In this document: positions 1 to 64,000 of the stretch, piece by piece
Layout of the letters: every line of letters begins with the position of its first letter
Position numbering within the stretch: position 1 is the stretch's first letter
Assembly: GCA_964016885.1 (NCBI GenBank)
Contig: OZ024741.1
Span: 412,486,001-412,550,000 of the forward strand
Reading direction: 5' to 3'
Length of the DNA: 64,000 nt
Origin: Eledone cirrhosa
Lineage: Eukaryota
The notes under the pieces: generated by a model
Seen by the model: only the letters and a program-made list of their open reading frames with translations
Database searches by the model: none
What the model was told of the DNA's origin: nothing
Translations under genes and position numbers: made by a program

Positions 1-2601
1 CTTGGGTATCCCCTGGCCTACTGTCCCCTCCTTCAGTACAGCTCTGAGCATTGGCTCCTTACTATAGGTCACGTATTTGTATAGGTTGTTTTTCTCCATC
101 TGAACACAGTCCTCTATGCTGATAAGACCTCTTCCACCCTCAGATCTCCTTAGGTAGAGTCTATCGACATCACTCCTCTTGTGGAACATGGTGTAGATAG
201 TCAATAGCTTCCTAGTCTTCCTATCCATTTCTTTTTGTTCAGCAACATTCCATCTCAGAATTCCCGCACTGTACCTAATAATAGACACAGCTCGGGAATT
301 TACTGCGCTTATGGCATTTCTGCTGTTCAGATGTGACTTCAATACGCTCCTTACTCTCCGAATGTATTCAGTTCTTAACAATTCCTTCATTTTTTTGTTC
401 TTTATGCCATCAGCCTCCAGAACGCCCAAATACTTGTATCCTTCCTCAGAGTCAATTTCCTTTATCATCTCACCTGTTGGTATCTGGATCCCGTTACTTC
501 TGCTCAACCTACCCCTCCTCATCACAATGACTCCACATTTACCAATACCAAACTGCATACATATATCACTGCTGAAAATACGGACAGTGTCAACAAGCAC
601 ATCCAACTCCTTCTCACTTTTCCCGAAGAGCTTAAGATCGTCCATGAAGAGGAGGTGATTGATGGTAAGCTCTCCCCTTCCCAACTTGTATCCTGCTCTC
701 ACTTTTCGCAGCATAATGGTCAAGGGCATCAGGGCAAGGACAAACAACAGAGGGGACAGGCTATCTCCCTGGAAGATACCTCTCTTGATCTTCACGCTTC
801 CCAAGGATACTCCAGTTGATGTCAACTCTGTCTCCCAGGACCCCATACTCCTGCCCAGCAACTGTCTGATGTTATCTGCCACCCTGAAGATCTCCAGGCT
901 TTTGGTGATCCAGGAATGAGGCACCATGTCAAATGCCTTTCTGTAGTCTATCCATCCCATGGCAAGATCAGTGTGTCTCCTCCTGCAATTCCCCATTACC
1001 ATCTTATCAATAAGCAACTGGTCCTTTGTACCACGTGACTTCTTTCGGCATCCTTTCTGTTCGTCCGGCAACAAGTTGTTTGTGTGGAGGTGATGGTAGA
1101 TTTCCTCAGACACAATGCTCGTCAACAGTTTCCACATTACGGGCAGACATGTGATAGGTCTATAGTTGGTAACATCATTACCCTTGATTCGGTCTTTCAT
1201 TATCAGAACTGTGGTACCTTTTGTCAACCACTCTGGCACCTCACCCGACACCAAGCAGTCATTGAACATGGCCGTCAGCTTCGGGTGGAGGGATGTTAAA
1301 TGTTTAATCCAATACCCCTGCACACCATCTGGGCCTGGTGATTTCCAGTTGGTTAGTTTTTTGGCTTGCCCCTTAAGAGTTTCAACTGTGATACTCAAAT
1401 CAGTCTGTTGCTGTGCCTGCTCACCGATCTCCCTCTGTACTGTCTCAATCCACCCTGCCTGGGCATTGTGTCTAACATCCTGCTCCCATATTCCTCTCCA
1501 GAATGTTTTAGCTTGTTCCGCCCCAGGGATCAAGTCGGTGCCTCTTTCTTTCCCCTCAAGCTGTCCAAACAGCATCTTCTGGTTGTTGTCGAACATGCGG
1601 TTCTGTTTATACTGACTGACTCTGTTCTCGTATCGCCTGATTTTGGCACTCTTTGCTACAATGCGTTGCTTCAATTCCTCTATGATAATATTTAGCTTTT
1701 TACTCCTAGTTTTGTATTTTATTTCCAGTCTATTTTTAGTGCCTATGTTTTTTAGTGTCCCATTCAGTAGTGACTCAAGCTTTCCTATGTCATTTCTCAT
1801 TTCCCCGATTTGCCCACTCAGTCGCTTCTTCCACCACGGCTCTGCTCTTTCTTGTCTGTTGTTTCCTCTCGCTTTTATACCAAGTAGTTTCCTCACCGTA
1901 TTTGCTGTTGCTTTGAGGATATTGTTGCACTGGTGAAGACTCCTCGCCTCAAGGTATGGGATGACTTTGTTTACCTTAGCTGTTGTTTCTTTTAACTTTT
2001 TCCTGTCTACAAATCTTAGGTTCATAGGTCTCCCACTATCATTGTTCAACTCATCTACCACTAAATTTAGGATGTCAACCGAATCTTGTCCTAGCCCGTC
2101 AGCATTCATCTCCTCAGTGGCCGTATCTCTGTTCCAGGTATTATTTATCTCAGTATTCAGATCATTGTCTGCTTCGGGTGGTTCCTCCGCTCTCAGGACC
2201 TCCTCACCTTCATTTCCCGCCGGCTCGCTTGTCTGGCATACTACACCCGCCATCTCCAAGCCATTCTCTCTGCTCAGTTCCTCCAGTTCCAGCTCGCTTA
2301 TCCACCCATTAGTTCTTATTACCCGAGCCTGCCCGGCCAATTTTTGTTCATCTAATTTAAATAAACCAATCTCGTTCCAGATGTTATGCATCCGTCTCCT
2401 GTAGCCCCTCTCCTTGGGGTTACTTTTCAGGTAGCATTGCATAACAGTTCTATTCAATTCTTTCGTCCAGTTGGTTCTGGCCCCTTTCCTTCTTCTTCTT
2501 CCTCCAACATCAGCAGTATTTCGTTGACAGTCAGGTTCCTGCTGCTGAGCCAGGGGGCACCTGTTGGGTGAGAGTCTGTCACATGACGTTCTAGTCTCCA
2601 T
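1..2601 (-). CDS. Family A RT polyprotein, apparently open from ATG 2601 to the window edge
   Basis: Spot-checked motifs (NWTKEL 2478, PWWKKRL 1839, KSPGPDG 1350, FMDDLK 645, GQGIPK at the edge) are all in one frame. The ORF track shows no stop-terminated minus ORF here, and the lesions of copy A2 are absent. Confidence 0.75.
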   Translation of the reverse strand, partial: METRTSCDRLSPNRCPLAQQQEPDCQRNTADVGGRRRRKGARTNWTKELNRTVMQCYLKSNPKERGYRRRMHNIWNEIGLFKLDEQKLAGQARVIRTNGWISELELEELSRENGLEMAGVVCQTSEPAGNEGEEVLRAEEPPEADNDLNTEINNTWNRDTATEEMNADGLGQDSVDILNLVVDELNNDSGRPMNLRFVDRKKLKETTAKVNKVIPYLEARSLHQCNNILKATANTVRKLLGIKARGNNRQERAEPWWKKRLSGQIGEMRNDIGKLESLLNGTLKNIGTKNRLEIKYKTRSKKLNIIIEELKQRIVAKSAKIRRYENRVSQYKQNRMFDNNQKMLFGQLEGKERGTDLIPGAEQAKTFWRGIWEQDVRHNAQAGWIETVQREIGEQAQQQTDLSITVETLKGQAKKLTNWKSPGPDGVQGYWIKHLTSLHPKLTAMFNDCLVSGEVPEWLTKGTTVLIMKDRIKGNDVTNYRPITCLPVMWKLLTSIVSEEIYHHLHTNNLLPDEQKGCRKKSRGTKDQLLIDKMVMGNCRRRHTDLAMGWIDYRKAFDMVPHSWITKSLEIFRVADNIRQLLGRSMGSWETELTSTGVSLGSVKIKRGIFQGDSLSPLLFVLALMPLTIMLRKVRAGYKLGRGELTINHLLFMDDLKLFGKSEKELDVLVDTVRIFSSDICMQFGIGKCGVIVMRRGRLSRSNGIQIPTGEMIKEIDSEEGYKYLGVLEADGIKNKKMKELLRTEYIRRVRSVLKSHLNSRNAISAVNSRAVSIIRYSAGILRWNVAEQKEMDRKTRKLLTIYTMFHKRSDVDRLYLRRSEGGRGLISIEDCVQMEKNNLYKYVTYSKEPMLRAVLKEGTVGQGIPK

Positions 2602-3170
2602 TTCACCGTTATTCGAACTGTTTATGTTCGATATTTAAACACTCTTATCGAGGATTGGCGAATGTATGTTTACATAGCCATCTGTGGATCCGCCATCCCA
2701 CTTGGCCCTTGTGTGGCATTATCACCACGCTGTATACGGACACACATAAACAAACAAACACACGGGCAGAAAGGGCCCCAAAAATGAATAAGCATAAGTT
2801 TCATTGTAATGTAGTATTCGAATGTCTGACTTAGTTTTTGTTTTTTAAGTTTTACTTTTTCCCCCCTCTTCTCTGTCCGTCCGCCTGCTTCTCTCTTCAT
2901 TCTTATTTTCTTTACGTTTTTGGGGTTTCTTTTTTTGTTTTTGTTTTTCTCTGTTTTTCTCGTTTTTTACTGTTGTTGCTGTGCTGCTTTTGTTGTTTGT
3001 TTTTTCTTTTTTCTTTTGAGTCTATCTATATATTTTGATGCCTTCCTCTTTGTTAGTAGTAGGAATTCTATAATGTGGAAGTGGTAGCCAGCAGAGACTG
3101 GCGGCGTTGGCGATACTGAGACAGTGGTGGTGGTGATGTCGATACCGAGGCAGTGGTGGCGGTGATGCGA

Positions 3171-3810
3171 CCGTATTACTGTAGTGATGGTGCTGTAGCG
3201 GTGGCAGCAGCAGTGAAGGAGTCAGGGGGTGGTGGCGGCGGTGATGGGATAGTGGTGGTAATGATGGCCGTAGTGAGCGGTGGCGGTGAAGGTGAAAATG
3301 CTGTTGTGTTTAGTGTACACAGATGATGGGGTGGGTGGTGTATCTAGTTTCTGGTGTTGGTGAGTTTCGCTGTCCTATATAGTGTAGCCAGAGGAGAGGA
3401 GGGGGGGGGGGTTCTTCTTCTTCCATTTATAGCCATTTTATTTTTTTTTGGATATACAGTGTACAATACAAAGTTGAATATTTGAATATTTGAGCCGTAT
3501 TACTGTAGTGATGGTGCTGTAGCGGTGGCAGCAGCAGTGAAGGAGTCAAGGGGTGGTGGCGGCGGTGATGGGATAGTGGTGGTAATGATGGCCGTAGTGA
3601 GCGGTGGCGGTGAAGGTGAAAATGCTGTTGTGTTTAGTGTACACAGATGATGGGGTGGGTGGTGTATCTAGTTTCTGGTGTTGGTGAGTTTAGCTGTCCT
3701 ATATAGTGTAGCCAGAGGAGAGGAGGGGGGGTTCTTCTTCTTCCATTTATAGCCATTTTTTTTTGGATATACAGTGTACAATACAAAGTTGAATATTTGA
3801 ATATTTGAGC
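3171..3810. repeat. ~325 bp tandem duplication in the A1 leader
   Basis: ccgtattactgtagtgatgg...tttgaatatttgag occurs at 3171-3494 and again from 3495. Confidence 0.9.
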
Positions 3811-3976
3811 CTTATAACAATATATTTTGGGTCCGAATTTTTTGGGGCTCAAGCCGGGTGCTTTACGTAGCATTTGTACTAAGAGTTGTTATTTCACAAA
3901 TGATTTAAATATGTTAAAAATTCAAAACTTACGGGAGCGATTTCATGACCTCCGTCACCTCGTGCGTCTTCTTCCC

Positions 3977-3977
<1 letters not shown>

Positions 3978-4040
<63 letters not shown>

Positions 4041-4048
4041 TGTTATTA
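3978..4048. repeat. (TTA)n microsatellite between A1 and A2
   Basis: Direct reading. Confidence 0.95.
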
Positions 4049-4049
4049 C

Positions 4050-7000
4050 TTTTGAGTCTCAGTCATTGATGTTAGTTAACTGGAAAGTTTTTTGAGATGA
4101 ATATCAAGCCACTACCTGCAGCCTCAGATATTCAGGACGTATCGGAGGGTTCTTGCTGTTCCCAGCAAGCATGCCTTTTGAAGCGTTCCAAAAAGCGTGG
4201 CGGGGCCAATTTGCTTTAACCATCCCTGGAAACCTTTTGAGATAGTCCCTAGTGCGCCTATGACAATCGGGATCACTTTGACTTCATGGCAGTTCCAAAT
4301 CCTTTTTACCTCCCACTTTAAGTCCTGGTATCGGTTAATTTTCTCCCTCTCCTTCTCTTGCACTCTCGTGTCAAATGGGCAGGCCACATCCACAATCAGG
4401 CACGATCTTTTTTCTTTGTCCAAAACCAGCAGGTCAGGTCTATTGTGTTCCAGTTTCATGTCCGCCTGTATCCTAAAATCCCACAGCACCGTCACCTGAT
4501 CGTTTTCTATTACCGCCTCTGGCTTATGCTCATACCACTTCTCAGAATGTGGTAAATTGTTTACTTTGCATAGGTGCTAGTGGATCACCCTGCCCATCGC
4601 ATCATGTCTCCAGCCCTTATAGTGAGTCTGGGCTAGGTGTTTACACTCGGATACAATGTGAGCCACATTCTCCTCTCTCTCTCCACAGTTCCTGCACAGT
4701 GGGCTAGCCTCCTCCTTGTAAATGTGGTGTTTCAACCACATCGTTTTGAGGGCCTGCTCTTGCGCAGCCATTAACATTCTTTCTGTAGCCTGTTTAAGGT
4801 CTCCTCTTTTCAACCAGTTCCATGTCTGTGGATCTCTAAATTCAGTTTTCTCAAAGAAGGTACTATGAAGGGATTTTTCCCGAAGGCTGCTATTTCTCCT
4901 TGATGTTAATTCCTCCTTGGACATCCCCTGGTCTATTGTCCCCTCATTCAGTACAGTTCTAAGCATTGGCTCCTTACTATCAGTCACGTATTTGTGTAGG
5001 TTGTTTTTCTCCATCTGAACACAGTCCTCTATGCTGATAAGACCTCTTCCACCCTCAGATCTCCTTAAGTAGAGTCTATCGACATCACTCCTCTTGTGGA
5101 ACATATTGTAGATAGTCAATAGCTTCCTAGTCTTCCTATCCATTTCTTTTTGTTCAGCAACATTCCATCTCAGAATTCCCGCACTGTACCTAATAATAGA
5201 CACAGCTCTGGAATTTACTGCACTTATGGCATTCCTACTGTTCAGATGTGACTTTAATACGCTCCTTACTCTCCGAATGTATTCAGTTCTTATCAATTCC
5301 TTCATTTTTTTGTTCTTGATGTCATCAGCCTCCAGAACGCCCAAATACTTGTATCCTTCCTCAGAGTCAATTTCTTTTATCATCTCACCTGTTGGTATCT
5401 GGATTCCGTTACTTCTACTCAACTTACCCCTCCTCATCACAATGACTCCACACTTACTAATACCAAATTGCATACATATATCATTGCTGAAAATACGGAC
5501 AGTGTCAACAAGCACATCCAACTCCTTCTCACTCTTCCCGAATAGCTTAAGATCGTCCATGAAGAGGAGGTGATTGATGGTAAGCCCTCCCTTTCCCAAC
5601 CTGTATCCTGCTCTCACTTTTCACAGTACACTGGTCAGGGGCATCAGGGCAAGGACAAACAACAGAGGGGACAGGCTATCTCCCTGGAAGATACCTCTCT
5701 TGATCTTCACGCTTCCCAAGGATTCTCCAGTTGATGTTAACTCTGTTTCCCAGGACTTCATACTTTTGCCCAACAACTGCCTGATGTTATCTGCCACCTT
5801 GAAGATCTCCAGGCTTTTGGTGATCCAAGAATGAGGCACCATGTCAAATGCCTTTTTGTAGTCTATCCATCCCATGGCAAGACCAGTGTGTCTCCTCTTG
5901 CAATTCCTCATTACCATCTTATCAATAAGTAACTGGTCCTTTGTACCACGTGACTTCTTTCGGCATCCTTTCTGTTCGTCCGGTAACAAGTTGTTTGTGT
6001 GGAGGTGATGGTAGATTTCCTCAGACATAATGCTTGTCAACAGTTTCCACATTACGGACAGACATGTGATAGGTCTATAGTTGGTAACATCATTACCCTT
6101 GATTCGGTCTTTCATTATCAGAACTGTGGTACCTTTTGTCAACCACTCTGGTACCTCACCTGACATCAAGCAGTCATTGAACATGGTTGTCAGTTTCGGG
6201 TGGAGGGATGTTATGTTTTCAATCCAATACCCCTGCACACCATCTGGGCCAGGTGATTTCCAGTTGGATAGATTTTTGGCCTGCCCCTTAAGAGTTTCAA
6301 CTGTGATACTCAAATCAGTTTGTTGGCGTGCCTGTTCACTGATCTCCTTCTGTACTGTCTCAATCGACACTGCCTGGTCATTATGTTTAACATCCTGCTC
6401 CCATATTCCTCTCCAGAATGTTTTAGTTTGTTCCGCCTCAGGGATCAAGTCGTTGCCTCTTTCTTTCCCTTCAAGCTGTCCAAACAGCATCTTCTGATTG
6501 TTGTCGAACATGCGGTTCTGTCTATACTGGCTGACTCTGTTCTCGTATCGCCTGATTTTTGCACTCTTTGCTACAATGCGTTGCTTCAGTTCCTCTATGA
6601 TAATATTTAGCTTTTTCCTCCTAGTTTTGTACTTTATTTCCAGTCTATTTTTAGTGTCTATGTTTTTTAGTGTCCCATTCAGTAGGGACTGAAGCTTTCC
6701 AATGTCATTTCTCATTTCCCTGATTTGACCACTCAGTCGTTTCTTCCACCAAGGCTCTGCTCTTTCTTGTCTGTTGTTTCCTCTCGCTTTTATACCAAGT
6801 AGTTTCCTCACCGTATTTTCTGTTGCTTTGAGGATATTGTTGCACTGGTGAAGGCTCCTCGCCTCAAGGTATGGGATGACTTTGTTTACCTTAGCTGTTG
6901 TTTCTTTTAACTTTTTCCTGTCTTAGGTTCATAGGTCTCCCACTATCATTGTTCAATTCATCTACCACTAAGTTTAGGATATCGACCAAATCTTGTCCTA

Positions 7001-9100
7001 GCCCGTCAGCATTCATCACCTCAGTGGCCGTATCTCTGTTCCAAGTATTATTTATCTCAGCATTCAGATCATTGTCTGTTTCGGGTGGTTCCTCTGTTCT
7101 CTCGACCTTTTCACCTTCATTTCCCACTGGCTCGTTTGCCTGGCATACTCCACTCTCCATCTCCAAGCTAATCTCTCTGCCCAGTTCCTCCAGTTCCAGC
7201 TCGCTTATCCACCCATTAGTTCTTATTAGCCGAGCCTGCCCGGCCAGTTTTTTTTCATCTAATTTAAATGGACCAATCTCGTTCCAGATGTTATGCATCC
7301 GTTTCCTATAGCCTTTCCCCTTGGGGTTACTTTTCAGGTAACATTGCATAACAGTTCTATTCAATTCTTTCGTCCAGTTGGTTCTTGTCCCTTTCCTTCT
7401 TCTTCTTCCTCCGACACCAGCAGTATTTGGTTGACAGCCAGGTCCCTGCTGCTGAGCCAGGGAGCACCTGTTGGGTGAGTGTCTGTCACATGACATTCTA
7501 GTCTCCATTTCATCGTTATTCGAACTGTTTAGGTTCGACATTTAAACACTCTTATCGAGGATTGGCGAATGTATGGTTACATAACCACCGGTGAATTACT
7601 TGTCTCCGGTGGTTTCGTCACTCCACGTGACTTTTGTCTGGCATTATCACGCTGTAGACGAACCCAAACAAACAAACAAACAAACAAACAGGCAGAAAAA
7701 ACCCCCAAAATGAATAAGGATAAGTTTCATTGTAATGTAGTGTTTGAATGTCTGACTTAGTTTTCCCCTTCCCTTCTCTGTCCGTCCGTTTGTTTTTCTC
7801 TTTTTTTTTTATTTCCTTTACGTTTTTCGTTGTTGCTGTGCTGCTTTGATTTTTATTTATTTTTATTTATTTTTTTATTTTTATTTTGACCGGGTCATCA
7901 ATTGAGTCTATTTATATATTTTGATGTTTTCCTCTTTTAGTGGGAATTCTACAATGTAGCAGGGGATAGCGGGAGAGAATAGCGGTGGTAGTGATATTGA
8001 GGCCGCAGCGGCGGTGGTGGTGGCGGTGCTGTGCTAGCAGCAACTAGCAGGAGGTAGTGGGAGAGAATAGCGGCGGTAGCGATAGTGAGGCAGCGGTGGT
8101 GGTGATGTGGTCGTATTACTGTAGTGATGGTGTTGAAGTTGGAGTAGAAATTTGAGTCGACTTGACCAGAGCTTTCATCGAGGTAGTGGTGGTGGTATTG
8201 GTGGTGAAATTATCTTTAGTGAAATTATCGTTAGTCGCGTATATGTGTTGACATTTACCGATAATATTGGAATTAAACATTTTGTTAAAACTAAAACTTG
8301 ATTTTGATTATTGTTTTTTTTAATTTTGACCGGGTCATCAATTCAGTCTATTTATATATTTCGATGTTTTCCTCTTTTAGTGAGAATTCTACAATGTAGC
8401 AGGGGGTAGCGGGAGAGAATAGCGGCGGTAGTGATATTGAGGCAGCGGCGGCGGTGGTGGTGGCTGTGCTGTGCCAGCAGCAACTAGCAGGATGTAGTGG
8501 GAGAGAGTAGCGGCGGTAGTGATGATGAGGCAGTGGTGATGATGTGGTCGTATTACTGTAGTGATGGTGTTGAAGTTGGAGTAGAAATTTGAGTCGACTT
8601 GATCAGAGTTTTCATCGTGGTAGTGATGGTGGTATTGGTGGTGAAATTATCTTTAGTGTGAAATTATCGTTAGTCGCGTATATGTGTTGACATTTATCCA
8701 TAATATTGGAATTAAACATTTTGTTAAAACTAAAACTTGAGGCAATAGTAATAGTAATTATTATTATTATGCTGAGATTGGTGGTGGTGGTGGTGAAATT
8801 GCCGTTATCGGGCTGTTGTGTTTAGTGTACACAGAGGGGTGATAGGGTAGGTGGTGTATCTAGTTTCTGATGTTGGTGAAATTGCTGTTATTTGGCTGTT
8901 CTATATAGTGTAGACAGAGGGGGTTTTCTTCCATTTATAACCATTTTCTTTTTGAATATAAAATGTGTAATACAAAATTGAATATTTGAGCGATATAACA
9001 ATATATTGTGGATCCGAAATTTTTGGGACTCAAGCTGGATGTTTTATGCAACATTTGTACTAAGAATTGTTATTTCACAATTGATTTAAATATGTCAAAA
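4050..9100 (-). mobile_element. R4/Dong-type retrotransposon, family A copy A2, near full length, disrupted
   Basis: ORF pieces 7541-6891, 6811-5621, 5617-4577, 4495-4124 with RT, CCHC knuckle (CRNC..H..C), RHD motif and RLE nuclease (NRPDLLV..IVDVACP..EK); both ends on TTA tracts. Confidence 0.92.
7884..8740. repeat. ~440 bp tandem duplication in the A2 leader
   Basis: ttttgaccgggtcatcaatt starts at 7884 and at 8324, with colinear downstream sequence. Confidence 0.9.
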
Positions 9101-9116
9101 AATTATTATTATTATT

Positions 9117-12100
9117 ACAGTTGCATTTATCTTGCTTTATGTTCATACGAGTTATCACCAAGTCACAACCAGTGACCTCAAGAGACAACACGGTCCGCCA
9201 TGTTCAAGAAAGAACATACATATTCACACATGCATCTTTAGTGTTTAGACTTGTGATGTACTTATATTGACAGAATCTTCCTTAGTATATGGGCAGTTCC
9301 CATTAGTACTATCTTTTGTATTTCTCATATACGCGGGTTTCCTGGGATTTGCGATGAGTAATCATTAGACCCCTTAGGTATCATTCCCAGAGCGCCTACA
9401 ACTACTGGTATTGTTTTAGTTCTCAATTTCCACATTTTTCCAATTTCTATCACCAGGTCCTTATACTTGCTCAATTTTTCAAATGTTTTTATAGATACAT
9501 TCTTGTCTATTGGAACAGACATATCAATTAGCAGGCATACCCTCTTTTGAAAGTCTTTCAATATTATATCAGGTCTGTTTGCATCTATTTTTCGGTCTGT
9601 TTGGATGCTAAAGTTCCACAAGATTGAGATGTGATCTTTTTCAAGTATGGGAGGTGGTTGATGCTCCCACCAATTCTTTTGATGGTGTAGGTCAAAATGC
9701 TTACACATTATCCAATGTATGTATTGTGCAGCTCTGTCATGCCTGTTTAGGTATTCGGTTGGAGCTATAGGACTGCACATTGAAATTATATGGTCAATGG
9801 TCTCTGGTTGTTTTTTGCATACACGGCATAATGGGCTGCACCCATTTTTTATTATGTTGGCTTGGTAATTTTTTGTTGGCAGACACTGATCTTGTGCCGA
9901 TATAATCAGTCCTTCAGTCTCCGATTTCAGTCCAGAGGATGCCAACCACTGATGGGTTAAAGTTTTGTCAACATCAGGATTGTTAGCTCGCTCTGGGTAT
10001 TTTCCATACAGAGGCTTTTCTTGCCATTTCTTAGCCAGTTTCTGTAGCAGTTCTTTCTTTGCAGTTACTTTTACCTGCTTTGCTTTTTCTGTGTTTTCCA
10101 TTTCAGCAGTAAATGGGACTTCTGAAATTTGTAGTCCATTACTGTATCTTTGTGCATCTTTTGTAATGGAATATGATCTTTTGATGCTTTCGTGTTTCAA
10201 AACGAGTTTGATCATCCAATCATGTGATTCCCTTAGATATGTAGATAATCCAATTGTTGCAGTTTTCAACGCAATGTCTAACTGGATTAACCCACGTCCT
10301 CCTTCTTTCCTAGGGAGATATATTCTATCTATATCTGCCTTAGGGTGATGCATTCTGTGCATGGTTAAGAATTTTCGAAATTTTGTATCGAGCCTACGGA
10401 TCTCTGTGCTTGACCAGTTGATGACATTGTAACTGTAGGTTTCTACTGGTATGGCAAGCGTGTTTATGGCATCGATCATATTCCTTGCATTCAATTCCGT
10501 TCTTAATATTGCTCTTACTCTGCGGTAACATTCCTTCCTTATCCTTTCCCTCATTGTCGAGTGCTTGATTCCGTCTCCTTCACAAACACCTAGATATTTG
10601 TAAGTTTTTTTCTTGATCAAGTTCTCTTATCACGTTCCCCCGATCAAGATTAATGTCTGAATTCTTCAGCAGCTTTCCTCTGGTGAACGTTGCTTTGGCG
10701 CATTTATCTAGTCCAAACTCTATTTTAATGTCATCACTGAACTGCTTCACAGTGGATAATAGCCCTTGCAATTGTTCATCATTTTTTGCAAATAGTTTCA
10801 GGTCATCCATGTAGAACAGGTGATTAATGGTTTTGTCATAGACTTTATATCCATGTTTTGTTTCATTGAGCATTTTACTTAATGGTATAAGTGCGATGCA
10901 GAATAAAAGCGGTGATAAGGAGTCACCCTGAAAAATTCCACAATTAATATTAACTTCTCCAGCTTCCAGTGATTTTGTTTCACTATTCAAAAGGAGTGTC
11001 GTTTTCCATGTCTTCATACTGAATGACAAAAACCTCCTGACAACGGGGGATATTTTGAAAATCTCTAAACATTTTCAATCCAACTGTGTGGCAAACTATC
11101 GAATGCTTTTTTATAATCTATCCAAGCAATCGATAGATTTTTGTGTCTATTATGACAATCTTCCAGTATCATTTTGTTAACCAGAAGCTGATCCTTACAG
11201 CCATATGAGCCTCGTTTACACCCTTTCTGCTCAATGGGAAATAGGTCATTTGTTATCAGGTGGTCATATGTGTATTCAGTTAGGACTGATGTTAAAATTT
11301 TATACATTGTGGTCAAGCAAGTTATCGGTCTGTAATTTTTGGGATTGTTTGTCTCATCATTCTTCGGAAGCAGGAATGTAATGCCGTTAACTAGCCATGA
11401 AGGTATCTTTTCTGGCTCCTTAACTATTTAATTGTAAAGTTGGGCTAACAGCTCATGAGACTCTGTGAAGGCATTTATCCAAAAGTTTTGTATTTTGTCT
11501 TTTCCTGGGGATTTCCATTTGCTGGTTTTTCTTAGAGCCAAGCGCAACTGTTCAACTGTTATATTTTCCTATGTTTGTTCCTCAAGGTGAGCTGTATCTT
11601 TCATTTGTCTGTCTATCCATGGGGCATGTATGTTATGAACTTTTTCTTCGGCCCAGATCTTTTCCCAGAATTCTTGCACTTCCTCCTTGGGTGGTATTGA
11701 TTTAGCAGTTATTGTTGACTTACCCATTTTTCTGTAGAAGTTTCTTTGGTTGTTTTTGAACATATTATTGTCCTTATAGAATCTAGTTCGTTTTTCAAAG
11801 CCGGGGTGGTGGTGCCGGGGCTTTTTATATTGTTGGTGAGGAAGGGGTGAGCCAGCAGTCCCATAGTTGTTGATGTTGACGTTTGGCCGGTGGCCAGGTC
11901 ACTAAGTCAATCTATTTATATCTTTTGCTAGCCTCTCCCTTGTCTAGTGATACCGCCACCTTCCCCTTTCTCTCTCAAGTTAACAGGGGAATAGTGGTGG
12001 TAGCATTGAAGGAGTGGTGGCGGCGACGATGGGATAGTGGTAGAAATGATGGATGGGGTGGGGTGGTGGCAGCGGTGGCGTTGTGGTTACTGATATGTAG

Positions 12101-12428
12101 TATCTATGAGTTTGTGTTCGTATGTTTAATATATATTTTTATTATATTTTGTGTTGACATATTCCCGTAAAATTGGAATTAAACATTTTTTTAAAATTTG
12201 AGTCAATAATAATAGTAATTCTATAATAGTAATTCTATAATGTGGTAGCAGCAGCCAGCGGGGAGATGTGGGAGACAGTAGCGGCGGTATCGATACTGAG
12301 ACAGTGATGGTGGTGATGTCGATACCGAGGCAGTGGTGGTGGTGATGTGATCGTATTACTGTAGTGATGGTGTTGTAGCGGTGGTAGCAATGAAGGAGTG
12401 GTGGCGGCGGTGATGGGATAGTGGTGGG
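9117..12428 (-). mobile_element. R4/Dong-type retrotransposon, family B copy B1 (internally deleted, leader at 11799-12428)
   Basis: HLFYMDDLKLF, CRVC..H..C, RHD, NRPDIILKD..IDMSVP; the ORF jumps at ~11798 into leader sequence matching ~47690-48070. Confidence 0.88.
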
Positions 12429-12429
12429 A

Positions 12430-12580
12430 TGTCAGCCCTTGTGGCCAATAAAGAAATCATTATTATTATTATTATTGTTCTTTGAGTCTCAGTCATTGAT
12501 GTTAGTTAACTGGAAAGTTTGTTGAAATGAATATCAAGCCACTACCTGCAGCCTCAGATATTCAGGACGTATCGGAGGGT
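12430..12580. mobile_element. Miniature junction: Tx1 3' tail (+), TTA tract, family A 3' tail (-)
   Basis: gtcagcccttgtggccaataaagaaatc-(att)n followed by ctttgagtctcagtcattgatg...atcggagggt, matching 4050-4150. Confidence 0.85.
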
Positions 12581-12590
12581 TATTATTATT

Positions 12591-12767
12591 TGTCAGTATC
12601 GGTAGAGGATTGGACGCCATGCTTTCCAGCATAGTTACGTCCCTTTACGATCTGATTTCATATCCCGCCGGGGTTAACTTTGCCTTTCATCCTTACGGGG
12701 TCGATAAAATAAAGTACCAGTAATGCACTGGGTAATTGCTGGCCTTGTGCCTACAGTAGAAACAATT
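12591..12767 (+). mobile_element. tRNA-derived SINE
   Basis: Degenerate A/B boxes, core gcctttcatccttacggggtcgataaaataaagtaccag, (ATT)n tail; matches the copies at 26827 and 33187. Confidence 0.85.
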
Positions 12768-13006
12768 ATTATTATTATTATTATGGCTGCACATGTGTGA
12801 AGACTACAAATCTGCGTGGGAAAAGGTTCGTAACTTTAAGCTGTTTTAAAGTGTCATTTTTGTATTTTCTTGTCGTTAACGAAACTTAAGGTACACATCT
12901 TGATTTAAAGAGAGGGATACCTCTCAATATTCGGGCTTTAAGCCCGAATATTCAGATTTATTTTTTAAAAACTTCGAAAAAAATCGCTTCTCCACCAAAA
13001 AAAATT

Positions 13007-14983
13007 ATGGAAATTTTCGACCTTGAAACGGTAAACAACGTTCAGGTCAAAAGTTTAAAGGCAGCCACTGTAGATTTCACCACGACTACGACGGCTACAG
13101 TCATGCCTGTCATCCACTCTACTGAATGTGAAGGCAAAACTAAAAAGCTACCATCACAACCTTCTGTGATAGCAGCAGTATCATCTGAAAACGACATCAC
13201 CACCACCGCCACCACCACCACCACAACAACAACAACTCAGAACAATAACGACAATAACACCGACAGCTTCAATGTAAACACGGATGGCGGTGGCAACAGC
13301 ATCAACAAACAAACAACAACAACAACACCAATAACAACACCAACAATAAGAGCATCAGAAGCACCACATTTTCTGCAGCAACAGCAAAAACAAAGCGCTT
13401 ATTGAATATTGATATTGATATTAGCGATAAAGAAGAACATTTGGCACAAGCGTGGAGGCTAATTAAACGGGAGAAGTCCTGGGAAAACCTGACCATCCCG
13501 GACGAGTCAATAGCGGCCATGCAAAGGAGGACGGTGTTATTTAGATGCATTTCGGTGCAGACACGAAAAGTGGAACTTGCCAGCCAAGCAGAGGTCGAGG
13601 CTGCTTTGGAGTACATCGGAAGTAACATAGAGTACAAAGCAAGAGGCAAACAGTTCGGTACCATCTCGGTACTGTTCAAAACCGATGCCCTTGCTATTAA
13701 GCACTCGGTGACCCCCTGCAGAACGGAACGCATTATCATGCATCCGTCCTACATGGGTAAAAGGACAGTAAAGGTACGCATTCCCAGCATCCCGCCAGGA
13801 ATGAACATATGGTGGCTGCTGGGATGCGTAATCGAGGAGGGGACAGACACTACCCTCCTGGATATCAAAAGGACAGAGAGAGAGGACTGGTCAGGAATGG
13901 ATTTGGAGATTCTTCTCCAAATGAAACCGGAGGACATGAACAACATCCCGGATTTTGCCCTCCTGCAGGACGGGACAACAATCCAACTAATCACTGACGG
14001 AAGAAGGCTACGCTGCTTCGTCTGCGGGGAAGCAACGCATCTGCAAGCCTTCTGCCCTCAGCGCAAAAATGCAGGTGGTCACAAACCTCCTTTGTTGCCG
14101 ACGCCAGTGTCAGCACGGAAAGCTGCACCACCACCACCACCACCACCAAAAACAACACCAACAAAAACACGGACACCAACATCAAAAACAGCCGGATCAC
14201 CACCAACACCAAAACCAATCCAAGGGGAAAACGAGGAAAGCTCTCCCACTCCCCCCCCAATTATACACATAGACAAAACAATAAACGCACACACAGACAA
14301 GGAGACACTCACAGCCACAGACCCTTTGTCTTCCAGCATCGAAGATGAAGTAAAACCCAAAAGTGCAAAAAAAAAAGCAGAGAAAACTCACAAAAAAAAA
14401 AGCCCCAACAAAACACAAAAACATACACAACAAAAAATACAGACACCACTAACGCAAACACTTCCCCAATAACATCATCACCAACAGCAACATCGACACC
14501 GCCTCCACAATCCCCGAAACGCAAACAACCTAAACAAACACAAATACAAATAAACACACAAATACCTGAAATTGCAGACACCACACCTACAACAAACACA
14601 GACATACCCGAAACAACACCACCAAAACCATCACCACCACAGTCACCAAAACGAAAACAAATAAAACCACACCAACAAAATGTTAAAAACTTCGTGCTTG
14701 TCAGAAGGGCCAACGATAAACTGATGGCCCTCTTAGCACGAAGCGAGGACATTCAAATAGAGGGGGAGATTTTTGAAATGAGCACATTTTGCGTGCCAGA
14801 AGATTTGCTTCTGGTCCGAATGTCACTCAATTCCTTCAAAGAAATTCGAGAGAGCTTTCCTCAAGACGTGGGAACCCCAAATGTGAAACCCACATCAAGA
14901 CTTTTAAAGGGGTTCTCAAAAGAAATCCCACCAACCATGGGGTCGAACAACCCGACCTTCACAAGATCCCGGGAGGTAAGTAA
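13007..14983 (+). pseudogene. T1 ORF1 (Thr/Pro-rich, CCHC knuckle)
   Basis: Pieces 13007-13405, 13402-14472 (CFVCGEATHLQAFC) and 14694 onward; frameshifts. Confidence 0.8.
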
Positions 14984-15012
14984 ACCTTCCCTCTCTCTCT
15001 TAGCTTACCAAT

Positions 15013-18000
15013 ATGGCCATATTAAGAGTAGGAAGTTTAAATGTTCGCGGCCTGGGGCCACCCTGGAAGCAGGGTCGCCTGCTCAACGACCTCAGGTCGC
15101 TGGAAATGGATGTGATTGCCGTCAGCGAGACCAGAATTTCCGACACGCGCGCACTAGCCCCCATTTTCGATGACTATCAGATCTTCGCATCTGTTAGAAG
15201 ACCGGGAATGGGGGGTGGGGTGGCAGTGCTGTTTAGGAAAGGACTGGATCTCGAGGTAAGGTCGATCTTCCGGGACCCGGATGGTAAGTTGGTGGTCTTG
15301 GATGTGAGCAGTAGCGAAGGTGGTGCCTTTAGACTGCTGGCCGTCTACGCCCCTACAGGGGCCGGACCACCGGACTTCTTTAGGTGCCTGGAGACCTTTC
15401 TGGGTACGTCTCGCCCTTTACTGTTAGCGGGAGACTGGAATGGCATCTTAGACGCACGCTGGGATTGTGTGGGAGTAGCAGATAGGAGCGGGGGGGGGGG
15501 GTGCAAAAGCCTCAAGCACCTACTCAGCCAGTTCCAACTGTCTGACAGGTATCGACTAGATTTCCCCAATGTGCCAATGTGGACATGGACCAACCGAATG
15601 GGGTCATCTAGATCGTATATAGACAGGATCTTCATCAGGAAAATAGATAGAAATAGTGTGGGCTGCCCACATTTTAAAATGGTCGTCTATTCAGATCACA
15701 AATTTGAGATATGTACGGTCGGCCTAGATAAAACGCGTAGGTTAGGACCGGGTTACTGGAAGCTGAACATGTCATTTCCGGCACGTAAGGCTTACAGGGA
15801 CCGAGTCAACAATTTAATTAAGCAAAAGTTGACAGGGGTGATCATCAACAACAGATGGTGGTGGTGGTGGTGGGGGGTATTATCAAAAGAGAGATGAGAG
15901 TAACTTCAATAGAGTTCAGCAAAGAACTAGCGTTAGAGAAAAATAGAAAGGAGGGGGGAGTTGGTAGATAAGTTAGACGAGGCTATTTGTAGTGGCATTG
16001 CAACTGACGTGCTAGCGGCGAGAATGGCATTAGACCATTTCTTCAATGCGAAACACGAAGGTTGCATTGTCAGAGCTAAGGCGCGTGCGCTGAGAAACGA
16101 GGGAACCAAAGCTGTTCGATGGGCCCGCGTGGCGGAGGCGCAACGTGGTAATAAAACCACAATTCGGTCTTTGGCGGACCGAGACGGACACGAGATAAGC
16201 GATTCCAAGCGGATATGTGAGGCCTTTCGCCAGCACTTTGCTCAGTTGTTCGGGGGAGAGTGGCGAGTCAGAGAGAGTAGCGGATTTCAGTCCCTATCTT
16301 GACGACTTTCCGCACATCTCGACGGTCGACGCTGAGCGCTGCGAAAGGCCGATTACTTTAGCCGAAATTCAGGACGCCCTTGTCGGCTGCATAAGGCGCA
16401 AGTCACCCGGTTTGGATGGCCTGCCCTACGAGCTTTACGCAAATATGCCAGACTTGTTCTCCGAACTCCTCGAAGCACTTTACTGCAACTGGCAGCAGAA
16501 TGGGAGTATTCCCAGTTCTGTGAGCAGGGGAGTGGTGACGCTGATAAGGAAAGACGAGAACAAGAGGGATACATTAGACAACTTCAGGCCCATAACTCTG
16601 CTCAACACAGAGTTTAAGATTTTGGCCAAGGTGTTAGCAAAGAGATTGGCGCTTGTCGTCGAGGATTTGGTTGGGGAGGCGCAAACTTGCGCAATCCCAG
16701 CCAGGTCCATACACGACAATCTCCACCTCATGCGATATATCATAGAGAGGGTCGGGTGTAAACCTGGCTTCGGTGGGGCACTGATCAATTTAGATCAATC
16801 GAAAGCATTCGATAGGGTCGACCATCGGTATCTGGAGTTTGTCCTCAAAGCAGCTGGCTTCGGCCCTGTCTTCAGAAGCTGGATCACTGCAATGCACAGC
16901 GGCACACGCTCGGTGGTCAAGGTTAATGGTCACCTCTCGGAACCATTTCGGCTCTCCCGATCGGTCCGTCAAGGGTGCCCTCTCTCTTCCCTTTTGTACG
17001 TATTGACTCTCGAGCCTTTACTGCGGAAGCTGGAGCTGTTGCAGGGCATCCCGCTCGAACCGGGACGTGGAAAGCCGGTATCGGCTTATGCGGACGACAT
17101 CACCGTGATGGTGTCGAACACCTCAGAAATCGAGGTCGTCGGCACCTTATTGAAGGAATATGAAAGGTTGACAGGAGCCAAACTTAACCCGGAAAAGTCG
17201 GTGGGCTTGCAGCTCGGAACCTGGAGAGGTAAGCCCATGCCGTCCAACAGCGTCGTAGGGCGCTGGACGGACGGACCGGTAAAGTTGCTCGGTGTCTGGT
17301 TCGGACCAGACCTCCAGGTGGAAAATAATTGGGACGAGGTAACGAGCAGAGTAGCCAGTCTCACCCAAAAATGGGCTGGGAGGAAGCTATCACTGAAATG
17401 TCGCGCGGAGGTGGCGAATGCGTACATCGCGTCCGTCATCTACTACCGCCTGACCGTCGTGCTTTGCCCCCGTCCGCGCCTGGTCAAGTTGGAACGGCTC
17501 CTCTTCAAATTCTTGTGGAGAGGACAAGTTCTGTTGGTGAGGCGGTCCATCTGCTGCCAGCACCCTCTACGCGGAGGGCTGGGCATGCCGTGGATAATGA
17601 TACGCAGACATGCGTTGAGGCTGCGACATCTCCAGATATTCCGCTTCAACGGTGAACAGGTGTGGTCGCCGTTTAACAGATGGGCCTTTCCGCAGCTTAT
17701 TTCTTTGACTGAGCTGCAGTCCTGGATCAAGAAGAGACCGAGACTGGGTGACTGGCACCTGGAATGTTGCCAGGCACTCACTGCCCTCTACCAAGCGGGC
17801 AATGCGATCAGTGGAACTTCCACTCTCGAGTTCTATAGAGGATTAGTGGTGGGCAAGTGCGACGACGCACTCGAGAGGCTCTGGGAGTCAACGAAGTCGA
17901 ACTAACCAGTCTGTACCGGAGGATTTCGAGCCGGGGATGATGGATAATTTCCCAAAATCCCTCGCTTGGCAGTGCTACCGGGGGCCACTACCGGTTCGAG

Positions 18001-18454
18001 ATAAACTCTACAGGCACGGAAGTGCTGTCAGACGGACCTGCCCGAGATGCGCGCAGAGCGACGAAATCGTTCTGCACGCACTCGTCCAGTGTCCGTGCAT
18101 TACTGACTTGTGGAGTTATGTTGAACAGCTGTTGTCGCGTGTAGAACAGATCCGGCTATCGGCCGAGTCCAAGTGAAGATCGACCCGCCGCCTTCTTTTG
18201 GCCAGGAAGGGCAGGCAATTTTCCTCTGTCTGGTGGCAGTAGCGAAAGAGGTTGTATGGTGGACGAGGTTGAAAGGACTGAAGACAGACACTTTTCTCTT
18301 CGGCCAATCCCTCATCAACTTCTTCAAGTTTCACTTGGAAAGGAAGGTGAGGGTGGAGAGAGAAGTGCTGCCCCCCAGTACATTTGCTGAAAGGTGGATG
18401 AATGTGGCGAGAATGGCCCGTGTGAGTGAGCCTACTCTGGTCATGCGGCTGTAG
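15013..18454 (+). pseudogene. T1 ORF2 (APE endonuclease, RT, C-terminal zinc finger)
   Basis: SLNVRGL, SET, GDWN, SYIDRI, SDH; RT FRPITLLN, KAFDRVDH, QGCPLS, AYADD; CPRC..H..C; split over 5 ORFs. Confidence 0.92.
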
Positions 18455-18737
18455 GTAGGTAAATTTGAAGAGGAGAGGGTTGCCCTTCCAGGGTTCTCTC
18501 GAAACGTCGGGTCGTTCAGGACTGGTGGGGTATCTGAGCGAACCCTAGGTGGTCATCCCCCCTATTGTGGAATGTTTTCTTGTTGTAATTTTCTTATTAC
18601 TTTATTGTTACTTTGTTTATTCATATTGTTTACTCGATTTTTCTGTAAAACCCCACTGTCACAGTCTTTTTATTGTCCCCTATATGTCGGCCCTTGTGAC
18701 CAATAAATGAAATCATTATTATTATTATTATTGTTGT

Positions 18738-19817
18738 TATTCCTTGAATCTCAGTCATTGATGTTGGTTAACTGGAAAGTCCGTTGGAATGAATATCAAG
18801 CCACTACCTGCAGCCTCAGATATTCAGGACGTATCGGAGGGTTCTTGCTGTTCCAAGCAAGCATGCCTTTTGAAGCGTTCCAAAAAGCGTGACGGGGCCG
18901 ATTTTCTTTAACCATCCCTGGAAACTTTTGGAGATAGTCCCCAGTGCGCCTATGACAATCGGGATAACTTTGACTTCATGGCAGTTCCAAATCATTTTCA
19001 CCTCCCACTTTAGGTCCTGGTATCGGTTAATTTTCTCCCTCTCCTTCTCTTGCACTCTCGTGTCGAAAGGGCAGGCCACATCCACAATCAGACACGATCT
19101 TTTTTCTTTGTCCACAACCACCAGGTCAGGTCTATTGTGTTCCAGTTTTTTGTCCGTCTGTATCCTAAAAACCCACAGCACCTTCACCTGATTGTTCTCC
19201 ATCACCGCCTCTGGCCTATGCTCATACCATTTCTCAGAGTGTGGTAAATTGTTTACTTTGCACAGGTGCCAGTGGATCACCCTGCCCATCACATCGTGTC
19301 TCCAGCCCTTATAGTGGGTCTGGGCTAGGTGTTTACACTCGGACACAATGTGAGCCACAGTCTCCTCTCTCTCTCCACAGATCCTGCACAGTGGGCTAGC
19401 CTCCTCCTTGTAAATATGGTGCTTCAACCACTTCGTTTTGAGGGCCTGCTCCTGCGCAACCATTAGCATTCCTTCTGTAGCCTTTTTGAGGTCTCCTCTT
19501 CTCAACCAGTTCCATGTCTGTGGATCTCTAAATTCAGTTTTCTCAAAGAAGGTACTATGAAGGGATTTTCCCTTAAGGCTGCTCTTCCTCCTTGATGTTA
19601 TTTCCTCCTTGGACATCCCCTGGCCTACTGTCCCCTCCTTCAGTACAGTTCTGAGCATTGGCTCCTTACTATAGGTCACGTATTTGTATAGGTTGTTTTT
19701 CTCCATCTGAACACAGTCCTCTATGCTGATAAGACCTCGTCCACCCTCAGATCTCCTTAGGTAGAGTCTATCGACATCACTCCTCTTGTGGAACATGTTG
19801 TAGATAGTCAATAGCTT
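18738..19817 (-). mobile_element. Family A copy A3, 5'-truncated
   Basis: ORF 19811-18816 with knuckle and RLE; tail-to-tail with T1; (TTA)n at 19817-19881. Confidence 0.9.
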
Positions 19818-19842
19818 TATTATTATTATTATTATTATTATA

Positions 19843-19880
<38 letters not shown>

Positions 19881-19881
<1 letters not shown>

Positions 19882-22800
19882 GGCGACCTACGTAGTAAAT
19901 CGTATCATCGTGAGCTCCGCAAAGGTTTGTTATTTTCAGTTGTTTAAAATTTCCATTCATGGATAATTTTTATTGGTAACTGTATATAAGTGCACATACA
20001 TTGTTATCTGAAAAGGACACCCAAAAAGATTGGGGCCTTGAGCCCAAAATTTAAACTTTTTATAATTATCAAAAAAAAAAACAAAAAAAATTTCTTTAAA
20101 AAATCATGGCCGACTCAGTAGCTGAGAGCCTTCCTCACAAACTAACACCTCACACCGACACCACCATTGTAAATATTACTACGTTTGCCAACACTAAAAA
20201 TATAAGCAGTAGAAATATTTTAAATTTGTCTCAGGCAGACATTCATTTCTCGCCATTACCAATGACTGCAGGTGTTAAAGCCGCCACCACCACTACCACC
20301 ACAGCGACAACAGAAACAAAAGAAAAAGATAAATTAACTCGTGATATCGAAATGAATTCAACCAAAATGAACCCTTCCACACCGAACACCATTGACGCCA
20401 CCACCACCACAACTGAAACTAAAATTAATAATAACAAAAATAACGATAACAACAACAGCAACAATGACATTAAGAAAACCACCCTGAGTTTTGCCTGAGT
20501 AGCAAAATAGTGCGAAGCATTTCAGGTAACTCAGGAGGAATTAGAAGAAGCCAAAAAAATGGTAAAGAAAGATGGGTACAGAGTCAGCTCCCCCCATCCC
20601 TCCCCCCTAATAAAATGGAGCAAGATAATCGAAATAGCGAAAGAAAAGCAGGAGAACTGGTCCGGATCTGGGATGGAGCTCCCGATCCAAGCGGACCAAA
20701 AAAGCATTGAGGAGACCCAGAGGTAATAGACCTCACTGACGGCAGCCACCTCACCTTAATTGTCGAGGGAAGAAGGCCTAGGTGTGTCGTTTGTGGTGAA
20801 GGAACCCACCTAAGGGCTTTCTGGCCTCAGGCTAAAAGGTTGAGGCCACCTCTCCTACCCACCCAGTGACTCAACCATCAACACCACCAGCAGCAGAGAT
20901 GGCAGCAACAGCTGTAGCAGCAACAGTAGCAAAACCAACACCAGCACCACCCAACGCGCCAGAACTAGCACCAGCGCCTACACCATTCACCACGTCACAA
21001 CCAAAACTAACGTCTGTGGAGTATTTTCCACTCCCCGGCCTATCACAACTGGAGACAGATTGTGACGAGGAGGAGTGGGAAACGGTATCAGGAAAAAAGA
21101 AAAAAAGAAACCAAAACAGAAAAAATTCTCTTCCTTCCCCCTCCAAAAAAAATACAGAGGAAACAAATAAACTATCAAACAAAAACGTTAGGACAGATAT
21201 GCCACCATCCACACCACCATCACCCCAAACACCAATACCATCACCATCATTAACCCCAACACCACCATCACCTACACCACAAAAGTCACCAAAAAGCGAA
21301 ACAGAAACAAACCCACAACAAACGCAAACAAAACAAAACAACCAAAACGATACACACTACACAGCATTAAATTTGAACAACAACCAATTATTACACTACA
21401 TCCAACACAACACCAGGATCACAGAAAAAGACTACACAACAACCCAAAAGTTCACATCACCTCCACACATACAAATCACTCGCATCACACAGAAAACGTA
21501 CATGACACTAAAACAAAAATTCCCCAAAGACATCGGAGACTTCCGACAAGCACTCTCCAGGAGGATTTATAAGAACATCCTTCCTGAGGAGGCCACAAGC
21601 AGTGAAAAGGATGGAGAAACCGTCCTTCCTCTACGAGAAGTAAGGTAAGTGGTCTTTCCCATCTTTTCCACTCCATTTCAACATGACCTCACTCAGAATA
21701 GGCAGCATAAATGCGCGTGGCTTGGGGTCGTCATGGAAGCAGAGCCACCTGCTCAACGACCTCAGGTCACGAAACATAGATGTAGTGGCCATCAGCGAGA
21801 CCAGATTCTCCGAAGCACGGGCCTTCGCACCGATCTTCGGCGGCTACGATGTGTACGCATCGCCCAGCCGTCCGGGATCGGGGGGAGGAGTTGCTGTGCT
21901 TTTTCGGAGAGGTTTGGATCTCGCCATACGGGCCATCTTCCTGGACCCAGAAGGTAAGTTGGTGGTGCTGGACGTGACCAGCGGAGACGGGAAAGCTTTC
22001 AGGCTAGTGGCCGTCTATCCCCCGACAGGAGCAGGGCGGCCTGATTTCTTCCGGCGTCTGGAGACCTTTCTTGGAACGTCCCGCTCTTTAGTGTTAGTGG
22101 GCGACTGGAACGGGATCTTAGATGCACGCTGGGGCTGTGTGGGATTAGCGGATAAGGGAGGAGGGTGCAAGAGTCTCACCAACCTGCTCAGGCGTTTTGA
22201 ACTGTCTGACAGGTACCGATTGGATTTCTCGAATGTGCCAATGTGAACTTGGACAAATCGCATAGGGTCATCCAGATCATATCTAGATAGAGTATTTTGT
22301 AGGGAAATAGATAGGTCTAGCATAGGCTGTCCACAATTCAAGATAGTCAGCTACACGGACCACAAATTCGTGATCTGTGTGCTTGGCTTAGATAGGCTTC
22401 ATAGACGAGGACCCGGCTACTGGAAGCTAAACGCGTCCTTACCAGCGCGCAAGGCCTACAGAGACCGGATTAGCGAACTAGTTAAGCGGGCGTTGACGGG
22501 GGCCATCGTCAACAACAAGTGGTGGTTTGCTCTGAAAAGAGCAATTAAAATAGAATCCATTAGGTTTAGTAAGGCTTTAGCAATAGAGAAAAATAGAGCA
22601 GAGGGAGAATTAGTTAGAAAATTAGACGAGGCGCTTAGCAAAGGCATCGCGACCGACGTACTTGCGGCGAAATTGGCCCTTGGCCAATTCTTCAATGCAA
22701 AGCACGAAGGCTGCGTTGTCAGAGCTAGAGTGCGTGCTCTCAGACACGAGGGGACGAAAGCCGTTCAATGGGCCCGAGTGGCGGAGGCGCGTCGTGGCAA

Positions 22801-25352
22801 CAAAGCCACAATCCGGTCTTTGGTGGACCACGACGGGCGCATGCTACTCGATCCCGGGCAAATGTGTGAAGCTTTTCAGCGACACTTCGCACAGCTGTTC
22901 GGGGGAAGCGGTGGGCCGGGTCGAGGGATGGACTTTAGTGTATACCTCGACGGACTCCCGCAGCTCTCGGCCACTGAGACGGAGTGTTGCGAAAAGCACA
23001 TAACAGCCGCTGAAGTACGGGAGGCAATGACTGGCTGCACAAGGGGTAAATCGCCTGGTTTGGATGGTCTGCCCTATGAACTTTACGTATAGATGCCAGA
23101 CTTGTTCGGAGGCCTTTTGGCGGACGTCTACTGCAACTGGCAACAGAACGGGAGAATTCCCAGCTCTGTGAGCCGAGGAGCGGTGGCACTGCTGAGAAAG
23201 GATCCGAACAAGGGGGATAACATAGATAATTTCAGGCCCATAACTCTGCTAAACACAGAGTTCAAGATTTTGGCCAAGGTGCTAGCAAAGAGGTTGGCGC
23301 TTGTCGTTGGTGGTCTGGTGTGAGAGGCGCAGACATGCGCCATTCCCGACAGATCCATCCACGACAACCTCCACCTCATGCGATACATCGTAGAGAGGGT
23401 AGCTAGGGAACCTGGCACGGGTGGGTCCTTGATCAATTTAGATCAGTCGAAAGCTTTCGATAGGGTCGACCATCGTTACCTAGCGGCAGTCCTGAGGGCG
23501 GCTGGCTTTGGGTCCGTCTTCAAAGGCTGGATCGCTGCCATGCACAGCGACATCTGCTCTGTGGTGAGAGTGAACGGTCACCTTTCGGAACCGTTCAACA
23601 TGATGCGCTCGGTCCGCCAAGGATGTCCCCTTTCGTTCCTCTTGTAAGTATTGACTCTCGAGCCATTACTGCACAAACTGGAGACGTTGAGGGGCGTCCC
23701 GCGCGTACTAGGATGCGGAAGATCCGTGTCAGCATATGCGGACGATGTCACCGTAGTGGTGTCGAACACCAAACACATCGAGGCGATCGGCACTACACTA
23801 AGAGAATACGAAGCGGTGACAGGAGCAATGATCAACCAGGAAAAGTCAGTGGGCCTGCAGCTCGGCACCTGGAGAAGCAGGTCCATGCCGTCCAACAGCG
23901 TCGTCGGACGCTGGACGGGCGGACCGGTTAAATTGCTAGGGGTCTGGTTCGGTCCGGACCTCCAGACGGACAAAAACTGGGACGAGGTGACGAGCAGGGT
24001 GGCTTCTCTCACCCAGAAATGGGCGGAGAGGAAGCTATCCCTGAAAGGTCGAACGGAGGTGGCTAACGCGTACATCGCGTCTGTCATCTGCTACCGCCTG
24101 ACCGTCATACCTTGTCCTAAGCCCCGCCTGACTGCGCTGGAGCGTTTGCTCTTTCGCTTTTTGTGGAAGGGATGCGCTCCGATGGTCAGGCGGTCCATCT
24201 GCTGTCAACACCCGCTACGTGGAGGGCTGGGAATGCCATGGCTAATGATGCGCAGATACGCGCTCAGGCTACGACATCTCCACCTCTTCCTCAACGGTGA
24301 TCAGGTGTGGTCGCCGTTTGCTAGACGCGTATTTCCCCAGCTCGTTTCCTTGACGGAGCTGCAGTCCTGGGTCAAGCGAAGACCGAGAGGGAGCGCCTGG
24401 AGACTGGAATGTCTTCAGGCGCTCACAGCCCTCGACCAATCGGGCAATGTGATCGGTGGAAACTCCACCTCGGCGTTCTATAGAGGATTAGTGGAGGGGA
24501 AGAGCGAGGACGTACTTGGGGAAACTCTAGGCGTCGACAAAAATCAACTAGCCAATCTCTTCGGAAGAACTTTCGGACCGGGACCTATGGACAACCTCCA
24601 GAAATCTCTGGCCTGGCAGTGCTTCCGAGGAGCCTTGCCAGTTCGGGATAAACTCTACAGGCATGGAGGTGCCGTCAGCCGGGCATGTCCGAGATGCGCG
24701 CAGGGCGACGAAACCGTCCTGCACGCACTCGTCCAGTGTCCGAAAATTGCTGACTTGTGGGTTTATGTCGAACACCTGCTGTCGCGTGTAGGACGGATCC
24801 GGCTATCATCTGAGTCCATCGTAAGGATTGCCCCGCCCTCTTCCTTTAGCTGGGAAGGGCAGGCAGTTTTTATCTGTCTGGTGGCCATGGCGAAAGAGAT
24901 ACTATGGTGGATACGTTTGAAATGGCTGAAGACGAGCACTTACCTCTTCGGTGATGCCCTGATTGACATTTTCAAATTTCATTTGAAAAGGAAAATCAGA
25001 GTAGAGAGGCAAGTGCTCTCTTCCCAGCATTTTGTTGAAAGATGGGTGAGAGAAGCAAGAATGGCCCGAGTGAATGGGCCTACTCTGAGTACGTATCTGT
25101 AAATTAAAGGTGGAAAACTGGGAGAGGGCACTTGCCTTGGCCGTCAGGGTCACTGTGGCCTTTTACTCGGCTTTCTCCAGAAATGTCCCTCCGAAGTTTC
25201 CCCCCTATTGGGGAATTTTTCATTGTAATTTTTTGTTACATCCTCTGTTTTTGTTTTTTACACGCAGAAATGCCCATTTGTACCGTCCTGTATTGTCCTG
25301 CACTGTCCTTAATGTCTACATTATGTAAGCCCTTGTGGTTAATAAAGAAATC
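19881..25352 (+). mobile_element. L1/Tx1-type retrotransposon T2, near full length, with nonsense mutations
   Basis: ORF1 20106-21648 (degenerate knuckle, apparent internal deletion); ORF2 21683-25102 APE+RT with in-frame stops; TTA tracts at both ends. Confidence 0.92.
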
Positions 25353-25376
25353 ATTATTATTATTATTATTATTATT

Positions 25377-26826
25377 ACAGTTGCATTTATCTTGCTTTAT
25401 GTTCATACGAGTTATCACCAAGTTACAACCAGTGACCTCAAGAGACAACAAGGTCCGCCATGTTCTAAAAAGAACATACATATTCACACATGCATCTTTA
25501 GTGTTTAGACTTGTGATGTACTTATATTGACAGAATCTTCCTTAGTATATGGGCAGTTCCCATTAATACTATCTTTTGTATTTCTCCTATACGCGGGTTT
25601 CCTGGGATTTGCGATATGTAATCATTAGACCCCTTAGGTATCATTCCCAGAGCGCCTACAACCACTGGTATTGTTTTAGTTCTCAATTTCCACATTTTTC
25701 CAATTTCTATCTCCAGGTCCTTATACTTGCTCAATTTTTCAAATGTTTTTATAGATACATTCTTGTCTATTGGAACAGACATATCAATTAGCAGGCATAC
25801 CCTCTTTTGAAAGTCTTTCAATATTATATCAGGTCTGTTTGCATCTATTTTTCGGTCTGTTTGGATGCTAAAGTTCCACAAGATTGAGATGTGATCTTTT
25901 TCATGTATGGGAGGTGGTTGATGCTCTCACCAATTCTTTTGATGGGGCAGGTCAAAATGCTTACACATTATCCAATGTATGTATTGTGCAGCTCTGTCAT
26001 GCCTGTTTAGGTATTCGGTTGGAGCTATAGGACTGCACATTGAAATTATATGGTCAATGGTCTCTGGTTGTTTTTTGCATACACGGCATAATGGGCTGCA
26101 TCCATTTTTTATTATGTTGGCTTGGTAATTTTTTGTTGGCAGACACTGATCTTGTGCTGATATAATCAGTCCTTCAGTCTCCGATTTCAGTCCAGAGGAT
26201 GCCAACCACTGATGGGTTAAAGTTTTGTCAACATCAGGATTGTTAGCTCGCTCTGGGTATTTTCCATACAGAGGCTTTTCTTGCCATTTCTTAGCCAGTT
26301 TCTGTAGCAGTTCTTTCTTTGCAGTTACTTTTACCTGCTTTGCTTTTTCTGTGTTTTCCATTTCAGCAGTAAATGGGACTTCTGAAATTTGTAGTCCATT
26401 ACTGTATCTTTGTGCATCTTTTGTAATGGAATATGATCTTTTGATGCTTTCGTGTTTCAAAACGAGTTTGATCATCCAATCATGTGATTCCCTTAGATAT
26501 GTAGATAATCCAATTGTTGCAGTTTTCAACGCAATGTCTAACTGGATTAACCCACGTCCTCCTTCTTTCCTAGGGAGATATATTCTATCTATATCTGCCT
26601 TAGGGTGATGCATTCTGTGCATGGTTAAGAATTTTCGAATTTTTGTATCGAGCCTACGGATCTCTGTGCTTGACCAGTTGATGACATTGTAACTGTAGGT
26701 TACTACTGGTATGGCAAGCGTGTTTATGGCATCGATCCTATTCCTTGCATTCAATTCCGTTCTTAAGATTGCTCTTACTCTGCGGTAACATTCCTTCCTT
26801 ATCCTTTCCCTCATTGTCGAGTGCTT
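25377..26826 (-). mobile_element. Family B copy B2, 5'-truncated
   Basis: ORFs 26814-25927 and 25881-25522 nearly identical to the B1 C-terminus. Confidence 0.9.
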
Positions 26827-27017
26827 ATGCTTTCCAGCATAGTTACGTCCCTTTATGATCTGAGTTCAAATCCCGCCGAGGTTGACTTTGCCTTTCATCC
26901 TTACGGGGGTCGATAAAATAAAGTACCAGTAATGCACTGGGTAATTGCTGGCCTTGTGCCTAAAGTGTCTTTGTATTGTCCCCTACATGTCGGCCCTTGT
27001 GGCTAATAAATGAAATC
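26827..27017 (+). mobile_element. SINE body fused to a Tx1 (T1-type) 3' tail
   Basis: SINE with B box gagttcaaatcc to ~26966, then gtctttgtattgtcccctacatgtcggcccttgtggctaataaatgaaatc matching 18664-18714. Confidence 0.82.
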
Positions 27018-27021
27018 ATTA

Positions 27022-27059
<38 letters not shown>

Positions 27060-27064
27060 GCTGC

Positions 27065-27137
<73 letters not shown>
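27018..27137. repeat. Compound (TTA)n-(TTG)n microsatellite ending the left array
   Basis: Direct reading. Confidence 0.95.
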
Positions 27138-27619
27138 AACGATGCTTCTTTTACTTTTGGTTTTCCTATATTTACTTACGGAATATATTTCAACTGTCAA
27201 CTGAAATTCAGGAAAACAAACACAGTTATAATTGTCCTTTCGATATTTCATATTTAAGATGACTTTTGTCCCAAACTTGGTTGTCCGTTTCTTTAATATT
27301 CCTTGTAAATATCATAGTTTCTCTTCCTCCAGTCTGTCTTACTTCTATGAAATGAAAGACTGAAAAAAGATGCAATAAAATTATCATTTCTTTCATACGT
27401 TCTTTGATATAGTATTATATAATACACATATTACTGTTGTTGTTATGTAATATAGTATAATATAATACACATGTTATTGTGAGTATTATGTAATATATAA
27501 ATATTATTCATTTTTAAACAAGGTTTTGCTTTATTTATGAAATATTGAGGAAATTGGGAATTTGAAAACGTGTTTTGTTTTTGCGGGAAAGTAACCCAAA
27601 ATCAGATAACTATAAGTTG

Positions 27620-27975
27620 GGTATTGTATGGCTGCTCATCATGGACCCTTACTCCCATAATCGGAAAGAAGATTGGATGGAGCCTATACTCTCATGCCGA
27701 GAGTGGCTTTTAGTGTCACTTGAATGAGCGACAATATGGGAACATTCGACCTCTATCAGACATTATCAAAGAGTGAGATTTGCCGGGCATCGATGGAGAA
27801 GAAATTGTTAGTGAAGTTCTTTTGTGGGTGCCAATGCTAGCAGATTTGTGACGACATAAACTGCAATCCTTCTCACTTACCAAATATGAATAATAATAAT
27901 TGAATTGTATGGTGGCAAAAGGTCAATGGAATCCATGCAAACAGGGCGAACTATTGATAGGTCGAGTTAAGTAAC
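27620..27975 (+). mobile_element. Old RTE-like LINE 3' fragment
   Basis: Broken translation LYGCSSWTLT..RRLDGAYT..RFAGH..EVLLWVP resembles RTE/RTEX post-RT regions. Confidence 0.6.
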
Positions 27976-28204
27976 ACTAGAGAAGGATAGAAGTGGACAG
28001 AAATGTGTCTGACCATTTTCTTCCGTCTGCATTTGTGCTTTACGCGAACTATTCAATTATTATTTATAGTTATTTGCAATGTGGCGGCTCTCCGCCAAAG
28101 AAGGCAAAACACATTTTCAAATTATTCATGTTATATTAATGACACGACTATGTTCCAGTTTTAGCCAAAGTTATTAGAGATTCGTATTATATGACATGAT
28201 ATTC

Positions 28205-28835
28205 TGTGACATGGGTTCAACTCCCACCGAGGGAAACTTTGCCTCTTGTCCATTCGGGGTCAATAAATAAAATAATAGTTCCTGGGTGGTGGATTGACTA
28301 AATTATCAAAAGGTCAGACGGAGTGTCTTTAAACTATGTATATATGGATGTAAGGACACATAATTCCTGAACGGTTTGTAGGGTGCCATATTGACATACG
28401 GCGTTTCTTGGGCCATTTTAAAAATATGACGGAGCCCATCTCTTCTCCAGGTCTAAGAACAATAGATTTCTTCCAGAGATAGAGAGGGTGAGAGAGTAAG
28501 TGAGAAAGAAATATAGAGGAGGAATTGACCCTTCGTACTTGACTGGTGCTTCTTTTAAAAATCTAATTCAAAAGGATAAAAGCAAAGTTTATTTGGGATT
28601 TGAACTCAGAGGTCAAGGAGCCGGAACAAATACCACAAAGCTTTATATCTAACGACGCCCAATTCACTATCTGGTAATAATGGTTTCTGATTTAGGCACG
28701 AGGCCAGCAATTTGAAGGGGAAAGAAAAGTCTATTAAATTGACCTCAGTGCATTACTGGTGCTATATTTCATCGATCCCGTAAGGATAAAAATTAACCTA
28801 GATGAGATTTGAATTCAGAACGTAAAGAACTAGAA
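28205..28835. mobile_element. Several diverged SINE fragments (28205-28300 +; 28525-28660 -; 28680-28835 -)
   Basis: Degenerate matches to the SINE core and B box (gggttcaactccc, ggatttgaactcaga, ttaggcacgaggccagcaatt). Confidence 0.65.
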
Positions 28836-28837
28836 CA

Positions 28838-29103
28838 AATACATACATACATATGTGCATACATACATATATATGTGCATACATACATATATATGCATAC
28901 ATACATGCGTACATACGTATATACATACATATATACATTAATTCATACATACACACATATATGCATACATGCATACATATATACATGCATACATACATGC
29001 GTATATACATGCGTAGATACGTATATACATACATATATACATACATTCATTCATACATAAATACATAATTAACTCATACATCATAAAACATACATACATG
29101 CAT
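28838..29103. repeat. Degenerate (CATA)n/(TA)n simple repeat
   Basis: Direct reading. Confidence 0.9.
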
Positions 29104-29512
29104 GATGATGGCTGGCTCCTCGTTATCGAGTATGGCCATTGCACGTTATACCATTATTAATAATTATTAATTAATTCTATCGTGCAATGCCTGTGCGTGA
29201 AGATATATTTTAAAGTGAGGAAAGACTGTGCACTGAGCTAATCCCACTCTCTGAGCGACAGTAGCTATAACCCGGAAGAGAAGAAAAGATTAACATCATC
29301 GGTAACTACTGAGCCGCAGATTTTATGTCGGAGTTATCCCAGTTTCCTGAGATGCCTTCTAGAAGAATGCCCGGACAAGGGCTAGGGGTCCTTCACTCCC
29401 AGTGGTTTAACTGCGCGATCGGGTATACAGTCTGATTATTTCTATGTCTCCGCACATGCATATATACATACATACATACATACATACATACATACATACA
29501 TACATACATACA

Positions 29513-29542
<30 letters not shown>

Positions 29543-29543
<1 letters not shown>

Positions 29544-32158
29544 GGGGTGAAAAGAGGAATTTCAACCAAGATGTAGTGTGGCTAAGAGTAATCCGAAAGA
29601 ACTATTGCTCCTACACTACAACAAAAACATACGAAATAAGTGAGGGTACCCTTGAAACTGTGATAGGAAAACTCCAAGATAAGAAAACACCAGGAAGAGA
29701 CATGATTGTCGGCTACTGGTACAAAAAACTGATACTCTATCGGAGGTATCTTACTGAGCTCTACCAACAAGTTCTTAAGGGAGATACACTTATACCAGAA
29801 TGGTTGACATTAGCACAAACATTACTGGTCCCCAAGAACAAAGACACCCACTTGGCAAAATCTACCGACCCATTGCATGCCAGAACCTGATGTATAAGAT
29901 GTATATAGCCTGCCTATTCCTCCAAGATCACTGTGAAAATAATAACATCATCACAGATGAACAAGTAGCTGGAAACAAAGGGGTTTGGGGATGTGCTGAA
30001 TAACTCCTAATCAAAACTGCGATGTCGGAGCTGCGACAACTCAGGAAGAATATGACTACAGTCTGGCTGGACTACAGGAAAGCTTTTGATTCTGTTCCCC
30101 ACTCTTGGATGATAGAGACCCTCCAACTTGCTAAATCCCAGACATTATTGTCAGAGCCATAGAGAGGCTGTCTTCTTCTTGGGCTACTATCCTAAGGTTA
30201 AAGTCAGAGAGGATGGCTCTATTTTCACTGATAAAATAAAATATTGCAGGGTTATATTTCAGGAGGACAGTCTCTCTGTGATATTATTCATCTTGTCATT
30301 AAACCCCTTGTCCTTTCTGCTCAAGAAATGTGAGGGATACATCATTGGCTCACAGGAGGACAGAAATACGAACATAACCCATAACTTCTTTGTGGACGAT
30401 CTGAAACTCTATGCCAAGAACATGGATGGAATGAAAAAAAATCTTGACCTGGTTACAAAGTTCTGAAAGGATATAGGAATGGAGTTTGGCCAAGATAAAT
30501 GCTCATACATGACTGTAAAGCGGGGAAAAACAACAACCCAATCTAGCAACATTGTCATCAATGGCCTAACTGTTTCATAGATATCTGATGAGGACTGCTA
30601 CAGATACCTGGGGATAGATGAGAACGTATCCTATAATGGTATCTGTAATAAAGAACGCGTAACCAAGGAATACTACACCCGATTAAGAAAGATCTGGTCA
30701 TCGGAACTCTCTGCGCAAAACAAGACAGTGGCTCACAATCTGTTTGATGTGCCTGTCCTAACACCAACGTTTGGAATACTCAATTGGACGATAGACGAAA
30801 TCCGAGCAGTTGATGTTGGAACTCGAAAAATACTGAACAACACCGGAAACTTCCACATCAACAATGACATAGACCGCCTTTACTTGAAACGTAAGCAGGG
30901 AGGCAGGGGCCTAACATCAGTCCAGACAACATTTGAATGTCGCATCATATCTCTCCTACAACATCTACGAACCTCGAAGCGTAGGAGCCCGTTTCTCGAG
31001 CAAGTCTATCTGCATGAAACAGATAAGATCATGAGAGTTGGGAAGGGACTACTCGAGAGATATTCCCTGTGTGATAATCATAAACTCACACCCAGGGATG
31101 TCGCTCAGCAGTATCGCAGTGAATCCATGGATGAAAAACTGCATGCCTATCAGCAAAAAATCATGCATGGATATGTTGCCAGGAAGCTCCAGAGTGAGAG
31201 TAATATAGATAAGGAAAGTAGTCTATATTGGACCAACAACCGCTATATTGGCTCCCACTTTGAAGGATATGCTTTTGCAATCCAGGAACAGGAGATTAGC
31301 ACAAAATACCTGATTCACAAAAGAGATAGGGATGCAGGCAAAAGACCTAGATGTGATAACAAGTGCAGACTCTGCAGAACTAACATCGAGGATATCACCC
31401 ATATCATCAGCAGCTGTCCAAATATGTCATCGCGGTACTATTCACCTATGAGGCATGATGTAGTGGCCAAAACACTGTACAATGCAGTTCGTAAAAAAGA
31501 TAGCCCCGATAATAAACACATTAAAAGCTACAGCAATGTGGAAGACATCCATGTACATAATATGAAAGAGTACTGGTGGAATGTTCCAGTAAAAACCCCA
31601 ATAAAATGCAGGCATAACAAACCAGAAAGCATGCACAGTAATGGAAATTAGCTGCCCAGCAGATGCCAATATAATATCAGAGATTAATGAAAAGGAGAAT
31701 ATTTATGCAGAACTGATGAGAAATCTGCAGATACTCCACCCTGATTACACCTTCAGATTTATGCCTGTGATTATTGGGGCACTAGGATATGTTAGTAACT
31801 GCCTCAATACAAACCTTGAGAAGCTGGGCTCCACAGGAACAGAAAGAACACAACTAGTTAGGAAATTACAAGTACAATCCATTAATGGAACAGTAAAAAT
31901 ATGTAAGACATTCCAAACATTTTGCATCTAATAACTACATATACGCATATACAGATGCAAAGAATATACACATGCACACATACAACTCAAAACATCCACA
32001 TCCACACATACAATAACATCCATATCTACACATGCATGCATGCATACATACATACCTACCTAGTTGATGTGTAAATTCCAATGAGAGAGTCTTGTGTCTA
32101 TGTTAGAAACCGACTCTCTCTATTGGTAAAACTTTGTGAAATTATAAAACCAGAAGAA
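29543..32158 (+). mobile_element. R4/Dong-like RLE retrotransposon family C, 5'-truncated, bounded by (CATA)n
   Basis: KTPGRD, YRPIAC, IFQEDSLS, HNFFVDDLKLY, CRLC..H..C, RHD, HNKP..EISCP..EKE; pure (CATA)n at ~29466-29541 and ~32158-32210. Confidence 0.88.
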
Positions 32159-32682
32159 CATACATACATACATACATACATACATACATACATACATACA
32201 TACATACATAGAGTCTTGTGTCTATGTTAGAAACCGACCCTCTCTCTATTATGAGAGACCAACGCTAGCCACGAAGGTGAACAAATATTGTCCCCTCAAC
32301 CTGCCTTACAAGATACATACCAGACTTTATATAATCATGACCTTCAGAATTATATATATGGTATGGCAACGACGGGGGTCAAGTTACAGTCGTTTCTATA
32401 TAATGCATCCACAACGCCGAGAAAATAAAGGAACCTGTACATGACCAAACTTGACCAGTTAGATAAAACAGCCAAATCTCCCTCAATTCACGCCCGACTA
32501 TTTGAGGTTTACGAAATTATTAATATATAGAATGCATTCTACGTGAACAGCGTAGTTTAGTGTTATTCACATGTCGATGACGGGGGTGGGGGGGGGGGGG
32601 TGTTTAGAACTGTGAGCCTTGTTCTAGTTATTCACACCAAATAGACCATGATCTATAGTGAATTCTATATACTGAATAATAG

Positions 32683-32728
<46 letters not shown>

Positions 32729-32730
<2 letters not shown>

Positions 32731-33077
32731 TAAGGTTTGTTGGTTCACCACTGGACAGAACTGGTCATTCCGTATGGTCAATCCTGGTGTAATATTGTGA
32801 AGAGTACTCAACGCAGTGCAGTTCACCCATCTTCGTTTGTGTAGTTGGTGGTGCGAATACGGAGGGCGGCTGGCTGTGAAGCTAGTTGGTCAGCCGGCTT
32901 CTCTGTCTCTGGTTTCTCGGACCCATGGTTTTTCGGACCCATGGCTTTTTACATATTCCTTTGTTATATTCCAATACCTGATGATATCACTGGATTCATA
33001 TGGAACCCGGTCATTGAAATGATCATAGTATAATAAACCTTTCAAGGATTTACACCAGTCCAGCCTCCTGTTACTTC

Positions 33078-33080
<3 letters not shown>
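32729..33080 (+). mobile_element. Short hammerhead-bearing element between (TA)n tracts (probable Penelope pLTR or retrozyme remnant)
   Basis: ~350 bp unit flanked by TA tracts, containing a hammerhead core. Confidence 0.55.
32974..33031 (+). ncRNA. Type I hammerhead ribozyme motif
   Basis: atac-CTGATGA(32978)-stem II hairpin actggattc/gaacccggt-GAAA-palindromic stem III ATGATCAT-cleavage triplet ATA-gtat. Confidence 0.7.
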
Positions 33081-33123
<43 letters not shown>

Positions 33124-33186
33124 AAATGTTCGCTCTACATGGCTGAATACAATAAATGTAATCTGAGTTTTTTCGAATATTAATAA

Positions 33187-33372
33187 TTGTTTCTACTTTA
33201 GGCACAAGGCCAGCAATTAACCAGTGCATTACTGGTACTTTATTTTATCTACCCCGTAAGGATGAAAGGCAAAGTCAACCTCGGCGGGATTTGAACTCAG
33301 ATCGTAAAGGGACGTAACTATGCTGGAAAGCATGGCGTCCGACCCTCTACCAATACTGCCAATCCACCGCCC
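33187..33372 (-). mobile_element. Full-length tRNA-derived SINE with 15 bp TSD
   Basis: A box TGGCAGTATTGG, B box GAGTTCAAATCC; ttcgaatattaataa at 33172-33186 and 33373-33387. Confidence 0.9.
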
Positions 33373-33604
33373 TTCGAATATTAATAATAACATTCGATTC
33401 GTTTGCAATTATGCAAACAAGCCACAATTTTATAGCTATGTCAGTAGAATAAACCCTTCATTCTTGCTCTTGTGTTGGCATATGAACAGAACTGCAGACA
33501 CTAATGTTTCTGGGTATTACCATTCATCAGTTTCAATTCACTGTTCACCTGCCAAACTGTCAAAGTTAGTGAAATTATATGCTACTTTCAAAAATACACA
33601 GTGA

Positions 33605-33710
33605 CTGATCGGCCTGATTTGCATATTAGAAGACTGGCTGATCAATCAGATCTGCATATTAGCAGATCCACTGATCAGCCAGATTTGCATATCAGCAGAC
33701 TGCCTAGTCA
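33605..33710. repeat. 33 bp tandem repeat x3
   Basis: ctgatc units start at 33605, 33638 and 33671. Confidence 0.8.
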
Positions 33711-33947
33711 GTTTCCTGTATATGAGCGATAAATGGCCGGTTTTGCCAAATTCAAATAAAAAAGAAAATTTTCGATCTACATGGCTGAATACAATAAATG
33801 TAATGTGAGTTTTTCGAATATCAATAATAACATTCGCTTCGTTTGCAATTATGCAAACAAGCCTCAATTTTATAGCCATGTCAGTAGAATGAACTCTTCA
33901 TTCTTGCTCTTGTGTTGGCATGTGAACCTATATATATATACATGTAC

Positions 33948-34064
<117 letters not shown>

Positions 34065-34154
34065 GATAAATCTACCAAAAGTTTACGGTAGTGTCCAATC
34101 CGTATGAAGAACTCAATGTAATCCGGATATCATGAAAAGAAGAGATGCATTCAA

Positions 34155-35987
34155 AAAATAATTTTAGATAGAGTCATCCCACAAATAAGAAAACATGTTA
34201 ATTTACCACTCTGGGAAAACACATCCCAGGTAATTAACTGGTTTAATAATATTAGATATAAATCATCTGCTTCATTTCTACAATTTGATATAGATAATTA
34301 CTATTCTTCTATATCGCCTATACTCCTGAACAAAGCCTTGATATTTGCTAAAAATAGATCTAACTTAACTTTGGATGACATTAATATTATTACACATGCT
34401 AGACTAACACTAATTGAATTTCAGAATGAATACTGGACCAGAAACACATATAGTAATCTATTTGATATTACTATGGGCTCAAGCGATTCTGCCCAAATTA
34501 CTGATCTTGTGGGCCTCTTTCTTCTTTTTAACTTAAATACTTCCTTTCCCCACCTTAAAGGTGGTTTATATCGTGACGACTGTCTTCTTCTTTCCAATAA
34601 CCTTAGCCTCTCAGAGATAGAAAAAAACAAAAAGCTTATTAGAACTTTCCTTAAAGACTATTATAGTCTAGATATTACATTTGAAAACACAAGTAAAGTA
34701 GTTAATTTCCTAGATATAACATTAGACTTAGCTACGGGTATCTACCAACCTTACCATAAACCCAACCAAAATTTACACTACATACACTCACAATCTAATC
34801 ACCCTAAATCTATCCTTAAAAACCTTGCATATAATATATCACTTAGAATTTCTAACCTTTCGTCTAACCAAGATGTATTTGATAAAAATGCGACCTTTTA
34901 TAACGAAGCTCTAGCTAGAAGTGGCCACAAAAATAGATTGGAATATATACCTTCTACCAATAACACTACAAACATACAACCTAATATTACCAACAAACAC
35001 CAAATGAAACGTACACACCTAAATGCCACTCACACTATACCCCAAAATACCAACATAAAACCAAATTTCTCTAACTCCTCTAAATGACAATATAGTAACT
35101 CTCAAAAAACTACTCATCCTACAACTCTAATAAATGTTAATAATAAAACTCCTAATAAACAAGCTAAAACACCTAAATCAATAAATCTAACTAAAAATGT
35201 GTGTGGAGAGGTCATTAACAATAATTCTCCTAGTAAACATCAGGATGCATCCTATAAAAACAATAAACAACATAGAAACCGTAGTAGACGAGTTACTTGG
35301 TATAATACTCCATTTAATTTACAAGTTAAGGATAATATACCTAAAAAATTCTTTAATATCCTAGAGAAAAACTTCCCGCCAAACCACAAATACCATCAAA
35401 TCTTAAATAGATCAACAGTTAAATTCTCATACTCAACAACCAAAAACATAAAACAAAATATAAGTGCCTATAATGCATATAAATGTAAAAAAACCATAAG
35501 TATACCACCAGTACATCAAACTAGCCATAATATCTCCTCAAATACAGGATTAACGAAAAGTTGTAACTGTAGAAACAAGGCAAACTGCCCATTAAAAGGA
35601 AATTGCCTTGTTAATAACATAGTATATAAATGTAAAGTTAACACTAAGGACTCTATTTGTTCATATATAGGAGCTACTTCTAACAATTTTAAGGTAAGAT
35701 TTAATACCCACAAACATAGTTTTAAAAATGCCGCACTAGCTAATACAACATCTCTAGCAGAAAAAATTAATAGTTATAGAAAGAGGAATATAGAATATGA
35801 CATGACCTGGAGTGTGCTCAAAAGAGCCACCCCTTATCAAAATAGTAGAAATGAATGTAGATTGTGTTCCCAAGAACTTTTCGAAATAATGAAATCTAAG
35901 GATATCCTATTAAATAAGCGGCAGGAATTAATAATATCGTGTAATCATAAACTGAGAAAAACATTTAAATATTATAAACCTAATTAA
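34155..35987 (+). pseudogene. Penelope RT-endonuclease frame with one internal TGA at 35085-35087
   Basis: ORFs 34338-35087 and 35199-35987 share a frame, and codons 35088-35198 contain no further stop. Confidence 0.8.
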
Positions 35988-36770
35988 TATACATTTTAGA
36001 AATTAATATATAAATTAATTTTAATGTAGTTAACCTATAATTTTAATTTAGTTAACCCATAATTAAAATTCTACTACAGATGAAATACAAAATATCGTGT
36101 AATCATAAACTGAGAAAAACATTTAGATATAATAAACCTAATTAATATACACTTTAGAAATTAATATATAGATTAATTTTAATTTAGTTAACCTATTATT
36201 AAAATTCTACTACAGATGAAATACAACAAAATATCGTGTAATCATAAACGGAGAAAAATTTTAAATATTATAAACCTAATTAATATACAATTTAGAAATT
36301 AATATATAGATTAATTTTAATTTCGTTAACCTATAATTAAAATTCTACTACAGATAAAATACAAAATTCTGCTTTAAATATTATAAACCTAATTAACATA
36401 CACTATAGAAATTAATATATAAACTATTTTTAATTTAGTTAACCTATAATTAATATTCTACTACCGATGAACTACATAATTTGGCTTTCCCTCTTACAAA
36501 TATCATTTCCTAAAACTGATACCATCAAGTAAACATATGTAATTATTTTTAATTTAGTTAAGCTATAATTAATATTCTACTACTGTTGAACTACATAATT
36601 CCGCTTTAAATATTATAAACCTAATTAGTATACACCTTAGAAATTAATATATAAACTATTTTTATTTTAGTTAACCTATAATTAATATTCTACTTATGTT
36701 GAACTACATAATTTGGCCTTCCTTCTTACAAATACCATTTCCTAAAACTGATACCACTAAGTAAACACAC
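35934..36770. repeat. AT-rich degenerate tandem array (units roughly 100-160 bp) at the Penelope ORF end
   Basis: Recurring aaacctaattaatatac..tagaaattaatatata..gttaacctataattaa..ttctactac. Confidence 0.85.
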
Positions 36771-37801
36771 ATTAAGCCTTAACTTCAGGTTATGACTCTA
36801 TGTTCCTTGAAACTTTTATATTTACTATTTCCCACTAATAAATTTAATCCCCCCCCCCCCCAATAATTATATGTATATGTAAGCGTGGATGTGTGTATAT
36901 ATATATAAGTGTCTATGTATGTATGGTTGTATGTATGAGAGTGTAAAAATACATATGTTTATATATATATATATGTATGTGTAGATATATGTGTGTATGT
37001 GTATATATGTGTATATGTGTGTGACTGTGTATATGTGTGTGTATGTCTCTATATATATGTATGTCTGTGTGTGTGTGTGTGTGTGGTTGTGTATATATAT
37101 ATGTGTATGTGTGTATATATATATAGGTATATATATATATATGTATGGGTATATGTTTTACTTATTTTTATGCGTGTGCATGCAAACAGGTCAATATGCG
37201 TGAGTGTAAGTATGTGTGTGTGTGTATGTGTATGTACGTATCGAACGTATGGATGTGTAAGTGTGCGTGTGTATATAAGCATGTATATTTTTGCGTTTCT
37301 TTTGTGAGACATGCGTGTCTGTGTATGTATGTACCCCCCTTTTTTTGTCTTCGTTTCTTTAGTTTTCTCTTTCTAAAATTTTTTCTTTCTAATTTTATTG
37401 TTATATTTTTATAAATATATCGAGATTGATACTTTCCTTTAATTATTACACTCCCTTACCTCTTTTACTTCCGCATCTAGGTGTACGTGTGTGTAGGCGT
37501 GTTTATGCGCGCGCCTTCACATTCATATACTTATGATGTATCTATTCTGTCTGTAGATTACAGACATACAGATACATTTGCCCTAAATTTTAGATTTACA
37601 CACACTTTTTCACTATACATATACATATGAGCATACACATATATGCACATCTGTGAGCGTATTTACATACATATACACACACCTAACTATATTTCTTGAT
37701 AGATTTTTATATGTTTCAATCTCTATTTCATTTGTCTATTCAAAACCTGTTCCCTAACAGACCTATTGTATTGAATCTTTGTTCTTATCAATAAACAAGC
37801 A

Positions 37802-37942
37802 TCATTATTTCTGAAGACAGCATATATATGTGAAGGTATGTATATTCACTCTGATAGTTTGTATAATATTGTACATAGATCTATAGAATATGCATACCTA
37901 TTCTAACACATATATGTCCTAGAAACGATCGTAAAATAATGA
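37802..37942 (+). ncRNA. Type I hammerhead ribozyme motif with long stem II
   Basis: Stem I tcattattt/aaataatga (9 bp), CTGAAGA at 37811, GAAA at 37922, palindromic stem III ACGATCGT, GTA cleavage triplet (after 37933). Confidence 0.8.
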
Positions 37943-38012
37943 ACTTTTTTTGTTTAATATAAGGAACTGTTTCTTTGTTTATTCATTATTTTTTTAATAA
38001 TTTATATATATA

Positions 38013-38819
38013 TAGAAGTGGTTACACAACAGTTAGTTCACCATACCGAGAACAATTGTTTCACCTTAGCGGATTCTCAGCTCGTAATGGACATGGCTAT
38101 ACGTAACAGGAAGGACAACCGTACGAACGCGCATGCGCAGAAACAATCACTTCACACAAGCAATACTAAAATGCGTGCGAGAGGTGTAAGGGAGATAACT
38201 GCGAAAGTCCGAAAAGTTTCTAGTTGATAAGAAAATTAGGATGTTGCTGTAATTCAATGCGGAGCTTTGTAGTTACGTAAGAGCTCTTTCGAGACGTGTG
38301 GACAACGTGTGAAGAATTCATTTCTCGTGTTTAGGCAATCGCTATTGCATAATCTCTTTAGAATATTTATTCGTTCATCAATACACAGTCCACACGACGG
38401 ATTTCTCCTTGCGTATGGCTTGGACTTAGTGATGGCTTTCCATTGAATGGAGTAGTCTATACTTGAGTCCTTGAGGGATCATACGTGGCTCACGAGTTTC
38501 GTGGATGAACGTCTGTCAGGGTACCTAAAGGTCGACTGGTGGTTCAGGAAGCGTTCCTTAAATCGGCCCTCCGCCATACCCACATAGGATTTGACCACCT
38601 GTGGTTGATTTGGTCGGTTGGAAGTGACCACAGCTTCATAAATTATAGCGGGTGTGTTGCATTACTGTTGAAGGGGACAAGCTTCGGGCTTACGGCAAGA
38701 GCACCCTGGTGGGGTGTTGCTCTTAGGGCTGTTGGTGATACTCCTGCGCTAATATGGTGAACTAACTGTTGTGTAACCACTTCTACCTAACTCGTCCCAT
38801 GGACTGAGTGGTCTACCAC

Positions 38820-38822
<3 letters not shown>
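38013..38822 (-). mobile_element. Second Naiad-like Penelope 3' fragment (GIY-YIG) with inverted terminal segment
   Basis: Manual minus translation CSCRKPEACPLQQ*C..IIYEA..SYVGMAEGRFKERFLNH..CGLCIDE..LNTRNE..CPH; 38013-38045 is inverted at 38753-38785. Confidence 0.82.
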
Positions 38823-38898
<76 letters not shown>

Positions 38899-39068
38899 TA
38901 CATATATACATATACATACATATAAATATATACACATATATGTATATATATACATATACATATATGCATATATATATATATATATATACGTTATTCCGGG
39001 TTGAATCGGAGGTAACCACAGTAAGTAAGGTACTCAATACATTGCAGAGTATAAAAGTTTTAATATAG

Positions 39069-39167
39069 ATGAGATTCTACAGGACTAGAACTGTTTCATT
39101 CTTTAGAAATCACCAGGAGATTCCTGATGATTTTTTTAAAGAATGAAACAGTTCTAGTCCTGTAGAA

Positions 39168-39173
<6 letters not shown>
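39069..39173. repeat. ~105 bp near-perfect palindrome containing hammerhead-like cores
   Basis: atgagattctacaggactagaactgtttcattcttta pairs with taaagaatgaaacagttctagtcctgtagaatctcat. Confidence 0.9.
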
Positions 39174-39249
<76 letters not shown>

Positions 39250-39264
39250 TTATTTATTTGTATA

Positions 39265-40343
39265 CTAGCAGAATGGCCCGGCGTTACTCGGGATTTGCTC
39301 TAGGGTTCATATATATTTGATATATATTTATCCTTATTGAGCCTCGTGAAATAAATACGTTTATTTATATTTTGTTATTGTGTATGCAAAAATATCTGTA
39401 CACGAATATATAATTATATATATATCTCCTTATAATATATAACCATCAATTTCTCTGTCTGTCTGTCCGACAGTAGAAACGCGCGTGCGAATGTTTTTTG
39501 CGCACGCGTAGAGAGAGAGTGAGAGTGAAAGAAAGAGACAGACTACGAGAGGGGGATAGCGGGAGGGAGAGAGGGAGAGAGAGAGAGTGAATAGACGCTA
39601 AAACACGTGCGCGCGTGCGAATGTTTTTTGCGCCCGCGTAGAGAGAGAGTGAGAGTGAAAGAAAGAGACAGACTACAAGAGGGAGATGGCGGGAGGGAGA
39701 GAGGGGGGAATTGAGGAGTGCTACAGAAACATATATACATTTCTGTATGTGTGTAATATATATATATATACACACATAGAAATATATATATATATACACA
39801 CAGAAATATATATACATTTCTGTGTGTGTAATATATATATATATATACACACCGAAATATATATACATTTCTGTGTGTGTAATATATATATATATACACA
39901 CACAGAAATATATATACATTTCTGTGTAATATATATATATACTAGCAGAAAACCACCCGGTGGGCGGTTTTCTGCTAGCCTATATATCTAATACAGAGAA
40001 TGTCTGTCTGTCTGCCAGCTCACTAAAACTTGAGAGCTACCCAAACGATTGTTTTCAAACTTTACACATGTAATACTTATGGTCCTGTGAGTGTTTTGAG
40101 CAAAACATATTTCAAATTTTCCATGCCCTAGGGACCGCATTAGGCGATTTAGCGATCTCTCTCTATAATTCTTAGTCTTTCTTTTTAGATAGGTACATAG
40201 ATATTACGTTGCGCCCTTATAATATCTGTCTGTATGTCTGGCTGTCTGCATTACGTCATTATGATGCGATCAGTGTGTGTGTGTGTATATATGTATCGTA
40301 ATACAGACAGCAAGACATATAGCTTTCCTTCCCCTCTTCCAGC

Positions 40344-40404
<61 letters not shown>

Positions 40405-40500
40405 GCTATCCCCCTCTTTTAGTCTGTCTGTTTCTTTCACTCTCACTCTTTCTCTTTATAACTCACTCACATTAATACTAAAGGGTTAAGGTATTGTTCT
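39265..40500. mobile_element. Cluster of non-autonomous Helitron-like ends
   Basis: Minus 3' end (hairpin + CTAG) at 39265-39292; 5'-type starts (tctccttataat.., cctatatatctaatacagagaatgtctgtctg) at ~39425 and ~39980; palindromic-unit tandem repeat at 39720-39930. Confidence 0.65.
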
Positions 40501-40539
40501 CAAAATAAATAATATTAAATCTATGAGATTTTTATATTA

Positions 40540-43500
40540 TCTCTTCTCTCTATATATAAAACGGTAGATGTCTGTCTGTGTGTGTGTATGAGTTTTATGC
40601 ATTTCCACATTTCTCTACCGATTTTGATGATTTCTTTTCCAATGTGCTCCAAATTTACCAGGGCAGGTCAACGCGTAATTACTTTTGCCAGAAATGTCCT
40701 GCTTCTATGAAAAGAAATCGATAAAACTAAATACATGCTGTAACCCTCTCTCTTACACGCTTCATTCCTCTCACTACCCTCAATCTCCTCCGTAACTCCC
40801 TTTAAAAGGTTACTGCCTCCGTTTCTGAAGGAACGGGACACAAACTTTGATAACCCTCTCTCTTACACGCTTCATTCTTCTCACTACCCCCAATCTCCTC
40901 CGCAACTCTTTTTAAAAGTTACTGCCTCCGTCTCCATTACAGTTTAGAACAACGACAACTCTTCTCTCTCTATAATAGATCATTCCCCCTCTTCGTTTGT
41001 CATACATCAAATATCAAAATTTAAAAAGCCGATAACACTAAATACATACTGCTCTCTCAACGTTACATTTTACATCAAATAACAAATATTCAAAAGCAAC
41101 AGATGAATTTATAAAACAACAAACGTAACAATAACGACGCTTAAGCGTTCATTTACTTGAATCTCAACAAAGACATTATATTTTATTGTTGTCCTTTTTG
41201 TAATTTTTCTTTCTTTGTTTTTCTCAATATGAGACAAAAAGTTAATGAGAAAACTTTTTTAACGAACGTCCGATTTCGATGATTTATTTTCCAGTGTGCT
41301 CCAAAATGACGCCCCTGTTTACGCTCTTTTGTGCTATAACTCAGACAGGCTTGGCTTACAGGTTTGACCTATTATTTGACGTGCATTCTTCATAGATCTT
41401 ACTTAGTACTCACTTTCCACTTACTCACCGTTTAATTGAAAGTTTTGGCTACTCCCCCTTTCATGCTCCATTACCTGCATAAATATTTACGTGTTCGGTC
41501 CTGCTACAATATAGTACTCACTTTAAACTAATTCAAAGTTCATTTGAAAATTTTCGCTACCAAAGACATACTTTGAATCTACGGTCATGCCACCCCAAAA
41601 AAGACCACGACTTAGTCGCCAAACTAAAGCTGCTTCTGCTGCCAAACGAAGAAGAGCTATAGAGTTGTCCGTAGAAAAATTGACTCGGTTGTCACAAAAT
41701 GCAACTCGAAATGCAATTACTCGGGCAACTGAGACAGAAAAAAAGTGGAGCATCCGCCTTTCCGGAAATGCATTTGTAACTGCAGTTGCACGTGCAACGC
41801 AAACTGATGAACAACATTCTCGACGACGAAGCAAAAATGCAGCCACCACCGCTGTGGCACGTGACGGTAAGGACGAAGGACACCGTTACAGTCGACGACG
41901 AAGAGATGCCGACTCAATTGCTGCGTCACGTGCTGCTGAGGACGAAGAGCAGCGTTCCAGACGTCAACGTACGGACGCCGCTTCAACAGCTTCCGTTCGC
42001 GCATCAGAGACTGCGCAAATTCAATTACAAAGGCTAAACGCCAACGCACTCCGCAGGAGTGCTAAACGAGGTACACAGAGGATCAGTTGCACTCAGTGGT
42101 CTCATAAGGCTTTCCACTATGACCCAACAGTAAACTATGCACTGATGCCAGAAGTTCAGATTGGATCCATGTCTGTCATTTGCCAATAGTGTCGGGCAAA
42201 AAAAAAGGCCTGGAGAGACTTCAGGGATGTGCTGCTCTGACGGCAAAGTGAAACTGCCTCCTCTACAGGAACCACCACAACCTTTGAAGTCGCTACTGAC
42301 TGGTGCCACAGCGGAGTCGGAACACTTCCTTCGATGTTCCAGGAGATACAACGCTGCCTTCCAAATGACCTCTTTCGGCTAACATCATACGCGAGGACGG
42401 CTTCATGCCTACCTTTTAAGTTCAAGGACAAATTTACCACAAAATCGGTTCGCTACTGCCCACGACAGACGGACAGCCCCAGTTCCTACAGCTATACTTT
42501 GTCACTGGCTATTTGGACCAAGCGGAACGACGCGCTTCAATTTCGCCTGGCACAGACAGGAAAATTCTGTTGCAACTCCAGAGAATGCTGCACGAAAACA
42601 ACAACTACATTCGCAGTTTTAAATGTGCATTGGAGGCTGCTCCGTTGCCAAATTTTGCTGTTATAATCGACGCTGACAGGAAACCACCAGGCACCCACTC
42701 CAGACGTTTTAACATTCCCACGTGCAATAAAATAGCTGTGCTTCTTCATGGAGAACAGTACAACAAGCGGGACATCATACTTCAGTGTAGGGACAATAGT
42801 CTGCAACGGATCAGCGAGACGCATAGGTCCTACGACGCATTCCAATATCCCCTGCTTTTCCCATTCGGTGGCGACGGATACCACTTTGGAATTCCTTTAC
42901 TGGAATTGCATAGAGGAAACAAAACTGTTTCCTCTATGCAATTCTACACCTACCGATTCATGGTCCGCGAATGCTGCTTTAACCAACTCCACCGTGCAAG
43001 AGTACTCTTCAACCAGCTTGCTGTAGACGCGTGCGCAAAGATGGAATCTGAAAGGCTGTGCTACATAAGGAACAATCAAGCGCGCCTTCGTTCGGACAGC
43101 TACATTCACTTACGGGATGGAGTAAGGAATGACGTCGATCCCGAGAACCTTGGAAAATATTGTATCCTTCCGTCGACCTTCATTGGGAGTCCCCGATACA
43201 TAAGTGAACGCACACAGGATGCTATGACGCTTGTGCGTCTCTACGGCAGACCGGATCTCTTCATCACTTCAACATGCAACCCTAAGTGGAATGAAATTAC
43301 CGCGGAATTATTCCCCGGACAAAGGGCGTCAGACAGACACGATCTTACGGCACGAGTCTTTCACTTGAAGTTAACAAAACTTATTGAACTCCTAAAATCA
43401 GGTAAGGCCTTTGGACCTGTTAGGTGCTACGTATACACCTTTGAGTGGTAAAAGAGAGGCCTGCCACACGCTCACCTACTCATTTGGCTGATAACGAAAA

Positions 43501-46239
43501 TCAACGCAAGCAGCATTGACAGCATCATTTCAGCAGAAATACCTGACCCAAAATTGGACAGAGAACTCCACAACATCGTCACTGCTCACATGGTTCATGG
43601 GCCATGCGGAAACGGTTTCAACATGAATTCTCCATGCATTAAAGAAAGAAGGTGCACCAGCGGACGGTGGAATTGTTGCGAAAACACCACATCATAACGT
43701 CGACAACCGGTGGATTGTACGCTACTGCCCACTTCTGCTTAAATTGTTTAACGCCCACATTAACGTTGAATACTGCCACTCCGTCAAATCGATAAAGTAC
43801 GTCTGCAAGTATATCAATAAGGGGTCCGAGACGAAGTAACTCGATACCAGGTCGGCCGATACATCAGCAGCAATGAAACGTTCTGGCGATTCTTCCACTT
43901 TGCAATACACCATAACTACACCCCAATCAAACAGTTGGCGGTGCACCTTGAAAACGGTCAAAGAGGCTACTTCACCGCCTCCACCGCTGCTGAGATAGCA
44001 GAGGAACCCAAGGACACCACACTTACGGCATTTTTTAAGTTATGCCGAAACGATCCCTTCGCCAAGACCATCTTCTACTCTCAGGTGCCATCATACTACA
44101 CATGGAACACAGACAACAGAATTTGGTTAAGAAGGGTGAAAGGACAACCCGTCGAGGGACATCCAGACATTAAAATGTCCCCTACCCTTGGGAGAGTGTA
44201 CACCATTCATCCTAACCAACAGGAATGCTTTTATCTCCGCCTTCTACTGCATGACGTGGTAGGACCGACATCTTTCGACGATCTGAAAACAATCAACGGA
44301 GAGCTTTGTACTTCATTCCGCGCAGCCTGCCTTAGACGGGGTCTACTGGAAGATGGCGCTTAGTGGGATGCGACATTGGCGGAGGAAGCTACAATACGCT
44401 CAGCGCGAACTCTTCGGCACCTCTTTGCGGTGCTACTGCAGACATGCGAGTTAAGCGACCCTGCATCCTTATGGGACAAATACAAAGAGGACCTTTCCGA
44501 TGACTACATACACCAAGGACAATTGCTACTCCCTCATTCCGACGTACGACTCAGCGACGAATTCTTCAACAAAGCTCTCATTGACATCGAGGACAAAATC
44601 CTAACTGCCGGCGGAAATGACCTTCCATTCTATGGACTGCCAACAGTTCAGCGAACGGGCTCCGACAAACTCCTGACGGGCATAATTCAGGAAACTGCCT
44701 ACGACGTCCACCCCCTCGAACTGTTCATCAACGAAAACGAGCCGAAATTGTTGCAGGACCAACGGCAGGTGTATGACACAGTTTGCACTTCTATTCGTCA
44801 ACGCAGAGGAGGTATCTTCTTTTTGGACGCCCCAGGAGGAACTGGTAAAACATTCGTCAATAAACTCCTCTTCGCCAAAGTGCGACAGCAGAAAGGAATC
44901 GCTCTGGCTGTGGCTTCTTCTGGCATTGCCGCAACTCTGCTGCTCGGAGGTAGGACAGCTCATTTCGCATTTAAACTGCCATTCAACACGACTTCAGACG
45001 ACACAATAACCTGCAACATCACCAAGGACTCTGACAAAGCTGAAGTCTTGAAAAGATGCCACCTAATTGTGTGGGACGAATGCACAATGGCCCATAAAGG
45101 GTCCCCTGGGGCGTTAGACAGTACCCTATGAGACATCAGGGAATGCAACCTGCCGATGGGAGGAGTACCTCTACTGCTGTCTGGCGATTTTCGACAAACT
45201 CTTCCAGTTGTTCCAAAAGCCACCAGGGCCGACACTGTGGGGGCTTGCATTAAGTCATCTCCCCTGTGGCAGGAAGTGACAATCCTGACCCTCACAACAA
45301 ATATGAGAGCCCAACTGCTCGACGACAACTCAGCAGCCGACTTCTCAAAAGACCTCTTAACAGTTGGTGACGGCACTGCACCTTCAGATGCAGCTGGAGA
45401 AATGGCAGTCTCGCAAATAGGCACCGTTGTCGACACTGTTGACGACCTCACAGCCTCTGTCTTTCCTGATATGGCGACCAACTACAAAAACACGAGTTGG
45501 CTCCCCAAAATGTCTCAGTTGCAAAAATCAATGAGGACCTTCTACAAATCTGTGGACAAAGTGGTGGACAAATATGAGGTTGACGATTTTCCAACAGAAT
45601 TCCTCAATTCCTTGGACCTCTCTGGACTGCCACCTCATGAACTGCGCGTCAAAGTTGGGACTCCAGTCATGCTGTTGAGGAACCTGGAACCACCACGTCT
45701 CTGCAACGGAACACGGTTAGTGGTAAGAAACCTCCTGTCGCATGTAATTGAAGCCACAATTCTCACGGACTGCGGCGCTGGAGAAAACGTCTTCATACCC
45801 AGAATACCATTAACTCCATCAGGTACAGAATGCCCCTGTACTCTGCGCCGACTTGAATTCCCCGTTAAACTTTACTTCGCGATTTCAATCAACAAGTCCC
45901 AAGGCCAAACGCTATCAACGGCAGGCCTGCATTTAGCCCAGCTGTGCTTCTCACACGGCCAATTATACTTCGCATGCTCAAGAGTGGGATGCAAGCAGAA
46001 CTTATTCATACTTGCGCCCAAAGGCAGAACAAAAAATGTGGTCTACATAGAGGTGTTGTGACTCCTCTATTCAGCACCACTGCAGTCTTGCCGGTCTGAC
46101 ATATAGTGAGTAGATGCTATTGTATATTTTCAAACTTACCCGTATTTTCTTTCAATGCCTCAATATTCATAATTGAGTGGAATCATTAAAAGTACTTTAA
46201 AGCAATTAAACTCCGAGCAACGCCGGGCACTTCTGCTAG
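40540..46239 (+). mobile_element. Helitron, autonomous type, decayed
   Basis: 5' TC..tctatatataaaac (start approximate); 3' hairpin ccgagcaacgccggg then CTAG at 46236-46239 followed by T; Rep/Hel coding region inside. Confidence 0.88.
41587..46061 (+). pseudogene. Helitron Rep/PIF1 helicase
   Basis: CCSDGKV, RRYNAAFQMTSFG, FITSTCNPKW, EW*KRGLPHAH (HUH), KYVCKYINKG, APGGTGKT, WDEC, GDFRQTLP, NKSQGQTL, HGQLY; stops and frameshifts. Confidence 0.92.
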
Positions 46240-46439
46240 TGTGAGATAAAGCCTTTACCATGAAAATAATATAGTATATATAGAGTAATGTAAATGCTAA
46301 AGGGTTAATTCCATCAGACCATGTGAGAGAGTTTATAATCACTCACGCACACATACACACTCACGCATGCAAACGCACACAAACTTATATACACACGCGC
46401 GCACGTACACACACACGCAATAGTTATTCCACTGTCATG

Positions 46440-47270
46440 TATCTTTGACGCATCTGTCACTCTCTCTCTCTCTCTCTCTCTCCCGCTATCCCCCTCTTTT
46501 AGTCTGTCTGTTTCTTTCACTCTCACTCTTTCTCTCTTTAACTCGTTCACATTTCTCCCCTCTATCAAAAACGCTGTGACGAATGGGGAGAAGGAGGAGG
46601 AGGAGTGAGAGCCACTTCTTCACTTCGCCTCTCCGTTTCTTTCTCTCCCCTCTCACTCCCTCATTATGTACAGACATTGGCCACTTCACTAATTCGATCC
46701 CTAGGTCAGAATAATTTGACATTTTGTTTGCTCAAAGCACTTCCGGGGCCATACGGGTTACAGGTGTAAAGTTTGAAGAAAAACGGTGGGTACTTCTCGA
46801 GTTTTAGGGAAACAGACACACAGACAGACATCCTCTGTTTTATATATATAGATATATATATTTATATATACATACACACATATATATATACATCATATTT
46901 ATACCACACACATACATATATATATTCATATAAGGATAGAACCAGTTTAAAACTAGTTAGACCATTACTCAACATAGTGCTCGAGTCTGGAACTAGCTGT
47001 TGAAATGGCAAGAACTCAGCCGTTGGGTCCCGACTCTTTATAATATATATTGACGGTAGCACCATCAAGACAGCGTTTAATCTTAATAGAGACTACCAAT
47101 ACGTTTATTGTACACTAGCAGAGGCACTCGGCGTTGCCCGGGAATGAAATTGTTTGTTCCTTATATATTAGAAGAATAAAGCAAAATACGTTGTATAGAA
47201 ATTTGTTATTCTAAATTCAATTTATTCTTCAATGATGAAATAAATTCTGAATTCATAATACAATAAAACA
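46440..47270 (-). mobile_element. Further Helitron-like ends
   Basis: Minus 5' end at ~46852 homologous to 39980-40140; minus 3' end CTAG + hairpin at 47115-47142. Confidence 0.6.
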
Positions 47271-47273
47271 AAA

Positions 47274-47275
<2 letters not shown>

Positions 47276-47338
<63 letters not shown>
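47276..47338. repeat. (AAT)n microsatellite starting the right array
   Basis: Direct reading. Confidence 0.95.
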
Positions 47339-47340
<2 letters not shown>

Positions 47341-50300
47341 GTCACGAAATTGCTCCCGTAAGTTTTTTGATTTTTAACATATTTAAATCAATTGTGAAAG
47401 AACAATTCTTAGCACAAATGTTGCATAAAGGCACCGAATGAGGTCCCATAAAGTTTCGGATCCATATTATATTGTTGTATCGCTCAAATATTCAATTTTG
47501 TATTATATATTTTGTATTCAAAAAAAGAAAATGGTTATAAATGGAACAAAACTATATAGAACAGCAGCAATTTCAATTTCACCAACACCAGAAACTTGAT
47601 ACACTACCTATCCCATCACACTAAATATAACGGCCAGATAACGGCAATTTCACCAGCATCATAATAATAATTACTATTATTATTGTCTCAAATTTAAAAA
47701 AATGTTTAATTCAAATTTTACGGGAATATGTCAACACAAAATATAATAAAAATATATATTAAACATACATACGAACACAAACTCATAGATACTATATCAG
47801 TAACCACAACACCACCGCTGCCACCACCCCACCACATCCATCATCGCCGCCACCACTCATTCAATGCTACTGACACTATTCCCCTGTTAACTTGAGAGAG
47901 AAAAGGGAAGGTGGCGGTAGCACTAGACAAGAGAGAGGCTAGCAAAAGATATAAATAGATTGACTTGGTGACCTTGCCACCCACCGGCCAAACGTCTACA
48001 TCAACAATTATGGGACTGCTGGCTCACCCCTTCCTCACCAACAATATAAAAAGCCCGGCACCACCACCGACATAGCCAACAACAATAACAGCCAACTACA
48101 ACAAAAAGTATATTATATTATTGTAATGCACTGGGTGATTGCTGGCCTTGTGCCTGGAGTGGAGACAATTATTAATAATTTCATTCTTAAGCCACGCAAT
48201 GCTCACATTAAGGAACCACTCATGATAATAACAATTTAAAAAAAAACAACAAAAAGAAAACCCCGTGACCAAGAAATACCGGGATGGCGGCCGGCGGGGA
48301 ATAGCCATGTCTCTAGGGGAGAACGACCCCTCTAGTCTTGGTTGACACTCGTTCTAGAAGTGGTAACACGAAATGATTACCCCTTGGTGGATAAGGATAA
48401 AACGCGACAAAATAAAGTAAATGTCTAATGATAAAATCTCATACCGGATCGGCCGTCACCCGGGTAAAAAAGGGCCGCGCCCCTCAGAGAGGAACCAGAC
48501 TGGGGTCGAAAAATCAGCTAATGGTTCAAACCTTCCCATCACTTCGGAGCTGGAGACCTCCCATAACCGGAATACTCCTACTGTTGGCCCTCCATGCTCA
48601 CCACCAAGAAATCCAAAGAAAAAGAGAGAAAAATGGTCAAGGGAAGATAATAAAGAAGTCCTTGAGGCTTTCTACACTGCCATGTACTACCCATCAAATA
48701 CATCGAATACAGAACAAACATATATCAACTGGAAAAAGGAACATCCCGAAAACAGAGGCTATATTGACAGTAACCAACTAGCCAATATACGAAGAAATAT
48801 TGTAAAAAAAAGTTACTAACTGATATAGAAATTGATCAGATCAAGCTAGTAGCACAAAGTCAGCGAAGGGAAAATGAAGCATGTGTCAGTGAAAACGAGG
48901 TAAACTGTAACACTTCGAATCCCAGGGTTGGGGCGGAATCACTGGCAACAGAACAAATTAAAGAAAGGAGCGAAAAAGTGGAGGGAGTGCATGCTCAGGA
49001 TGAAACTCCAAATGAAAATAATGAGATCGTAAATGATAAAGAAATGAATGAGAATGAACTTGCCAACTTGAAGGATGAAATTATGATCGAATGGATGAAA
49101 ATGAAAGAATCTGACATGGGGCAACGAGACACCCTCCCTAAGATCCAGAACTCCAAACAGAACCAAAAGATAATACACAAGACTAACATAATTCTCAAAA
49201 ACATTATGATCACAAACAAACTAAACATTACTGACTTAAATCATCTCTATTATGCATCGGCTAAAGTCACCACTCACTTATGTGGAGTGAAGATGAAAAA
49301 ACAAAGGAATTCCCACAAGAAATCTACTTGGCAAGATAACATCAATCGCCAAATAAACCTTCTCCGATCTGACATAGAAATTTTAACAAACTATAAAGTA
49401 GGTGAACATGTTAAACAAACTAAACTTAGAAAATTGAAAAAAAAGTACAGTATAAGATCAACATGTGACATAGACATGCTGATAGAAACAATCAAGCAAA
49501 AAGTGTCGGCCAAAGCTGCTCGTATAAGGCGCTTTGAAAAACGATCTAGATTCTATGAGGACAATAATATGTTCAAAAACAACCAAAGAAACTTCTACAG
49601 AAAAATTGGTAAGTCAACAATAACTGCTAAATCAATACCACCCAAGGAGGAAGTGCAAGAATTCTGGGAAAAGATCTGGGCCGAAGAAAAAGTTCATAAC
49701 ATACATGCCCCATGGATAGACAGACAAATGAAAGAAACAGCTCACCTTGAAGAACAAACATGGGAAAATATAACAGTTGAACAGCTGCGCTTGGCTCTAA
49801 GAAAAACCAGCAAATGGAAATCCCCAGGAAAAGACAAAATACAAAACTTTTGGATAAATGCCTTCACAAAGTCTCATGAGCTGTTAGCCCAACTTTACAA
49901 TGTAATAGTTAAGGAGCCAGAAAAGATACCATCATGGCTAGTTAACGGCATTACATTCCTGCTACCGAAGAATGATGAGACAAACAATCCCAAAAATTAC
50001 AGACCGATAACCTGCTTGACCACAATGTATAAAATTTTAACATCAGTCCTAACTGAATACACATATGACCACCTGATAACAAATGACCTATTTCCCATTG
50101 AGCAGAAAGGGTGTAAACGAGGCTCATATGGGTGTAAGGATCAGCTTCTGGTTAACAAAATGATACTGGAAGATTGTCATAATAGACACAAAAATCTATC
50201 GATTGCTTAGATAGATTATAAAAAAGCATTCGATAGTTTGCCACACAGTTGGATTGAAAAATGTTTAGAGATTTTCAAAATATCCCCCGTTGTCAGGAGG

Positions 50301-51224
50301 TTTTTGTCATTCAGTATGAAGACATGGAAAACGACACTCCTTTTGAATAGTGAAACAAAATCACTGGAAGCTGGAGAAGTTAATATTAATTGTGGAATTT
50401 TTCAGGGTGACTGAAATCGGAGACTGAAGGACTGATTATATCGGCACAAGATCAGTGTCTGCCAACAAAAAATTACCAAGCCAACATAATAAAAAATGGG
50501 TGCAGCCCATTATGCCGTGTATGCAAAAAACAACCAGAGACCATTGTCCATATAATTTCAATGTGCAGTCCTATAGCTCCAACCCAATACCTAAACAGGC
50601 ATGACAGAGCTGCACAATACATACATTGGATAATGTGTAAGCATTTTGACCTGCCCCATCAAAAGAATTGGTGGGAGCATCAACCACCTCCCATACTTGA
50701 AAAAGATCACATCTCAATCTTGTGGAACTTTAGCATCCAAACAGACCGAAAAATAGATGCAAATAGACCTGATATAATATTGAAGGACTTTCAAAGGAGG
50801 GTATGCCTGCTAATTGATATGTCTGTTCCAATAGACAAGAATGTATCTATAAAAACATTTGAAAAATTGAGCAAGTATAAGGACCTGGAGATAGAAATTG
50901 GAAAAATGTGGAAATTGAGAACTAAAACAATACCAGTGGTTGTAGGCGCTCTGGGAATGATACCTAAGGGGTCTAACGACTACTTATCGCAAATCCCAGG
51001 AAACCCGCGTATAGGAGAAATACAAAAGATAGTACTAATGGGAACTGCCCATATACTAAGGAAGGGAAGATTCTGTCAATATAAGTACATCACAAGTCTA
51101 AACACTAAAGATGCATGTGTGAATATGTATGTTCTTTCTTGAACATGGCGGACCTTGTTGTCTCTTGAGGTCACTGGTTGTGACTTGGTGATAACTCGTA
51201 TGAACATAAAGCAAGATAAATGCA

Positions 51225-51225
<1 letters not shown>
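47339..51225 (+). mobile_element. Family B copy B3 with 5' leader and ~1 kb internal deletion
   Basis: Leader 47339-~48110; ORF from 48421; jump at ~50412 from IFQGD to LKSETEG at a gact microhomology removes the YMDD region; RLE at 50561-51142. Confidence 0.9.
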
Positions 51226-51266
<41 letters not shown>

Positions 51267-52455
51267 TTGCCTGTTTGTTTGTTTGTTTATTTATGTTCGT
51301 CTACAGCGTGATAATGTCACACAAAAATCACGTGGAGTGACGGAACCACCGGAGACGATGATTCACCGGTGGTTATGTAACCATACATTCGCCAATCCTC
51401 GATAAGAGTGTTTAAATGTCGAACCTAAACAGTTCGAATAACGGTGAAATGGAGACTAGAATGTCATGTGACAGACTCTCACCAAACAGGTGCTCCCTGG
51501 CTCAGCAGCAGGGACCTGGCTGTCAACCAAATACTGCTGGTGTCGGAGGAAGAAGAAGAAGGAAAGGGACCAGAACCAACTGGACGAAAGAATTGAATAG
51601 AACTGTTAAGCAATGTTACCTGAAGAGTAACCCCAAGGAGAAAGGCTATAGGAAACGGATGCATAACATCTGGAACGAGATTGGTCTATTTAAATTAGAT
51701 GAACAAAAATTGGCCGGGCAGGCTCGGGTAATAAGAACTAATGGGTGGATAAGCGAGCTGGAACTGGAGGAACTGAGCAGAGATATTAGCTTGGAGATGG
51801 AGAGTGGAGTATGCCAGGCAAACGAGCCAGTGGGAAATGAAGGTGAAGAGGTCGAGAGAACGGAGGAACCACCCGAAGCAGACAATGATCTGAATGCTGA
51901 GATAAATAATAACTGGAACAGAGATACGGCCACTGAGGAGATGAATGCTGATGGGCTAGGACAAGATTTGGTTGATATCCTAAACTTAGTGGTAGATGAA
52001 TTGAACAATGATAGTGGGAGACCTATGAACCTAAGATTTGTAGACAGGAAAAAGTTAAAAGAAACAACAGCTAAGGTAAACAAAGTCATCCCATACCTTG
52101 AGGCGAGGAGCCTTCACCAGTGCAACAATATCCTCAAAGCAACAGCAAATACGGTGAGGAAACTACTTGGTATAAAAGCGAGAGGAAATAACAGACAAGA
52201 AAGAGCAGAGCCTTGGTGGAAGAAACGACTGAGTGGTCAAATCAGGGAAATGAGAAATGACATTGGAAAGCTTGAGTCTCTACTGAATGGGACACTAAAA
52301 AACATAGACACTAAAAATAGACTGGAAATAAAGTACAAAACTAGGAGGAAAAAGCTAAATATTAGCATAGAGGAACTGAAGCAACGCATTGTAGCAAAGA
52401 GTGCAAAAATCAGGCGATACAAGAACAGAGTCAGCCAGTATAGACAGAACCGCAT
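51267..52455 (+). mobile_element. Family A copy A4, 5' ORF part only
   Basis: ORF 51416-52501 matches the A2 N-terminus, then switches to Tx1-derived sequence. Confidence 0.88.
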
Positions 52456-52574
52456 CTTTCAACAAAATGCTGGGAAGAGAGCACTTCCTTTTCTACCCTG
52501 ATTTTCCTTTAAGACGAGCACTTACCTCTTAGGTGATGCCCTGATTAACTTTTTCAAATAATAATAATAATAAT

Positions 52575-55500
52575 GATTTCTTTATTGGCCACAAGGGCTG
52601 ACATCAAGAAAAACATTACAGACGGCACAGGACGGTACGATGTGGGTTTTGTGTAAATATTTTTATTATTTATATAAGAAAAGAAGAAAAAAGGACATAG
52701 AAACATATATATATATAAACAATAAAAATGAAAATTGAAACAATGAAAAATTCCCCAATAGGGGGGAAACCTCCGAGGGTTACTCGTGGCGAAAACCACA
52801 CAAAAGACCACGGCCACCCAGACCACCAGGGCAAGCGTCCTCTCTCAATTTTTCCATTTCTCAAACTACAGACGTATATTCAGAGTGGTCCCGTTCACTC
52901 GGACCATTATCGCTACATTCACCCACCTTTCAACAAACTTGCTGAAGGCAGCACTTGCCTCTCCACCCTGATTTTCCTCTTCAAGTGAAACTTGAAAAAG
53001 TTAATTAGGGATTCGCCGAAGAGTAAATTGTCTGTCTTTAACCCTTTTAACCTTGTCCACCACACAATCTCTTTCGCCATGGCCACCAGGCAGATGAAAA
53101 CCATCTGCTCTTCCTCCTCGAAGGAAGACGGCGAGACCATCTGCACAATGGACTCAGTCGACAACCGGATCCGTCCTACACGCGACAGCAACTGTTCGAC
53201 ATAGCTCCACAAGTCAGCAATGCTCGGGCACTGAACGAGTGCGTGCACGACGGTTTCGTCGCTCTGCGCACATCTCGGACAGGCTCGGCTGACGGCACTT
53301 ACGTGCCTGTAGAGCTTATCACGAACCGGCAGGGCTCCCCGGTAGCACTGCCAGGCCAGGGATTTTGGGAAGTTATCCATAGGCCCTGGGCTGAAAGTTC
53401 TCCGGAAGAGAGCAAACAGCTGATCTTCTTCGACGCCCAGGATCTCTCCAAGAATGTCGTCGCTCTTCCCCTCTATAGAACGCCGAGGTGGATGTTCCAC
53501 CGATACTGGTGCCCAGCTGGCAGAGGACAGTGAGCGCCTGGAGACATTCCAGTTTCCAAGCGCTATCCCTCGGTCTTTTTTTGACCCAGGACTGCAGCTT
53601 CGTCAAGGAGACGAGTTGTGGGAAAACGTGCCTGGCGAACGGCGACCACACCTGTTCACCATCAAGGAAGCACCAGAGATGTCGCAGCCTCAGCGCATGT
53701 TTGCGCATCATCAGCCATGGCATGCCCAGTCCTCCACGCAACGGGTGTTGACAGCAGATGGATCGTCTGACCATGGGAGCGCGTCCCTTCCACAAAGAGC
53801 GGAAGAGGAGGCGCTCCATTTTGGTGAGAGTTGGGCTGGAGCAAGGGACGACGGTGAGGCGGTAGCAGATGGCGGATGCGATGTACGCATTGGTCACCTC
53901 CGCCCGGCCTTTCAGGGACAGCTTTCTCTCGGCCCATTTCTGGGTGAGGAGGCCACCCTGCTCGTCACCTCGTTCCAGTTTTTCTCCATCTGGAGGTCCG
54001 GTCCGAACCAAACCCCGAGCAATTTAACCGGTCCGTCCGTCCAACGCCCCACGACGCTGTCGGACGGCATGGACTTGGCTCTCCAGGTGCCGAGCTGCAA
54101 GCCCACCGACTTTTCCTGGTTTATCTTTGATCCTGTCACCGCTTCGTATTCCTTGAGAGCGGTGCCAAGCATCTGGACGAGTCTGGTGATCGACACCACC
54201 ACGGTGACGTTGTCAGCGTAAGCCGATTCGGATTTCCCGCATCCTAGTTCGCGTGGGAAGCCCCTCATCGCCCCCAGTTGGTGCAGTAACGGCTCGAGAG
54301 CCAATACGTACAAGAGAGACGAGAGGGGACATGATGCTGAACGGCTGCGACAGGTGACCGTTCACCCTCACAACTGAGCAGATGTCGCTGTACATTGCTG
54401 CGATCCAACCCGTGAAAACGGGCCCGAAACCGGATGCCTCGAGGACCGCCGCCAGGTACCGATGGTCGACCCTATCGAATGCTTTGGACTGATCCAAGTT
54501 GATCAGGGCACCACCCTTGCCAGGTTCCTTAACCACCCTCTCTATGATGTATCGCATGAGGTGGAGGTTGTCGTGTATGGATCTGTCCGGAATGGCGCAT
54601 GTCTGCGCCTCTTCCACCAGACCCTTGATGACAAGCGCCAACCTCGTTGCTAACACCTTGGCCAAAATCTTGAACTCTGCGTTTTACAGGGTTATGGGCC
54701 TGAAATTATCGATAACATCCCCCTTGTTCGGGTCTTTTCTCAGCAACGCCACTGCTCCCAGGCTCACAAAACTGGGAATGCTCCCGTTCTACTGCCAGTT
54801 GCAGTAGACGCCTGCCTAGAGGTCACCGAACAAGTCTGGCATAAATGCATAAAGCTCGTAGGGCAGAACATCCAAACCTGGCGATTTACCCCTTGTGCAG
54901 TTAGCCATCGCTTCCCTTTTTTCACCGGCTGTTATTGGCTTTTCGCAACACTGTCTTGCGGTCGTCGAGAGCCGAGGCAGTCCGTCGAGGTATGCACTGA
55001 AGTCCATGCCCCGATCCGGGCCCCTGCCGCTCCCTAACAGTTCAGCAAAGTACTGCTGAAAAGCTTCACACATCCGCTCGGGTTCGAGCATCACGCACCC
55101 GTTTTGGTCAGACAAAGACCGAATTGTAGCTTTGTTGCTACGTCGCGCCACTGCCACCCGGGCCCATTGGACGGCTTTTGTCCCCTCGTGTTTCAGAGCA
55201 CGCGCTCTAACTCTGACAATGCAGCCTTCGTGTTTTGCGTTGAAGAATTGGTCGAGTTCCAATCTCGCCGCAAGCACGTCGGTTGCGATGCCTGTCCTAA
55301 ACGCCTCTTCTAGCTTTCTGACTAGCTCTCCCTCTACTCTATTTTCCTCTATCACTACTCCTTTGCTAAACCTAATCGACTCTACTTTAATTGCCCTTTT
55401 CAGGGCGAACCACCACCTGTTGTTGACGATCGCTTCCGTCAAAGCCCGCTTAACTAATACGCTAATCCGGTCTCTGTAGGCTTTGCGTGCCGGGAAAGAC

Positions 55501-57895
55501 GCGTTCAGCTTCCAGTAACCAGGCCCTTGTCTATGAAGTCTGTCTATGTCGATCTCACAGATCACAAATTTGTGGTCTGTGTAGTCGACTATTTGAAATT
55601 GTGGACAACTTATACTAGCCTTATCTAGTTCTCTGCAGAATACCCTATCGAGATACGATCTGGATGACCCGATGCGGTTTGTCCATGTCCACATTGGCAC
55701 ATTCGGGTGATCCAGTCGATACCTGTCAGACAATTCAAAACGTCTGAGCATGTTGGTGAGGCTATTGCACCCTCCTCCCCTATCCACTAGCCCCACACGA
55801 TCCCAGCGTGCATCCAAGATACCGTTCCAGTGGCCCACTAACACTAAAGAGCGGGACGTTCCAATAAAGGTCTCTAGACGTCTGAAGAAATCTGGCCGTC
55901 CTGCCCCTGTTGGGGCGTAGACGGCTACTAGCCTGGGAGATGCGTATACATCGTAGCCGCCGAAGATCGGTGCGAAGGCTTGTGCTTCGGAGATTTTGGT
56001 TTCACTGATGGCCACAACATCTATGTTTAGTGACCTGAGGTCGTTGAGCAGGTGACCCTGCTTCCAAGATGACCCCAGGCCACGTGCATTCATACTGCCT
56101 ATTCTGAGTACGGCCATGTTGGATGAGAAACGGGGCAAGTGAGAAAGGGTCACTTACCTTGTTCGTGTGGTGAAGGGACAGTAGAACCGTCCCTTTCGAT
56201 GGTCATGGGTGTTTCCAAGAGGATGTCAGTGTATATCCTCTTGGTAACCGACCCTCTGAAGTCTCCAACTGCGTTGAGGAAGTTTTGTTTTAAAGGTTTG
56301 TACTGTTCTATTGAGATTTCAATGATGCTTATGTTTGTCGGGAGAGTTCTTGGTGTTGGTGGGGTGTAGTAGTTTTTTTTCTGTGATGTCTGTGTGCTGC
56401 TTTATATATTGCATGAGTTCTTTTTTTGCCATGTTTATGGCTGTGTACTTTTTGGGGGGAGGGGTGATTTTGTTGCTGTTTTCTTCTTGTTGCTGTTTGG
56501 TGTGTGTGTCTTGTGTTTGCGTTGTTGGTGTTTTTGGTGATGCTGGTGGTGGTGTGGTTGTTGTTTTCAGTGGTGCTTTTGGTGGTGATGGTGGTGATGT
56601 TGCTGCAAATTCCCTTGCTGCCTTTACCCCTCTTTGTATGCCTTCGCTTTTGGAGGGTGAATCTAAGGTTTTTTTTCTTTTTTTCTTTTTTTTTGTGGCA
56701 GACCGTAGTGGAGCCCTCTTCGGCAATTTTGTTGCTGGGGTAGCTACTTCAAATGTAGCTATTGGTGTTGCCGCCACTGATGATGCTGCTTTAGTCGTCC
56801 GTGGCCTTGGTACGGGTGCTACGGACGTTGCCCTCCTACTCACCGTGGAAGGGGCTTCTTCGTTTGTTGCCTGCCCCGTTCTTGGTAGCAGCGGACCAGG
56901 TATTGGAACGAGAGGGGCTTTCTTCGCTGACTTCTGCGGACAAAAGTCCCTGAGGTGAACCTTCGACCCACAGAGATAACATTTTGGCCGTCTTCCTTCT
57001 ACACTTATAGGGAGTTGGAGTCCTTCCTCGGTGTCTATGATATCGGGGATAGCGTCGATACATTCCTGGTCAGTTTGTATAAGCATTTGCATGCCTATAC
57101 CTGACCAGTTCTCTCTCCCTATTGGCGAAAAGTACGTCTACTGTGGCGTACTTTCTGCCTCGGGTGATGTGGGTTTTGCGTGCCCAGACGCACCCCAAGG
57201 CCTTTTGGATTTGAACCTCCGTGGCTCTCTCCACTCGATGTGAGATTTTGCTTGCGGTGCGGTAAGTCACCGTCCGTAGCTGCTGGTCCTTGAAAAAATC
57301 GGGTGGAGGTTTCAGCGAAACTCTATTTGCGCTTCTTGTCACTATGGCCCTTGCGACTGCCATTTCCTCCTCTGTGACTAACACTGTCTCGATATTTCGG
57401 GCGACACCTGCAAAAGAAGTGGTCCCTTTTTCAGCAGCACCACTATTGCTGCCGTTACTGGTCTTACTGGTGGTGTTGAGATCGCTATTACAGGTATCGG
57501 TGTCATTGTTGTTGTTTTCGTTGGTACAGTTGTTGGTGTTGTTGTTGTTGTTTTCGTTGATACTGTTGCTGTTGTTACTGTTATTGTGGCTGTTGTTATT
57601 ATTGTTGTTTTTGTTGATACTGTTCCTACTATTATTGTTGTTGTGGCTGTTGTTATTGTCATTGTTATTGTCTTTCTCGACCTTACCGCTGTTATTTTTG
57701 TTATTGTCGTTCTCGACTTTACCGCTGTTATTTTTGTTGTTGCTGTTGTTATTGATGGTGTTGTTGTTGGTGTTGTTGTTTGTGTTATTGTTGGTGTTGT
57801 TTGTGTTAGAGATATTTGTTAATTTTAAATCTGTAACAATCTTCTTTTCCTTTGTAATATTTTCGTTTATATTTATCTCCGCTGGAACGCTGTCT
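52575..57895 (-). mobile_element. L1/Tx1-type retrotransposon T3, lacks 5'UTR, frameshifted
   Basis: ORF1 Asn-rich with CYLCGSKVHLRDFC; ORF2 from ATG 56117 with APE and RT motifs; Tx1 tail at 52575. Confidence 0.9.
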
Positions 57896-57912
57896 ATAAT
57901 AATAATAATAAT

Positions 57913-59740
57913 GATTTCTTTATTGGCCACGAGGCCTGACATCAAGAAAAACATTACAGGCGGCACAGGACGGTACAGGACGGTACGATGTGGGTTTTGT
58001 GCGTGTAAATATTTGTTATTATTTATATAAGAAGAGAAAAAAAGGATATAGAAACATATATATATATATAAACAATAAAAATGAAAATTGAAACAATGAA
58101 AAATTCCCCAATATAAAAAAAATAAAATAAAAGGATTTGGAACTGCCATGAAATCAAAGTGGTCCCGATTGTCATAGGCGCACTAGGTACTATCTCAAAT
58201 ATATATAAACAATAAAAATGAAAATTGAAACAATGAAAAATTCCCTAATAGGGGGGAAAAGTGTCTGTCTTTAACCCTTTTAACCTTGTCCACCACACAA
58301 TCTCTTTCACCATGGCCACCAGGCAGATGAAAACCGCCTGCCCTTCCTCCTCGAAGGAAGGCGGCGAGACCATCTGCACAATGGACTCAGTCGATAACCG
58401 GATCAGTCCTACACGCGACAGCAACTGTTCGACATAGCTCCACAAGTCAGCAATGCTCGAGCACTGAACGAGTGCGTGCACGACGGTTTCGTCGCTCTGC
58501 GCGCATCTCGGACAGGCTCGGCTGACGGCACTTTCGTGCCTGTAGAGCTTATCTCGAACCGGCAGCGCTCCCCGGTAACACTGCCAGGCCAGGGATTTTG
58601 GGAAGTTATCCATAGGCCCTGGGCTGAAAGTTCTCCGGAAGAGAGCAAACAGCTGATCTTCTTCGACGCTCAGGATCTCTCCGAGAATGTCGTCGCTCTT
58701 CCCCTCCACTAGTCCTCTATAGAACGCCGAGGTGGATGTTCCACCGATACTGGTGCCCAGCTGGCAGAGGGCAGTGGGCGCCTGGAGACATTCCAGTTTC
58801 CAAACGCTATCCCTCGGTCTTTTTCTCACCCAGGACTGCAGCTCCGTCAAGGAGACGAGTTGTGGGAAAACGTGCCTGGCGAACGGCGACCACACCTGTT
58901 CACCGTCAAGGAAGCACCAGAGATGTCGCAGCTTCAGCGCATGTTTGACCATCATCAGTCCTCCACGCAACGGGTGTTGACAGCAGATGGATCGTCTGAC
59001 CATGGGAGCGCGTCCCTTCCACAAAAAGCGGAAGAGGAGGCGCTCCATTTTGGTGAGAGTTGGGCTGGAGCAAGGGACAACGGTGAGGCGGTAGCAGATG
59101 ACGGATGCGATGTACGCATTGGCCACCTCCGCCCGGCCTTTCAGGGACAGCTTTCTCTCGGCCCATTTCCGGGTGAGGGAGGCCACCCTGCTCGTCACCT
59201 CGTTCCAGTTTTTCTCCATCTGGAGGTCCGGTCCGAACCAGACCCCGAACAATTTAACCGGTCCGTCCGTCCAACGCCCCACGACGCTGTCGGACGGCAT
59301 GGACTTTCCTCTCCAGGTGCCGAGCTGCAAGCATGCCGACTTTTCCTGGTTTATCTTTGCTCCTGTCACCGCTTCGTATTCCTTGAGAGCGGTGCCGAGC
59401 ATCTGGACGTGTCTGGTCATGTCGTCGACGTAAGCCGACTTGGATTTACCGCATCCTAGTTCGCGTGGGACGCACCTCATCGCCCCCAGTTTGTGCAGTA
59501 ACGGCTCGAGAACCAATACGTACCCAGCATTCAGACAGACGCGGTCAGCCAACGTATGTTTCCAAGAGGATGTCAGTGTATATATATTTTTGGTGATGCT
59601 GGTGGTGGTGTGGTTGTTGTTGGCGGTGGTGCTTGTGGTGGTGATGGTGATGGTGGTGGTGTTGCTGCAAGTTTCCTTGCTGCCTTTACCTTTCTTTGTG
59701 TTCCTTCGCTTTTGGAGGGAGAATCTAAGGTTATTTTTCT
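57913..59740 (-). mobile_element. Rearranged T3-like Tx1 copy T4
   Basis: Tail at 57913; ORF2 C-terminal half 58260-59520 joined to ORF1 scraps at 59557-59740; family A fragment inside the 3'UTR. Confidence 0.85.
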
Positions 59741-59746
59741 CACACT

Positions 59747-61108
59747 GGTCTCTTGAGGTCACTGGTTGTGACTTGGTGATAACTCGTATGAACATAAAGC
59801 AAGATAAATGCAACTGTAATAATAATAATAATAATAAAGGGGAAAGGGGGGAGGGAAAGGATAAGGAAGGAATGTTACCGCAGAGTAAGAGCAATCTTAA
59901 GAACGGAATTGAATGCAAGGAATAGGATCGATGCCATAAACACGCTTGCCATACCAGTAGTAACCTACAGTTACAATGTCATCAACTTGTCAAGCACAGA
60001 GATCCGTAGGCTCGATACAAAAATTAGAAAATTCTTAACCATGCACAGAATGCATCACCCTAAGGCAGATACAGATAGAATATATCTCCCTAGGAAACAG
60101 GAGATATATTCTATCCAGTTAGATATTGCGTTGAAAACTGCAACAATTGGATTATCTACATATCTAAGGGAATCACATAATTGGATGATCAAACTCGTTT
60201 TGAAACATGAAAGCATCATAAAAATCATACTCCATTACAAAAGATGCACAAAGATAGAGTAATGGACTACAAATTTCAGAAGTCCCATTTACTGCTGAAA
60301 TGGAAAACACAAAAAAAGCAAAGCAGGTAAAAGTAACTGCAAAGAAAGAACTGCTACAGAAACTGGCTAAGAAATGGCAAGAAAAGCCTCTGTATGGAAA
60401 ATACCCAGAAAGAGCTAACAATCCTGATGTTGACAAAACTTTAACCCATCAGTGGTTGGCATCCTCTGGACTGAAATCGGAGACTGAAGGACTGATTATA
60501 TCGGCACAAGATCAGTGTCTGCCAACAAAAAATTACCAAGCCAACATAATAAAAAATGGATGCAACCCATTATGCCGTGTATGTAAAAAGATCACATCTC
60601 AATCTTGTGGAATTTTAGCATCCAAACAGACCGAAAAATAGATGCAAATAGACCTGATATAATACTGAAGGACTTTAAAAAGAGGGTATGCCTGCTAATT
60701 GATATGTCCGTTCCAATAGACAAGAATTTATCTATAAAAACATTTGAAAAATTGAGCAAGTATAAGGACCTGGAGATAGAAATTGGAAAAATGTGGAAAT
60801 TGAGAACTAAAACAATACCAGTGGTTGTAGGCGCTCTAGGAATGATACCTAAGCCGTCTAATGATTACTTATCGCAAATTCCAGGAAACCCACGTATAGG
60901 AGAAATACAAAAGATAGTAATAATGGGAACTGCCCATATACTAAGGAAGATTCTGTCAATATAAGTACATCACAAGTCTAAACACCTAAAGATGCATGTG
61001 TGTGTATGTATGTTCTTTCTTGAACATGGCGGACCTTGTTGTCTCTTGAGGTCACTGGTTGTGACTTGGTGATAACTCGTATGAACATAAAGCAAGATAA
61101 ATGCAACT

Positions 61109-61110
<2 letters not shown>
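59747..61110 (+). mobile_element. Family B 3' tail fragment (59747-59817) plus 5'-truncated copy B4 (~59850-61110)
   Basis: Matches the B2 reverse complement, with an internal deletion; ends on (AAT)n at 61111-61164. Confidence 0.88.
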
Positions 61111-61164
<54 letters not shown>

Positions 61165-61166
<2 letters not shown>

Positions 61167-64000
61167 TTTCTTTATTAACCACAAGGGTTTACATAAAGTA
61201 GACATTAAGGACAGTGCAGGACAATGCAGGACGGTACAAATGGGCATTTCTGCGTGTAAAAAAAAACAAAAACAGAGGATGTAACAAAAATAACAATGAA
61301 AATAACAATGAAAAATTCCCCAATAGGGGGGAGACTTCGGAGGGACATTTGTGGAGAAAGCCCAGTAAAAAGCCACAATGACCCTGACCACCAAGGCAAG
61401 TGCCCTCTCCCAGTTTTCCACCTTTAGTTTACAGATATATACTCAGAGTCGGCCCATTCACTCGGGCCATTCTTGCTTCTCTCACCCATCTTTCAACAAA
61501 ATGCTGGGAAGAGAGCACTTCCCTCTCTACTCTGATTTTCCTTTTCAAATGAAATTTGAAAAAGTCAATCAGAGCATCACCGAAGAGGTAAGTGCTCGTC
61601 TTCAGCCCTTTCAAACGTGTCCACCATACTATCTCTTTCGCCATGGCCACCAGACAGATAAAAACTGCCTGCCCTTCCCGGCTAAAGGAGGAGGGCGGGG
61701 CAATCCTCACGATGGACTCAGATGATAGCTGGATCCGTCCTAAACGCGACAGCAGGTGTTCGACATAAACCCACAAGTCAGCAATTTTCGGACACTGGAC
61801 GAGTGCGTGCAGGACGGTTTCGTCGCCCTGCGCGCATCTCGGACATGCCCGGCTGACGGCACCTCCATGCCTGTAGAGTTTATCCCGAACTGGCAAGGCT
61901 CCTCGGTAGCACTGCCAGGCCAGAGATTTCTGGAAGTTGTCCATAGGCCCTGGCCCGAAAGTTCTTCCGAAGAGATTGGCTAGTTGATTTTCGTCGACGC
62001 CTAGAGTTTCCCCAAGTACGTCGTCGCTCTTCCCCTCCACTAATCCTCTATAGAACGCCGAGGTGGAGTTTCCACCGATCACATTGCCTGATTGGTCGAG
62101 GGCTGTGAGCGCCTGAAGACATTCCAGTCTCCAGGCGCTCCCTCTCGGTCTTCGCTTGACCCAGGACTGCAGCTCCGTCAAGGAAACGAGCTGGGGAAAA
62201 ACGCGTCTAGCAAACGGCGACCACACCTGATCACCGTCGAGGAAGAGGTGGAGATGTCGTAGCCTGAGCGCGTGCCTGCGCATCATCAGCCACGGCATGC
62301 CCAGCCCTCCACGTAGCGGGTGTTGACAACAGATGGACCGCCTGACCATCGGAGCACGTCCCTTCCACAAAAAGCGAAAGAGCAAACGCTCCAGCGCAGT
62401 CAGGCGAGGCTTAGGACAAGGTACGACGGTTAGGCGGTAGCAGATGACAGACGCGATGTACGCGTTAGCCACCTCCGCTCGACCTTTCAGGGATAGCTTC
62501 CTCTCCGCCCATTTCTGGGTGAGAGAAGCCACCCTGCTCGTCACCTCGTCCCAGTTTTTGTCCGTCTGGAGGTCCGGACCGAACCAGACCCCTAGCAATT
62601 TAACCGGTCCGTCCGTCCAGCGCCCGACGACGCTGTTGGACGGCATGGACCTGCCTCTCCAGGTGCCGAGCTGCAGGCCCACTGACTTTTCCTGGTTGAT
62701 CATTGCTCCTGTCACCGCTTCGTATTCTCTTAGTGTAGTGCCGATCGCCTCGATGTGTTTGGCGTTCGACACCACTACGGTGACATCGTCCGCATATGCT
62801 GACACGGATCTTCCGCATCCTAGTTCGCGCGGGACTCCCCTCAACGTCTCCAGTTTGTGCAGTAATGGCTCGAGAGTCAATACGTACAAGAGGGACGAGA
62901 GGGGACATCCTTGGCGGACCGAACGCATGATGTTGAACGGTTCCGACAGGTGACCGTTCACTCTCACCACAGAGCAGATGTCGCTGTGCATGGCAGCGAT
63001 CCAGCCTCTGAAGACGGGCCCAAAGCCAGCCGCCCTCAGGACTGCCGCTAGGTAACGATGGTCGACCCTATCGAAAGCTTTCGACTGATCTAAATTGATC
63101 AAGGACCCACCCGTGCCAGGTTCCCTAGCTACCCTCTCTACGATGTATCGCATGAGGTGGAGGTTGTCGTGGATGGATCTGTCGGGAATGGCGCATGTCT
63201 GCGCCTCTCCCACCAGACCACCAACGACAAGCGCCAACCTCTTTGCTAGCACCTTGGCCAAAATCTTAAACTCTGTGTTTAGCAGAGTTATGGGCCGGAA
63301 ATTGTCTATGTTATCCCCCTTGTTCGGATCCTTTCTCAGCAGTGCCACCGCTCCTCGGCTCACAGAACTGGGAATTCTCCCGTTCTGTTGCCAGTTGCAG
63401 TAGACGTCCGCCAAGAGGCCTCCGAACAAGTCTGGCATCTGTACGTAAAGTTCATAGGGCAGACCATCCAAACCAGGCGATTTACCCCTTGTGCAGCCAG
63501 TCATTGCCTCCCGTACTTCAGCGGCTGTTATCGGCTTTTCGCAACACCTCGCCTCAGTGGCCGAGAGCCGCGGCAGTCCGTCGAGGTAGACACTAAAGTC
63601 CATCCCTCTACCCGGCCCGCCGCTGCCCCCGAACAGCTGAGCGAAGTGTCGCTGAAAAGCTTCACACATTTGCCCGGGATCGAGTAGCATGCGCCCGTCG
63701 TGGTCCACCAAAGACCGGATCGTGGCTTTGTTGCCACGACGCGCCTCCGCCACTCGGGCCCATTGAACGGCTTTCGTCCCCTCGTGTCTGAGAGCACGCA
63801 CCCTAGCTCTGACAACGCAGCCTTCGTGCTTTGCATTGAAGAATTGGTCAAGGGCCAATTTCGCCGCAAGCACGTCGGTCGCAATGCCTTTACTAAGCGC
63901 CTCGTCTAATTTTCTAACTAGTTCTCCCTCTGCTCTATTTTTCTCTATTGCTAAAGCCTTACTAAACCTAATCGATTCTATTCTAATCGCTCTTTTCAGA
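61165..64000 (-). mobile_element. L1/Tx1-type retrotransposon T5 (T2 subfamily), 5' part off window
   Basis: Near-identical to T2 ORF2 and 3'UTR. Confidence 0.92.
61429..63999 (-). CDS. T5 ORF2 RT and C-terminus, uninterrupted to the window edge
   Basis: 814 aa ORF with AYADD and CPRC..H..C; the frame stays open upstream to 63999; T2's stop codons are sense codons here. Confidence 0.88.
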   Translation of the reverse strand: MKRAIRIESIRFSKALAIEKNRAEGELVRKLDEALSKGIATDVLAAKLALDQFFNAKHEGCVVRARVRALRHEGTKAVQWARVAEARRGNKATIRSLVDHDGRMLLDPGQMCEAFQRHFAQLFGGSGGPGRGMDFSVYLDGLPRLSATEARCCEKPITAAEVREAMTGCTRGKSPGLDGLPYELYVQMPDLFGGLLADVYCNWQQNGRIPSSVSRGAVALLRKDPNKGDNIDNFRPITLLNTEFKILAKVLAKRLALVVGGLVGEAQTCAIPDRSIHDNLHLMRYIVERVAREPGTGGSLINLDQSKAFDRVDHRYLAAVLRAAGFGPVFRGWIAAMHSDICSVVRVNGHLSEPFNIMRSVRQGCPLSSLLYVLTLEPLLHKLETLRGVPRELGCGRSVSAYADDVTVVVSNAKHIEAIGTTLREYEAVTGAMINQEKSVGLQLGTWRGRSMPSNSVVGRWTDGPVKLLGVWFGPDLQTDKNWDEVTSRVASLTQKWAERKLSLKGRAEVANAYIASVICYRLTVVPCPKPRLTALERLLFRFLWKGRAPMVRRSICCQHPLRGGLGMPWLMMRRHALRLRHLHLFLDGDQVWSPFARRVFPQLVSLTELQSWVKRRPRGSAWRLECLQALTALDQSGNVIGGNSTSAFYRGLVEGKSDDVLGETLGVDENQLANLFGRTFGPGPMDNFQKSLAWQCYRGALPVRDKLYRHGGAVSRACPRCAQGDETVLHALVQCPKIADLWVYVEHLLSRLGRIQLSSESIVRIAPPSSFSREGQAVFICLVAMAKEIVWWTRLKGLKTSTYLFGDALIDFFKFHLKRKIRVEREVLSSQHFVERWVREARMARVNGPTLSIYL

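What the first reader, a model, noticed from the sequence alone, without database searches (positions are those of the whole stretch)
1..64000. Two mirror-polarity arrays in which RLE (Dong) and APE (Tx1) retrotransposons share (TAA)n targets in strictly opposite orientation
Seen: in 1-27.1 kb the tracts read TTA on +, all family A/B copies are minus, and all Tx1 and SINE copies are plus. In 47.3-64 kb the tracts read AAT and the Dong and Tx1 orientations flip. Known: Dong (R4 clade) targets TAA repeats, and the Tx1-clade Kibi/Koshi elements target TC/TTC repeats; I do not recall a TTA-targeting Tx1. Inference: two unrelated endonucleases nick opposite strands of one microsatellite, each insertion leaves targets on both sides, and self-growing mixed arrays form with convergent tail-to-tail junctions that could yield dsRNA or piRNA.
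Basis: partly seen in the sequence, partly recalled or inferred. Interest (0 to 1): 0.75.

Follow-up and report, generated by a model that had tools for sequence, protein, structure and literature searches.

The report
Two retrotransposons split one microsatellite's strands
Two unrelated kinds of jumping gene sit in the same TAA/TTA repeat facing opposite ways, here and across this genome, and pile into 10-40 kb stacks, likely because each starts copying on a different strand and leaves more repeat behind; that the two stacks mirror each other looks like chance.

Summary
Observation confirmed, and it is a genome-wide rule. In 1.6 Mb of DNA from this probably octopod genome, Dong-like (RLE) copies touch a tract as (TAA)n in 252 of 252 contacts, Tx1-like (APE) copies as (TTA)n in 167 of 169, a tRNA-type SINE as (TTA)n in 82 of 82. 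TTA is a Tx1 target, not only a tail: 30 of 30 full-length 5' ends follow (TTA)n, and duplications starting TTAT flank Tx1 copies (9-13 nt) and SINEs (median 15 nt). The mirror symmetry is not special: neighbouring clusters have either polarity. Opposite-strand first nicks are inferred from target-primed reverse transcription; dsRNA/piRNA is untested. Closest precedent is SART/TRAS (opposite orientations in one telomeric repeat, both APE). I found no TTA-targeting Tx1 in the papers searched; Repbase was not searchable. The scan noted the same system three times before, elsewhere in this genome. New variant of a known kind; moderate interest.

The parts
1..3976 (-). Dong A copy with true 5' end at 3976; 1.2 kb 5' UTR (2770-3976), ORF from 2634; continues to about -872
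   Evidence: RVT_1; 5' UTR joined to Dong A ORF in 30 of 30 loci
3977..4036 (+). (TTA)20, Dong head-to-tail junction
4041..9101 (-). Dong A copy, nearly full length, with stops; CCHC-type finger and RPD..D..P RLE motif at C-end
9103..9117 (+). (TTA)5, Dong B 3' end to Dong A 5' end
9118..12427 (-). Dong B 3' body (9118-11801, internal deletion) fused to a Dong-type 5' UTR piece (11805-12427)
12429..12474 (+). 31-nt Tx1 3' stub plus (TTA)5
12481..12584 (-). Dong A 3' stub
12591..12783 (+). tRNA-type SINE plus (TTA)6; TTA on both sides
12786..18715 (+). Tx1a, full length: ORF1 with CCHC knuckle, ORF2 APE-RT (broken)
18716..18730 (+). (TTA)5, Tx1/Dong tail-to-tail junction
18735..19817 (-). 5'-truncated Dong A
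19817..19879 (+). (TTA)21, Dong/Tx1 head-to-head junction
19882..25353 (+). Tx1b, full length, APE-RT-zinc finger (broken)
25354..25377 (+). (TTA)8, Tx1/Dong tail-to-tail junction
25378..26826 (-). 5'-truncated Dong B
26827..27057 (+). SINE piece, Tx1 3' stub and (TTA)11; end of left array
47278..47337 (+). (TAA)20; start of right array
47340..51225 (+). Dong B with nearly complete 5' UTR (holding a SINE relic at 48123-48185) and an internal deletion at 50412
51227..51265 (+). (TAA)13, Dong head-to-tail junction
51272..52458 (+). Dong A piece, truncated at both ends
52453..52559 (-). Tx1 stub with 5' inversion (52511-52559 reads plus)
52559..52573 (+). (TAA)5
52575..57896 (-). Tx1c, 5'-truncated within ORF1
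57897..57911 (+). (TAA)5, Tx1 head-to-tail junction
57913..59740 (-). rearranged Tx1 pieces, with a 71-nt plus-strand Dong A piece at 58129-58199
59748..61109 (+). Dong B 3' stub, (TAA)7 at 59817-59837, 5'-truncated Dong B
61110..61163 (+). (TAA)18, Dong/Tx1 tail-to-tail junction
61164..64000 (-). Tx1 with an open 856-aa RT-zinc finger stretch; runs on to a (TAA)15 tract at 67.2 kb

Best explanation
Each array is a pile of insertions by two Dong-like RLE families, several Tx1-like APE families and a SINE into one TAA/TTA seed, with polarity likely fixed because Dong is primed from the T-rich strand and Tx1 and the SINE from the A-rich strand. Shown: the polarity rule, TTA or TAA at both ends of copies, and 8-22 nt duplications that begin TTAT at Tx1 and SINE insertions. 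Inferred: first-strand nick on opposite strands (from target-primed reverse transcription); Dong adds (TAA)n with its 3' tail; the SINE uses Tx1 proteins; each insertion splits a tract and leaves tract on both sides, so targets multiply where they already are and the seed's orientation is inherited by the whole array. Separate seeds have independent orientation, which gives the mirror look.
For: Tract contacts: Dong TAA 252 of 252, Tx1 TTA 167 of 169, SINE TTA 82 of 82. In 59 evenly spaced 10-kb stretches, 8 of 13 tracts of >=5 units touch one of these elements and 11 of 11 contacts obey the rule. 5' ends: Tx1b 30 of 30 after >=4 TTA units, Dong A 28 of 30 after >=3 TAA units; opposite tract dominant in 0 of 150 ends. 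3' ends: Dong A 29 of 30, Dong B 30 of 30 TAA; Tx1a 25, Tx1b 20, Tx1c 26 of 30 TTA. Of 42 Tx1 copies with both ends in view, 26 repeat the 3' flank at the 5' side; 4 of these hold non-repeat letters (9-13 nt). 21 of 30 full-length SINEs have a duplication, median 15 nt, starting A|TTATT. One Dong B sits in (GAA)n with (TAA)n only at its 3' end (L337). SINE and Tx1 last 25 nt are alike (1-2 in 10,000 random 25-mers score as high).
Against: No enzyme assay. 16 of 42 Tx1 copies show no duplication at the 5' side. Most SINE ends lie outside tracts (34 of 57 with no TTATTA) and 10 of 30 Tx1b 3' ends have under 3 units, 2 of them (TTC)n, so 'TAA-specific' overstates it. No Dong duplication could be measured, as its flanks are pure repeat. 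SINE/Tx1 tail likeness is weak by local alignment (p about 0.02, no better than internal windows), and one Dong A end scored at 26 in 10,000. Targeted loci were picked by likeness to window copies, may overlap, and favour young copies.
Confidence: 0.75

Rival explanations
1. Polarity is set by base pairing, not by the nucleases: either strand may be nicked, but only the strand complementary to the RNA's 3' tail (UUAUU for Tx1/SINE, UAA repeats for Dong) primes reverse transcription.
For: Both element ends run straight into the target letters; the conserved A before TTATT could belong to the element end. Pairing of repeat-like RNA with the target is proposed for SART1 (PMC7265360, passages).
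Against: Tx1 3' ends join TTC and one-unit sites with no added TTA (L024, L025, L006, L013); a SINE duplication can start with GTTATATA (L137). Endonuclease swaps move SART1/TRAS1 specificity (PMC7265360, passage).
Confidence: 0.2
2. The tracts are only element tails, and arrays build up passively in tolerant, low-recombination DNA.
For: Orphan tracts are short (47 of 53 under 5 units); long tracts are mostly beside elements.
Against: Full-length and truncated copies have the repeat at the 5' side, with duplications; passive build-up would not give 501 of 503 contacts of one polarity.
Confidence: 0.03
3. The right array is an inverted duplicate of the left one, or the mirror pair is a functional unit.
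For: One 3.4-kb Tx1-TTA-Dong stretch matches in reverse at 95.5%.
Against: That is ordinary family divergence; the tract lengths differ (8 and 18), element order differs, and this junction type is common (27 in targeted loci). Six clusters in 264 kb read TTA, TTA, TTA, TAA, mixed, TTA.
Confidence: 0.02

Closest known systems
SART1 and TRAS1 of Bombyx mori (R1 clade)
   Same: Two non-LTR families insert into one simple repeat in opposite directions and form arrays (PMC7265360 and PMC10088271, passages).
   Different: Both are APE elements of one clade and sit at telomeres in (TTAGG)n; here an RLE and an APE clade share an interstitial microsatellite at many loci, with a SINE.
Dong (R4 clade): Dong, DongAg, DongBg, Darwinula Dong1/2
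   Same: One ORF, RT then finger then RLE, (TAA)n at both ends; TAA targeting is reported for insects, molluscs and cnidarians (PMC3812793, PMC7998251, passages). Dong-R4 is known and recently active in octopus (PMC13282606, first third and passages).
   Different: Two families only 34-37% identical in protein share one 5' head; GAA tracts are also used; no mixed antiparallel arrays in the passages read.
Kibi, Koshi and crocodilian Tx1 families (Tx1 clade)
   Same: Two-ORF APE elements inserted in microsatellites that read T-rich on the sense strand: (TC)n, (TTC)n, (TTCC)n, (TTTC)n (PMC4494074, passages and one section). Two copies here join (TTC)n.
   Different: Main target here is A|TTATT / (TTA)n, not listed in the passages read; descent from Koshi not tested.
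SINEU / Tx1-Mar pair of crocodilians
   Same: A SINE shares target preference with a Tx1 family that likely moves it (PMC4494074, passages).
   Different: Here the head looks tRNA-type and the target is a short AT motif, not a transposon.
R1 and R2 in 28S rDNA
   Same: An APE and an RLE element share one repeated target (recalled).
   Different: Different sites, same orientation, gene target (recalled).

Membership tests
Dong / R4 clade | Single ORF: RT, C-terminal CCHC-type finger, restriction-like endonuclease; no APE | tested here: met
   RVT_1; finger and RPD..D..P motifs in Dong A and B (motif form recalled); RT nearer R2 (1e-25) than L1 (1e-13)
Dong / R4 clade | Inserted in (TAA)n, sense strand | tested here: met
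   252 of 252 contacts
Dong / R4 clade | RT tree places it with named R4/Dong elements | not testable with these tools
   No named R4/Dong reference among the 120 listed relatives
Dong / R4 clade | HDV-like ribozyme at the 5' end (PMC3774820) | tested here: inconclusive
   No Rfam ribozyme hit; a rough recalled descriptor found nothing in the Dong A head
Dong / R4 clade | N-terminal SANT/Myb-like domain (PMC7998251) | not tested
   Pfam gave no hit on the N-terminal frames; profile-profile search not run
Tx1 clade (L1 group) | Two ORFs; ORF1 with CCHC knuckle; ORF2 APE-RT-zinc finger | tested here: met
   Exo_endo_phos, RVT_1, zf-RVT; knuckles and APE motifs; ORF1 look-alikes CCHC/ZCCHC3-type at 0.91-0.93
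Tx1 clade (L1 group) | RT nearer L1 than R2 | tested here: met
   1e-44 against L1 ORF2, 1e-21 against R2; APE best hits are L1 endonucleases
Tx1 clade (L1 group) | RT tree with named Tx1, Kibi, Koshi, apart from L1 clade | not testable with these tools
   No named Tx1-clade reference among the 120 listed relatives; the Tx1 label rests on structure and target preference
Kibi / Koshi | Target (TC)n or (TTC)n | tested here: not met
   (TTC)n directly after 2 of 30 Tx1b 3' ends and none seen in the 60 Tx1a/Tx1c ends; TTA dominates
SART/TRAS-type opposed pair | Two families, one repeat, opposite orientation | tested here: met
SART/TRAS-type opposed pair | R1 clade, telomeric (TTAGG)n | tested here: not met
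   Target is TAA/TTA at interior sites on many contigs; clades differ
piRNA cluster / dsRNA source | Small RNAs from both strands | not testable with these tools
   Needs small-RNA libraries of this organism

The most novel reading that the evidence does not exclude
An RLE clade and an APE clade have divided the two strands of one microsatellite and form a self-building guild: Dong makes the repeat, Tx1 and its SINE exploit it, together about 4-6% of the genome, and the thousands of convergent Tx1/Dong junctions act as self-made dual-strand piRNA sources by which each clade's read-through silences the other.
Probability: 0.2. Interest if true: 0.75.

Novelty: new variant of a known kind. Interest (0 to 1): 0.45.

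Why it matters
It adds a likely unreported target (A|TTATT, (TTA)n) to the Tx1 clade and extends the SART/TRAS kind of strand sharing to two endonuclease classes and an interstitial repeat. It explains a visible share of this genome (Tx1 2.6%, Dong 1.4%, SINE 2.0% of a 590-kb sample) as positive feedback on targets, a candidate cause of the unexplained transposon hotspots reported in octopus (PMC13282606). It makes one open question directly testable on a symmetric substrate: whether nuclease strand choice or RNA-primer pairing sets insertion orientation.

Tried and rejected
Idea that the G-rich/C-rich pieces at 2770-3976, 7700-9101, 11805-12427 and 47340-48100 are Tx1 heads in the wrong orientation: rejected; they are Dong 5' UTRs and do not align clearly to Tx1 heads (scores 32-45 against shuffle maxima 40-48). 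Mirror pair as inverted duplication: rejected. Rfam at E<=1: only AT-repeat matches to miRNA models below threshold, no ribozyme. Rough HDV descriptor: nothing in four heads. Expression: no RNA holder listed, which says nothing either way; contigs of four runs cover both elements but cannot show strand or level and none spans the junction. Dong C-terminal piece found no solved structure at E<=1. Dong target duplication could not be measured. Look-alikes in other genomes among earlier notes: none. Literature searches for a TTA/ATT-targeting Tx1 or mixed antiparallel arrays found none; Repbase, Dfam, Kojima and Fujiwara 2004 and the supplement and tree figure of PMC4494074 were not seen and may list such a family.

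Full report
Setting. The window is G000:C2:412,486,001-412,550,000 of a 3.0-Gb genome. The closest named relative of the Tx1-like ORF2 is an Argonauta hians protein at 69% identity, so the host is probably an octopod (inference).

Observation. All 9 tracts of four or more units in 1-27.1 kb read TTA on the plus strand, all 6 in 47.3-64 kb read TAA, and none lie between. A BLAST library cut from window copies covers about 100% of the left and 98% of the right array and 1.3% of the spacer. Left: Dong A and B all minus, Tx1 and SINE all plus. Right: Dong all plus, Tx1 minus except 49 nt. Those 49 nt (52511-52559) are the inverted half of a Tx1 stub whose other half reads minus, as in a twin-primed insertion (interpretation from established L1 biology). 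The 1.2-1.4 kb low-complexity pieces ahead of the Dong ORFs looked at first like Tx1 heads in the wrong direction; they are Dong 5' UTRs: 30 of 30 loci join one to the Dong A ORF, and the related piece at 47340 joins Dong B in 20 of 20 loci. The arrays extend beyond the window, to about -9.8 kb and 67.8 kb.

The elements. Families A and B have one ORF with RT, a CCHC-type finger and an RPD..D..P motif, RT nearer R2 than L1, and are 34-37% identical to each other. The Tx1-like copies have ORF1 with a CCHC knuckle and ORF2 with APE, RT and a finger, RT nearer L1. No named Dong, R4, Tx1, Kibi or Koshi protein came back among the 120 listed hits of either search, so the clade names rest on structure and target, not on a tree.

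Genome-wide test. For each of seven element ends I took the 30 best loci (the window's own copy among them). 5' ends: Tx1b 30 of 30 follow at least 4 TTA units, Dong A 28 of 30 follow at least 3 TAA units (median 20). 3' ends: Dong A 29 of 30 and Dong B 30 of 30 TAA; Tx1a 25, Tx1b 20, Tx1c 26 of 30 TTA; the opposite tract dominated in 0 of the 150 ends scored. A census of every tract of four or more units in the window, 200 kb of flanks, 590 kb of evenly spaced stretches and 765 kb of targeted loci gave Dong TAA 252 of 252, Tx1 TTA 167 of 169, SINE TTA 82 of 82 (seven loci duplicating the window or flanks were left out, other loci may overlap, and targeted loci favour young copies). In the evenly spaced sample alone 8 of 13 tracts of five or more units touch an element and 11 of 11 contacts obey the rule.

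Target or tail. Of 42 Tx1 copies with both ends in one stretch, 21 have pure TTA on the 5' side, 5 have a duplication with other letters (4 clean ones of 9, 11, 11 and 13 nt; L028 is doubtful), and 16 have none, often abutting a truncated neighbour. At such sites the 3' flank may hold only TTATT, and 2 of 30 Tx1b ends join (TTC)n directly, so Tx1 does not bring a fixed TTA tail. Of 30 full-length SINEs, 21 have duplications of 8-22 nt (median 15); A at -1 in 20, then T 21, T 20, A 20, T 20, T 19 of 21; 14 lie in three or more TTA units. Only 256 of 1,045 ATTATT sites in the sample lie in such tracts, so tracts are preferred but not required; 34 of 57 sampled SINE 3' ends have no TTATTA. Dong differs: nearly every 3' end has a long TAA run, and one Dong B sits in (GAA)n with TAA only downstream (L337), which suggests that Dong adds repeat (inference from one locus plus the tract lengths; orphan tracts are mostly 3-4 units). 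The SINE's last 24 nt resemble the Tx1 ends (anchored score reached by 1-2 in 10,000 random 25-mers; one Dong A end by 26 in 10,000), but the local test was weak; the shared A|TTATT site is the better argument that Tx1 moves it.

Mechanism. In target-primed reverse transcription the nicked strand is complementary to the sense strand at the 3' junction (established knowledge). Dong is then primed from the TTA strand, Tx1 and the SINE from the TAA strand. A duplication of 9-15 nt copies three to five units, so one tract becomes two, and the orientation of the seed passes to every later insertion. Whether the nucleases or RNA-primer pairing choose the strand is not settled by sequence. Separate seeds are independent: six clusters in 264 kb read TTA, TTA, TTA, TAA, mixed, TTA, so the mirror look of this window is what two unrelated seeds give half of the time. 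Tail-to-tail Tx1/Dong junctions are real and common (4 of 12 junctions in the window, 27 of 153 in targeted loci), but Tx1 carries AATAAA just before its end and I have no RNA evidence.

What is known. TRAS1 and SART1 insert in opposite directions into one telomeric repeat (PMC7265360, passages; PMC10088271, passages). Dong targets TAA in insects, molluscs and cnidarians (PMC3812793, PMC7998251, PMC3774820, passages). Tx1-clade microsatellite targets in the passages read are TC, TTC, TTCC, TTTC (PMC4494074, passages and section 15; supplement not held). Octopus repeat papers list Dong-R4 and L1-Tx1 but, in the passages read, say nothing of targets or mixed arrays (PMC13282606 first third and passages; PMC9115989, PMC8967140 passages). 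Eight searches found no TTA-targeting Tx1; Repbase and Kojima and Fujiwara 2004 were not seen. Three earlier notes of this scan describe the same system at other places in this genome; they are not independent support.

Verdict. A real, genome-wide strand partition of one microsatellite by an RLE and an APE clade with a SINE. It works like SART/TRAS but is not a member of it. New variant of a known kind; interest 0.45.

Noticed in passing
window 3976-3600 (minus) and 47340-47930 (plus): Dong A and Dong B proteins are only 34-37% identical, yet full-length copies of both begin with the same 5' word and share a 72-80% identical head, suggesting exchange or capture of a 5' UTR between distant lineages.
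   Followed up: partly
window 48123-48185: A SINE 3' relic is fixed inside the Dong B 5' UTR (seen in the 4 other loci printed); L369 has a further whole SINE inserted beside it.
   Followed up: partly
window 29543-32160: A third R2-group-like LINE family (28-30% identical to Dong A/B) ends in (CATA)n in 20 of 20 loci; 5 of the 8 visible 5' junctions also show CATA units. Possibly a (CATA)n-targeting family.
   Followed up: partly
L061, L085, L088 (Dong A 5' junctions): Short copies of the element's first bases are interleaved with TAA units upstream of the 5' end, as if the polymerase slipped or jumped there; tracts at full-length Dong 5' ends are the longest class (median 20 units).
   Followed up: no
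L024, L025, L337, L372, L387: Both clades also touch the TTC/GAA repeat with the same polarity rule (Tx1 TTC, Dong GAA), the Koshi target.
   Followed up: partly
window 34122-35987 (+): RT-like frame followed by a GIY-YIG-like frame, by eye a Penelope-like element; no Pfam hit of use.
   Followed up: no
window 41548-46061 (+): Broken Helitron (Helitron_like_N, PIF1).
   Followed up: no
window 33178-33377: Solitary minus-strand SINE outside the arrays with a clean 14-16 nt duplication starting TTATT.
   Followed up: yes
L146, L147, L150, L151, L154, L156, L158-L160: Copies with the Tx1b-type 3' end carry a different 5' head from the window's Tx1b copy; heads and bodies appear to recombine among Tx1 families.
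   Followed up: no
search listing: 36 of 41 listed matches were on the minus strand; other searches were balanced, so probably an effect of how candidates were picked.
   Followed up: no
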